DNA of 64,000 bases from Blepharisma stoltei ATCC 30299 (GCA_965603825.1 CBFDEM010000037.1:1-64000), one strand, 5' to 3'. Counted from the stretch's first letter, positions 1-64,000 are shown. Numbers and translations are program-made. Notes: generated from the letters alone by a model not told the origin.

Positions 1-1772
1 TAACACCCTAACACCCTAACACCCTAGACACCCTAACACCCTAACACCCTAGACACCCTAACACCCTAACACCCTAACACCCTAACACCCTAACACCCTA
101 ACACCCTAACACCCTAACACCCTAACTACCCTAACACCCTAACACCCTAACACCCTAACACCCTAACACCCTAACACCCTAACACCCTAACACCCTAACA
201 CCCTAACACCCTAACACCCTAACACCCTAACACCCTAACACCCTAACACCCTAACACCCTAACACCCTAACACCCTAAACACCCTAACACCCTAACACCC
301 TAACACCCTAACACCCTAACACCCTAACACCCTAACACCCTAACACCCTAACACCCTAACACCCTAACACCCTAACACCCTAACACCCTAACACCCTAAC
401 ACCCTAACACCCTAACACCCTAACACCCTAACACCCTAACACCCTAACACCCTAACACCCTAACACCCTAACACCCCTAACACCCTAACACCCTAACACC
501 CTAACACCCTAACACCCTAAACACCCTAACACCCTAACACCCTAACACCCCTAACACCCTAACACCCTAACACCCTAACACCCTAACACCCTAACACCCT
601 AACACCCTAACACCCTAACACCCTAACACCCTAACACCCTAACACCCTAACACCCTAACACCCCTAACACCCTAACACCCTAACACCCTAACACCCTAAC
701 ACCCTAAACACCCTAACACCCTAACACCCTAACACCCTAACACCCTAACACCCTAACACCCTAACACCCTAACACCCTAACACCCTAACACCCTAACACC
801 CTAACACCCTAACACCCTAACACCCTAACACCCTAACACCCCTAACACCCTAACACCCTAACACCCTAACACCCTAACACCCTAACACCCTAACACCCTA
901 ACACCCTAACACCCTAACACCCTAACACCCTAACACCCTAACACCCTAACACCCTAACACCCTAACACCCTAACACCCTAACACCCTAACACCCTAACAC
1001 CCTAACACCCTAACACCCTAACACCCTAACACCCTAACACCCTAACACCCTAACACCCTAACACCCTAACACCCTAACACCCTAAACACCCTAACACCCT
1101 AACACCCTAACACCCTAACACCCTAACACCCTAACACCCTAACACCCTAACACCCTAACACCCTAACACCCTAACACCCTAACACCCTAACACCCTAACA
1201 CCCTAACACCCTAACACCCTAACACCCTAACACCCTAACACCCTAACACCCTAACACCCTAACACCCCTAACACCCTAACACCCTAACACCCTAACACCC
1301 TAAACACCCCTAACACCCTAACACCCTAACACCCTAACACCCTAACACCCTAACACACCCTAACACCCTAACACCCTAACACCCTAACACCCTAACACCC
1401 TAACACCCTAACACCCTAACACCCTAACACCCTAACACCCTAACACCCTAACACCCTAACACCCTAACACCCTAACACCCTAACACCCTAACACCCTAAC
1501 ACCCTAACACCCTAACACCCTAACACCCTAACACCCTAACACCCTAACACCCTAACACCCTAACACCCTAACACCCTAACACCCTAACACCCTAACACCC
1601 TAACACCCTAACACCCTAACACCCTAACACCCTAACACCCTAACACCCTAACACCCTAACACCCTAACACCCTAACACCCTAACACCCTAACACCCTAAC
1701 ACCCTAACACCCTAACACCCTAACACCCTAACACCCTAACACCCTAACACCCTAACACCCCTAACACCCTAA
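1..1772 (+). repeat. Telomere, (CCCTAACA)n, about 220 units, C-rich strand; left chromosome end
   Basis: Continuous 8-mer CCCTAACA tandem array from base 1 to ...CCCTAA at 1772 with scattered 1-2 nt indels. This is the known telomere unit of the heterotrichs Stentor and Blepharisma. Confidence 0.98.
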
Positions 1773-3076
1773 TAAAGCAGCGAGCAGAAAGGCCAACAAT
1801 ATTTGATATCTTAACTAATGAGTTTTTAGTCAACAAAACTCTAAGTTTAGGCATTACAATTCCACAAACATCTGCTATGAATGTAGCTATTTGCAAAATT
1901 CAACTTAATAAAGAAAGGGAAAGAAATGAGCAGCTTGAAAAAAAGTTATCTAAATATAGAAAAAAGAATACAGCCAAAACAAGTGAAATTGAGTTGCTTA
2001 AAGAAGAAATAGCTCACTTAAACAGTATAATAAATGACAATAAAAAAAACGAGAAAGACCTCAAAGACAGTAATGAAGAATTGATAAATTCTCAAAGAAT
2101 TAAGATTACTCAAGATCTTATCAAAAATAACGAAGCAGAAAAAGCCCAAAAGATCCAAGAGCTAAGAGAGAAAAGATTTGAAATTTGAAATAGATCAAAT
2201 GGCCAAGACTTAGAGCAAGATTTTAGGAGAACCTGCTCAAAGTACAGTAGCGATATCTATGCTGATGAGCAAGCTTATCAAGATTATACTAATGCTTATC
2301 GCCAGAAAACATCTCTTTATACAATTGATAATGATTTAAACAGAACTAATTTGATTATTTATGATACAGAAAATGATAGTAGGGAAGTCAGGATAGTTGA
2401 TACTCATGAATCTCTGGATTTAGGCACTTGCATTGCTCAGCTTCCTAATGGTAATTTATTTTGCTTTGGTAAAGACTCACCAATAATTTCTGGGACTACA
2501 TTGATAATTGATGAGAATTATAGAGCTCGGGAGCTGCCATCTGGAACTCATTGCTATTCATCATCAGCTATCTATTTCAATAATAGTGTTTATTGCTTTG
2601 GGGGAATTAATAATAAGGGTTCTATAACTCTATCAGAGAGATTTGATTTAAATAAAAACAGATGAACTAAATTAAAGTCACTACCACAAGCTGATCACGG
2701 TTGCAAGAGTGTAATGTTTAATGGGAATATTGTGATTTCTGGATATAATAAACATCTTTTGAGGTACTCAATTGGTAAGAACACTTTCGCAAAAATTCCT
2801 TATGATTTTAAAGAATTTAAACAAAAGATTCTTTTAAGTGCAGAGAGATTGTATTTAATTGAATGCCAAAATGGATCAATCTATGAAAGTGAATTGTCAA
2901 GTGACACTGCCTGGAGGCCAATTGGAGACTCAATAATAAATTCTTTTCATCAAATTTATGTGTCATATAATAAAGGAGGAATAAACATTGCACTCATTTA
3001 TAGTGTAGTTATTAGTTACTTCAAGTTCAATTTAGAGGGAAAAATATTAACCAAGCTGGATGAAATTCATAGGTAA
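1772..3076 (+). CDS. 5'-truncated gene: probable kinase-domain tail, coiled coil and kelch-like beta-propeller (~434 codons remain)
   Basis: Track ORFs 1877, 2351 and 2714 are in one frame joined by TGA=Trp (2186-2188, 2663-2665), ending TAA 3074-3076. The frame is open back to the telomere junction (IKQRAERPTIFDILTNEFL, like kinase subdomain XI). Kelch-like motifs LFCFGK, VYCFGG, ERFDLNKNRW. Confidence 0.75.
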
Positions 3077-3240
3077 TAAATAGGTTTCATTTGATAATCT
3101 TTTACTATTAAATCTTAACTCTTTAAATTCTTTTATTAATCAATCTATTTATATGCCCATGCCCTTATTCAGCTAAAGCTATGCGAATATGCCTGCTAAA
3201 TTGAAGTGAAATAAGTCAATTGTGATGGACAATAGAATTT

Positions 3241-4020
3241 GTCTTACCTAATATCGGAAATACTCACGATATGAATTCAGTATTGCAAATTTTATCTAAT
3301 ACTAAAGGTTTTGAAGGTATAACAACTTGCATAAGGCTCCCTTTTTCACTTATCTTGCTAATATTTTAAAGCTCATGAAATCAAAACCAGGCAATTTATC
3401 TTCTGCTATATCCCAATTCAAAAATTAATTAAGCTCAGAATTCACAATCGTAACCTTTATTTAGTTCAAAGGATACAACCAAAAATGACTCCAAAGAGCT
3501 TTTCCAAATTATCATCTCAAAAAGTAGCTGATGAAAAGCCTAATTTTGGCTTGTTCTTAATAAAAAGATTTATTTGTAGAGGGCATGATTCAGACTCTTC
3601 ATATGAAAGCAACTCGTTTTTGTTGTGCCTACATTAAAGGAGTATCCAAAGCTATATAGATGGGCTAAAGAATTCATAGAAATTTCAAGGAGAGAATACT
3701 CCTTATTGTGACAAATACGACTTCTTGAGAGATACCATAATTGAGACAAAGCGTATTGATACTTCAGCTAATTTAGCTTTCTATTTCGCTCCATCCTCAG
3801 CCTCTTTCACTGCAGAAGACAGCATATCAATTGAAAACAACATTTATGTGCTTTATGGAGTTATCTGACATATTGGGACAAGTAATTCTGGGCACTATTT
3901 TGCTTATACTTATTGTGAAGCTGAGAGTTCATGAGTTGAGTATAATGACTAGATGGTATCTTTTGTGGATAAGCTGATTTTAGAAACGCTTATATGCTCT
4001 TCTATAAAAATAAACATTAA
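3241..4020 (+). pseudogene. Ubiquitin-specific protease (peptidase C19/USP) pseudogene
   Basis: Cys box LPNIGNTHDMNSVLQIL (catalytic CY replaced by HD) from 3241; His box YVLYGVIWHIGTSNSGHYFAY...WVEYND* at ~3845-3952; terminal AYMLFY in another frame near 3990. Several in-frame TAA/TAG and a frameshift. Confidence 0.8.
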
Positions 4021-4449
4021 TTTTGTGTTAAATGGTTAATCTATATAATCAAATTGCGACTTGACTAGTGATTCTATTATTTATTTTGGCCTGAAAGACA
4101 AACATTATTTTGTAGGAAAAGCACTATAATTTAATTTTACAAATAGGCTCTTCAGACTAGTAGCTCTCTTTGAATATGCCTGCTTATTATTGAAATAAGT
4201 TTTTGAATTGAATATACAGCATAGTGAGAAACATCCTTACGTAGAGTATTTATTTATCAATAAACGCATCAGTAAAGTCAATAATAGTTTAACTATGGAC
4301 TTTGTTTGGTAAGATGAAAATGAAAAGGGCATTGACCTTATTATTCATGATTAAGATCTGCAGCAAGGATTATGAAACAGTCTTGCTGAATATCAGATTT
4401 CAATTCACTTTTTTCGATACTATTTTAGTTACTCTTAAATTATAAGAAA

Positions 4450-4700
4450 TATACCTACAGAACTTTTTTGAAAATCTTTTAAGCACCTTTGGAAGTGTGC
4501 TCCATACAGGCATGCATTTCGAGCGGCTATCAACTAAGTCCATCCCTCCTCCCATTCCCTTCACCATTTTGGCTGGGACAATCCAGTTTGCAAGATCCGC
4601 ATACCTGGACACTTTTCGACCTCCGAGAATAGTTAAATCAAGATGGTCGCCACGGACAATTGCGAAACTAGTGCTGCTTGAGAAAATTAAAGAGCCCTGG
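4450..4700 (-). pseudogene. Fragment of succinyl-CoA:3-oxoacid CoA-transferase (SCOT/OXCT) C-terminal domain
   Basis: Minus strand reads [51 protein letters not shown], matching the conserved SCOT motif [45 protein letters not shown]. Flanks decayed, no full-length ORF. Confidence 0.8.
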
Positions 4701-5191
4701 TTTTATGTATATTAAAAAATCAAATTTAAGCAGCGAGTAAGTCATATTTATCTATCTCAATTTGAGATCTAGCATTTATGGTAATTCATTTTGGTGTTCA
4801 AAGTTGTGAGTCATCAAGGACATATTAACGCCATCACCATATTAATTATCTTTCATGCTGGGAATTTTCTGGATAATTTTATGCTTTAAATCTTTCCAAA
4901 CAGGTTTTCATATTAGTCTAATAGCTAATTATATTATTCTCAAAATAAAATTTGAGAAAAATTAAAGTTTACTTATCAATTTTTTGAATGAAAGATAATA
5001 GAATTAATGAACTAAAGTATATTTATTTCTATAGTTTATTATTATATTTCTCATTATAAATTTAAAACAATGATATTTCTTTTAGGCCATTTACTTACTT
5101 TCCTTAAAGGTATTTAATATTTAAATAATAGCAGCACTTACTTATATTTATAGAAATAAGGTATTAACGAACCATCAAATGCGCATTCTCT

Positions 5192-7385
5192 CTATAATAA
5201 TATATCTATAGTTTGCCGCAAATAAATTAGTTTTCCAACTAACTCATCAAGCAAAGTTGCTCTTGCAAAAGCCTGCACCTTCACACAGCATTGAGAGCAG
5301 GTTGAGTCGCTAATCCTACTGCATTTTCTGCAAAGTATATGACCACAAGGAATTGTAAAAACTGCTTCTTCTACTAAATTTAAGCAATTCATACACGAAA
5401 AATCACTTTCAAAAGCACTCATCGCGTGATCTAATTTCTCAATGACCTTTGGCAGATTTTCTTCTTTCTCTCTAAGAAGCTCCAATTGTTTTTTTAAGTC
5501 TTTGAATTTTGGATCGTTCAGCTGGGATTTTGCATCTTCAAGCTGAGACTCCAGCTGAGAAATTATTTGAGTTTGGCTTAAAGACATGGTTTTCATATAT
5601 TCTTGAGCCTTTAAGTGATTCAAAATTTCTTCTTTTAGCTCCGCACACTCTATTTCTAGCTGAGCTATTCTTGCTTGTAAGCGATTTTGGTCTTCTTTTA
5701 TAGGTGAAAATTGGATAGGCTTTTCACGCTGTGATAATTCTCGCTTTAGTTTTATGACTTCTTGGAGATGGCTGGAGTTGAAATTTTTTTCATTATTTAG
5801 CTCTGCTTGAAGTTCATAAATTTTGGCTTGAAATAGAGATTCCTGGTCTTTATATTTCAGCTTTAATCTTTCCTTTTTGCGCATTGCTTCTTCGAGACTT
5901 TTTTCAAGCTTCTTAAACTTCGATTTCATTGAAGAATTTTCTTCTTTATTTTCCTTAAGCTCTTTTATAATTTGGTCGAATTTTAAAGCTTTTTCTTGAA
6001 ATTCTTGGAAATTCTTTTCTTTTTCAAGCTTTTCTTTATTAAGGGCATCGATTTCGCTTATTAAATCTTCACATTTTCCATTTGACTCAGCTATTTGGCT
6101 GTTTTTGGTATTTATTTCTTCTCCTAAATGCCTCAGATTTTCACTATAAGACTTTATCTGGTTTTCATTTTTCTTTATATTTTCCTCCATTTCTCTGATT
6201 TCAAGAGTTTTAACCTTTAAATCCTGTGAGATTGTTTGGATTAATTTTTCATATCTGAAGGACTCTATTTGCTGCTTTTTTCTCAATTCCTCTACACTAG
6301 CTAGCAGCTCATAGCGTGAGTTCATTGATCGTTCCAGCTTATCTTCAGCGTCATTCTTTTGTTTAGTCATTGAATATAGCTGATCACCAAGAGAATAAGC
6401 TTGCTTTTGAAACTCTTCCAATTTTTGCCTTAAATCGTCGTCAGAGTTTACAGAAATTTGATTCACTGCTTGCGTTTTATTCTGATTTTCAGCCTGCATT
6501 TTTTTTAATGCTTCTTTGAGTTCACTTATCATTGAGCTCGAAATTTCCAATTGACTTTCAACGTTATTTAAATTTTCTTGTAAAATTATGACTTTTTCAT
6601 TTAATTTAGAATTTTGTGATTCGAGATCAGATTTTGATTTTCGGACTTGGCTTATTTCATCTTTTAAGGTTTCGTTGGCCTTTTTGAGATGATTTAGCTC
6701 ATCGATTAACTTTAATTTTTCTTCAGCCAGATCATCAGTTGCTTCTTGCAATTTTTTATCTAGTCTTTGCATTTGGCCTTTAGAAACTGCAATTTCATGT
6801 TCTAATTTTTTGCAAACCCTCTCTCAGTCATTATTTTCTCTTGTCCTTAATAGAGATTACCTTATCAATAATAACTTGATTAAGTTTTTTGATTTCGTTA
6901 GTCAAATCTGCCTGATTTTCTTTGAGTTTTGAGCTCAGCAATTTTTCTTGATTATTTAAACTTTGCTCGGCTTCGTTTTTTTCTTTTAACTCGCCAATGT
7001 GTCTTTTCAAGGAGCTATTTTCTTTTTGTAGTTCCATATTTTTCTCTCGAAGTTCGATATTTTTGTTTTTTTCTTCTCTGCAAGCATTTCCAATGGCCTC
7101 AAAATGTTTTCCAAGGCTTTCTAAAGCAATCGATCTTTCCTCAAGGTCTTTTCTTTGTTCTTCTACTTTTTTTCCAAGCTCGTTCATTAGCTGTCGGTCT
7201 GATCCTGGAGTATTGAGCTCAGTAATACTGGAAGTTCTTGTTAAGCCAATGCTACCTGGAACAGTAGTTTGGACTCTGCGAATTTTTGGCAGTCCAAACA
7301 TTATTGCTGCTCTGCTTAAAGGTTTTGGCTGTTTTTGCCTATATAAATTGTTCATATTTTTTAACTTATTAGAAAATTCATCCAT
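5192..7385 (-). CDS. Long coiled-coil protein with C-terminal C3HC4 RING finger (~725 aa if a 16-nt intron at 6845-6860 is removed)
   Basis: ORFs 6831-7385 and 5192-6772 are both coiled-coil. The downstream frame is open (one TGA=Trp) up to ~6850. RING motif CMNC...PCGHILCRKC...CSQC. Joining the two needs removal of 16 nt. Confidence 0.7.
6845..6860 (-). other. Predicted 16-nt tiny intron with non-canonical GT...GG (or GG...AG, shifted 1 nt) boundary
   Basis: Minus strand AAG|GTAATCTCTATTAAGG|ACA. GTAAT donor and A at position 10 as in the other two introns. Among short excisions from this donor only 16 nt restores the frame. Confidence 0.55.
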
Positions 7386-7608
7386 TTTTGAAAAAAGAGC
7401 AACATGAATCCTAAATATAGTCTAACTAATTACGGAGCTATTAATTTGCATTACTTCCCAGTTTATTAATACTTTGACGAAAAACATTTTATTATTCAAT
7501 TTTTTTATCTATTAATGCTATATTAAAAGTTTCCTATAAATTCTAGCATTTTCTCTTATTGAAAAATTCATTTTACTGTTCAGATACGTTTAGAATATTT
7601 TCGAAAAA

Positions 7609-8112
7609 ATGGAATTTGCTAACTTAGGAGCACATTGCGCACATCCAGGATGCAACCAGCAAGATTTTTTACCCTTCAAGTGCGATTTATGCAGGCTCGA
7701 CTTTTGCCAATATCATAGGAGCTTGACAGAACATCGCTGTACAAGAGAACCGAAAGGCTGGGAAATTTTCAAATGCCCTATTTGCAATCGAGCTATTGAC
7801 CTAATCCCTGGCCAAGACCCTAATATAACGTGGGAAAGCCATATGAACTCTGGAGGCTGTCAAGAACCAGAAAAGAAAAAGTGTCCAGTTCCCAAGTGCA
7901 ATAAAACATTAACTGGAGTCAACTGTGTCGAGTGCAATCGATGCCATCAAACTTTCTGCTTAACCCACCGATACTCCGACACTCATAACTGTGTTCATCC
8001 CTTAGAAAGAATCACCAAGCCACACGGAGGTTTTCAGTGTAAGCGCTGCCCTCGAGTTTTTCCCAAAAGTGGCGATCTCATCCAGCACATGAGGGCAGAA
8101 CATTTGGCTTAA
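7609..8112 (+). CDS. AN1-type zinc finger protein (ZFAND2/AIRAP/Cuz1-like): two AN1 fingers plus C2HC and C2H2 fingers, 167 aa
   Basis: GAHCAHPGCNQQDFLPFKCDLCRLDFCQYHR..EHRC; second AN1 CPVPKC...CNRCHQTFCLTHRYSDTHNC; C-terminal CKRC...HMRAEH. Confidence 0.92.
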   Translation: MEFANLGAHCAHPGCNQQDFLPFKCDLCRLDFCQYHRSLTEHRCTREPKGWEIFKCPICNRAIDLIPGQDPNITWESHMNSGGCQEPEKKKCPVPKCNKTLTGVNCVECNRCHQTFCLTHRYSDTHNCVHPLERITKPHGGFQCKRCPRVFPKSGDLIQHMRAEHLA

Positions 8113-8131
8113 TTTTATTAATTACACATAT

Positions 8132-9223
8132 CTAAATTGACTCATAGCATTTTTGTTTAGGGTTATAACGAATTTCCTGCCCATCTTCTACATTTTCTGT
8201 CACATTTACGAATGGAGGAGTAAAATGCCGCATTTGCATAATAATTGACATCTGATTTTCAAAAAATTTTGGCTCTTTGAATTTGTCTGTTGGAGAGTCT
8301 GCGTTTATGATATTAATTCAAGCAGAGGTGTCAATGGGCACCTCTGGCGCATCCACTTCAATTTTTTCTTCTATGTCGTCTGATGGCTCAGCTGGTCTTG
8401 TATAGTTATGTGTTATTTTTCTACTTAACACTTTATAGCGCTCTTCATCAAGCTCTTTTTGTTCTTTTCTTCTGAATCGTGGGAATAATGCTTTTTTCTC
8501 TGTATTTACGCTCCGTAAGTACGCTTCTTTTAAATCCTTGATCTCTTTTTCTACTGAGAGATTTCTAAAAATACTTGGGTTATCCTTATATAAATATTTT
8601 TTACCTCTGGGAGGAGAATTCGAAAAAAATACAGGCCGAGGTGTCTCTTGAAAAGACACAGCATCGATTGTTTGCTGCTTGATATTTGAGCCTGGAGGCA
8701 TTTCACAGCCGATTGGGATTGTCTGATAAGGGTCGAGCTTCTGAAGCGTAAAGATCCTTCTAACTATGCATGTACCAGTTAATGATACGGACTCAAGAGA
8801 TCTATAAACTAGAGTAGAGAAGCACATAGCAAATAAAGACTCAATGTTAAAGAATAAATTCAGCCAAACCCCACGCTCGATTATTGTATGAGGAATTCTT
8901 GCATGCAACGGGTTCTTTATTACCTTTCGTCCATGAGTAAAAACTAATCGTCGCTTTATCGATTGTGAGTCTGAGGTTGTTAGCTCTATTGTCAGAGGCT
9001 TATTTTTATGAATAAAAAACTGAAAGACAATAAACGGATGAACTAATTGCAAACTTTCACGGTTGTTTCGAGGGATTTGAAGACTTGCAGCGTTGAGATT
9101 AATTATGTAGCCTCTCGAGGTCTGATCGAAACTGTGGTCAACCTTGCCATGAAATAAGCAGAATTGTAGAGATTTTCGATTTTGAGAGCTAAATATTTCA
9201 TGGGAGAAGGGCTGATTTTTCAT
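8132..9223 (-). CDS. CFAP20-domain (DUF667) protein, CFAP20DC/C3orf67-like, 363 aa
   Basis: N-terminal LQIPRNNRESLQLVHPFIVFQF...IELTTSDSQSIKRRLVF...PLHARIP..IIERGVWLNL. TGA at 8318-8320 read as Trp extends the frame through ...RYNPKQKCYESI to TAG at 8132-8134. Confidence 0.82.
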
Positions 9224-9356
9224 TTATCATGCAGAAAAATTTTTATGGATAATTCAGAGCTTTGCATTATACTATTTAAAGTCTTAAGCTATAAGAATCA
9301 AATCTTAAAACAGATTATTAATATTTTTATATTTTATTATACCATTACGAACCATT

Positions 9357-11522
9357 CTAGTCCTCAAAAATTGTTTGAGTAGACTGGTCTTGCTTTATGC
9401 ACAAAGATTGCCTTGCTTCTATATTATTTTCTTTTTTATTTTTCAGCTCTTTTACAGTTCGAAGAATCTTTTCAATTATCTTTGCATTTTCTGATGTCAA
9501 GTTATGGAGATTGTCGATTTTTTCGTTAGCAGTTTTTATGAAGTCGAATTTGGAGTTTCCAGGGGTATTGTTTTCTAAGTTTTTTAAATTTATGACTTCT
9601 TGTGTCAGCAACTCTTTAAACAGCACAGAAGTCATGCTTTTGATGTTTCCTTCTTTATTAGCTGCGTGCAATATTTTCATTTCTGCAAGGGCATTTCTTA
9701 GTTTTTTATCATTTTCGAGTGCTTGTTTTTCCATTGTCTTCCACACCTCAGGGAACTCTTCCTCAATAATTTGCACAGTCTAATTAAAAATTACCCTTGA
9801 GCCCATTACTAATAAGTTACATTCTTGAGAGGATTGAACATTGTATTTTCGAGTGATTTTTTGGACAGTTTCTATATCTCCAAAATGCTGCCCTTCTGAC
9901 ATTGGCCTGAATGTGGTATTTTCTTGTCCATAAACATACTGGCATCTTCCTCTCATGATAAACATAATGTCTGTTGAATTTTCTCCTATAGAATAGATCG
10001 ACTCGAGTGCCTGGACAAAAAACGGCTGCAAGAGTGGCATTATTTTTGCAATGAAATTTTCATCTCTGTCATTAAAAAAGTATAACGTTTTAATGACAGA
10101 GTGATACATATTCATAGCAATATCATATTTAAGCTTCATCGGCAGCTCATATAACAAATTTTCTTTATTTTCAACTGAAAATGCTCTTTGTTCTGTATTC
10201 ATCGTAATTACTTTATGCATTTTTGACTGGATTTCTTTGCTTAAATTGCACTCACTTACAAACTCATCAACCTCTGCTAACCTTTGTGTCAATTGGTTAT
10301 TCCTTATATCTGTTTGTGCAAACATTGAAGAAAGACTGCTTACCACAAAGGATAGTGCATACATTGATATCACCATTCAGCACATTGTAAATGATTTTTC
10401 TGTCAGTGTTAATGGGGTGATGTCGCCATATCCCAGCGTTACAAGGGTTGTTAATGCCCAATACATAGAGGTTAAATATATTGTAAAATGGTCTGAGTCT
10501 ATATATCCATACCTCACAACCCAGGTATCAGGACCAAAGTCATCAAATTTATCACAAATGTACCAAAAGCATGTGACACAATGTAAAGCTATAAGTAGCC
10601 CAAAAACTGTGCTGACGAATCGTATCGTAGTATGTCCCAAATTAAAAAAATGCTGAAAGGTTTCCAAAATTTCAGCCTTTTTCGAATTTCCTTCAACTTT
10701 CATAGCTTTAAGCATCCTCAACAGCTTTGGGAGCCCTTTTAAGCGAAAAAGTCTTACAAGTGAGCTATATTTTCTGTTATTTGAAGAACTTTCATTTTGT
10801 CCCGAAAATGCTTCAAAAAATCCAAACGGGATTGCTGAGATCAGATCTAAAATAAGCCATCCTTTTAAGTAGTTGATAAAGATTTTCCATCGGGATGTTA
10901 CCAATCCCCCTTCGCTATCTATATAAGCTGTATTTAAATTCAGCAAAAAATCAATCAAAAAGCTAAAATCAATGATCGTATTCATCCACCACCAAGTATC
11001 AAAGACAAGTGAGTTAATAAATGCCATTGAATAAGGGATGAAAATAGCAGTGAATATCAGCACTGCCCCAATGTAGCAGTTTCATACAATTCTGCATCCT
11101 TTTGATGGATGAATAATTCCACAGGGAGTGCTATTGGTAGCTATAAGGCCTGACCTGACAGTGAGAATTTGGTTTTTTTTTTTTTTGAAATAGTTTTCTA
11201 TATCTCCTTCTTCCATCTCTTCGTTCATCCCAGGCCCAAAAAGCCTTATGTTGTTCATTAACTTCTTCATTCTAATGTTTGTGAAAATCTTTCGTTTTGC
11301 TCTCTGCCAGATTTCATAATATTTTGAATGGGCAGTCTCTGCGTTATTTCCTTCAAGCAAATGGTTACTTTCATCATTTGCGGAAAGTTTTCTTGGGGTC
11401 ATAGGAGGGATATTAAATTTGTCGATTCCTTGAGATAATTTTTTTGGGGTCCCTGGTGCGGATTCGAGTCGAGAGGGATTCTTTAATTTGCCTTTAAAGG
11501 CATGTATAAAATATTCGGCCAT
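9357..11522 (-). CDS. Six-TM K+ channel with cyclic-nucleotide-binding domain (EAG/HCN/CNG superfamily), ~716 aa
   Basis: Four track ORFs in one frame, joined by TGA=Trp (11082-11084, 10377-10379) and a 15-nt intron (9780-9794). S4 LVRLFRLKGLPKLLRMLK, pore YWALTTLVTLGYGDITP, C-linker, CNBD GQHFGD...TRKYNV. Confidence 0.92.
9780..9794 (-). other. 15-nt spliceosomal intron GTAATTTTTAATTAG
   Basis: Phase-0 GT-AG intron whose terminal TAG is the apparent stop. Removal gives LVMGSR|TVQIIEEEFPE, completing the CNBD C-helix region. Confidence 0.88.
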
Positions 11523-11738
11523 ATCTGCGATAAATTTTTAATGGGTCTAATGGAAGACCTTTTTTTTGAAATTTTATGGAGGCAGTCTCGATCAACTTAA
11601 TTTTATTAAAAAATTTGAGATTTTAATATATTTTATAAATTGTTTATTATAAAAAGAATGATAATTTGATATCTCCGATGAATTAATTATTTTCTAATTT
11701 TATTAGGTTTGTTGATAAATGAAACTAACAGAATTTAA

Positions 11739-12686
11739 ATGGTCGATCATCATAACTTAGCAGAAAGTTCTGCTGTAGGAGTCACAGCAGTAGTTTTAGT
11801 AATCTCGACCTTTATTTCTCTCTACCAAATAGTCTCCTATGCAAGAAATATGAAATACAAATCTGCTCAAATTGCGTGCATGCTTTTATTTACAACACCT
11901 ATGATAGTCGGCTGGTCAGCGTGAGCGTCGTTATATGTAGGTGAAGAACTGAAAAATCTAGACTCACTAGTCACAATAGACAAAGCATTCTGCATTACAA
12001 TGTTTCTGATCCTCACAGAAATGCTTCTAGGGTGGACTGAGTCGAATGGGAAATATTTTTACACCAAAGAAACAGAAGTAAGAACCATAGTAAACATGAA
12101 AGAAGCCAAATGGCTTTTGCCCTGCATCAAGCCAAGCCCTTTATCTACGCCAGATCAAGCGTTATCTTACTTGTGAAAAGTAAGAATAGGGACATATCAA
12201 GTGGTGTTTGTGATTATAACAGTCACAATTATTACTGCAGCTTTGCTTATCTTTGACAGTGAAGATTTTAAAATCGGAGACAATAATAGCAACTCTGTCT
12301 GGCTTTGGTTGAATTCTATAAGGTCAATAAGCTGTGCGGTTGCTTTATTTTATTTAGTAAATTATGCATTTTTTGCTGCAAGAATTCCTGAGCTTAATGA
12401 CCTGAAAATTCGATCAAAATTCTACCTGATCAAGCTTTCTATGATTTTCACTGAAATCCAGCCTTTAATTATTTCATATTGTGCAGGAAAGGGCTGGATA
12501 GCAGACACCGATGACTATTCGCAAGAAGAAATTACAAGCTGAACGAATTCTTTATTGCTGTGCTCAGAAATGATTATTGTTGGGTTTATACAAATTTTAG
12601 TGTTTCCTGTAAGCGATTATGATACACCTCCATCATCACGAAAATTCAGCACTCATGGGGAAAACTCTGATCGGCTTCTTAAATAA
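11739..12686 (+). CDS. TMEM184/OST-alpha (organic solute transporter alpha)-like multi-pass membrane protein, copy 1, 315 aa
   Basis: Continuous frame with TGA=Trp (11922, ~12174, 12540) to TAA 12684-12686. Motifs ISLYQI...Q...LFTTP, KAF..MFL.L.EMLLGW, KFYLIK, NSLLLCSEM...FPVSDY. Confidence 0.75.
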
Positions 12687-13611
12687 TATCATCAATTAAT
12701 AGCTTCAAATAAAAAAAAATTATAAAAATACAAAATTTAAAGAAATATCGAAGATTTAAAATAAAAGTATTTTCATTTATATAAAATCAAATTCTCTATT
12801 TCTAATCAATTTTAAAAAAGATAAAAATCTAAAAATTGAAACTCCTGAATCAATATGAAAATATGGTAGTTTTTAGACTCGAGAATAAGAATTTGCTTAT
12901 ATGAAGGCAATTTACCCAGATTGTTGAATTTGCTGATTTTATTAATTTTACCTCTCAAAAATCATCTTGATTCTTGTTCGAGTTTGCCTACCTAGGCTGC
13001 CATTTCGAAAATTTGAAACACAAATTTTTGGCTATTTTCGTATCGATGTGATACATGAGACCTGGGACACAATACCAAATATCGCACTGGTTATGAGTCG
13101 ATGAGAATGGTTTTACAAACCTATCAATTTGGAAAGGAGCAAATTAGAAAAGACTCAGCTCAAAACTGTGATAAATTTGAAATTTTTGCTTTAATATTAA
13201 CATATAAGATAACTAATAATTGCTTTAGCATAATCACTTAATAATCATGCACTTAATAAAATAAATTGAGTTATTATTATCAACTATAAAATATTTTTAT
13301 TTTGTGTGCAAATTAATAGAAATCGATATAATAAATATGAAACATTTATATTTTGTCAGGTCTCTTAAACTATGCATATACGAAAAATCTCAAGACAGAA
13401 AGATTTCGGGCAATCTGAGGGAATTCATAATATTTTTGATTAATTATTAAAATTTGTAACGCTGATAGTATGCATTTTTAATTTTATTTAAAAACCAAAA
13501 TATTGAATAGAATGCATTATATTGCTTGATCTTCTTAATGATAATAAAATTTTCTCCAATTTTTATTAGAATGGGAGAGATAATTATAAAATGAAACCTT
13601 AATAATTGTAA

Positions 13612-14532
13612 ATGGTCAATCGTGATAATCTGGAAGAGAGCTCTGCGATAGGAGTCACCGCAGTTGTCTTAATAATTTCCACCTTCATATGTCTTCATCA
13701 TATATTCTCGTATGCAAGGAATATGAAGTACAAATCGGCTCAAATCGCATGCATGCTTCTATTTACGACACCTGTAATAGTCGGATGGTCAGCGTGGGCG
13801 TGCTTATACGTAGGTGAAACAATGAAAAATTATGAAGCTCTAATCGCTTTAGACAAAGCCTTTTGCATCGCAATGTTTTTGATACTTATTGAGATGCTTC
13901 TTGGATGGACTGAGTCTAACGGCACATATTTTTTTACTAAAGAGGCTGAAATTAGAGTACTAATGGATATGAAGGAAGCCAAATGGCTTTTGCCTTGTAT
14001 TAAGCCAAGTCCTTTATCCTCGAGTAAGCAAGCAATCTCTTATTTAAGAAAAATAAGAATTGGAATATTCCAAGTGATCTTTGTGATTATAGCCATTACA
14101 ATTATAAGCACTCCTTTTCTTATTTTTGATTATGATGACTTTAAAATCGGCGAAAATAGCACCGACTCTATTTGGTTTTGACTAAGCTCAATAAGATCTT
14201 TAAGTTCAGTAGTAGCAGTGTTTTTTTTGGTAAATTATGCCTTTTTCGCAGCAAAAATTCCAGAACTAAATGAGCTGAGAATTAAATCAAAATTCAACTT
14301 GATTCAGCTTTCTATGGTTTTCACTGAAATTCAACCTTCAATCATATCATTTTGTGCAGATAGAGGCTGGATTGCGAACACTGATAATTACTCCCAGGTG
14401 GAAATTATAGGCTGAACTAATTCTTTGTTGCTGTGCTCAGAAATGATTATTATGGGGTTTTTGCAAATTCTTGTTTTCCCCCTAAGTGATTATAAAACTC
14501 CGCCATCATCAAGAAAGTTTATCGCTAACTAA
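13612..14532 (+). CDS. TMEM184/OST-alpha-like protein, copy 2, 306 aa
   Basis: Colinear paralogue of copy 1. TGA=Trp at 14179-14181 and 14413-14415; stop TAA 14530-14532. Confidence 0.75.
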
Positions 14533-14667
14533 GAACAAATTTAAAAAGAATTGGTTTTCATTCTATTAATAATAATCAATAAATAATAGCAAGTTATTTC
14601 TGTATTTAGATTTAAAGTTTATTTTATTTGCAGAATTATGAAAGGCTAATAGTTTTTTAAAGAATTA

Positions 14668-14860
14668 TTTGCGGATCAAGGCTGAATTGCAAATAAAGAT
14701 AAATATTCTCAATCAGAATTACAAGCTGGACGAGCTCTTTGTTACTGTGCTCAGAAATGATTATTGTTAGTGTTTTAATTTAGTGTTTCCCCCATCTTCT
14801 ATGAGACCCCACCATCTTTAAGAATATCTCTTGGCCAGGAGAAAGCATGTCGCTTTATTA
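14668..14860 (+). pseudogene. Relic 3' fragment of a fourth TMEM184/OST-alpha-like paralogue
   Basis: FADQGWIANKDKYSQ / ITSWTSSLLLCSEMIIV / YETPPS match the paralogue C-termini but carry frameshifts and a stop. No 5' part. Confidence 0.8.
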
Positions 14861-15382
14861 ATTAATCTTCATATTAATCTATCAAATTCATGATATAGAT
14901 TTTAGTTTCTCCCAATGAATATTTAAGTTCACGTTGTAATTGGAAACAATTCTATACTTTAAGTTTTTTGTAAGCGAATTCTATAAAAATAAGATTGAGC
15001 TGAATTTAAAATATTCTAAATTTGAAAGATCTAAGCTAGAGTAATTTAGATATCACAACTATAAAAATTGGCAGATCCCTCATCGGTATGGCTCAAAGCT
15101 ATTGATTCATTAATACAAAGACAATTAAATTGAAATGCAAACAGATTTAATTTAAATAGCCAGCGAGATAATTTGGATAATTCTGCTGTATGAGCCAATA
15201 AGATTTTATGTCATTTCAGATACTAATGCGCAAAATTATGAGCAAATTTAAGGCATTCTACTTATATTTAAAACACCAGTGATGGCTTATCAATATGATA
15301 ATAATTATAAGTAAAAACCGTTTTTGCCTTGCCAGCTATTTTTATTATTAATAATGCTTTCGGCCAGAATCTTCAAACAGAA

Positions 15383-15475
15383 AATTGTTTATCCATAAGA
15401 GAGACTTCAAAGAGGGTCAGGGTTTAAATTAGCGGGCTGGAAAAAAGCCCCCGACTCGCCCTTATGGGAGAGCAA
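15383..15475. ncRNA. Candidate structured RNA element (GC-rich nested hairpin), identity unknown
   Basis: CCATAAG(15393-15399)/CTTATGG(15461-15467) outer stem, GGGTCAGG/CCGACTC middle stem, GGGCT/AGCCC apical stem, in an otherwise very AT-rich intergenic region. Confidence 0.35.
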
Positions 15476-15497
15476 TTTAAGTTTTAATTAGAATAAA

Positions 15498-16196
15498 TTA
15501 TGCTGAGGGCTGAGGAGCTTGGAATTTTTCAAGAATACATGCCACCATTTGTCTGAATTGCTCATGCACTTCTCTTACAGCTTCAATTGCACCTATCTCG
15601 TCTCTCCATCTATTAAGGGCTGGATAAGTACTGAAATCAAACGAAGCAAATTCCAAGTGACTGACATAGCAATACAAAAGAACATCTGCGTAAGTTGGGT
15701 GAGCAGTTCTTGCAATGTAAACCCCAGTTGCGAATAAATCGTCAAGGGATTTAAGGAATGTGCGTGCATTTGCAATAAGCTCAGCATCAAACTCAGGAGT
15801 AACTGGAGGCTTCCCCAAAAACATAGGAGCGACGACCTTATTGTAGGTATAAGGGATAATATTTTTTACAGTATTGGTATGATGCCAATGGAGTGATGAG
15901 TTGATTTTAGCTTTCTGTTGGAGGTCTGCAGGGAACCATTGACTGTCTAAGTGAAAAGTTTCAGCTAAATAGAAGACAATTGCTCCACTCTCACCCAAAT
16001 GGAAGTCTCCATGAGTAATGGCAGGAACCAAGCCATAAGGATTAATTGCTAAATATTCTGGGGACTTATGACCACCGTGGGCCATATCAACATCAAGGAA
16101 TTCGATAGGAATGTTATGAAGTTGACAAAATATGAGGACAGCCCTAACAGGAGGCGAGAGAATGTGTCCGTAAACTTTTACAGTGTTGTCTGCCAT
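15498..16196 (-). CDS. Glutathione S-transferase (theta-like), 232 aa
   Basis: VYGHILSPPVRAV...GGHKSPEYLAINPYGLVPAITHGDFHLGESGAIVFYLA N-terminal domain; C-terminal domain PTYADV...YPALNRW. Confidence 0.95.
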   Translation of the reverse strand: MADNTVKVYGHILSPPVRAVLIFCQLHNIPIEFLDVDMAHGGHKSPEYLAINPYGLVPAITHGDFHLGESGAIVFYLAETFHLDSQWFPADLQQKAKINSSLHWHHTNTVKNIIPYTYNKVVAPMFLGKPPVTPEFDAELIANARTFLKSLDDLFATGVYIARTAHPTYADVLLYCYVSHLEFASFDFSTYPALNRWRDEIGAIEAVREVHEQFRQMVACILEKFQAPQPSA

Positions 16197-16390
16197 TTAT
16201 TTGAGACTTCAAAGAGACTAAAAAATAAATTAAATTTAAAACTTACTCTGAAGCCATTATCATATCATTTTTGGGGAACATTTTTGGTGTCTGCATATTA
16301 TTTATAAAGCAAGTTAAGAATTAATAATTTCAATTAATGTCGATTTTTAGACAAAATAGGTTTTAAAGAATTATAATAGATATCCGCACA

Positions 16391-16756
16391 TTATATTCCA
16401 ATTTTCAACATAACTCCCGTTAATTTTAATTTAGAAAGCTTGAATTTCCTGTTCTTTTTGACTATAATTTCTTGTGAATTAAATTCATTTTCCATTTTAT
16501 AAAGAATTCGCTGATTCTTCATATAAACTGATTTTTCATTTTTCAGTTTTAGATCATTTTTTATTGATTCAATATATTGATCTCATTTATCTCTAAAATT
16601 CCATCACTCTAAACTGTAAATTAGGAAGTTCCTCTTTTGTGGGCGACATATTGTTTCTGCTTTAGACCTTTTATTAGTCTCTTTTGCCTTTTTCTTTGTT
16701 TTTCCGTTTTTCTTTGAAGGAATTTTCAGCAATTTTTGAATATTATGCAAGATCAT
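16391..16756 (-). CDS. Hypothetical Lys-rich protein, 121 aa (absent from the ORF track)
   Basis: ATG 16756 to TAA 16393-16391, open only with two TGA=Trp: MILHNIQKLLKIPSKKNGKTKKK...SLEWWNFRDKWDQY...RKFKLSKLKLTGVMLKIGI. Confidence 0.45.
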
Positions 16757-17603
16757 ACTTCGAAAATTGCTTTATATTTATAATAAAATTCATTTTCAAA
16801 GTTAAAACTGTATTTTTGATAAAAATTCAAGTGCAACATTAAAAATTAGATTTTATAAGTAAATTTTATATAGGGGTAAAATTTTTTATTATACATGTGA
16901 AGCCTGGACAAAGATGTCTTTAAGTAATTATTATTTTCTATTTTGTGAATTTAGTAAAGGGTGAGATCCAGACTCCTTTTTCCTTGTTGTGAATATCTTA
17001 TCCTAGAAAAATAATAGATCAGCATCTTTTTATAAGTGAGTTTCTGGCTATTATATATTATTCTGCTTAAATTCTTTATATAATTTTTATGGATCAAGAA
17101 ATGTCTTCAAGAAATTACTATACGTCTTTTAAGGAGATTTTTGTAAAAAAAAGTTAAAAGTATTAGCTTCTTGTTGTCTGTGATTAAATACTAATACTTT
17201 AAAAACTTAGCCTATGCCATGGCATGATCACAATATCAAAACTTTACAAGGATGTTTCAAAACGAGAAGAGTCAAGAATTTATTAAACCAAGATGGTATA
17301 ACCGTTCTCCTCAATTATAAAGCCTCTCTAAAAGCCTCAAATTCTTGATCTTTGCACAAATTGGTTTTAAAACAGGGATATGTTTTCTGCTGTTGTCATA
17401 AAAATTAGCTTCAAGTCTAATAGAATTTGCATTAATCTTATTCCCACAGCTTCTGTTAAATTTATACAGTATAGCAAGTTGCAAAATTTATTAATTAATC
17501 ACTAATTCAAGTTTTGGTATTTAGAGCTCGTCTTTAGAAAATATTCTCCAATTTTGAGCACTAAGGAGAGCAAATTGAAAAATGGTGAAAATTGGTATTT
17601 TAA

Positions 17604-18554
17604 ATGGTAAACCACGATAATTTAGGAGAAAGCTCTGCTATCGGAGTAACAGCAGTTATCTTAGTTATTTCCACGTTTATCTGTCTCCATCAAATTTTGT
17701 CGTATGCTAGAAATATGAAGTATAAATCAGCCCAAGTTATATGCATGCTCTTATTCACGACACCTATAATAGTTGGCTGGTCAGCATGGGCATGCTTATA
17801 TGTAGGTGATAGGCTGAAAAATTTAGATCCAATAATTGCAATTGACAAAGCATTTTGTTTTGCAATGTTTTTGGTTCTTATAGAGATGCTCATAGGTTGA
17901 ACTGAATCAAATGGGGTTTATTACTTCAGCAAGGATGCTGAACTCAAAACTATAATGAGCATGAAAGAAGCCAAGTGAATCTTACCTTGCATTAAGCCAA
18001 GCCCCTTATCTACCCCTGAGCAGACAATGTCTTATTTAACAAAAATAAGAATAGGGACATTTCAGGTGGTTTTTGTGATAATAGTGTTTACGATTGCCAT
18101 CTCATTTTTGTTGGCTTTTGATATTGATGGCTTCTCTATTGGAGACAGTAGCACAGACTCTCTCTGGTTTTGACTAAGCGCTATTAGATCGATCAGTTCT
18201 GGATTGGCCTTGTTTTATTTGGTAAATTATTCTTTTTTTGCGGCTAGAATTCCTGAGCTATATGATTTGCAGCTTAAAGCGAAATTCAACTTGGTTCAGC
18301 TTTCCATGGTGTTCACAGAACTTCAGCCTATAATAATTTCATTCTGTGCAGATCAGGGGTGGATAGCTAATACTGATGACTACTCCAAAGAAGAAATTAC
18401 AAGCTGGACAAATAATTTATTGCTGTGCTCAGAAATGATTATCGTTGGTTTTTTGCAAATTCTGATATTCCCTGTAAAAGACTATGATACTCCTCCATCT
18501 TCAAGAAGATGCTTCAGCCAGAGAGAAAGTTTGAATTGTCGCCCGATTAAGTAA
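17604..18554 (+). CDS. TMEM184/OST-alpha-like protein, copy 3, 316 aa
   Basis: Colinear paralogue. TGA=Trp at 17898-17900, ~17976 and ~18170; stop TAA 18552-18554. Confidence 0.75.
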
Positions 18555-19213
18555 TCTATAATCAGTGATTAATAATTTAAAATAAACCATAGTTCTCTAA
18601 ACAGATTTTCAAGCGATAAAGGAAGTTTTAGATTTTCTATTCAAGGTTTGATTGGGAGATTTAAAAATGAAGTCCCATAATTATGATCAAGCTAATAATC
18701 GAGTAATAAGCCAAAAAATTTCCCTCTTTCATTACTATTCAAGATCTGCTTAAAATGACTATTGATATAGGGAAAATAATTTTTTATATTTTTGAGTCTA
18801 TCATGAGAGAGCTTCTTCATTTCCGATTCTGCTTAAATAACTATTTTTATTATATAAAATAATACTTGCTCGTATGTGTGAGTCAAAAAATGGGAGAAGA
18901 TAAATAAAAGCCTTTTTATGTCAGCTTTTCTGTCAATTGACTCCATTTAGAATTAGCCAAGCAAGACTAAAATTGTGCCATAAATATGAAGAATATATAA
19001 GCTCCTTAATGCAGAGTCCAATATCATATCAAGCTTGCATCCTTGACTCTCCTTAAACAATACTCTTTTTTAATTCCAGCTTATGGAGATTATTCCCAAT
19101 AAATATCATAAAGAATATCAATGCTTTCAACACCTTTAAACCTTTTGGTTTTTTATTATAATTTTTACTAATCTTTGAATAAGCTGAAATTTAAAGAAAA
19201 TGCAGCTTAATAA

Positions 19214-19858
19214 ATGGAGCGGCAAGGAGACTATGTTTATATCGAAGATGGAGCATATACTTCTGCCAACTTATTATGCATCCCTGAGAAATACAAAGCA
19301 TACATCGACTTAGTTTTCATCTCCAAAGGTCAAATCGAAGACAGGATTTTAAGGCTCGCTGAAACCCTCACAAGCGAGTCAAAAACTCGCTCAATCGCCC
19401 TTATCGTGATCTTGCGAGGAGCCTTTAGATTTGCCAAGGATTTAGTTGATGGCATCGACCGCGCCTGCTATAAAGAGCAGTTTGTCTATACAATTGACTT
19501 TATCCGTGCAAGGAGCTACGTAGGTCAAACCCAGCATGACATTATCCTTGAAGGCCTGGACGCCCTGGACCTAGAAGGAAAAGAGGTGGTCATTGTGGAA
19601 GACTTAGTTGATAGTGGAAATACACTTTCAAGAGTCGCAAGTATCATAAGAGAAAAAAACCCAGCTTCATTGAAAATCTGCGTGCTAATTTATAAGAGAA
19701 ATCCTGAAAACACACGCATTGTGCCTGATCACATTGGATTTTCGGTGCCAAATGAGTGGATTATTGGGTATCATACGGACTATAACAACTACTTTAGGGA
19801 TCTCCCTCACATTTGTTTGCTTAATGATGCTGGAAAGGAAGAATTCAGGACTAAGTAA
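19214..19858 (+). CDS. HPRT: Hypoxanthine-guanine phosphoribosyltransferase, 214 aa
   Basis: ILRGAFRFAKDL, DFIRARSY, PRPP-binding loop VVIVEDLVDSGNTL, GFSVPNEWIIGYHTDYNNYFRDLPHI. Confidence 0.95.
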   Translation: MERQGDYVYIEDGAYTSANLLCIPEKYKAYIDLVFISKGQIEDRILRLAETLTSESKTRSIALIVILRGAFRFAKDLVDGIDRACYKEQFVYTIDFIRARSYVGQTQHDIILEGLDALDLEGKEVVIVEDLVDSGNTLSRVASIIREKNPASLKICVLIYKRNPENTRIVPDHIGFSVPNEWIIGYHTDYNNYFRDLPHICLLNDAGKEEFRTK

Positions 19859-21214
19859 TAAGCATATTTAATTGCTGGTCTAAATTTTTAGTCATATTAA
19901 GGTTGACATTAATAAAATAAGTTTAAGTGGCACTAGTTGCTGAATCAAAATTATTATATTTAGAGATAATCGACTTTGCTTTAATAAACTTCCTTTACTA
20001 ATTAATAAGGCTTTCCATAATTTAAAATTTTTAAAAAAAACTTATAGAACAAAACTCGATCTTTTTGGTTTTTGGTGGACCGCCTTCGTTCAGCACATTA
20101 CAAACATGGCTATATTGCCTAATCAATACTTGATCCAAAAGGTAAAGAGGAAGTGACGAAGAGCGACAAGTTAGATGTCCTATGGCATCAGAGGCTGAAG
20201 AAAGAGAAAGGTGTCGTTCGAGCTAACTTTCAAGCAAATTATCTCAAATGTTCAATTCAGCCAATTGCATTGCAAGTTGGAAAAATCTCAATCGAGATCC
20301 TTAGTGACCTGACCTCTTTAACAGCAGGGATCAGCATGTTTTTATGTTAAATTAAATGCTAGATTATGATTCTATGATACGATAGATATTATCATAAAAT
20401 CAAAAGCTTCAGTAAGGAATTTTGGTGTAATTCAGTTATTATGATTTGGGAGACTCGTTTCCACTTTTTCACATGCCAATTTATCTTGACTTGCAAAATG
20501 CTTAGATTTTCGATATCCATGCTCCAAGAAATGAAAAAATTAAAGGAAAATCGCAACCTAGAATATGGTATGCCGATGATACCATGCGATTTTAATGCAG
20601 ACAAGATTATTCTCAATAGCAAACTGATTAAAAACATTTTATAGTCATGATCCACAATTTTTTATTATATAGAAACTCAGTAATATCTGCCGAGTGGTAA
20701 GTGTTTTTATACATTACTGGAGCTATAGAAATCTTAATAGAATAATATCACTATATGAATTAAAAAATTATTTTTGTGTCTTAAAAATTAACTGTTGAAT
20801 TACTATTCATGGGATTAAAAACAATGTTCTATCAATTAATATAAAGTCTTTGTCAAGAATTTTCCTAATAAAAATCTTTTAACTGAAATTTAAATTTTAA
20901 TATTTAATAAGGTTCAAAACAACAAATTAATTCAATTTCCCTATATTTTTCTTGTACCAGATTATAAATTCTAGAACTCAGTATAAAGAATTTATTTCTT
21001 TTTTTACTTTCTCATCATTTCCAAAAATATTGGATTCCTTCATAAAAATGACTTTCATCTGATTTATTTTTATTTAAAATTATTAATTCATTAAATTCGT
21101 TTTTGCTACAATTTGAAATGCCAAAGAAATCTCCTTAACAATTTCTTTTCAATGGGTTTTTAATCAATAATTTAATTCCTATCATGAAATCTCCTATAAG
21201 AATAAACATATTTT

Positions 21215-23473
21215 ATGGCATCAAAAGAGCTAGAAAAGTCACCAAGCAACGAAAGCATCTCAAAGCAGGCTAGTTCTGTTATCTATAGCTTACTTGACCA
21301 CGAAAAAGCGGAGAGCAAAAATCTTCCAGTTTGTCCCAATCTTCTTCATTACAATGACAACTTTTTGGAATGAAAATACAGGCAAGCTTTAATTTGTGAA
21401 AGTTACAGTTTCACAAAGCCTTCAGCTGAATTCAAAAATAATTTGATGATTTTTTATATCTTCATAACAGCATATTTAGGCATTTTACTCGCTACTTCAT
21501 TGCTGCTCTACCGAAAAGGCGATTTGAATTATTATCACCTAATATTCCACCTGCTATGCATTTTGGCGTTGACAATTATTGCATATTCAATACTGGTCCT
21601 AATTTTATTTTCGAGCTGATCTTTGATGAATTATAGACCTTTATTAATGATTTTGAGCTTTGCTTTTCTTATTTACCTTGTCATCGGGGACGGAAAAGTT
21701 TTATCAGAAATTTTTTCTACGAGTTCTGATTCAGAAAATTGGCTGCCATGCTCGGTGGGGATAACCTGCTACATTGTAATGGTCAGAAAACCGCTCTTTG
21801 AGTGTTTTTATTTGATAGCTATGTTGTCAATCGCTAGCATGGTGTTGTATTTAGGCGCAAATATTACTCTATCTACAAGCTCTTATTATTCAATTTTTAG
21901 TGAGTTTACCCTTTTTTCGGTTTTTCTGTTTTTACAAATTATAGACGCGTATCAGTTAGAATACAGATCCAGACAAATTTTCCTGAGAATGCATATGGAG
22001 GAACAAGACGGTAAGGCAAAAGTGGTTTTGGGGAGCGAAAATGAAAAAGAAGCGATAAAGACAGAAATTGAGATGATTGTGAGGACGCTTGACAGCATTA
22101 AAAGAGAAATTCGATATGCTGGGAGGATGATTATATACAACGATCTTAAAAAAAGACTCAAATCCACTTGCTTAGAAATCGAAAAAATAATCAGAATTAT
22201 CGCCCACGGAAACTTTTTGAATGTCATTAATATCGCAAGAGAAAGAGACATGGATGAAGACGATAAAACTTTTATTGAGCAGAATTTTATGAGCCCTCAG
22301 CCAAACAACCCAAGAATCCCTTCATCGTTAATGTCTATTAGCGAAATCAGTGAAAAGAAAATTAATTTTCCTTTTATGAGCTATGGCGTCCACGAGTTAG
22401 AAAGTGTCCTAGCGACAGTTGGGAAGAATTGAAACTTTGACATATGGTTTGTTTATAACTCGACTGGGCACAGCATTTATGTGATTGCTAAATATTTATT
22501 AAAGAAATGGAGCCTCAATGATTCTTTTAAAATTCCTGATCTGGTCATTGACCGATATTTCCAGACCTTAGAAAAGGTAATAAATATTTAGAGTTATTAT
22601 AAAAACCCTTATCATAATGCCTGCCATGCTGCTGACGTATTACACACAGTTCTGTTCTTTTATCATCATGGGGATTTATTGAAATCCCTAAGTCCTCTTG
22701 ATCTGCTATCCTCAATAGTTGCTGCCTTAGGGCATGATGTAGGACACCAAGCTCTTAATAACAGATTTTTGGTAAATAATCGAGACGAAATTGCTCTGAT
22801 TTATAATGACAGCAGCGTGCTAGAAAATATGCATTGCTCTAAAACCTACCAAATCATGAACAAACCAGATTGCAACTTATTTGGAAGTTTGACTCCAGAA
22901 GATTGGGTTAAGTCCAGAAAATTAATCGTGGAAATGATCCTAGAAACTGACATGTCCAAGCATTTTGAAATTCTCGGAAGGTTCAAGATCAGAGCTTATT
23001 CTTTGTCAGATTTCAATATAAATAACCAAGACGACAAAGTCCAGCTTTTGTCAATGGGTCTAAAATGTGCTGACATCGGTCACAGTGCCAAAGCTACCGA
23101 TTTACATGAAAAATGAACTAAACTTGTATGTGAAGAATTTTTCAACCAAGGAGATATAGAAAAAGCCAAGCATCAACCAGTATCTATGTTTTGTGATAGA
23201 GATACAACTGATATCCCTAAAAGTCAAGCTGGATTTTTAAAAAATATTTGTATTCCTCTATTTGAAGCATGGTGTCACTATCTTCGCTCAGACTCGATAA
23301 ACTTGCTTGTCCTTGAGCAGATCAAGCGAAATCACCAGAGCTGGGAAGCCAAATCCCAGACCAGAAGGGCAACTATGGGCGTTTGCGACTCCTTAGTCAA
23401 AGAATTCGAGAAAACCAAGCGAAGCAGCGTAGCTTCGAGTGATGGCACAAAGCTGCACACTTCTGAGTTTTAA
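21215..23473 (+). CDS. Membrane-anchored class I 3',5'-cyclic nucleotide phosphodiesterase, ~747 aa
   Basis: Single frame from ATG 21215 with TGA=Trp and one 15-nt intron. About six N-terminal hydrophobic segments; catalytic motifs WNFD, NPYHNACHAADV, AALGHDVGH..LNNRF, SVLENMH, TDMSKH, KCADIGH, KWT...EEFFNQGD.EK, SQAGF. Confidence 0.93.
22577..22591 (+). other. 15-nt spliceosomal intron GTAATAAATATTTAG
   Basis: Phase-0 intron with in-frame terminal TAG. Removal gives LEK|SYYKNPYHNACH, the PDE signature. Confidence 0.92.
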
Positions 23474-23568
23474 AGGCTCAGTGATGTAAATTCAGTATTT
23501 TAGACTAAATTTGATCAGAATTATCTAATAATTTTCGAATAAAACGGATTAAAAATATTACGATAGAA

Positions 23569-23844
23569 ATGGGAGGAGCTATAAGTGTAAACTGCGGGTG
23601 CTTTACTGTCATAAGCTCGGCCTGTAAAGGGGTTAGCTCATATTGGCATCCAAAGCCAAGCTGCGAAAAGCTCTCGATTTTAGAAGAAGATGATTTATAC
23701 CCAGCTGGGCTGCTTTCAGAACAAGAAATTCAGAGGCTGCTGAATGAGAGCTTAGATCTCTATGGGTCTTGCAAAGAGGTAGGGAATAGTCAAGATTATA
23801 GATCGAATGAAGAGTATGCAGTAAATTTTGATAATTCTAATTAA
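23569..23844 (+). CDS. Small hypothetical protein with N-myristoylation/palmitoylation-type N-terminus, 91 aa
   Basis: MGGAISVNCGC (Gly2, Ser6, nearby Cys). Intact ORF, while its duplicate at 25759 is frameshifted. Confidence 0.6.
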   Translation: MGGAISVNCGCFTVISSACKGVSSYWHPKPSCEKLSILEEDDLYPAGLLSEQEIQRLLNESLDLYGSCKEVGNSQDYRSNEEYAVNFDNSN

Positions 23845-24343
23845 CTGTGACACAATTTCAAGTGCTTGGGCTTTTGGGATTTCAATATGAAGGGGTGATC
23901 ATGGGTTTTACCTTTTTTATATTGATAAATGTGAATTAAAATCTCAAATATTAAATATACTTAACTCATCATGTGCCTTTATTATTTTAAGATTTGCTGC
24001 TGAGCCATTTAAAATATTTGTTTCAATAAATCAAAACCTATTCGAAGCCAATTTCAACAGACATGCAAAGTAAATTTTCAGTCGTTTGGTTAAAAAATTG
24101 CATTTTATCCATCTAATTAGAAGTTATCAAAGAGTTAGTTTTGATTATCACATAAACATGATATTTCCTAAACACTTCATAAATCCTAAACCATATTGTA
24201 AACACTTATTTTTAAGCGCACTTACATAAAGAAATATTCATGCAGCTCTAAATGTTCTTAATATCTGTCTCAATTTAAACCTTAATATTACAAAATTTTT
24301 AAATTCTTTTATTATCTAAAATCAAAGGAGAATAAATCTCTGC

Positions 24344-24703
24344 ATGAAACAAATATACAGATTATGTTTTTCCTGCTTCGAAAAAGCCAAGAAAGAGCAA
24401 GAAAAGGAAATTGAAGTTATCAATCCTACAGAAAAGGGCAATATAGATATAAGTACAAAAAAGTTTAATGTAAAAATCGTGAAAGATGATGCAAGTAACT
24501 CCTCATCAAATCACTCGAATTTGGCTATATCAAGCTTGGAAATCTCTAGTGTTTCAAAACAAACTGGATCAGAAGGTAAAAGAGCTTCAGAGCTGATAAA
24601 TGCCAATGCAATAGCCTTTACACCAGATGGCTATAAAAGAAAAAAGTATGTCAAGCACAACAACCGAAAATTGAGCGAAGATTCAAAATCAGGAATAAGT
24701 TAA
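24344..24703 (+). CDS. Hypothetical Ser/Lys-rich protein, 119 aa
   Basis: ATG-TAA ORF with coding-like composition between AT-rich spacers. N-terminal LCFSCF is a possible S-acylation site. No domain recognised. Confidence 0.55.
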   Translation: MKQIYRLCFSCFEKAKKEQEKEIEVINPTEKGNIDISTKKFNVKIVKDDASNSSSNHSNLAISSLEISSVSKQTGSEGKRASELINANAIAFTPDGYKRKKYVKHNNRKLSEDSKSGIS

Positions 24704-25097
24704 ATAAACCTTAAGGATGTAAAGAATCATCTTCTCCAGTATAAACTCTGATTTTAAATATTATGATTAATAAAAAAAACTTGATTATTGGATAATTATA
24801 AATATAGATTTATCAAATGTAAAAAGTTAAATGAATTAACTTTTAAGTAAATTAAAGTATGTATAATAAGTAATGTCCTAAAATTAGAAATTTTAAAATA
24901 CCGCACATAAAAAATATAATGTTTAGCTGCATAGAAGATTTAGAATTTTTATAAATGTAATTCTTAAGCTTAGCTTAATTATGATTGCTAGTAAGATATA
25001 TGCTTTCTTATATCTGTGGCCAATTAATAGGCTCAAATTGTTCTAAAAGTTATTGTTGTGCCAGTATCATTTGCCTTTATAAACTTTATCAAGTAAA

Positions 25098-25566
25098 ATG
25101 GCATTGTGCACAGTTACGCAACATCAAAATATTCAAGTTAAAGAGCCTCAAAAGAAGATCAAAAGCGTTAAAAATATGAAAAAAAGAAAAATATCTACCC
25201 TTCCTCTATTCTTATTCAAAAAAAGTGTATATGTGCTAAAAATTTGCAAAAAAATATAATCAGATACAAGATTTTATGTTTTAATTACTTTTAAATGTGA
25301 GAGTATAATGGATGGAACTCATCAGATTTTATGGATTTCAATTTTCAACTCAGCTTTGGAAAAAATGTTGACAACCAGATTGAAGAATCTAGAAAAAAAT
25401 AGAAGATAATAAAGTTTTAGAGCAAAAATTGACAGAAATAAAAGTTTCTAATAAAGAGAAGAAAATTTATATTGCAAAAAAAGATAGCAAGCGAGGAAAA
25501 TGCTCTGGTTGTTTTAAGTTGCCAAGCATTGAAGATGCTATGCTGGAAACAATGATTAAATTATAA
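25098..25566 (+). pseudogene. Degenerate paralogue of the 26281-26724 gene
   Basis: Shares EPQKK..K.VKNMKKRK, EYNGW.SS.FMDF, LEQKLTEIK.SNKEKK and FKL..IED.MLE.M.K blocks, but has a premature TAA (~25257) and a 1-nt frameshift in the A-run near 25395. Confidence 0.75.
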
Positions 25567-25758
25567 GTATCTATAAATTTAGTTAATTATGATAGGTATG
25601 CATACTCTATTTTCAATGATGCCGTTCCCTGTGCTACGGGTTTCATTTTGATCAGCAGCCAGTCTAGAAAATTCTCTTTTCGAATTTTTGGAAATAGTAA
25701 CCCTAGCATGTAGTAAGGCGAACCATCGTTCTCACTTTCGGGATAGCTAGAGCAAGTC

Positions 25759-26001
25759 ATATTACGATAGAAATGGGAGAGCTATAAGTGTAAACTGCGG
25801 GTGTTTACTGTCATAAGCTCGGCCTGTAAAGGGGTTAGCTCATATTGGCACCCAAAGCCAAGCTGCGAAAAGCTCTCGATTTTAGAAGAAGATGATTTAT
25901 ACCCAGCTGGGCTGCTTTCAGAACAAGAAATTCAGAGGCTACTAAATGAGAGCTTAGATCTCTATGGGTCTTGCAAAGAGGTAGAATGGTCAAGATTATA
26001 G
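25759..26001 (+). pseudogene. Near-identical inserted copy of 23555-23801 flanked by 16-bp direct repeats
   Basis: Matches 23555-23801 except three small deletions and a few substitutions. Flanks ATAGCTAGAGCAAGTC (25743-25758) and ATAGCTAGTGCAAGCC (25998-26013). Confidence 0.88.
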
Positions 26002-26280
26002 CTAGTGCAAGCCCTCTCCCAAGAGAAGTAAGATGGTGAAACTTCGTTTTAGAACTTGTAAGCAGAAATCTGAGCGAATTAAGGGACATGAAAAACCATT
26101 ATAGCTGGCTAGGAGCTTCTTAATAATATCTAAGCTAAGCTAAAAGGGCGAAGCAAAAGATATATTTCGATATTTATTAGATGTCTAAATAAATTATAAT
26201 TTTAGACTAAGAAATTGTAATTTTCTTTCAATTATGTAAAATTGGAAAGACATATTAGACAGTTTCATAATAAAAATTAA

Positions 26281-26724
26281 ATGACATTTTGGATAGCAAC
26301 AGAACAAAAAAATATTTATGCTTCAGAGCCTCAAAAGAAGCCTAAAGGTGTAAAAAATATGAAAAAGAGAAAAACTCCGAAGAAATTAATAAAAAACTTT
26401 TATCCCCGTTGTAGAGGATGAGGGGTAGGCTATTGGCGCAAAATGAGATGGGAGTATAATGGATGAGACTCCTCACACTTTATGGATTTCGGTTCTCACT
26501 TAAGTTATGGGGAAAATGCTGAAAAAGAAATTAAAAATGCCCGAGCAAAAATAGAAGAAAATAAGGATTTGGAGCAAAAACTTACAGAAATAAAAGAGTC
26601 TAATAAAGAAAAGAAACTTGATAAGGCAAAAAAATATAAAAGGCGAGGGGAATATTTAGATATTTATAAGTTTAAGCTGTCAACCATTGAAGATACTATG
26701 CTGGAAATAATGTCAAAGATATAA
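26281..26724 (+). CDS. Hypothetical basic protein, 147 aa
   Basis: ATG 26281 is in frame with track ORF 26482 through two TGA=Trp: MTFWIATEQKN...RCRGWGVGYWRKMRWEYNGWDSSHFMDF...KFKLSTIEDTMLEIMSKI. Supported by an adjacent decayed paralogue. Confidence 0.65.
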
Positions 26725-27449
26725 ATATTGATATTTTTAAAATATATGAATAATTTATTCAGTTCTCAATATTTAATGAATTTTAATTCTATCGATCAAA
26801 AGCATAATGCACATAATTAATTCTAAAATATTGAAATTTGGTTATAAGGCAAGATTTATCTTCTATAAAAGGCTTCCAAGACATATTGTGTCTAAAGGCT
26901 TAGCCATGAGGTGGGCTTCTCAGCCCAACTTTACAGTAGAGGTATTCCCATAATCGGCCAGAAATCACCATTTCCTACTCGAACACCAAATTGCAAACCC
27001 CGCTTGCCTAATCAGATTGTCCAATGAAGGGATCTTTTTCGACAGAAAAGGCTCTCATTTCTTTATACTTGCTCTCTGTGGAGCCTTTTCAATTGGGTCA
27101 TTCTCAAATGAAAATCAGCAATTCTTGACAAAATCACTTAGCAGCTGAGGCTGGTATACCACTCTCCATTTTTCGAACACGCATTCTGGAGCTGCTGACA
27201 AAAAAAATCAAGCCACCACTAAAAAGCGGAAATAGTTCTTAGACAGCTTCTTGCACCAAAATACTACTTTTATATATACATAAGATAGAATTCACTGATC
27301 ATTGACAATTTTATGCATATAAACACGAATAAATTATCATAATGCCAAAGCTCATAACTTACTACCAAAGCTTTCAGATGGACCTGCTAGATTTAGCTAC
27401 TAACTTCAAGTTAGATTCACTGGCTTGACCGCAAATCTTCTAAAATTCA

Positions 27450-28514
27450 ATATAAATAAATAAACATTCATCTCTCTGTTGCTGTTATTTTAAAATGAAT
27501 TTTAGCAGGTTAAGTTATTTGAAACTTTTAATTTAAAGTAAAATTAAATAATCCTAAACAATTTTCAAAATGCACAATAAAAAGCTATTTGAAAAAGCAA
27601 TGCAAAATTTATATATAAAATTAAGGAATAAATTTTTCCTTTTATGAATTTATCTAAATAAATTTCAATTCTTATATTAAATTTTATTAATTCTAAAGAT
27701 AGATCTATATATTTAATCAAACATTTATTAAATTTATATTTATTTAACTCGATAAATAATTTTCTTAAATAAAATCCCATAAACTTGACTAAATATTTTT
27801 ACTAACCATCTTTTATTTTGGTTTTGCTAAAAATTTACTGATTGCCAATAATTTCATCCTGAATGTTTTACTCAAATTTAATTTATTTTACCTAATGCTC
27901 AAAAAAATCTTTCCTTTAGCTTTTCTTCATATCGATGGTGTATTTATTTTCTATTTAAATATAAAGACCTTAATTTAAACTAAAAATTCATAAGGAAACA
28001 AGAAGCTTTATAAATATCATTAAGATGGAAATATTAAATTATAAATTTATTTCTCCCGAATTCTTTAAATAGAAAATATTTAGCCGCGAATTATATACAA
28101 CCTAGTTAAAAATTCGACATCTTTTGGTCAATTTTCTATCGATTTTTTGGCCCTAGCTAATATTTAAGATTCAATGGAAATAGTTGATAGTTTTTGTTGA
28201 TAAAATTTATCAAAAGCTATCAAAGTTTATTTCAATTCTAAATGTTTCTTATAATTTAATCTAATTAATAACTATATTAATCTTTTAATCCCTTATCAGG
28301 TCCTTGGGTTAAGGCTCCCATAATTATAAAAATTTCTTAATTTGTCGTAAAAATTCCGTCATTTTTATCCAGCTAATAATTTTATTATCTTAATTTGAAC
28401 CTCTGGCTCCACAATCTTCCATAATTTAAGTTTATAAGCTAAATTTTATTGTTAAAAAGGGTCACTTAAGTTAAGGATTTTTTTCCATTGTTCAAAAATT
28501 TACCTATTAAAGCC
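27450..28514 (+). promoter_or_regulatory. ~1 kb extremely AT-rich non-coding region upstream of the giant gene
   Basis: No credible ORF on either strand; lies directly 5' of ATG 28515. Specific elements not identifiable. Confidence 0.35.
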
Positions 28515-31500
28515 ATGGCTTATAAAAATATGTTTAAGCGATTTCTTCTTTGCTTTATCATAGCTTTTATGCAGCTTCATGCTGCTGAAGTCGCTGATTC
28601 GAGCGTTCCTCTTGCTAAAATGAGTGAGATGTTTAACTTTACGTTGACATCTGACTATGCGGGTATTGAAGACCCTCCTCAAAAGAATATATCTGTGATG
28701 AGAGAGCCTCAAGGATCAAGATATGGAAGAGCTCTTTTGGTCACTCCCTGTTCTCCTGGGAATTATGACAACTCAGGTATTTGCTCACCTTGTGGGACAA
28801 TGTGCGCTTATTGTGATGACAATGGAAACTGTTTGGGCTGCCAAAACAACTATACAATGATAATCAGCTCAAATAAAAAGGACTGCGAGTGTAACGATGC
28901 TACTGCTACAGCTGGAACCTGCATTTGTCCACAAGCTAATCCTTGGTTTGATGGATCGACTTGCCAAACTTGTGAATCAGGCAGTTATTATGGAAGCTCT
29001 GGATGCACTGCTTGTTCAACATCAGGGTCTATTAGAGTTAGATCAATGATCAAAGCCAAGAAAAGTCCAAGCTGCTGTCCTGACGGCAAATATTTAGATA
29101 GCTCAAATTCAAAATGTTCAACTTGTGATGCAAACTGTGAGCTTTGTGAAGATGGAGCTGCTGGCCGTTGTGATAAATGCACTAAAAAATTAATTTTGGC
29201 GTCAAAAGTTAAAATAAAGAAAACTTCTTGTTGTGTCGATGGACAGTTTAGAAGCAGCACTGTTAGTTCATGCACACCATGCCCTGATGTGAATTGCAAT
29301 CAATGTGCAGATAGTGGAAGTGGGAATACTTGCATTCAATGTTCAAAAACCTTTACCGTTACATCAAGACTTAAAGTGAAGAAAACTTCTTGCTGTGACG
29401 AAGGAAAATTTAGAAGCAGCACTGTTAGTCCATGCACACCATGCCCTGATATTAATTGCAAATACTGTGAAGATAGTGGAAGTGGGAATAATTGCCTTCA
29501 ATGTGCAAAGACCTTAACTGTTGCAGATACACTTCAAGTAAAGAAAACAACATGCTGTCAAGAAGGAAAATTCGTAAGCAGCTCTCAAGCAAGTTGTGCA
29601 AACTGTCCTGACTTAAATTGCAAATTCTGCGAAGACAGTGGAAGTGGGAATACTTGCCTTCAATGCGCAAAGACATTAACCGTCGCAGCAAATGTTAAAA
29701 TTAAGAAAACTTCGTGCTGTGTCGAAGGACAATTTAGAAGCAGCACTGTTAGTTCATGCACACCATGCCCTGATACTCATTGCAAATACTGTGCAGATAG
29801 TGGAAGTGGGAATACTTGCATTCAATGCGCAAAGACCTTAACTGTCGCATCAAGTCTTAAAGTGAAGAAAACTTCGTGCTGTGTAGATGGACAATTTAGA
29901 AGCAGCACTGTTAGTTTATGCACACCATGCCCTGATACTAATTGCAAGCAATGCGAAGACAGTGGAAGTGGGAATACTTGCATTCAATGCTCAAAAACCT
30001 TTACCGTTGCATCAAGACTTAAAGTGAAGAAAACTTCTTGCTGTGACGAAGGAAAATTCGTAAGCAGCACTGTTAGTCCATGCACATCATGCCCTGATAT
30101 TAATTGCAAATACTGTGAAGATAGTGGAAGTGGGAATAATTGCCTTCAATGTGCAAAGACCTTAACTGTTGCAGATACACTTCAAGTAAAGAAAACAACA
30201 TGCTGTCAAGAAGGAAAATTCATAAGCGGCTCTCAAACGACTTGTGCAAGCTGTCCTGACTCAAATTGCAAATTCTGTGAAGACAGTGGAACTGGGACAA
30301 ACTGTCTCCAATGCCAAAACACCTTATCCTTAGCGAATAAGGTGAAAATTAAAAAGACCTCTTGCTGTTTAGAAGGATTTTATGTTAGTAGTAGTCAAAC
30401 TACATGTGCAGCCTGTGCTAGCCCGAATTGCAAATACTGTGAAGACAGTGGAAGTGGGGATACTTGCCTTCAATGCTCAAATCTTATAACGATGACTCCC
30501 AAACTGAAAGTAAAGAAAACTACTTGTTGTGATGATGGGTATTTCATTAGCAGCACTACCACTCAATGCACAAAATGCCCTGATACTAATTGCAAGCTCT
30601 GTCAAGATAATGGAAGTGGGAACACTTGCATTCAATGCTCCAATCTTTTAACTGTTACAGATACTTTGAAAATAAAGAAAACATCATGCTGCGACGCTAA
30701 AAACTTTGTTAGTGACAAGCATTCTTCATGCACCGCCTGTAAAGACTCAAACTGTCAATACTGTGAGGATAGTGGAGACGGAGACAATTGTCTTCAGTGC
30801 TCAAAGACCTTCTCTTTCTCAGATAAACTTCAAGTAAAGAAAACATCATGCTGTCAAGAAGGAAATTTTGTAAGCGGCTCTCAAACGACTTGTGCAAGCT
30901 GCCCTGACTCAAATTGCAAATTCTGTGAAGATAGTGGAACTGGGACAAACTGTCTCCAATGCCAAAACACCTTATCCTTAGCGAATAAGCTGAAAATTAA
31001 AAAGACCTCTTGCTGTGACGAAGGATTTTATGTTAGTAGTAGTCAGCTTACGTGTGCAGCCTGTGCTAGCCCGAATTGCAAATACTGTGGAGACAGTGGA
31101 AGTGGGAATACTTGCCTTCAATGCTCTGATCTTTTGACGATGACTACCCAACTGAAAGTAAAGAAAACTACTTGTTGTGATGATGGGTATTTCATTAGCA
31201 GCACTACAACTCAATGCACAAAATGCCCTGATGAAAATTGCAAACAATGTACAGACAGTGGAAGTGGGAACACTTGCATTCAATGCTCCAATCTTTTAAC
31301 TGTTACAGATACTTTGAAAATAAAGAAAACATCATGCTGCGACGCTAAAAACTTTGTTAGTGACAAGCATTCTTCATGCACCGCCTGTAAAGACTCAAAC
31401 TGTCAATACTGTGAGGATAGTGGAGACGGAGACAATTGTCTTCAGTGCTCAAAGACCTTCTCTTTCTCAGATAAACTTCAAGTAAAGAAAACATCATGCT

Positions 31501-34500
31501 GTCAAGAAGGAAATTTTGTAAGCAGCTCTCAAACGACTTGTGCAAACTGCCCTGACTCAAATTGCAAATTCTGTGAAGACAGTGGAACTGGGACAAACTG
31601 TCTCCAATGCCAAAGCACCTTATCCTTAGCGAATAAGCTGAAAATTAAAAAGACCTCTTGCTGTGACGAAGGATTTTATGTTAGTAGTAGCCAGCTTACA
31701 TGTGCAGCCTGTGCTAGCCCGAATTGCAATTACTGTGAAGACAGTGGAAGTGGGAATACTTGCCTTCAATGCTCTAATCTTTTAACTGTGGCAGATACTT
31801 TGAAGATTAAGAAAACAACATGCTGTGATGAAGGAAAGTACATTACCGGTACTAAAACCCAATGTGAAAATTGTGCTGATTCAAATTGCAAATTCTGCGA
31901 AGACAGTGGAACTGGAACAACTTGTCTTCAATGCAAGAAGACCTTATCCTTCACAGACGCACTTCAAGTAAAGAAAACATCATGCTGTCAAGAAGGAAAA
32001 TTCATAAGCGGTTCTCAAACGACTTGTGCAAGCTGCCCTGACTCAAATTGCAAATTCTGTGAAGACAGTGGAACTGGGACAAACTGTCTCCAATGCCAAA
32101 ACACCTTATCCTTAGCGTATAAGGTGAAAATTAAAAAGACCTCTTGCTGTGACAAAGGATATTATGTTAGTAGTAGTCAACTTACATGTGCAGCCTGTGC
32201 TAGCCCGAATTGCAATTACTGTGAAGACAGTGGAAGTGGGGATACTTGCCTTCAATGCTCTAATCTCTTAACGATGACTCCCCAACTGAAAGTAAAGAAA
32301 ACAACTTGCTGTCTTGATGGGTATTTCATTAGCAGCACTACCACTGAATGCACAAAATGCCCTGATACTAATTGCAATATCTGCGAGGACAGTGGAGCTG
32401 GTTCAAGTTGTCTCCAATGCGCTAAAACTTTATCAATTTCAGATACTTTGAATATTAAGAAAACCACTTGTTGCAATGAAGGAAAATTTGTAAGCGCTAC
32501 TCATTTACAATGCTCAAACTGTGCTGATTCAAATTGCAAATACTGTGAAGATAGCGGAGAAGGTACAGTTTGCAATCAATGCAAAAAGACATTTAGCTTT
32601 ACAGATACTTTGGAGATAAAGAAAACATCATGCTGTAGTGAAGGAAAATTTGTTAGCGATGCTCACACTGCATGTATAGCTTGTGACAGCCCAAATTGCA
32701 AATACTGTGAAGATAGTGGAGACGGGGAAAAATGTCTTCAATGCTCTAATCTCTTAAGCTTTAGCAACACTCTCAAAATAAAGAAAACGACTTGCTGCCC
32801 AGATGGACAATATGTTAGTAGCACTCAAGCAACCTGCGCGCCATGTGCTGACAATAAATGCAGCATTTGTGAGGATAGTGGATCTGGCACAACTTGTCTT
32901 AAATGCTCTGGAATTTTAACTGTTTCTGACACTTTGAATATAAAGAAAACGACTTGCTGTGAAGATGGGAAATTTGTTAGCGGCACTAATCCTGCATGCA
33001 CTAACTGCTTTGACAGCAACTGCAAGATCTGTGAAGATAGCGGGGATGGAAAAGTTTGTCTTGACTGTGCTAAAAAGCTTAAATTTACAGACACCCTCAA
33101 TATCAAAAAGACCACATGCTGCACTTTAACTACTTACCTAAATGGAGGTAAATGTGACCCTTGCCCTAGCAAATGTGATGCCTGTGAAGATGTGACCGGT
33201 GAATGTATAACATGTTCAGAAAAAGTCAAGTTCACTGGCTCCTTAGTGAAGCCATCATCATGCTGCGTAGATGGAACTTATTATAGCGGTGGCACTTGTG
33301 TGTCCTGTGATGAAACTTGTGCTACCTGCGATAAAGATACTGGAAAATGCCTTACTTGTCTGGATAAGATGGAAAGAGACTCAGATAGCGATGACATGAA
33401 ATGCAAGTGTATAGGTGACCAAACTCAGTCAGGGAAAGTCTGCTCATGCCCAATTGGGAAGTTTTTCAATGGACAAGTATGCTCAGTCTGTGGCCATTTC
33501 TGCGACACTTGCACCTTGGATAGTGTCACTTGCAAAACTTGCATTGATCAATCAAGAATGATGCTGAATACCGATAAGCCTGCTGAATGCAAGTGCAAAG
33601 GAAATAATCAACAAGAAAAAGCAAATGGATCCGGCTGCATCTGTAAAACCCCAGACACTTATTTCAAAAATGATGACTGTATTTCTTGCGGCGTGAACTG
33701 TTTAATTTGTGACGATACTGGAGGTTGCACATCTTGTGTGAAAAATGTAGCGCTAAAAGGTAGCTTAACTGATCCAGCTTTATGCTGCGCATCAGGGAAT
33801 TATTATGACTCAGTAAATCTACGTTGTATTCCTTGTGAGGAAAATTGTGCTACCTGTGATGCCCACACTGGAGTATGTGCTACTTGCAAGAAATCGAAGA
33901 TGGAGGTGGACCCAACAAATACCAAAACTTGCCACTGCATCGGAGACCAAGCATTAGTTGGAGGAGAATGCACATGCTCACAAGGATTATTTTTTAATGG
34001 GCAAACATGCTCATCTTGTGGCACTTTCTGCAAAACTTGTGAGGACAATACCGGTAAATGCTCGGCCTGTATTGACAGTGACAGAATGAATTTAAGCACT
34101 ACCAATAATAAAGTATGCGAATGCAAAGGAGTCAATCAAACACCAACAGCCACCAGCTGCACCTGCGCTGCAGGCAAATATTTCAGCAATGGCGACTGTG
34201 TAAATTGTGATAGCACTTGTCCTGACTGTGATGCTATCACTGGAAATTGCAAGACTTGCGTTGATACTTCTTCAAGAATGGCAGTCTCTCAGTCTGACTC
34301 AAAGAAATGTCAATGTCTCGGATCGCAACAGCTTGTCTCCAATCAATGTTCTTGTGCCTCAGGCTCTTATTATGCAGGCAGCACGTGTGAGACATGCGGT
34401 GACAACTGTCAAATCTGTGCCGATCTCTCAGGACAATGTAGCTCCTGCAAATCTTCAAGAATGATTTTTGACTCAAATGACTCAAAGAAATGCGTCTGCA

Positions 34501-37500
34501 AAGCTGGCCAACATCTAGTAGGGTCTGACTGTGTTTGTGATGAAGGGACTTATTATGACACAAACAATAAAGTTTGCATACCATGTGAGTCTAGATGTGC
34601 CACCTGCTCTGACGATGGAACTTGCATTACTTGCAAAGAGGGCAGAAAAATGGATTTAGACGCAAATCTGCCAAAGACTTGCAAATGCAAATCAGATCAA
34701 ACTACTGGACTTGATTGTTCTTGTGCTACTGGAAGCTACTTTGATACTTCAATTTCTAATTGCAAATCATGCGAAACCAACTGTTTAGCTTGTTTAGACT
34801 TCACTGGCGATTGTACATCTTGCAAAAAGAATATAGCTTTTACAGGAGATCTGATTGACCCAGCGACTTGCTGCCTAACAGGAACTTACTATAGTAACGG
34901 AGGCTGTGTACCCTGTTCAGATAAATGTGCAGAATGCGACATACATACTGGGAAGTGTACTAAATGCAAGGAGGAAAGCAAAATGATATTTGATGATACT
35001 GATGAGAAAAAATGTAAATGCGCAGGTGACCAACTGTATGTTTCAGAAAAATGCACATGCCCTGACAATCAAAAGTTTAACGGATTAGTGTGCTCCACTT
35101 GTGGCACTTTTTGCAAAGTCTGTGCAGATACAACTTTGATTTGCACCGAATGTCTTGATAGCTCAAGAATGCAATTTGGTGCATCAGATAATAAAATCTG
35201 TGAGTGTAAAGGATCAAGCCAAACTACAACTGCAACTGGCTGTGAATGTGCTGTTGGAAAATACTTTACAAACAACGGCTGCGCTCCATGTGGGTCACTT
35301 TGTGCAGCCTGTGCAGATACCACTGGAATTTGCAGCTCTTGCAAAGATATCACTATGACAAAAAGTGATGATAATTTAAGTTGCAAATGTAAACCAGGTC
35401 TTCAGCTCGATGAACAAGCAGGCACTTGTAAATGCTCTTCAGGCTACTACTTCGATAGTAACACCTGCCAGCCTTGCGGAACTCACTGTTCTGTTTGCGA
35501 CTCAACTAGATGCTCTGTGTGTGATAGTATCAGCCATCTTATTGTTGATCCATCAAACCGCAACAATTGTATTTGTGAAAGCAGCTATTATTGGATTGTA
35601 GCAAATAATGACTGTGAGCAATGCGCTGAAGGAACTTATTATGACGGAAGCAAATGCTCTAGCTGTTCCACTAACTGTAAAGCCTGCGATAATTTCACTG
35701 GGAAATGCAATACTTGTGCTGGCGGAGATAGAATGGAATTTGATCCTACGGATGACAAAGCTTGCAGATGCAAAGGAAATCAAATTCTTAGCGGGCTGAC
35801 TTGCTCTTGCAGCTCAGGATCTTACTTTGATAGCCTTACTTGCTCTCCATGCTCTGAATTATGCGCTGTCTGCACAGATTTGACTGGAGAGTGCACAAAA
35901 TGCAACGATGAAGCTTTAATGACTATCGACTCACAAAACAATAAAAACTGCAAATGCAAGTTTTCTGACCTAACAGCTGTATCAGGCCAGTGTGTCTGCA
36001 CTGGAGGCAAGCAATGGAATGGATCTGAATGCTCTAGTTGTGGAAACTTCTGTAAAACTTGTAATGTAGTAAGCAATGTCTGCACTGAGTGTACAGACAG
36101 CGCAAGAATGGACCCGGTAAGCAGCAGTGTTACTTGTAAATGCAAAACTAGCTTTATAACCTCGGCAGCTGGCTGCACTTGTGCTGCAAGCTCTTACTAT
36201 GACAACTCAGCATGTTTTACTTGTGGAGATTTATGCTCTACCTGTGCAGATATTTCGGGCGATTGTACTGCTTGCAAAGACAGCACTATGGAATTCCATC
36301 CTACTAATAAGAAAATCTGTAGATGCAAAGGAACTCAGCAGTATAGCACCGTGCTAAGCACTTGTACATGCCCAATTGGATATTTCGACGGCTCTACTTG
36401 TCAGAGCTGCACAACTCTTTGTTTAACTTGTGATTCAACTAAGTGTTTAACTTGTCAAAATATTCTCCATCTTGTGGTTGACACCCAAAACCCTAAAGAT
36501 TGCGTCTGCGCTAGCGGCTACAATTGGATTACAGCAAGCGGCAGTTGTGAGCAATGCTCTGTTGGAACTTACTACGATGGCAACAAATGTGCTAGCTGCT
36601 CAGCTATGTGTGCTACTTGCTCTGGGCTGACTGGCACTTGTGATACTTGTAAAGACACCGCTAGGATGGCTCTTAGTGGAACCACATGCATTTGTAAAGG
36701 AAATCAAAAGTTAACCGGATCTACATGCTCTTGTGATGCAGGATACTACTTTGATGGCTCGACATGTCTTAAATGTTCAAGCTTATGCAGTGCTTGTAAA
36801 GATTATACCGGAGTATGCACAACATGTAAGGATTCGAAAATGACATTCGATTCAAACGACAACAAAAACTGTAAATGTATTGGAGATCAGATTCTTAGCG
36901 GGGAGACTTGCACCTGTCCTAGCAACCAACAATTCAACGGAAATGGGTGTTCTACTTGCGGTGAATTCTGTAGTACTTGTGATGTTAATAATATTGTCTG
37001 CAGCACTTGTATAGATGGAAATAAGATGTCACCTGTGAGTGGTACTGTAACTTGTGCCTGCAAAGGAAATCAACTTAAAGCAAACGCCGGCTGTACTTGC
37101 CCGTCAGGCTCTTACTTTGATAGCTCAACTTGCTCAACTTGCGGTGATTTATGCACTACATGCACAGATACAACTGGTGTCTGCACTGTCTGTAAAAGTG
37201 ATAAAATGGAAGTTAACCCTACTAATCAAAAAGTTTGTAGATGCAAAGGAACTCAACAGTACAATACCATAACATCCTCTTGCTACTGTCCTACTGGATA
37301 CTACGATGGCTCGACTTGTCAGAGTTGCACAACTCTTTGCTCAACCTGTGACTCGACTAAATGTTTAACTTGTCAAGCTATTGCCAACCTTATAGTAGAC
37401 CCTCAAAACCCAACTAACTGTGCCTGTGCGAGCGGTTACAATTGGATTACAGCAGCGGGCAGTTGCGATAAATGCTCTGATGGAACTTATTACGATGGCA

Positions 37501-40500
37501 GCAAGTGTGTTAGCTGCGCTGCTACATGTGCTACTTGCTCTGGGCAGATTGGCACTTGCAATACTTGCAAAGACGCTGCTAGGATGAATCTTAGTGGAAC
37601 CACATGCATTTGCAAAGGAACCCAAAAACTAACTGGATCAACATGTTCTTGTGATGCAGGATACTACTTTGATGGATCTACTTGTGTTCAATGCTCAAGC
37701 CTGTGCGCCTCTTGCAACGATTACACTGGTGAATGCAAATCTTGCAAAGATTCGAAAATGACTATTGACCAAGCCAATAAGAAGAACTGTATATGTATTG
37801 GAGATCAGACTCTTGACAATGGATCATGCACTTGCCCTATCGGTCAACAATTTAATGGTGACAAATGTTCTGAGTGCGGAACATTTTGCAATTCTTGCAG
37901 CAAAACTTCAGGAATAATATGTAACATTTGTATTGATTCTGTAAAGATGCTTGCAGTTTCTGGAACTACTACTTGTTCATGCAAAGGCGACCAAACTGCA
38001 ACAGTAAGCGGCTGTTCCTGTCCTGCCGGATATTACTTTAAAGACACAAAATGCACTCAATGCGGTAGCTTATGTTCTTTATGTGCAGATACAACAGGAA
38101 TTTGTAGCACCTGCAAAAATGGTTCTACAATGGAAGTAAACCCTAGCGACACCACAACTTGTAGGTGTAAAGGAACCCAGCAATACAATACCGCTTTATC
38201 GGCTTGTGCTTGCCCTGTTGGCTATTTTGATAACGACACCTGTAAGAGCTGCACAACTCTTTGCTCGACCTGTGACTCCACCAAGTGTTTAACTTGCCAA
38301 TCCATTGACCATCTTGTAGTTGACACCCAAAACCCTAAAAACTGTGTCTGTGCTAGCGGCTACAACTGGATTACCGCTAAAAGCACTTGTGAACAATGTT
38401 CTTCAGATATGTATTACGATGGCAACAAGTGTGCTAGCTGCGGAACTAATTGCGCAACTTGTTATGACGGGACTGGAGTTTGCAAAACCTGTAAGAGCTC
38501 AAGAATGGAAAAAGGAAGTGACCCTACTAAATGCATTTGCAAAGGAACCCAAAAGTTAACCGGATCTACATGCTCTTGCGATGCAGGGTACTACTTTGAT
38601 GGAGATACATGTGTTCAATGCTCAGATTTATGCAGCACTTGTGAAGATTTAACTGGAGTATGTAAAACATGTAAAGACTCGAAATTAATGACATTCGACT
38701 CAAACGATAATAAAAAATGCAAATGTATTGGAAACCAAGTTCGTAGCGGTGATACTTGCACCTGTCCTAGCAACCAACAATTCAACGGAAATGGATGCTC
38801 TACTTGCGGTGAATTTTGTGATACCTGTAATGTCAATTCTAACGTATGTAGCGCATGTATAGATATAAATAAGATGTCACCTGTGAGTGGTACTGTAACT
38901 TGTGCCTGCAAAGGGAATCAACTTAAGACAAACGCCGGCTGTACTTGCCCGTCAGGCTCTTACTTTGATAGCTCAACCTGCTCAACTTGCGGTGATTTAT
39001 GCACTACATGCACAGATACAACTGGTGTCTGCACTGTCTGTAAAAGTGATAAAATGGAAGTTAACCCTACTAATCAAAAAGTTTGTAGATGCAAAGGAAC
39101 TCAACAGTACAATACCATAACATCCTCTTGCTACTGTCCTACTGGATACTACGATGGCACAACTTGTCAGAGTTGCACAACTCTTTGCTCAAACTGCGAC
39201 TCGACCAAGTGTTTAACTTGCCAAGCTATTGCCAACCTTATAGTAGACCCTCAAAACCCAACTAACTGTATCTGTGCCAGCGGATACAATTGGATTACAG
39301 CAACGGGCAAGTGTGAACAATGCTCTGTTGGAACTTACTACGATGGTAACAAATGTGCTAGCTGCGCTGCTAATTGTGCAAGTTGCTATGACGGGTCTGG
39401 AACTTGTAAAATCTGTAAAGACCCTAATAGGATGGATCTTAGCGGAACGATATGCACTTGCAAAGGAACCCAAAAACTAACTGGATCAACATGTTCTTGC
39501 GATTCAGGCTATTACTTTGACGGATCTACTTGTGTCCAATGCTCAAGCTTATGCTCCTCTTGCTCAGATTACACTGGCGAATGCAAAACTTGCAAAGATT
39601 CGAAAATGACTATTGACTCAGCCAATAAGAAGAACTGTATATGTATCGGAGACCAGGTACTTAACAATAATATGTGTACATGCCCTGGAAGCAAACAATT
39701 TAACGGATCTGGATGTTCTGATTGCAGCACTTTCTGTTCAAATTGCAATGTTGGCTCTAATACCTGCAACACTTGTTTAGATGGAAACAGGATGTCTCCT
39801 GTAAGCAACACTCTAACATGTGCCTGCAAAGGAAATCAAATAGCAAATAATGATGGTTGCGGTTGTCCTTCAGGCTCTTACTTTGATAGCTCAACTTGCT
39901 CGACTTGCGGTGATTTCTGCACTACATGCACAGATATATCTGGTGTCTGCACTGCCTGTAAAAGTGATAAAATGGAAGTTAACCCTACTAATCAGAAAGT
40001 TTGTAGATGCAAAGGAACTCAACAATATAGCTACACGCTATCCTCCTGCTACTGCCCTACTGGATACTACGATGGTTCAACTTGTCAGAGTTGCACAACT
40101 CTTTGCTCGACCTGCGACTCGACTAAATGTTTAACTTGTCAAGGTATTGCAAACCTTATAGTAGACCCTCAAAATCCAACTAACTGTGTCTGTGCGAGCG
40201 GATACAATTGGATTACAGAATCGGGCAAGTGTGAACAATGCTCTGTTGGAACTTATTATGATGGTAACAAATGTGTTGCCTGCTTAGATAATTGTGCAAG
40301 TTGTTACGATAGAACTGGCTATTGCAAAGCATGCAACTCAAGATTTACTCCAAGTACCATCAACCCAGCTAAATGCATTTGCAAAGGAACCCAAAAATTA
40401 ACCGGATCTATATGCTCTTGTGATGTAGGGTACTACTTTGATGGAGATACATGTGTTCAATGCTCAGATTTATGCAGCACTTGTGAAGATTTAACTGGAG

Positions 40501-43500
40501 TATGTAAAACATGTAAAGACTCGAAATTAATGGCATTCGACTCAAACAATAATAAAAAATGCAAATGTATTGGAGATCAGATTCTTAACGGTGATACTTG
40601 CAGCTGCCCTAGCAACAAACAATTCAATGGACTTGGGTGTTCTAGTTGTGGTGAATTTTGTAGTGCTTGTGATGTTAATAATATAGTCTGCAACACTTGT
40701 TTAGATGGAAGCAAAATGTCTCCTGTAAGCAACACTCTAACTTGTGCCTGCAAAGGGAATCAGCTTAAAACAAATACTGGCTGCACATGTCCATCAGGCT
40801 CTTACTTTGACAGCACAACTTGCTCGACTTGCGGTGATTTCTGCACTACATGCACAGATACAACTGGTATCTGCACTGTTTGTAAAGATAGTAAAATGGA
40901 GGTGGACCCTGCTAATCAAAAAGTTTGCAGATGTAAAGGAACTCAAAAATATAGCACCGTGTTGTCTTCTTGCTATTGTCCAACTGGATACTTCGATGGC
41001 TCAACATGCCAGAGTTGTACAACTCTTTGCTCGACCTGCGACTCGACTAAGTGTTTAACTTGCCAAGGTATTGCAAACCTTATAGTAGATCCTCAAAACC
41101 CAACTAATTGTGTCTGTGCGAGCGGCTACAATTGGATTACAGCAACGGGCAAGTGTGATCAATGCTCTGTTGGAACTTACTACGATGGCAACAAATGTGC
41201 TAGCTGTTCAGATAATTGTGCAAGTTGTTATAACGGTAGTGGATTTTGTGGTGTTTGCAAAGACTCAAGAATGATGATAAGCACTAGCGAGCCAGCAAAA
41301 TGCATTTGCAAAGGAACCCAAAAACTAACTGGATCAACATGTTCTTGCAATGCAGGGTACTACTTTGACGGATCTACTTGTGTCCAGTGCTCAAGCTTAT
41401 GCTCCTCTTGCTCCGATTACACTGGCGAATGTCTTTCTTGCAAAGATTCGAAAATGACTATTGACCCAGCCAATAAGAAGAACTGTATATGTATTGGAGA
41501 TCAGATACTTAACAATAATATGTGTACATGCTCTGGAAGTAAACAATTCAACGGCGCTGGATGTTCTGATTGCAGCACTTTCTGTTCAAATTGCAATGTT
41601 GGCTCTAATACCTGCAACACTTGTTTAGATGGAAACAGGATGTCTCCTGTAAGCAACACTCTAACTTGTGCCTGCAAAGGGAATCAAATAGTAACAAATG
41701 CCGGTTGCAGTTGTCCTTCAGGCTCTTACTTTGATAGCTCAACTTGCTCAACTTGCGGTGATTTATGCACTACATGCACAGATATATCTGGTGTCTGCAC
41801 TGCTTGTAAGGATAGTAAAATGGAAGTTAACCCTACTAATCAGAAAGTTTGTAGATGCAAAGGAGCTCAACAGTACAATACCATAACATCCTCTTGCTAC
41901 TGTCCTACTGGATACTACGATGGCACAACTTGTCAGAGTTGCACAACTCTTTGCTCGACCTGCGACTCGACCAAGTGTTTAACTTGCCAAGGTATTGCCA
42001 ACCTTATAGTAGACCCTCAAAACCCAACTAACTGTGTCTGTGCGAGCGGATACAATTGGATTACAGCAACGGGCAAGTGTGATCAATGCTCTGTTGGAAC
42101 TTATTATGATGGTAATAAATGTGCTGCCTGCTCAGATAATTGTGCAAGCTGTTACGATAGAACTGGTTATTGCAAAGTATGCAACTCAAGATTTACTCCA
42201 AGTACCATCAACCCAGCTAAATGCATTTGCAAAGGAGCCCAAAAGCTAACTGGATCTACATGCTCTTGTGATGCAGGGTACTACTTTGATGGAGATACAT
42301 GTGTTCAATGCTCAGATTTATGCAGCACTTGTGAAGATTTAACTGGAGTATGTAAAACATGTAAAGACTCGAAATTAATGACATTCGACTCAAACAATAA
42401 TAAAAAATGCAAATGTATTGGAGATCAGATTCTTAACGGTGATACTTGCAGCTGCCCTAGCAACAAACAATTCAATGGTCTTGGGTGCTCTAGTTGTGGT
42501 GAATTTTGTAGTGCTTGTGATGTTAATAATATAGTCTGCAACACTTGTTTAGATGGAAACAAAATGTCTCCTGTAAGCAACACTCTAACTTGTGCCTGCA
42601 AAGGGAATCAACTTAAAACAAATACTGGCTGCACATGTCCGTCAGGCTCTTACTTTGACAGCACAACTTGCTCGACTTGCGGTGATTTCTGCACTACATG
42701 CACAGATACAACTGGTGTCTGCACTGTTTGTAAAGATAGTAAAATGGAGGTGGACCCTGCTAATCAAAAAGCTTGCAGATGTAAAGGAACTCAAAAATAT
42801 AGCACCGTGCTGTCTTCTTGCTATTGTCCAACTGGATACTTCGATGGCTCAACATGCCAGAGCTGCACAACTCTCTGCTCGACATGCGACTCGACTAAGT
42901 GTTTAACTTGCCAAGGTATTGCAAACCTTATAGTAGACCCTCAAAACCCAACCAATTGTGTCTGTGCGAGCGGCTACAATTGGATTACAGCAACGGGCAA
43001 GTGTGATCAATGCTCTGTTGGAACTTACTACGATGGCAACAAATGTGCTAGCTGTTCAGATAATTGTGCAAGTTGTTATAACGGCAGTGGATTTTGTGGT
43101 GTTTGCAAAGACTCAAGAATGATGATAAGCACTAGCGAACCAGCAAAATGCATTTGCAAAGGAACCCAAAAACTAACTGGATCAACATGTTCTTGCGATG
43201 CAGGGTACTACTTTGATGGATCTACTTGTGTCCAATGCTCAAGCTTATGCTCCTCTTGCTCTGATTACACTGGTGAATGCAAAACTTGCAAAGATTCGAA
43301 AATGACTATTGATCCAGCCAATAAGAAGAACTGTATATGTATCGGAGATCAGATACTTAACAATAATATGTGTACATGCGCTGGAGGCAAACAATTTAAC
43401 GGATCTGGATGTTCTGATTGCAGCACTTTCTGTTCAAATTGCAATGTTGGCTCTAATACCTGCAACACTTGTTTAGATGGAAATAAGATGTCTCCTGTAA

Positions 43501-46500
43501 GCAACACTCTAACTTGTGCCTGCAAAGGGAATCAAATAGTAGCAAATGCTGGTTGCAGTTGTCCTTCAGGCTCCTACTTTGATAGCTCAACCTGCTCAAC
43601 TTGCGGCGATTTATGCACTACATGCACAGATACAACTGGTATCTGCACTGTCTGTAAAAGTGATAAAATGGAAGTTAACCCTACTAATCAGAAAGTTTGT
43701 AGATGCAAAGGAACTCAACAGTACAATACCATAACATCCTCTTGCTACTGTCCTACTGGATACTACGATGGCACAACTTGTCAGAGTTGCACAACTCTTT
43801 GCTCGACCTGTGACTCGACTAAATGTTTAACTTGTCAAGGTATTGCAAACCTTATAGTAGACCCTCAAAACCCAACTAACTGTGTCTGTGCCAGCGGATA
43901 CAATTGGATTACAGAATCGGGCAAGTGTGAACAATGCTCTGTTGGAACTTACTACGATGGCAACAAATGTGCTAGCTGCGCTGCTAATTGTGCAAGCTGT
44001 TATAACGGGTCTGGAATTTGTAAAATCTGTAAAGACCCTAATAGAATGGATCTTAGTGGAACGACATGCACTTGCAAAGGAACCCAAAAACTAACTGGAT
44101 CAACATGTTCTTGCGATGCAGGGTACTACTTTGACGGATCTACTTGTGTCCAATGCTCAAGCTTATGCTCCTCTTGCTCAGATTACACTGGTGAATGCAA
44201 AACTTGCAAAGATTCGAAAATGACTATTGACTCAGCCAATAAGAAGAACTGTATATGTATCGGAGATCAGGTACTTAACAATAATATGTGTACATGCCCT
44301 GGAAGCAAACAATTCAACGGATCTGGATGTTCTGATTGCAGCACTTTCTGTTCAAATTGCAATGTTGGCTCTAATACCTGCAACACTTGTTTAGATGGAA
44401 ACAGGATGTCTCCTGTAAGCAACACTCTAACTTGTGCCTGCAAAGGGAATCAAATAGCAACTAATGATGGTTGCAGTTGTCCTTCAGGCTCTTACTTTGA
44501 TAGCTCAACTTGCTCGACTTGCGGCGATTTATGCACTACATGCACAGATACAACTGGTGTCTGCACTGTCTGTAAAAGTGATAAAATGGAAGTTAACCCT
44601 ACTAATCAGAAAGTTTGTAGATGCAAAGGAACTCAACAGTACAATACCGTAACATCCTCTTGCTACTGCCCTACTGGATACTACGACGGTTCAACTTGTC
44701 AGAGTTGCACAACTCTTTGCTCGACCTGCGACTCGACTAAATGTTTAACTTGTCAAGGTATTGCAAACCTTATAGTAGACCCTCAAAATCCAACTAACTG
44801 TGTTTGTGCCAGCGGATACAATTGGATTACAGCAACGGGCAAGTGTGAACAATGCTCTGTTGGAACTTATTATGATGGTAACAAATGTGCTGCCTGCTCA
44901 GATAATTGTGCAAGCTGTTACGATAGAACTGGTTATTGCAAAGCATGCAACTCAAGATTTACTCCAAGTACCATCAACCCAGCTAAATGCATTTGCAAAG
45001 GAACTCAAAAATTAACTGGATCTACATGCTCTTGTGATGCAGGGTACTACTTTGATGGAGATACATGTGTTCAATGCTCAGATTTATGCAGCACTTGTGA
45101 AGATTTAACTGGAGTATGTAAAACATGTAAAGACTCGAAATTAATGACATTCGACTCAAACAATAATAAAAAATGCAAATGTATTGGAGATCAGATTCTT
45201 AGCGGTGATACTTGCAGCTGCCCTAGCAACAAACAATTCAATGGTCTTGGGTGCTCTAGTTGTGGTGAATTTTGTAGTGCTTGTGATGTTAGTAATATAA
45301 TCTGCAACACTTGTTTAGATGGAAACAAAATGTCTCCTGTAAGCAACACTCTAACTTGTGCCTGCAAAGGGAATCAACTTAAAACAAATATCTGGCTGCA
45401 CATGTCCGTCAGGCTCTTACTTTGACAGCACAACTTGCTCGGCTTGCGGTGATTTCTGCACTACATGCACAGACACAACTGGTATCTGCACTGTTTGTAA
45501 AGATAGTAAAATGGAGGTGGACCCTGCTAATCAAAAAGCTTGCAGATGTAAAGGAACTCAAAAATATAGCTACACGCTATCTTCTTGCTATTGTCCAACT
45601 GGATACTACGATGGCTCAACTTGCCAGAGTTGCACAACTCTTTGCTCGACATGCGACTCGACTAAGTGTTTAACTTGTCAAGGTATTGCCAACCTTATAG
45701 TAGACCCTCAAAACCCAACCAATTGTGTCTGTGCGAGCGGTTACAATTGGATTACAGCAACGGGCAAGTGTGATCAATGCTCTGTTGGAACTTACTACGA
45801 TGGCAACAAATGTGCTAGCTGCTCAGATAATTGTGCAAGTTGTTATAACGGCAGTGGATTTTGTGGTGTTTGCAAAGACTCAAGAATGATGATAAGCACA
45901 AGCGAGCCAGCAAAATGCATTTGCAAAGGAACCCAAAAACTAACTGGATCAACATGTTCTTGCGATGCAGGGTACTACTTTGACGGATCTACTTGTGTCC
46001 AATGCTCAAGCTTATGCTCCTCTTGCTCCGATTACACTGGCGAATGCAAAACTTGCAAAGATTCGAAAATGACTATTGATGCAGCCAATAAGAAGAACTG
46101 TATATGTATCGGAGATCAGATACTTAACAATAATATGTGTACATGCCCTGGAAGTAAACAATTCAACGGCGCTGGATGTTCTGATTGCAGCACTTTCTGT
46201 TCAAATTGCAATGTTGGCTCTAATACCTGCAACATTTGTTTAGATGGAACCAGGATGTCTCCTGTAAGCAACACTCTAACTTGTGCCTGCAAAGGGAATC
46301 AAATAGTAACTAATGCCGGTTGCAGTTGTCCTTCAGGCTCTTACTTTGATAGCTCAACCTGTTCAACTTGCGGTGATTTCTGCACTACATGCACAGATAT
46401 ATCTGGTGTCTGCACTGCTTGTAAGGATAGTAAAATGGAAGTTAACCCTACTAATCAGAAAGTTTGTAGATGCAAAGGAACTCAACAATATAGCTACACG

Positions 46501-49500
46501 TTATCCTCTTGCTACTGCCCTACTGGATATTACGACGGTTCAACTTGTCAGAGTTGCACAACTCTTTGCTCGACCTGCGACTCGACCAAGTGTTTAACTT
46601 GCCAAGGTATTGCCAACCTTATAGTAGACCCTCAAAACCCAACTAACTGTGTTTGCGCCAGCGGATACAATTGGATTACAGAATCGGGCAAGTGTGATCA
46701 ATGTTCTGTTGGAACTTATTATGATGGTAATAAATGTGCTGCCTGCTCAGATAATTGTGCAAGTTGTTATGATAGAACTGGTTATTGCAAAGCATGCAAC
46801 TCAAGATTTACTCCAAGTACCATCAACCCAGCTAAATGCATTTGCAAAGGAACTCAAAAGTTAATCGGATCTACATGCTCTTGTGATGCAGGGTACTACT
46901 TTGATGGAGATACATGTGTTCAATGCTCAGATTTATGCAGCACTTGTGAAGATTTAACTGGAGTATGTAAAACATGTAAAGACTCGAAATTAATGACATT
47001 CGACTCAAACAATAATAAAAAATGCAAATGTATTGGAGATCAGATTCTTAGCGGTGATACTTGCAGCTGCCCTAGCAACAAACAATTCAATGGTCTTGGG
47101 TGCTCTAGTTGTGGTGAATTTTGTAGTGCTTGCGATGTTAATAATATAGTCTGCAACACTTGTTTAGATGGAAGCAAAATGTCTCCTGTAAGCAACACTC
47201 TAACTTGTGCCTGCAAAGGGAATCAACTTAAAACAAATACTGGCTGCACATGTCCGTCAGGCTCTTACTTTGACAGCACAACTTGCTCGACTTGCGGTGA
47301 TTTCTGCACTACATGCACAGACACAACTGGTATCTGCACTGTTTGTAAAGATAGTAAAATGGAGGTGGACCCTGCTAATCAAAAAGCTTGCAGATGTAAA
47401 GGAACTCAAAAATATAGCACAGTGTTGTCTTCTTGCTATTGTCCAACTGGATACTTCGATGGCTCAACTTGCCAGAGCTGCACAACTCTCTGCTCGACCT
47501 GCGACTCGACTAAGTGTTTAACTTGCCAAGGTATTGCCAACCTTATAGTAGACCCTCAAAACCCAACTAACTGTGTCTGTGCGAGCGGCTACAATTGGAT
47601 TACAGCAACGGGCAAATGTGATCAATGCTCTGTTGGAACTTACTACGACGGCTCCAAATGTGCTAGCTGTTCAGATAATTGTGCAAGTTGTTATAACGGT
47701 AGTGGATTTTGTGGTGTTTGCAAAGACTCAAGAATGATGATAAGCACTAGCGAACCAGCAAAATGCATTTGCAAAGGAACCCAAAAACTAACTGGATCAA
47801 CATGTTCTTGCGATGCAGGGTACTACTTTGACGGATCTACTTGTGTCCAATGCTCAAGCTTATGCTCCTCTTGCTCTGATTACACTGGTGAATGCAAAAC
47901 TTGCAAAGATTCGAAAATGACTATTGATGCAGCCAATAAGAAGAACTGTATATGTATCGGAGATCAGATACTTAACAATAATATGTGTACATGTCCTGGA
48001 AGCAAACAATTTAACGGATCTGGATGTTCTGATTGCAGCACTTTCTGTTCAAATTGCAATGTTGGCTCTACTACCTGCAACATTTGTTTAGATGGAACCA
48101 GGATGTCGCCTGTAAGCAACACTCTAACTTGTGCCTGCAAAGGGAATCAAATAGTAACAAATGCCGGTTGCAGTTGTCCTTCAGGCTCTTACTTTGATAG
48201 CTCAACCTGTTCAACTTGCGGTGATTTCTGCACTACATGCACAGATATATCTGGTGTCTGCACTGCCTGTAAAAGTGATAAAATGGAAGTTAACCCTACT
48301 AATCAGAAAGTTTGTAGATGCAAAGGAACTCAACAATATAGCTACACGTTATCCTCTTGCTACTGCCCTACTGGATATTACGACGGTTCAACTTGTCAGA
48401 GTTGTACAACTCTTTGCTCAACTTGTGATTCGACCAAGTGTTTAACTTGCCAAGGTATTGCCAACCTTATAGTAGACCCTCAAAACCCAACTAACTGTGT
48501 TTGCGCCAGCGGATACAATTGGATTACAGAATCGGGCAAGTGTGATCAATGCTCTGTTGGAACTTATTATGATGGTAATAAATGTGCTGCCTGCTCAGAT
48601 AATTGTGCAAGTTGTTATGATAGAACTGGGCTCTGTAAAGCATGCAAGTCAAGATTTACTCCAAGTCTTGTCGACCCAACTAAATGCATTTGCAAAGGAA
48701 CTCAAAAGTTAATCGGATCTACATGCTCTTGTGATGCAGGGTACTACTTTGATGGAGATACATGTGTTCAATGCTCAGATTTATGCAGCACTTGTGAAGA
48801 TTTAACTGGAGTATGTAAAACATGTAAAGACTCGAAATTAATGACATTCGACTCAAACAATAATAAAAAATGCAAATGTATTGGAGATCAGATTCTTAGC
48901 GGTGATACTTGCAGCTGCCCTAGCAACAAACAATTCAATGGACTTGGGTGCTCTAGTTGTGGTGAATTTTGTAGTGCTTGCGATGTTAATAATATAGTCT
49001 GCAACACTTGTTTAGATGGAAGCAAAATGTCTCCTGTAAGCATTACTCTAACTTGTGCCTGCAAAGGGAATCAACTTAAAACAAATACTGGCTGCACATG
49101 TCCGTCAGGCTCTTACTTTGACAGCACAACTTGCTCGACTTGCGGTGATTTCTGCACTACATGCACAGATACAACTGGTATCTGCACTGTTTGTAAAGAT
49201 AGTAAAATGGAGGTGGACCCTGCTAATCAAAAAGCTTGCAGATGTAAAGGAACTCAAAAATATAGCACAGTGTTGTCTTCTTGCTATTGTCCAACTGGGT
49301 ACTTCGATGGCTCAACATGCCAGAGCTGCACAACTCTCTGCTCGACCTGTGACTCGACTAAGTGTTTAACTTGCCAAGGTATTGCCAACCTTATATTAGA
49401 CCCTCAAAACCCAAGTAACTGTGTCTGTGCCACCGGCTACAATTGGATTACAGCAACGGGCAAATGTGATCAATGCTCTGTTGGAACTTACTACGACGGC

Positions 49501-52500
49501 TCCAAATGTGCTAGCTGTTCAGATAATTGTGCAAGTTGTTATAACGGTAGTGGATTTTGTGCTATCTGCAAGGACTCAAGAATGATGATAAGCACTAGCG
49601 AACCAGCAAAATGCATTTGCAAAGGAACCCAAAAACTAACTGGATCAACATGTTCTTGCGATGCAGGGTACTACTTTGACGGATCTACTTGTGTCCAATG
49701 CTCAAGCTTATGCTCCTCTTGCTCTGATTATACTGGCGAATGCAAAACTTGCAAAGATTCGAAAATGACTATTGACCCAACCAATAAGAAGAACTGTATA
49801 TGTATCGGAGATCAGATACTTAACAATAATATGTGTACATGCCCTGGAAGCAAACAATTCAACGGCGCTGGATGTTCTGATTGCAGCACTTTCTGTTCAA
49901 ATTGCAATGTTGGCTCTAATACCTGCAACATTTGTTTAGATGGAAATAAGATGTCTCCTGTAAGCAACACTCTAACTTGTGCCTGCAAAGGGAATCAAAT
50001 AGTAACAAATGCCGGTTGCAGTTGTCCTTCAGGCTCTTACTTTGATAGCTCAACTTGCTCGACTTGCGGTGATTTATGCACTACATGCACAGATACAACT
50101 GGTGTCTGCACTGCCTGTAAAAGTGATAAAATGGAAGTGGATCCTACTAATCAGAAAGTTTGTAGATGCAAAGGAACTCAACAGTACAATACCGTAACAT
50201 CCTCTTGCTACTGCCCTACTGGATATTACGATGACTCAACTTGTCAGAGTTGCACCACACTTTGCTCAACTTGTGACTCGACTAAGTGTTTAACTTGCCA
50301 AGGTATTGCAAACCTTATAGTAGACCCTCAAAATCCAACTAACTGTGTCTGTGCTAGCGGCTACAATTGGATTACAGCTAGCAGTTCCTGCGAACAATGC
50401 TCTGTTGGAACTTACTACGATGGCAAAAAATGTGACAACTGCGCTGCTAATTGTGCAAGCTGTTATAACGGGTCTGGAATTTGTAAAATCTGTAAAGACC
50501 CTAATAGAATGGATCTTAGTGGAACGACATGCACTTGCAAAGGAACCCAAAAACTAACTGGATCAACATGTTCTTGCGATGCAGGGTACTACTTTGACGG
50601 ATCTACTTGTGTCCAATGCTCAAGCTTATGCTCCTCTTGCTCAGATTACACTGGTGAATGCAAAACTTGCAAAGATTCGAAAATGACTATTGACTCAGCC
50701 AATAAGAAGAACTGTATATGTATCGGAGATCAGGTACTTAACAATAATATGTGTACATGCCCTGGAAGCAAACAATTCAACGGCGCTGGATGTTCTGATT
50801 GCAGCACTTTCTGTTCAAATTGCAATGTTGGCTCTAATACCTGCAACATTTGTTTAGATGGAAACAGGATGTCTCCTGTAAGCAACACTCTAACTTGTGC
50901 CTGCAAAGGGAATCAAATAGCAACTAATGCCGGCTGCAGTTGTCCGGCAGGCTCTTACTTTGATAGCTCAACCTGCTCGACTTGCGGCGATTTATGCACT
51001 ACATGCACAGATACAACTGGTATCTGCACTGTTTGTAAGGATAGTAAAATGGAAGTTAACCCTACTAATCAGAAAGTTTGTAGATGCAAAGGAACTCAAC
51101 AGTACAATACCGTAACATCCTCTTGCTACTGCCCTACTGGATACTACGACGGTTCAACTTGTCAGAGTTGCACAACTCTTTGCTCGACCTGCGACTCGAC
51201 TAAATGTTTAACTTGTCAAGGTATTGCCAACCTTATAGTAGACCCTCAAAATCCAACTAACTGTGTCTGTGCCAGCGGATACAATTGGATTACAGAATCG
51301 GGCAAGTGTGAACAATGCTCTGTTGGAACTTATTATGATGGTAACAAATGTGCTGTCTGCTCAGATAATTGTGCAAGCTGCTACGATAGAACTGGCTATT
51401 GCAAAGCATGCAACTCAAGATTTACTCCAAGTACCATCAACCCAGCTAAATGCATTTGCAAAGGAACCCAAAAGTTAATCGGATCAACTTGCTCTTGTGA
51501 TGCAGGGTACTACTTTGATGGAGATACATGTGTTCAATGCTCAGATTTATGCAGCACTTGTGAAGATTTAACTGGAGTATGTAAAACTTGTAAAGACTCG
51601 AAATTGATGACATTTGACTCAAACGATAATAAAAAATGCAAATGTATTGGAAACCAGAGTTCGTAGCGGTGATACTTGCAGCTGCCCTAGCAACCAACAA
51701 TTCAATGGACTTGGGTGCTCTAGTTGTGGTGAATTTTGTAGTGCTTGTGATGTTAATGCTAAAGTCTGCAACACTTGCATAGATGGAAATAAGATGTCAC
51801 CTGTGAGTGGTGCTGTAACTTGTGCCTGTAAAGGGAATCAGCTTAAAACAAATTCTGGCTGCACATGTCCGTCAGGCTCTTACTTTGACAGCACAACTTG
51901 CTCGACTTGCGGTGATTTCTGCACTACATGCACAGATACAACTGGTATCTGCACTGTTTGTAAAGATAGTAAAATGGAGGTGGACCCTGCTAATCAAAAA
52001 GCTTGCAGATGTAAAGGAACTCAAAAATATAGCTACACGCTATCTTCTTGCTATTGTCCAACTGGATACTTCGATGGCTCGACTTGCCAAAGCTGCACAA
52101 CTCTTTGCTCGACCTGTGACTCGACTAAGTGTTTAACTTGCCAAGGTATTGCCAACCTTATAGTAGACCCTCAAAACCCAACCAATTGTGTCTGTGCCAC
52201 CGGCTACAATTGGATTACAGCAACGGGCAAGTGTGATCAATGCTCTGTTGGAACTTACTTCGATGGCAACAAATGTGCTAGCTGCTCAGATAATTGTGCA
52301 AGTTGTTATAACGGTAGTGGATTTTGCGCTGTTTGCAAAGACTCAAGAATGATGATAAGCACAAGTGACCCAGCAAAATGCATTTGCAAAGGAACCCAAA
52401 AACTAACTGGATCAACATGTTCTTGCGATGCAGGCTATTACTTTGACGGATCTACTTGTGTCCAATGCTCAAGCTTATGCACATCTTGCTCAGATTACAC

Positions 52501-55500
52501 TGGTGAATGCAAAACTTGCAAAGATTCGAAAATGACTATTGATGCAGCCAATAAGAAGAACTGCATATGTATCGGAGATCAGGTACTTAACAATAATATG
52601 TGTACATGCCCTGGAAGTAAACAATTTAACGGCGCTGGATGTTCTGATTGCAGCACTTTCTGTTCAAATTGCAATGTTGGCTCTAATACCTGCAACACTT
52701 GTTTAGATGGAACCAGGATGTCTCCTGTAAGCAACACTCTAACTTGTGCCTGCAAAGGGAATCAAATAGTAACTAATGCCGGTTGCAGTTGTCCTTCAGG
52801 CTCTTACTTTGATAGCTCAACCTGCTCAACTTGCGGTGATTTCTGCACTACATGCACAGATATATCTGGTGTCTGCACTGCTTGTAAGGATAGTAAAATG
52901 GAAGTTAACCCTACTAATCAGAAAGTTTGTAGATGCAAAGGAACTCAACAGTACAATACCGTAACATCCTCTTGCTACTGCCCTACTGGATATTACGATG
53001 GTTCAACTTGTCAGAGTTGTACAACTCTTTGCTCAACTTGTGATTCGACCAAGTGTTTAACTTGCCAAGGTATTGCCAACCTTATAGTAGACCCTCAAAA
53101 CCCAACTAACTGTGTCTGTGCCAGCGGCTACAATTGGATTACAGAATCGGGCAAGTGTGATCAATGTTCTGTTGGAACTTATTATGATGGTAATAAATGT
53201 GCTGCCTGCTCAGATAATTGTGCAAGCTGTTACGATAGAACTGGGTTCTGTAAAGCATGCAACTCAAGATTTACTCCAAGTCTTGTCGAACCAACTAAAT
53301 GCATTTGCAAAGGAACCCAAAAGTTAACCGGATCTACATGCTCTTGTGATGCAGGGTACTACTTTGATGGAGATACATGTGTTCAATGCTCAGATTTATG
53401 CAGCACTTGTGAAGATTTAACTGGAGTATGTAAAACATGTAAAGACTCGAAATTAATGACATTCGACTCAAACGATAATAAAAAATGCAAATGTATTGGA
53501 GATCAGATTCTTAGCGGTGATACTTGCAGCTGCCCTAGCAACAAACAATTCAATGGACTTGGGTGCTCTAGTTGTGGTGAATTTTGTAGTGCTTGCGATG
53601 TTAATAATATAGTCTGCAACACTTGTTTAGATGGAAGCAAAATGTCTCCTGTAAGTAACACTCTAACTTGTGCCTGCAAAGGGAATCAACTTAAAACAAA
53701 TACTGGCTGCACTTGTCCGTCAGGCTCTTACTTTGACAGCACAACTTGCTCGACTTGCGGTGATTTCTGCACTACATGCACAGATACAACTGGTATCTGC
53801 ACTGTTTGTAAAGATAGTAAAATGGAGGTGGACCCTGCTAATCAAAAAGCTTGCAGATGTAAAGGAACTCAAAAATATAGCTACACGCTATCTTCTTGCT
53901 ATTGTCCAACTGGATACTACGATGGCTCGACTTGCCAAAGCTGCACAACTCTTTGCTCGACCTGTGACTCGACTAAGTGTTTAACTTGCCAAGGTATTGC
54001 CAACCTTATATTAGACCCTCAAAACCCAAGTAACTGTGTCTGTGCCACCGGCTACAATTGGATTACAGCAACGGGCAAATGTGATCAATGCTCTGTTGGA
54101 ACTTACTACGACGGCTCCAAATGTGCTAGCTGTTCAGATAATTGTGCAAGTTGTTATAACGGTAGTGGATTTTGTGCTATCTGCAAGGACTCAAGAATGA
54201 TGATAAGCACAAGTGACCCAGCAAAATGCATTTGCAAAGGAACCCAAAAACTAACTGGATCAACATGTTCTTGCGATGCAGGATTCTACTTTGACGGATC
54301 TACTTGTGTTCAATGCTCAAGCTTATGCACATCTTGCTCAGATTACACTGGCGAATGCAAAACTTGCAAAGATTCGAAAATGACTATTGATGCAGCCAAT
54401 AAGAAGAACTGCATATGTATCGGAGATCAGATACTTAACAATAATATGTGTACATGCTCTGGAAGCAAACAATTCAACGGATCTGGATGTTCTGATTGCA
54501 GCACTTTCTGTTTAACTTGCAATGTTGGCTCTAATACCTGCAACACTTGTATAGATGGAAACAAAATGTCTCCTGTAAGCAACACTCTAACTTGTGCCTG
54601 CAAAGGGAATCAAATCGCAACAAATGCTGGTTGCAGTTGTACTTCAGGCTCTTACTTTGATAGCTCAACCTGCTCAACTTGCGGTGATTTCTGCACTACA
54701 TGCACAGATATATCTGGTGTCTGCACTGCTTGTAAGGATAGTAAAATGGAAGTGGATCCTACTAATCAGAAAGTTTGTAGATGCAAAGGAACTCAAAAAT
54801 ATAGCTACACGCTATCCTCTTGCTACTGTCCTACTGGATATTACGATGGTTCAACTTGTCAGAGTTGCACAACTCTTTGCTCAGCCTGCAACTCGACCAA
54901 GTGTTTAACTTGCCAAGCCATTGATCATCTTATTGTTGATACCCAAAACCCTACAAACTGTGTTTGTGCCAGCGGCTATAACTGGATTACCGATAAAAGC
55001 ACATGTGAGCAATGCTCTGTTGGAACTTATTATGATGGCAACAAATGTGCTAGCTGCGCTGCTAATTGTGCAAGCTGCTACGATAGAACTGGGTTCTGTA
55101 AAGCATGCAACTCAAGATTTACTCCAAGTCTTGTCGACCCAACTAAATGCATTTGCAAAGGAACCCAAAAGTTAACCGGATCTACATGCTCTTGTCATGC
55201 AGGGTACTACTTTGATGGAGATACATGTGTTCAATGCTCAGATTTATGCAGCACTTGTGAAGATTTAACTGGAGTATGTAAAACATGTAAAGACTCGAAA
55301 TTAATGACATCGGATTCAAACAATAGTAAAAAATGCAAATGTATTGGAGATCAGATTCTTAGCGGTGATACTTGCAGCTGCCCTAGCAACAAACAATTCA
55401 ATGGACTTGGGTGTTCTGCTTGTGGTGAATTTTGTAGTTCTTGTGATGTTATTAATATAGTCTGCAACACTTGTATAGATGGAAATAAGATGTCACCTGC

Positions 55501-58500
55501 TATTGGAGCTGTAACTTGTTCCTGCAAAGGGAATCAACTTAAAACAAATACTGGCTGCACTTGCCCGTCAGGCTCTTACTTTGACAGCACAACTTGCTCG
55601 ACTTGCGGTGATTTCTGCGCTACATGCACAGATACAACTGGTATCTGCACTGCCTGTAAAGATAGTAAAATGGAGGTGGACCCTGCTAATCAAAAAGCTT
55701 GCAGATGTAAAGGAACTCAAAAATATAGCTACACTCTATCTTCTTGCTATTGTCCAACTGGATACTACGATGGCACAACTTGTCAGAGTTGCACAACTCT
55801 TTGCTCAACCTGTGACTCGACTAAGTGTTTAACTTGCCAAGGTATTGCCAACCTTATAGTAGACCCTCAAAACCCAACTAAATGTGTCTGTGCGAGCGGC
55901 TACAATTGGATTACAGCAAGCAGCTCCTGTGATCAATGCCCTGTTGGAACTTACTTCGATGGCTCCAAATGTGCTGCCTGTTCAGATAATTGTGCAAGTT
56001 GCTATAACGGTAGTGGATTTTGCGCTGTTTGCAAAGACTCAAGAATGATGATAAGCACAAGTGACCCAGCAAAATGCATTTGCAAAGGAAACCAAAAACT
56101 AACTGGATCAACATGCTCTTGTGATTCAGGCTATTACTTTGATGGATCTACTTGTGTCAAATGCTCAAGCTTATGCACATCTTGCTCAGATTACACTGGC
56201 GAATGCAAAACTTGCAAAGATTCGAAAATGACTATTGATCCAGCCAATAAGAAAAACTGTATTTGTATTGGAGACCAAATACTTGACGGTAACAACGCAT
56301 GCACTTGTTCTGGAACTAAACAATTCAATGGTGCTATATGCTCTGATTGTGGAACCTTCTGTACGACTTGCAATGTAAATCCAAAAGCATGTAGTGTCTG
56401 TTTGGGAAACAGAATGGAACCAGTAAGCGGCACTGTTACTTGTGCTTGTAAAGGAAATCAACTAGTCTCAGCTAGTGGCTGCAGTTGTCCTGCAGGCTCT
56501 TACTTTGACAGCACAACATGTTTGGCTTGTGGCACTTTTTGCACGGCTTGTGATGACTTAACTGGAAAATGCAATACATGTAACTCTGTAACTATGGAAG
56601 TAAGCGACAGTGATCCAAAATCTTGTAAATGCAAAGGAACTCAAGTATATAGCAGCGTTTTATCCTCTTGCTACTGCCCCACTGGATACTTCGATGGCTC
56701 TACTTGTCAGAGCTGCACAACTCTTTGCTCAACCTGTGACTCAGCCAAATGCTTAACTTGTCAGTCTATTGCAAACCTTATAGTTGACCCTCAAAACCCT
56801 AAAAATTGTGTCTGTGCAGCAGGCTTCAATTGGATTACCGCAACCAGCAGCTGTGAGGTATGCGAAACTGGAACTTATTATGATGGAAACAAATGTGCCA
56901 GCTGCACAACGAATTGTGCAAGTTGTTATTACGGCACTGGAGTCTGCGCTTTATGCAAAGACACCAGAATGGCAATAAATGTGAATGACTTGACAAGCTG
57001 CATCTGCAAAGGAAACCAAAAGATTAGTGGATCTACATGCTATTGCGATTCAGGCTATTACTTTGACGGATCTAATTGTGTCCAATGCTCAAGTTTATGC
57101 ACATCTTGCTCTGATTACACTGGAGAATGTCTTTCTTGCAAAGATTCGAAAATGATTATTGATCCAGCCAATAAGAAAAACTGTATATGTATTGGAGACC
57201 AAATCCTTGACGGTAACAACGCATGCACTTGTACTGGAACTAAACAGTTTAATGGCAAGGGATGCGTGGATTGCGGATATTTCTGTAGCACTTGCGATGT
57301 ATCTCATAATACATGTAACACCTGTATTGACTCAGTCAGAATGGAACAAGTAAGTAACACTCTTACCTGCCAATGCAAAGGAAACCAAATCGCAAATATT
57401 GGCTCTTGCACTTGTCCTTCAGGCAACTATTTCGACAATTCAAATTGCCAAGCTTGTGGCGATTTATGTGCAGCATGCGATGACTCAACTGGAAAATGTA
57501 ATACATGCATAAACACTGCAACTATGGAAATAAGCAGCACTGATTCAAAGACTTGTAAATGCAAAGGAACCCAACAATATAGCAGCCTAACGAAATCTTG
57601 TTCCTGCACTTTAGGCTACTTTGATGGCTCAACTTGTCAGAGCTGCACAACTCTTTGTTCTTCTTGTAATGCAACTAAGTGTTTAGCTTGTCTTAGTATT
57701 GACAATCTTGAAGTAGATCCTACCAATCCAACAACCTGTCATTGCGCCGCTGGATATAACTGGATAACTGCGACTAACACTTGCGAGCAATGCCAAGCTG
57801 GAACTTACTATGATGGAGATAAATGCGCTCCTTGTTCTACTAACTGTGCTAAATGCTATAATGGCTCTGGAGTCTGCAGCGTCTGCGTAGATACAAGAAT
57901 GGACATTGGCTTAAATGATTTGACTAGTTGTGTATGTAGAGGAAACCAAAAGATCAGCGGATCCACATGCTCTTGCGACTCAGGCTATTACTTTGATGGT
58001 TCCAATTGCGTGAAATGCTCTGACTTGTGTGCTACTTGCCTTGATTACACTGGAGTTTGTACAGCATGCAAGGATACTGCGAAGATGACCTTTGATACAG
58101 CAAACAAGAAGAATTGCAAGTGCATTGGAGACCAAGTACTTAGCAACAATGTATGTACTTGCACTGGAACTAAGCAATTCAATGGCTCTGGGTGCTCTGA
58201 TTGCGGAACGTTCTGCTCCACTTGCAATGTAAACACGAAGGTCTGCAACACTTGTCTTGATACAGTTAAAATGACAGCAGTTTCTGGCACAGTAACTTGC
58301 TCATGCAAATCTGGTCAGCAAGTCACAGCGACAGGCTGTATTTGTGCTTCAGGATCATATTTCGACACTACAACGTGCTCAGCCTGCGGTAGCTTATGTG
58401 CTGCATGTGCTGAAACAACTGGCAAATGTTTAACATGCAAAAACTCGGTAACTATGGAATTCGGCACTGATCCAAAGACTTGCAAATGCAAAGGCACTCA

Positions 58501-61500
58501 GCAGTACAACAGTGATACAGCTTCATGCTACTGCGCTTCAGGCTACTTCGATGGCTCAACTTGTCAGAGTTGCTCTGCCCTTTGTTCTACATGCGATTCT
58601 AGTAAGTGTTTGACTTGTCAAAATATTGCTAACCTTGAAGTTGATATTACAAATCCTAAGACTTGCCATTGTGCGGCCGGCTATAAATGGATAGTAGCAA
58701 AGAGCACTTGTGAGCAATGCGCTACCGGAACTTATTATGATGGAAGCAAATGTGCTTCCTGCTCCACCCACTGTGCAAGCTGTCTTGATGGACTTGGAAT
58801 ATGCGGAAAATGCACTGATTCAAGAATGACACCAAACCTACTTGACTTAACTAAATGCATTTGTAAAGGAAACCAAATTGTCAGTGGATCAACATGCACC
58901 TGTAACTCAGGTTTCTACTTCAATGGCGAAAATTGTGTTCAATGCTCTAGCTTATGCAGCACTTGTTTAGATTACTCTGGGCAGTGCACATCGTGTAAAG
59001 ATTCTCAAACAATGATATTTGACCCAGTCAACAATAAAGCTTGCAAATGCATCGGTGATCAGTACCTTAGCAATGGTGTATGCACTTGTGATGCTGGCAA
59101 ACAATTTAATGGTGAAATTTGCTCTACCTGCGGAAACTTTTGCAAGACTTGCAATCTTTTAGCAAATTCCTGTAGCGCCTGTATAAACGATAGCACAATG
59201 ACAACAGTTGCTGGCACAGCAGCTTGTTCATGCAAATCTGGTCTAAATACCATAGCAACAGGCTGCACGTGTAATTCAAACTCTTACTTTGACGGCTCCA
59301 AATGTTCTGCCTGTGGTGATTTATGCGATACTTGCGCTGATACCTCTGGAAAATGTAATACATGCAAAAATATGGCAACTATGGAATTCACTGCTGATCA
59401 AAAGAATTGCAAATGTAAAGGCACTCAACTATACAACAGTAATACAGCTTCGTGCTACTGCGCTTCAGGCTACTTCGATGGCTCTACTTGCCAGAGTTGC
59501 TCTTCCCTTTGCTCAACTTGTAATTCTGCTAAGTGCTTAACTTGTCAAGCCATCGACAATCTTATAGTTGACTCGACGAATCCAAAGACTTGCAAATGTG
59601 CCAGCGGATACAAATGGATTGTATCAGGTAGCACCAGCACCTGCGGGAAATGTTTATCTGGCACTTATTATGATGGAACCAAATGCTCTAGTTGTTCAAC
59701 CAACTGTGCTACATGTTATGAAGGATCTGGGTTATGTCGAACTTGCAGTGACTCTTTGAGAATGCAAAAGAATCCAAGTGACTTAAGTAAATGTATTTGC
59801 AAAGGAAACCAAAAGGTCACTGGATCAACATGCTCTTGCGATGCAGGCTACTATTTTGATGGCAACAATTGTGTCCAATGTTCAGACTTATGCAAAACCT
59901 GCAAAGATTACACTGGTGAGTGTCAGGAGTGTATTGATTCAACTAAGATGATGGTTGATACAACAAATAAGAAAAACTGTAAATGCATAGGCGATCAAAC
60001 TCTTTCTAATAAGCAATGCATTTGCTCAGGAAATAAACAATTCAACGGTTCTGTATGCTCTGATTGCGGCTATTTCTGCAGCACTTGTAACACTGGAACT
60101 AAGACATGCTTAACTTGTGTTGATTCTAGAAGAATGGCACCAGTCAGTGGCACCACTACTTGCGCATGTAAGTCAAATCAAATTACAAATACTAACTCTT
60201 GTTCCTGTGCTTCTGGCTCTTACTTTGATGACGTAACATGTCCTAGTTGCCAAAACAAATGCGTTAGCTGTAAAGGCTTGTGTGCTACCTGCGATGATTA
60301 CACTGGAAATTGTCAAACTTGTAAAGACACTGCAAGAATGGATATTGACCCTGCAGATAAAACAAATTGCAAATGCAGAGGAACCCAACAGCTTGCCACT
60401 GGAACCTCTACTTGCAGCTGTGCAGCAGGTACCTATTATAATGGAACTACATGTCTTAAATGCGGAGATCGCTGCGCCACATGTGAGAACTACACTGGAA
60501 ATTGCAAAACTTGCCTTGATTCTTCTAGAATGAGCCTTTCTGGTAAGACTTGCCAATGTAAAGGAAACCAGCAATCCAGCTCTACCGCATGCTCTTGCTA
60601 TCCAAATCAATACTATGACGGATCAACTTGCCAATCTTGTGGCAAAAACTGTAAGACTTGCAAAGACACGACTGCAGAATGCACATCATGTTATAGTAAT
60701 TATGCCCTTGAACAAATAGCTCTCCCATTAGTATGTTCTTGTCCTGCTAAAACCTATGATGTCATTTCAGGCTGCAATCCTTGTGGAACAATGTGTGCTT
60801 CTTGTTTGAATGCAGGAATTTGTTCAACTTGCAACGATGATACAGTTCAAGAACTCGACCCAAATAATAGCCAGAACTGTAAATGTAAAGCTGCTACCTA
60901 CTATGATGGCACAACCTGCAAGAGCTGTGGAACTTACTGTGCTGCATGTGAAGCAACCAAATGTACTCAATGTGTGGACACAGATAATATGATTTACAAT
61001 ACTATTAAGGCTCACAATTGTGAATGCAAACTCGGAATGTACTATGACGCTAATTCAGCTAAATGTGTCAGTTGTATGGATAAATGCAATGTTTGTAGCA
61101 GTGGCACAAGCTGTACTACTTGTGAAAGCGGATATTATTTCGATGTGCCTACGTCTAGCTGTAAAGTGACTACATGTGACTCTGGAACTTATTATGATGA
61201 AAACTCGTGTAAAGCATGTTCTGCTCCTTGTTTGGCTTGCTCCAGCTCAACTTTCTGTTATACTTGTATTACAGCTGACTTTTCAATTGACGCCAGAGCT
61301 GGAACTTGCAACTGTGTGGCTGGTAAATGGTATAAGTCTTCTAGTAAGACTTGTGAGCTCTGTGGCCAGTACTGCTCAACTTGCACAGGATCAGCTGAAT
61401 TCTGCTCAACTTGTATTGATTCTACTATGACTTATAATGCAGTAACAGGAGTGTGCACATGTCCAGCGAAAACTTATTTCAGTACAGGAGTCTGTAAGAG

Positions 61501-64000
61501 CTGCGCTGATCCTTGTTCGAATTGCAGCAGCCTGACGTTCTGTTTAAGCTGTGTTGATGCTACAATGACCTTGGCAGCAGCTACTGGTGTTTGTAGGTGT
61601 AAGGATGGATTTTACTTTGATTCAGCAAGTCATAAGTGTTTGGCTTGCGATGTTACATGTGCTACCTGCTCTAGCTCATCAAGTTGCTCTACTTGCAAAG
61701 ATCCTACAATGTCTATTAGTGCCGGTGTTTGTACTTGTCCTGCTCGCCAATATTTCGACACTCAATCTCTGTCCTGCAAGAACTGCGATGCTACCTGTGG
61801 AAAATGCACAAACTCTTCTTCATCATCTTGCACTGCTTGCAGAGATGCAGCTATGACTTTGACCAATGGAGTTTGTACTTGTCAAAGCACCCAATATTTC
61901 AATTTGGTTACAAACGCCTGTAAGACCTGCACTGGACCTTGCAAGAGCTGTACCTCTGATACTTTCTGCACATCTTGTCTTGATACAGCTACTCTCAATT
62001 CTCAAACCGGAGTCTGCTCATGTGCTGACGGCCAATACTTTAACTCTACCCTTTCCAAATGCACAACTTGCAATGGTCTCTGCGACACCTGCTCCTCATA
62101 CTCAACCTGCATAACTTGTGTTGATAAGACAAACCCAATCTCCAATGGTGTATGCACATGTGCAAACGGATACTATGCCTTAGATAAACAATGTGTTAAG
62201 TGTCCTTCCCCATGCTCAACTTGTTCCAGCGCCACAGTATGTACTGGTTGTAAGAAACACGCAACTCTAAATAACTCAAGCAAAAAATGCACTTGTGACA
62301 GAGGCTATGGCCTTAATAGCACTGATACTTCTGGATATTGTGTTGCTACTTGTAATAAGCTTTGCACTGTTTGTGACATTGATAATGCCAATCTTTGCTC
62401 TAGTTGTGTGACAAATGCTGAGCTTACAGGAACAGCTTGTGCTTGTACTGCTAATTCTGCATATAGTAGTGCAGCTGGAGGGTGCGCTTGCAATGCAGGG
62501 TATACTTTGTCAAATAGTAAGTGTGTGGTATGCAAGAGGTATCTTGCACCAAGTGACTTATTGTCTGCTGAATTCAGCTCGTCGTGGACGTCAATTTCTA
62601 TTAATTTCAATACAAAGGTGGACACCTCAGTTGACCCGTCCTGCTCGAAAACTTTCACCGCAGCAACAGTAGCCTTGTTTGGAACTGGTGCAGTTTGCTC
62701 ATGGACTGATAAAAAGACACTCAAAATAGCGTTAGGCACTGGCTTTTCACTGAGGTATAGCACTCTTTATTTGGATGGGACTTATATTCTGAAAGATTCT
62801 ACTGATCCTTGCACTACTAACTATCAGCCTCTTTCGCTGAATCCAACAGCTACATCTAGTCCTGTTCCAGCAGCAGTTATAACTGGCCAATCCAGCTTTA
62901 CTTTAGGCTGCGGATCTGATCCTCTTACATTCTCTGGTGACAAATCTACAGGATCTCTAGGAAATAATTTATCTTACCTCTGGGCCGTTACTTCAATATC
63001 TCCAGCTAACTCCAAAGTATCGGACGCCATCAATAAGAAAGCAACTGCTTCAATTTCTATAGACCGTTCCTACTTTGACTCAACTACCACGACTACAGTG
63101 ACTGTCAGTTTAACAGTGACCAATTTCTTGACCATTTCAAACACTGCTTCCTTTACAACCACAGTCACTGGTGGAAATGCATTGACAGTAATATTTGACC
63201 AAGGCAATACAGTCTCTATGAAATCTTCAACGTCTAAAACACTTAAAGCAAAAGTCACTTCTCTCTGTGGAACAACTACTGGAACTATCACTTGGGCATG
63301 GAGCTACGACAGCGGGCCGACAATAGACTCTGCCTCAATTCTTGCTAACGCAAATGCAGATAAGCTAACTATTAATGCGAATGCTTTGGCAGCAAGCTCT
63401 ACTCCATATGTATTTAAAGCAACTGCTTCACAAGTCAGCAATGGGTCGACAATTACAGGAAGTGCCACTATTTCAGTTACAGTAACCGCTTCACCATTAA
63501 GTGTTGGGCTATCTAAAACAAGTGGAGATGTTTCTCCTGACAGAGACTATACTGTTAACGCCCAAAATTCAAAAGACCCTGACAATCCTAGCTCGACTTA
63601 CAACGATTTCAAATATAAGTGGACTTGTTTGAATAGCTTAGATAACAGTGCATGTGTAGGAGCTGATGGCAAGACTCCTTTGAGTAGCGATACTGACTCC
63701 ACTTTGACTATTCCTTCATCACAAATGGTTAAAGGAGCCCAATGGGAGATTACTTGCACTATATCTAAAGACACAAGAACCGCATCTGCTACAATATCTC
63801 TAAATATTCTGAGCAAGACATCTGACGTCTCAATTGAAATTGAATACAAAGTCGAAAAGTTTAGCCTATCCTCGAATATTGTGATAACTGCTCAAGTCAC
63901 AGCTGCTTCTACAGCTACTTTGAAATGGACTGAAAATTCAGGATCAATCAGCATTTCTCCTAACTATTTGTCTACAATGTCTGTGCCTTCTAGTCAGCTA
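28515..64000 (+). CDS. Giant Cys-rich-repeat surface protein with REJ/PKD-like region (polycystin-1-like architecture), >11,800 aa, runs off the window; two +1 frameshifts (~45390, ~51657)
   Basis: Signal peptide MAYKNMFKRFLLCFIIAFMQLHA, then CxxC furin-like repeats throughout. Track ORFs 28488-45425 and 45358-51666 and an unterminated frame 51659-64000 continue the same repeat register across single-base insertions. Cys-poor beta-rich region from ~62520. Confidence 0.85.
29217..33122 (+). repeat. 24 tandem 162-nt (54-aa) coding repeats, KKT[ST]CC...C..C.D.NC..CEDSG.G..C.QC
   Basis: 25 KKT[ST]CC anchors; first at 29217 and last at 33105 (3888 = 24 x 162). 4-unit higher-order period of 648 nt (track ORFs 30709 vs 31357). 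Confidence 0.95.
35400..60200 (+). repeat. About 27 tandem ~918-930-nt (~308-aa) coding repeats, each five ~61-aa 10-Cys modules, with an 1848-nt higher-order period
   Basis: One Y[NYK]WI/FNWI anchor every ~918-930 nt from ~35590 to ~59615. Shadow ORFs recur at 1848-nt spacing (37054/38902, 40744/42592, 47207/49055, 51822/53670). Confidence 0.95.
62520..64000 (+). other. REJ/PKD-like domain region of the giant protein
   Basis: Frame from 62522 reads LLSAEFSSSWTSISINFN...ALFGTGAVCSWTDKKTLKI...PVPAAVITG...LTFSGDKSTGSLGNNLSYLW...VSLTVTNFL...LTINANAL...VNAQNSKDPDNP...FKYKWTC...LTIP...ISKDTRTASAT, typical of REJ (PF02010)-type modules. Confidence 0.78.

Follow-up and report, generated by a model that had tools for sequence, protein, structure and literature searches.

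A giant Cys-rich gene of Blepharisma stoltei ends in a REJ, GAIN and five-helix membrane region resembling half of polycystin-1

Is a reading frame of more than 11,800 codons, filled largely with CxxC repeats, a genuine gene, and what kind of protein would it specify? The question is posed by the 64,000-nucleotide stretch of DNA analysed here (the window), which lies at the telomeric end of contig 37 in the somatic genome of Blepharisma stoltei. The assembly comprises 64 contigs and 41.46 Mb with CCCTAACA telomeres; it was made with Flye from HiFi reads at 145x, and in this genome UGA encodes Trp and introns are 15 or 16 bp long (bioRxiv 10.1101/2021.12.14.471607).

The gene, here called g1, lies on the plus strand and runs from an ATG at 28515 to a stop codon ending at 66325, 2.3 kb beyond the window (contig positions continue the window numbering past 64000), so that the region reported by the first-pass annotation as open at base 64000 indeed was. 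Over these 37.8 kb there is no in-frame TAA, TAG or TGA, two 1-nt shifts apart, and the conceptual product, read as one frame with two single-base insertions discounted, has 12,602 aa and a mass of 1.33 MDa. No 15-nt GTAA..TAG intron candidate was found in g1, and splicing any of its six 16-nt intron-pattern matches would break the frame. The description of the gene as apparently intronless therefore stands, while that of a single open frame fails for the sequence as assembled because of the two shifts. As also stated earlier, the ORF listing of the window splits the gene and omits its end, giving only 28488-45425 and 45358-51666; the remainder is absent because it runs off the window. The predicted N-terminus, MAYKNMFKRFLLCFIIAFMQLHAA, is signal-peptide-like in translation and in a hydropathy scan, as proposed, and is the sole N-terminal hydrophobic segment.

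Table 1. Features of g1 along contig 37 (window numbering, continued past 64000).
Feature	Position	Strand	Basis
ATG and predicted signal peptide (residues 1-25; cleavage near HAA/EV)	28515..28589	+	translation, hydropathy, N-terminus conserved in g2, g3
Repeat class 1: ~24 tandem 54-aa (162-nt) Cys-rich modules and transition zone	29115..33677	+	TRF, CxxC core spacing
Repeat class 2: 28 units of ~308 aa	33678..59488	+	unit table, nucleotide identity matrix, blastn periodicities
Frameshift 1, extra T (AAATA[T]CTGGC), frame 0 to 1	45391	+	alignment to 9 paralogous copies
Frameshift 2, one extra base (CAGA[G]TTC), frame 1 to 2	51657..51659	+	alignment to 8 paralogous copies
Degenerate class-2 units, then repeat class 3 (~10 modules of ~48 aa); stalk end	59489..62518	+	core spacings 48/41+7, translation
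Cys-poor, S/T-rich, beta-rich linker upstream of Pfam REJ envelope	62519..63277	+	translation; no Pfam family of its own
REJ domain (PF02010), in-window part; continues to 64408	63278..64000	+	hmmscan, six-frame search
GAIN domain	64397-65335	+	AF2, Foldseek, VIA, profile search
Putative cleavage site H-F-S (H12262-F-S12264)	65300-65308	+	sequence
TM1	65393-65482	+	hydropathy
Acidic cytoplasmic TM1-TM2 loop, predicted disordered, at PLAT position of PC1	between TM1 and TM2		AF2 pLDDT <50, model residues 393-488
TM2-TM5	65861-66289	+	hydropathy
Stop codon	66323-66325	+	translation

Most of the product is a stalk of ~11,280 aa at 16% Cys, composed of ~190 disulfide-rich hairpin modules. The coding sequence from 28.7 to 62.5 kb specifies 1,830 Cys and 594 CxxC motifs with Cys constant at 15-17%, in agreement with the ~34 kb of CxxC repeats first noted; these repeats fall into three classes (54-aa modules, ~308-aa units and ~48-aa modules) rather than the two described. 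Class 1 gave TRF periods of 162/324/486 at 29292-32558, with a CxxC core spacing of 54 seen 23 times. Each class-2 unit consists of five ~61-aa modules with 10 Cys per module, and blastn periodicities of 924/1848/4615 nt were recovered from this class. In a nucleotide identity matrix, class-2 units 7-24 (39165-55780) resolve into two alternating unit types that are 92-98% identical within type. These units form a young array, and the stalk was probably inflated by recent tandem amplification of the ~308-aa unit.

The repeat modules carry the pattern C-x2-C-x3-C-x2-C-x6-C-x2-C ... C-x-C ... C-x-C, and no Pfam match was obtained in any repeat stretch tested. An AF2 model of the class-2 unit at 52085-53008 (pLDDT 90.9) consists entirely of beta-hairpins, and its structural neighbours are all elongated disulfide ladders, namely laminin LE, TNFR CRD and furin repeats (best Foldseek E 7e-3, best VIA Z 4.0; not significant). 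With laminin-type EGF, TNFR and furin-like repeats the stalk shares short beta-hairpins, ~5 disulfides per ~60 aa and rod-like arrays; no match to these repeats or to Giardia VSP is significant, and its Cys pattern is distinct. From LE and TNFR module dimensions, which we take to apply here, a fully extended rod would measure an estimated 0.5-0.65 um, making the earlier "micrometre scale" generous.

At ~62,520 the Cys-rich sequence switches to Cys-poor, S/T-rich sequence. Here the proposed REJ region was recovered once downstream sequence was included: while the window-only piece, fused to Cys-rich sequence, gave no Pfam match, the full domain at nt 63278-64408 matched REJ with E=1.4e-26 (hmmscan; 93.6 bits, where the cut-off is 25; positions 11-423 of the 452 in the profile) and scored 95.7 bits in a six-frame genome search. 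GAIN/GPS and transmembrane segments, predicted to follow, are both present. The AF2 model of the GAIN domain has pLDDT >90 and both subdomains, helical and beta; it matched BAI3 (4dlo) with a Foldseek E=2e-8 and a VIA Z of 19.3, and a family profile searched against the PDB retrieved the ADGRF1 GPS at E=6e-5. GAIN domains had already been reported in the ciliate Tetrahymena (PMC3321182).

Across the GAIN domains of adhesion GPCRs (BAI3, latrophilin, ADGRF1, CELSR1) the fold is shared with g1 at VIA Z 16-19, and the cleavage site retains its His and Ser/Thr. The canonical site of GPS autoproteolysis is HL-T/S, cut after the Leu. Among 35 aligned family members His is present in 33 and Ser/Thr in 32, and position -1 is F, T or L. 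The g1 motif is atypical, with the two Cys before the His missing and Phe rather than Leu at -1, and its Pfam GPS score is sub-threshold (13.5 bits against 22.5, E=0.11). Owing to this motif and score, autoproteolysis of g1 at the putative H-F-S site is uncertain.

The membrane region superimposes on helices TM1-5 of polycystin-1 (PC1). Model residues 356-663 align with PC1 3072-3623 of 9l0w_A at VIA Z 19.8 and an rmsd of 2.8 A over 193 aa; a further eight PC1/PC2 entries match at VIA Z 18.7-19.7. The protein ends ~15 aa past TM5, without the coiled-coil tail of PC1, and family members share this end point. Neither PLAT (PF01477) nor the PKD_channel half (PF08016, TM6-11) was matched in g1 or in any of the 35 aligned members. 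The conserved part, hereafter the chassis, is thus REJ plus GAIN/GPS plus a five-helix bundle equivalent to PC1 TM1-5, lacking PLAT and the channel half.

Two known architectures were compared, and g1 has neither in full. With PC1 and the PC1-like/REJ family (PKDREJ, sea-urchin suREJ1-3), g1 shares the order REJ, GAIN/GPS and membrane region; it further resembles PC1 in its large, modular ectodomain and in the long cytoplasmic loop between TM1 and TM2, at the position of PLAT. The ectodomain, however, has ~11,280 aa of Cys-rich hairpins in place of PKD/Ig, LRR, WSC and C-lectin modules, the GPS differs in its missing Cys pair and its Phe, and identity to PC1 is only ~14%. Without PLAT and the channel half, g1 is not a full polycystin-1, and the absence of TM6-11 bars it from the pore-subunit role that PC1 has. 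Nor is it an adhesion GPCR: its GAIN domain precedes five helices of PC1 type rather than a secretin-like 7TM, it lacks HormR, its membrane part matches PC1 and not adhesion-GPCR 7TM domains, and the one adhesion-GPCR holoreceptor among the structural comparisons (8ikj) has an rmsd of 20.8 A.

The first-pass annotation regarded the locus as the best candidate in the window for an undescribed system; rather than standing alone, g1 is the largest member of a family. A six-frame search returned 52 REJ matches genome-wide, corresponding to ~50 loci. Two intact tandem paralogues, g2 and g3 (6,695 and 7,353 aa), lie on contig 37, and contig 25 carries a relative that is one clean ORF of 9,336 aa; all three possess the g1 chassis. 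Within the span of protein lengths covered by the search, none of g1, g2 and g3 had an identical public protein. Among other heterotrichs, where a search for orthologues had been suggested, Stentor contains a homologue. Blepharisma stoltei and Stentor proteins annotated as "EGF-like / TNFR-Cys domain-containing" (e.g. CAG9312681.1, 3,133 aa; SteCoe_30331) have Cys-rich ectodomains and align with the C-terminal chassis along its full ~1,190 residues, with 26-58% identity. It is to their family that g1 belongs, differing in being 4-9 times longer.

Over the last 1,400 codons dN/dS was 0.26-0.31 against g2 and g3, and g1 was no more relaxed than they are, showing purifying selection. Taken together, these results describe a heterotrich family in which a variable ectodomain is joined to a conserved "half polycystin-1" chassis, with g1 probably a real, selectively maintained member whose frameshifts are most likely errors.

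The roles first proposed, in mechanosensing, adhesion or contact with mates or prey, are conjectural; what the chassis might do can be framed as a mechanism. The protein would be secreted through its signal peptide, and the GAIN domain would self-cleave at H12262-F/S12264 to yield a rod of ~12,240 aa and a 339-aa five-TM fragment, held together non-covalently. The rod, ~0.5 um if extended, would project from the cell or ciliary surface, and force or contact would strain or shed the N-terminal fragment, exposing a tethered stalk peptide. This peptide could then alter the five-TM bundle, which would signal to separately encoded PKD2-like channels. The genome contains 35 PKD_channel matches, none of them on contig 37, and these channels are candidate partners of the chassis. 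We suggest, as a speculation more likely wrong than right, that in heterotrichs each half of polycystin-1 has its own gene, with a REJ-GAIN-TM1-5 sensor half deployed as ~50 receptors with interchangeable ectodomains alongside PKD2-like channels, and that the rod of g1 (~0.5 um, ~190 modules) serves as a mechanosensory or contact-sensing hair on cortex or cilia. If true, the sensor half would show in living form what the ancestor of PC1 was like before the fusion, and g1, with a single intronless ORF for 12,602 aa, would rank with the largest known protist proteins.

It is possible, though we think it unlikely, that g1 is intact and does not signal. The rod would then be a structural coat or an adhesive glycocalyx, like ciliate immobilisation antigens or Giardia VSPs, with REJ-GAIN-5TM as anchor and shedding device, and surface variation (serving, for example, conjugation pairing or protection) would come from the tandem paralogues with their different repeat numbers. 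A periodic, CxxC-rich ectodomain without a recognisable ligand-binding head is consistent with such a role, as are the Pfam VSP match of one distant family member (7.6e-19), the 11-28 units in the three tandem copies, a patch within the REJ domain (63773-64220) that is more variable among paralogues, and a chassis devoid of PLAT, channel or G-protein-type modules. However, conservation among the 35 members, down to ~20% identity, is highest in the five-TM bundle and in the GAIN core. This exceeds the needs of a passive anchor, for which one TM helix or a GPI anchor would be enough. The strong fold match to PC1 TM1-5 and the large PKD2-like channel repertoire of the same genome also argue against a coat.

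The reading of g1 as one intact protein depends on its two frameshifts being assembly errors. Aligned with 8-9 paralogous repeat copies, g1 has one extra base at each of two sites, which take the reading from frame 0 to frame 1 and then to frame 2; neither site has a GT..AG mini-intron. Were the shifts real, the copy would be broken: only the first ORF, ending at TAA/TAG near 45500, would be translated, to yield a signal peptide and ~5,660 aa of Cys-rich repeats, that is, a secreted untethered protein or a very young pseudogene, leaving the receptor function to g2 and g3. This is rather doubtful. Both insertions are present in the deposited HiFi-based assembly and neither lies in a homopolymer, and the tandem paralogues would make one copy dispensable. 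In the short-read contigs (Logan), however, the sole contig over frameshift 2 (run X3, depth 65.7; RNA or DNA nature guessed) has one letter missing at 51657, and the reference form is in no run; runs X1, X2 and X7 have no contig matching the reference in bin 51501-51700, leaving a hole at the site that speaks for neither form. As the X3 contig has no further differences there, it comes from the g1 copy, and since the only contig spanning the site lacks the extra base, frameshift 2 is probably an assembly error. More than 20 kb after the first shift is stop-free in the shifted frames, the C-terminal dN/dS is as low as that of the intact paralogues, and both shifts fall in near-identical b-type units, where consensus polishing errs most. 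Both shifts are thus most likely long-read consensus errors inside the near-identical array, with read-contig support at site 2 only. If so, g1 encodes a single type-I-like membrane protein of the full conceptual length and mass; the earlier claim of a single >1 MDa filament holds on the same condition.

That the gene is real and its extreme length an artefact, the a/b array (39.2-55.8 kb) being over-expanded or mis-joined and the true size nearer the 6,700-9,300 aa of its relatives, is improbable. In its favour, within-type identity among the eighteen units of the array is 92-98%, both consensus indels fall within the array, and contigs of X1 and X3 join 52285 to 53294, skipping 1,008 nt (perhaps a shorter variant or a repeat collapse). 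Against it, such a joint is the usual product of k-mer contigs in repeats, HiFi at 145x normally resolves repeats differing by 2-8% over 0.9-4.6 kb, copy-specific substitutions follow an ordered pattern rather than exact duplication, and the 9,336-aa relative was assembled as one clean ORF.

For the maintained, tethered rod favoured here, the mastigoneme of Chlamydomonas offers a functional analogy only. Its Cys-rich glycoprotein MST1 forms a ciliary hair that is attached to a polycystin-family membrane protein and has been proposed to be mechanosensory (PMC7265326). Mastigoneme chains (8tx1, 8wa2) are among the weak fold neighbours of the class-2 unit (prob 0.2-0.6; homology not implied). MST1 is secreted as a protein of its own, forms polymers and is bound to a PKD2 channel, whereas the rod of g1 is covalently part of its PC1-like chassis.

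The giant gene g1 codes for a protein with a secretory signal and a very large ectodomain, which is rod-like and laddered with disulfides. Its C-terminal chassis, made of a REJ domain, a GAIN/GPS domain and five transmembrane (TM) helices, is under purifying selection. In B. stoltei UGA encodes Trp and introns are tiny, 15/16 bp (bioRxiv 10.1101/2021.12.14.471607); only TAA and TAG were therefore counted as stops in all translations. For the g1 region the ORF lister returned 28488-45425 and 45358-51666 and none beyond, confirming that the ORF track splits the gene and omits its last part. A stop-codon scan found no stop in the third forward frame between 51611 and the end of the window, and with 68 kb of downstream contig 37 added this frame terminated at 66325, giving the frame order 0, 1, 2 along the gene. 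The first-pass annotation had described one ORF of more than 11,800 aa; the conceptual product is in line with that length, at 12,602 aa and 1.33 MDa (two extra bases skipped and X placed at each break; 1,830 Cys, 594 CxxC motifs; coding span 37.8 kb), while two frameshifts had been overlooked. No 15-nt GTAA..TAG intron candidate was found across g1, and the frame would be lost if any of the six 16-nt pattern matches were spliced, so that the gene is intronless, as had been proposed.

Features of the giant gene, its relatives and its surroundings (contig 37 unless stated)
Feature	Position	Strand	Remarks
Telomeric repeats	1-1770		CCCTAACA-type, ~1.77 kb, contig end
g1	28515-66325	+	ATG to stop
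Antisense ORFs inside g1	28988-30379; 32216-33133	-	463 and 305 aa
Repeat class 1			~24 modules of 54 aa; TRF period 162 nt
Repeat class 2			28 units of ~308 aa, each five ~61-aa modules with ten Cys
Young class-2 array	39,165-55,780		units 7-24; two alternating unit types (a/b)
Repeat class 3	ends ~62,518		~ten modules of ~48 aa
REJ (PF02010)	63,278-64,408		E=1.4e-26, 93.6 bits
GAIN	64,397-65,335	+	seven-helix subdomain and beta-sandwich; AF2 model
TM helix 1	65,393-65,482	+	AF2 model
Acidic loop	between TM1 and TM2		~100 residues, disordered; AF2 model
Four further TM helices	65,861-66,289	+	AF2 model
TPR-like protein gene	66801-69383	-	~860 aa, TPR-like repeat region; four in-frame TGA (Trp); next gene 3' of g1, convergent
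g2, tandem paralogue	73,162-93,249	+	6,695 aa, intact single ORF
g3, tandem paralogue	98,344-120,405	+	7,353 aa, intact single ORF
Family giant	contig 25: 327626-355636	-	9,336 aa, one clean ORF

Relative to 8-9 sister repeat copies, each frame junction contained exactly one inserted base: an extra T at 45391 (AAATA[T]CTGGC; frameshift 1) and one extra base in CAGA[G]TTC at 51657-51659 (frameshift 2). The two sites lie 6,268 nt apart and both fall within b-type units of the young array. Mini-introns were rejected as the source of the frame changes because no GT..AG 15/16-mer was present at either junction and exactly one base was inserted relative to the sisters. Programmed +1 frameshifting was rejected as unnecessary, since the sites have neither a stop nor a slippery context and one contig lacks the extra base at frameshift 2. 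That contig came from Logan contigs of four sequencing runs, which were matched to 48701-54700 at >=98% likeness, a stretch covering frameshift 2. Three of the four runs had zero contigs in the 200-nt bin at this site, holes that prove nothing, while run X3 provided a single contig (depth 65.7) with one letter missing at 51657. No further difference was listed for it near 51657, whereas the sister copies carry at least four substitutions within 60 nt there, indicating that the X3 contig stems from the g1 copy. The reference form was absent from the contigs of all four runs, including the three without any contig there. With the in-frame form in one run and the reference form in none, this single contig favours an assembly consensus error at frameshift 2, and we lean towards both frameshifts being artefactual. 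The rival reading takes the two insertions at face value and regards g1 as a truly broken copy. The frames 3' of the frameshifts are stop-free for 20 kb, and over the last 1,400 codons dN/dS was 0.26-0.31 in all three pairwise comparisons of g1, g2 and g3, with g1 no more relaxed; both were taken as independent evidence of a living gene.

The C-terminal chassis was recognized once the REJ domain was searched in full. While Pfam returned zero matches on the window-only piece 60002-63997, the last 1,268 aa, encoded from 62,519 onwards, matched REJ strongly (Table), confirming the earlier assignment of a REJ/polycystin-1-like protein, and a six-frame search of the genome confirmed REJ at g1; the Pfam GPS match was weak (E=0.11). 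REJ was not matched by Pfam on one full-length paralogue, indicating that the long Cys-rich context masks it and that the domains need separate searching. A HMMER search of 1.84 billion representatives identified 306 relatives (82 at E<1e-30), many of which covered the entire 1,190-aa query with the same end point, and 35 of them were aligned. While phmmer with the C-terminal 1,268 aa matched none of the PDB sequences, the profile of this family alignment alone reached adhesion GPCR GPS motifs in the PDB (GPS region of adhesion GPCR F1, E=6e-5). An AF2 model on the same alignment (mean pLDDT 80.6; 378 residues >=90) located the GAIN domain and the TM helices 3' of REJ, before the stop, where the first-pass annotation had expected GAIN/GPS and TM segments.

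Foldseek with the chassis model placed GAIN domains at the top (BAI3 2e-8, then BAI2, GPR110, CELSR1 and latrophilin), and VIA-align gave Z 19.3 against the BAI3 GAIN domain. Canonical GPS motifs carry a Cys pair before the His. The GPS-like strand of the family differs in having no such pair; of the 35 members, 33 keep its His and 32 have Ser/Thr at +1, with F, T or L at position -1. In VIA-align, model residues 356-663 aligned with polycystin-1 (PC1) 3072-3623 in PC1/PC2 cryo-EM structures (Z 19.8, rmsd 2.8 A, 193 residues), and this modelled segment corresponds to TM1 to TM5 of PC1. PLAT and PKD_channel domains were absent from g1 and from all 35 members, and g1 stops ~15 residues past TM5. 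Whereas PC1 has PLAT and a channel half, the ciliate family lacks both and keeps REJ-GAIN-TM1-5; g1 is not a full polycystin-1. Within the REJ domain, amino acid identity between g1, g2 and g3 falls to 72-84% in a patch from 63773-64000 on to 64220 (dN 0.09-0.15, dN/dS about 0.3-0.8), while most neighbouring 50-codon windows are at 92-100%. Similar variability among the three genes was seen in the disordered TM1-TM2 loop at 65573-65722.

The genome contains 52 REJ matches, and g1 belongs to a sizeable family of heterotrich receptors that amount to half a polycystin-1, the chassis without PLAT and channel half; it is the largest of them and not unique. All three of g1, g2 and g3 have the signal peptide, the same plan of repeats and a REJ-GAIN-5TM end, and the contig 25 giant follows the same layout, with a signal peptide, a Cys-rich region (13.9% Cys in the ORF), REJ, a 'VYHFSMYKL' GPS-like strand and a five-TM tail. 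The C-termini of g2 and g3, each with one in-frame TGA (Trp), are ~95% identical to that of g1, and they differ from g1 chiefly in how many 54-aa modules and 308-aa units they carry. A homologue, SteCoe_30331, is present in Stentor coeruleus. At least 35 PKD_channel (PF08016) matches were spread over many contigs, a PKD2-like channel repertoire that is large for a single-celled organism; none was on contig 37 or fused to a REJ gene. Several formed local tandem pairs (e.g. C33:527955-536901, C54:623928-626297).

Public annotation of the smaller B. stoltei paralogues reads only 'EGF-like' or 'TNFR-Cys domain-containing protein'. Within the 3,094-9,843-aa range, the searches found no identical public counterpart of g1, g2 or g3, and a search with the unique g1 N-terminus returned only paralogues at 33% and 29% identity. 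The absence of all three from the public proteins in the range searched is an annotation problem, as are the two probable consensus errors in the largest contig 37 giant. The literature searched on REJ, polycystin-1 or GAIN in Blepharisma or ciliates held no description of the family, and its sole pertinent mention was of GAIN domains encoded by Tetrahymena (PMC3321182); the B. stoltei genome paper does not mention these giant genes (bioRxiv 10.1101/2021.12.14.471607).

The N-terminus of g1 is a typical signal peptide, the sole hydrophobic segment of the whole protein besides the five C-terminal helices, and ~60 unique residues separate it from the repeats. Three repeat classes were found rather than the two first described. 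An AF2 model of one 308-aa unit, built with 22 sister and paralogous units, had a pLDDT of 90.9 and short beta-hairpins throughout. Its PDB neighbours were weak (best Foldseek E 7e-3, best VIA Z 4.0) and comprised laminin LE modules, TNFR Cys-rich domains, R-spondin furin repeats, the EphA2 CRD and a Chlamydomonas mastigoneme, all of them elongated disulfide ladders. LE and TNFR rods extend about 0.45-0.6 A per residue, and on these dimensions the g1 stalk, if straight, is estimated at roughly 0.5-0.65 um. A rival interpretation is that the product serves only as a structural or variant coat of the cell surface. Pfam gave nothing usable on four Cys-rich stretches of the g1 repeats and matched Giardia VSP in one distant family member.

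Within the young array, units are 92-98% identical within type and ~79% between types, and the flanking class-2 units are far more diverged. Since g2 and g3 share the plan with fewer units, the large size of g1 is attributed to recent amplification. A less likely rival is over-expansion of the array in the assembly, which was made by Flye on PacBio HiFi reads (bioRxiv 10.1101/2021.12.14.471607). Separately, in runs X1 and X3, which are possibly RNA, contigs connect 52285 directly with 53294 and leave out 1,008 nt, a join absent from the two DNA-like runs. A k-mer collapse between repeat units is its most likely cause, and a shorter length variant a less likely one.

These features are consistent with a model, drawn from PC1 and adhesion GPCRs, in which GAIN would cleave itself within H12262-F-S12264, between F and S12264, and the five-TM fragment (339 aa, 38 kDa) would retain the N-terminal fragment of ~12,240 aa. 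If the rod is then pulled or touched, the tethered stalk peptide could become exposed and the TM bundle altered, and the bundle might modulate separately encoded PKD2-like channels; with TM6-11 missing, it is unable to form part of a pore itself. A functional precedent is the Chlamydomonas PKD2-mastigoneme system, in which an extracellular hair is coupled to polycystin on motile cilia (PMC7265326). If intact, g1 is extreme in protein size, with ~190 disulfide modules and 1,830 Cys in 1.33 MDa from an intronless 37.8-kb ORF, raising questions of how such a rod is folded and secreted, and it might give this large contractile ciliate a surface sensor of micrometre range. PC1 is mutated in ADPKD and medically central, and there is still debate over how signalling works through its ectodomain, GAIN cleavage and the TM1-5 bundle. 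The ciliate family, with REJ-GAIN-TM1-5 beside dozens of stand-alone PKD2-like channels, is a natural dissection of PC1 and could reveal what its N-terminal half does alone and whether PC1 arose by fusion.

The assembly holding contig 37 comprises 64 contigs (41.46 Mb), and the ATCC 30299 somatic genome is described as 64 telomere-to-telomere contigs with the telomere unit CCCTAACA (bioRxiv 10.1101/2021.12.14.471607). At the contig 37 end an ORF at 1748-3076 (UGA=Trp reading) places coding-like sequence nearly against the telomeric repeat. The gene for the TPR-like protein is unrelated to the g1 receptor and is followed by a 3.8-kb gap up to g2. The antisense ORFs inside g1 look like by-products of stop-poor repeats rather than genes.
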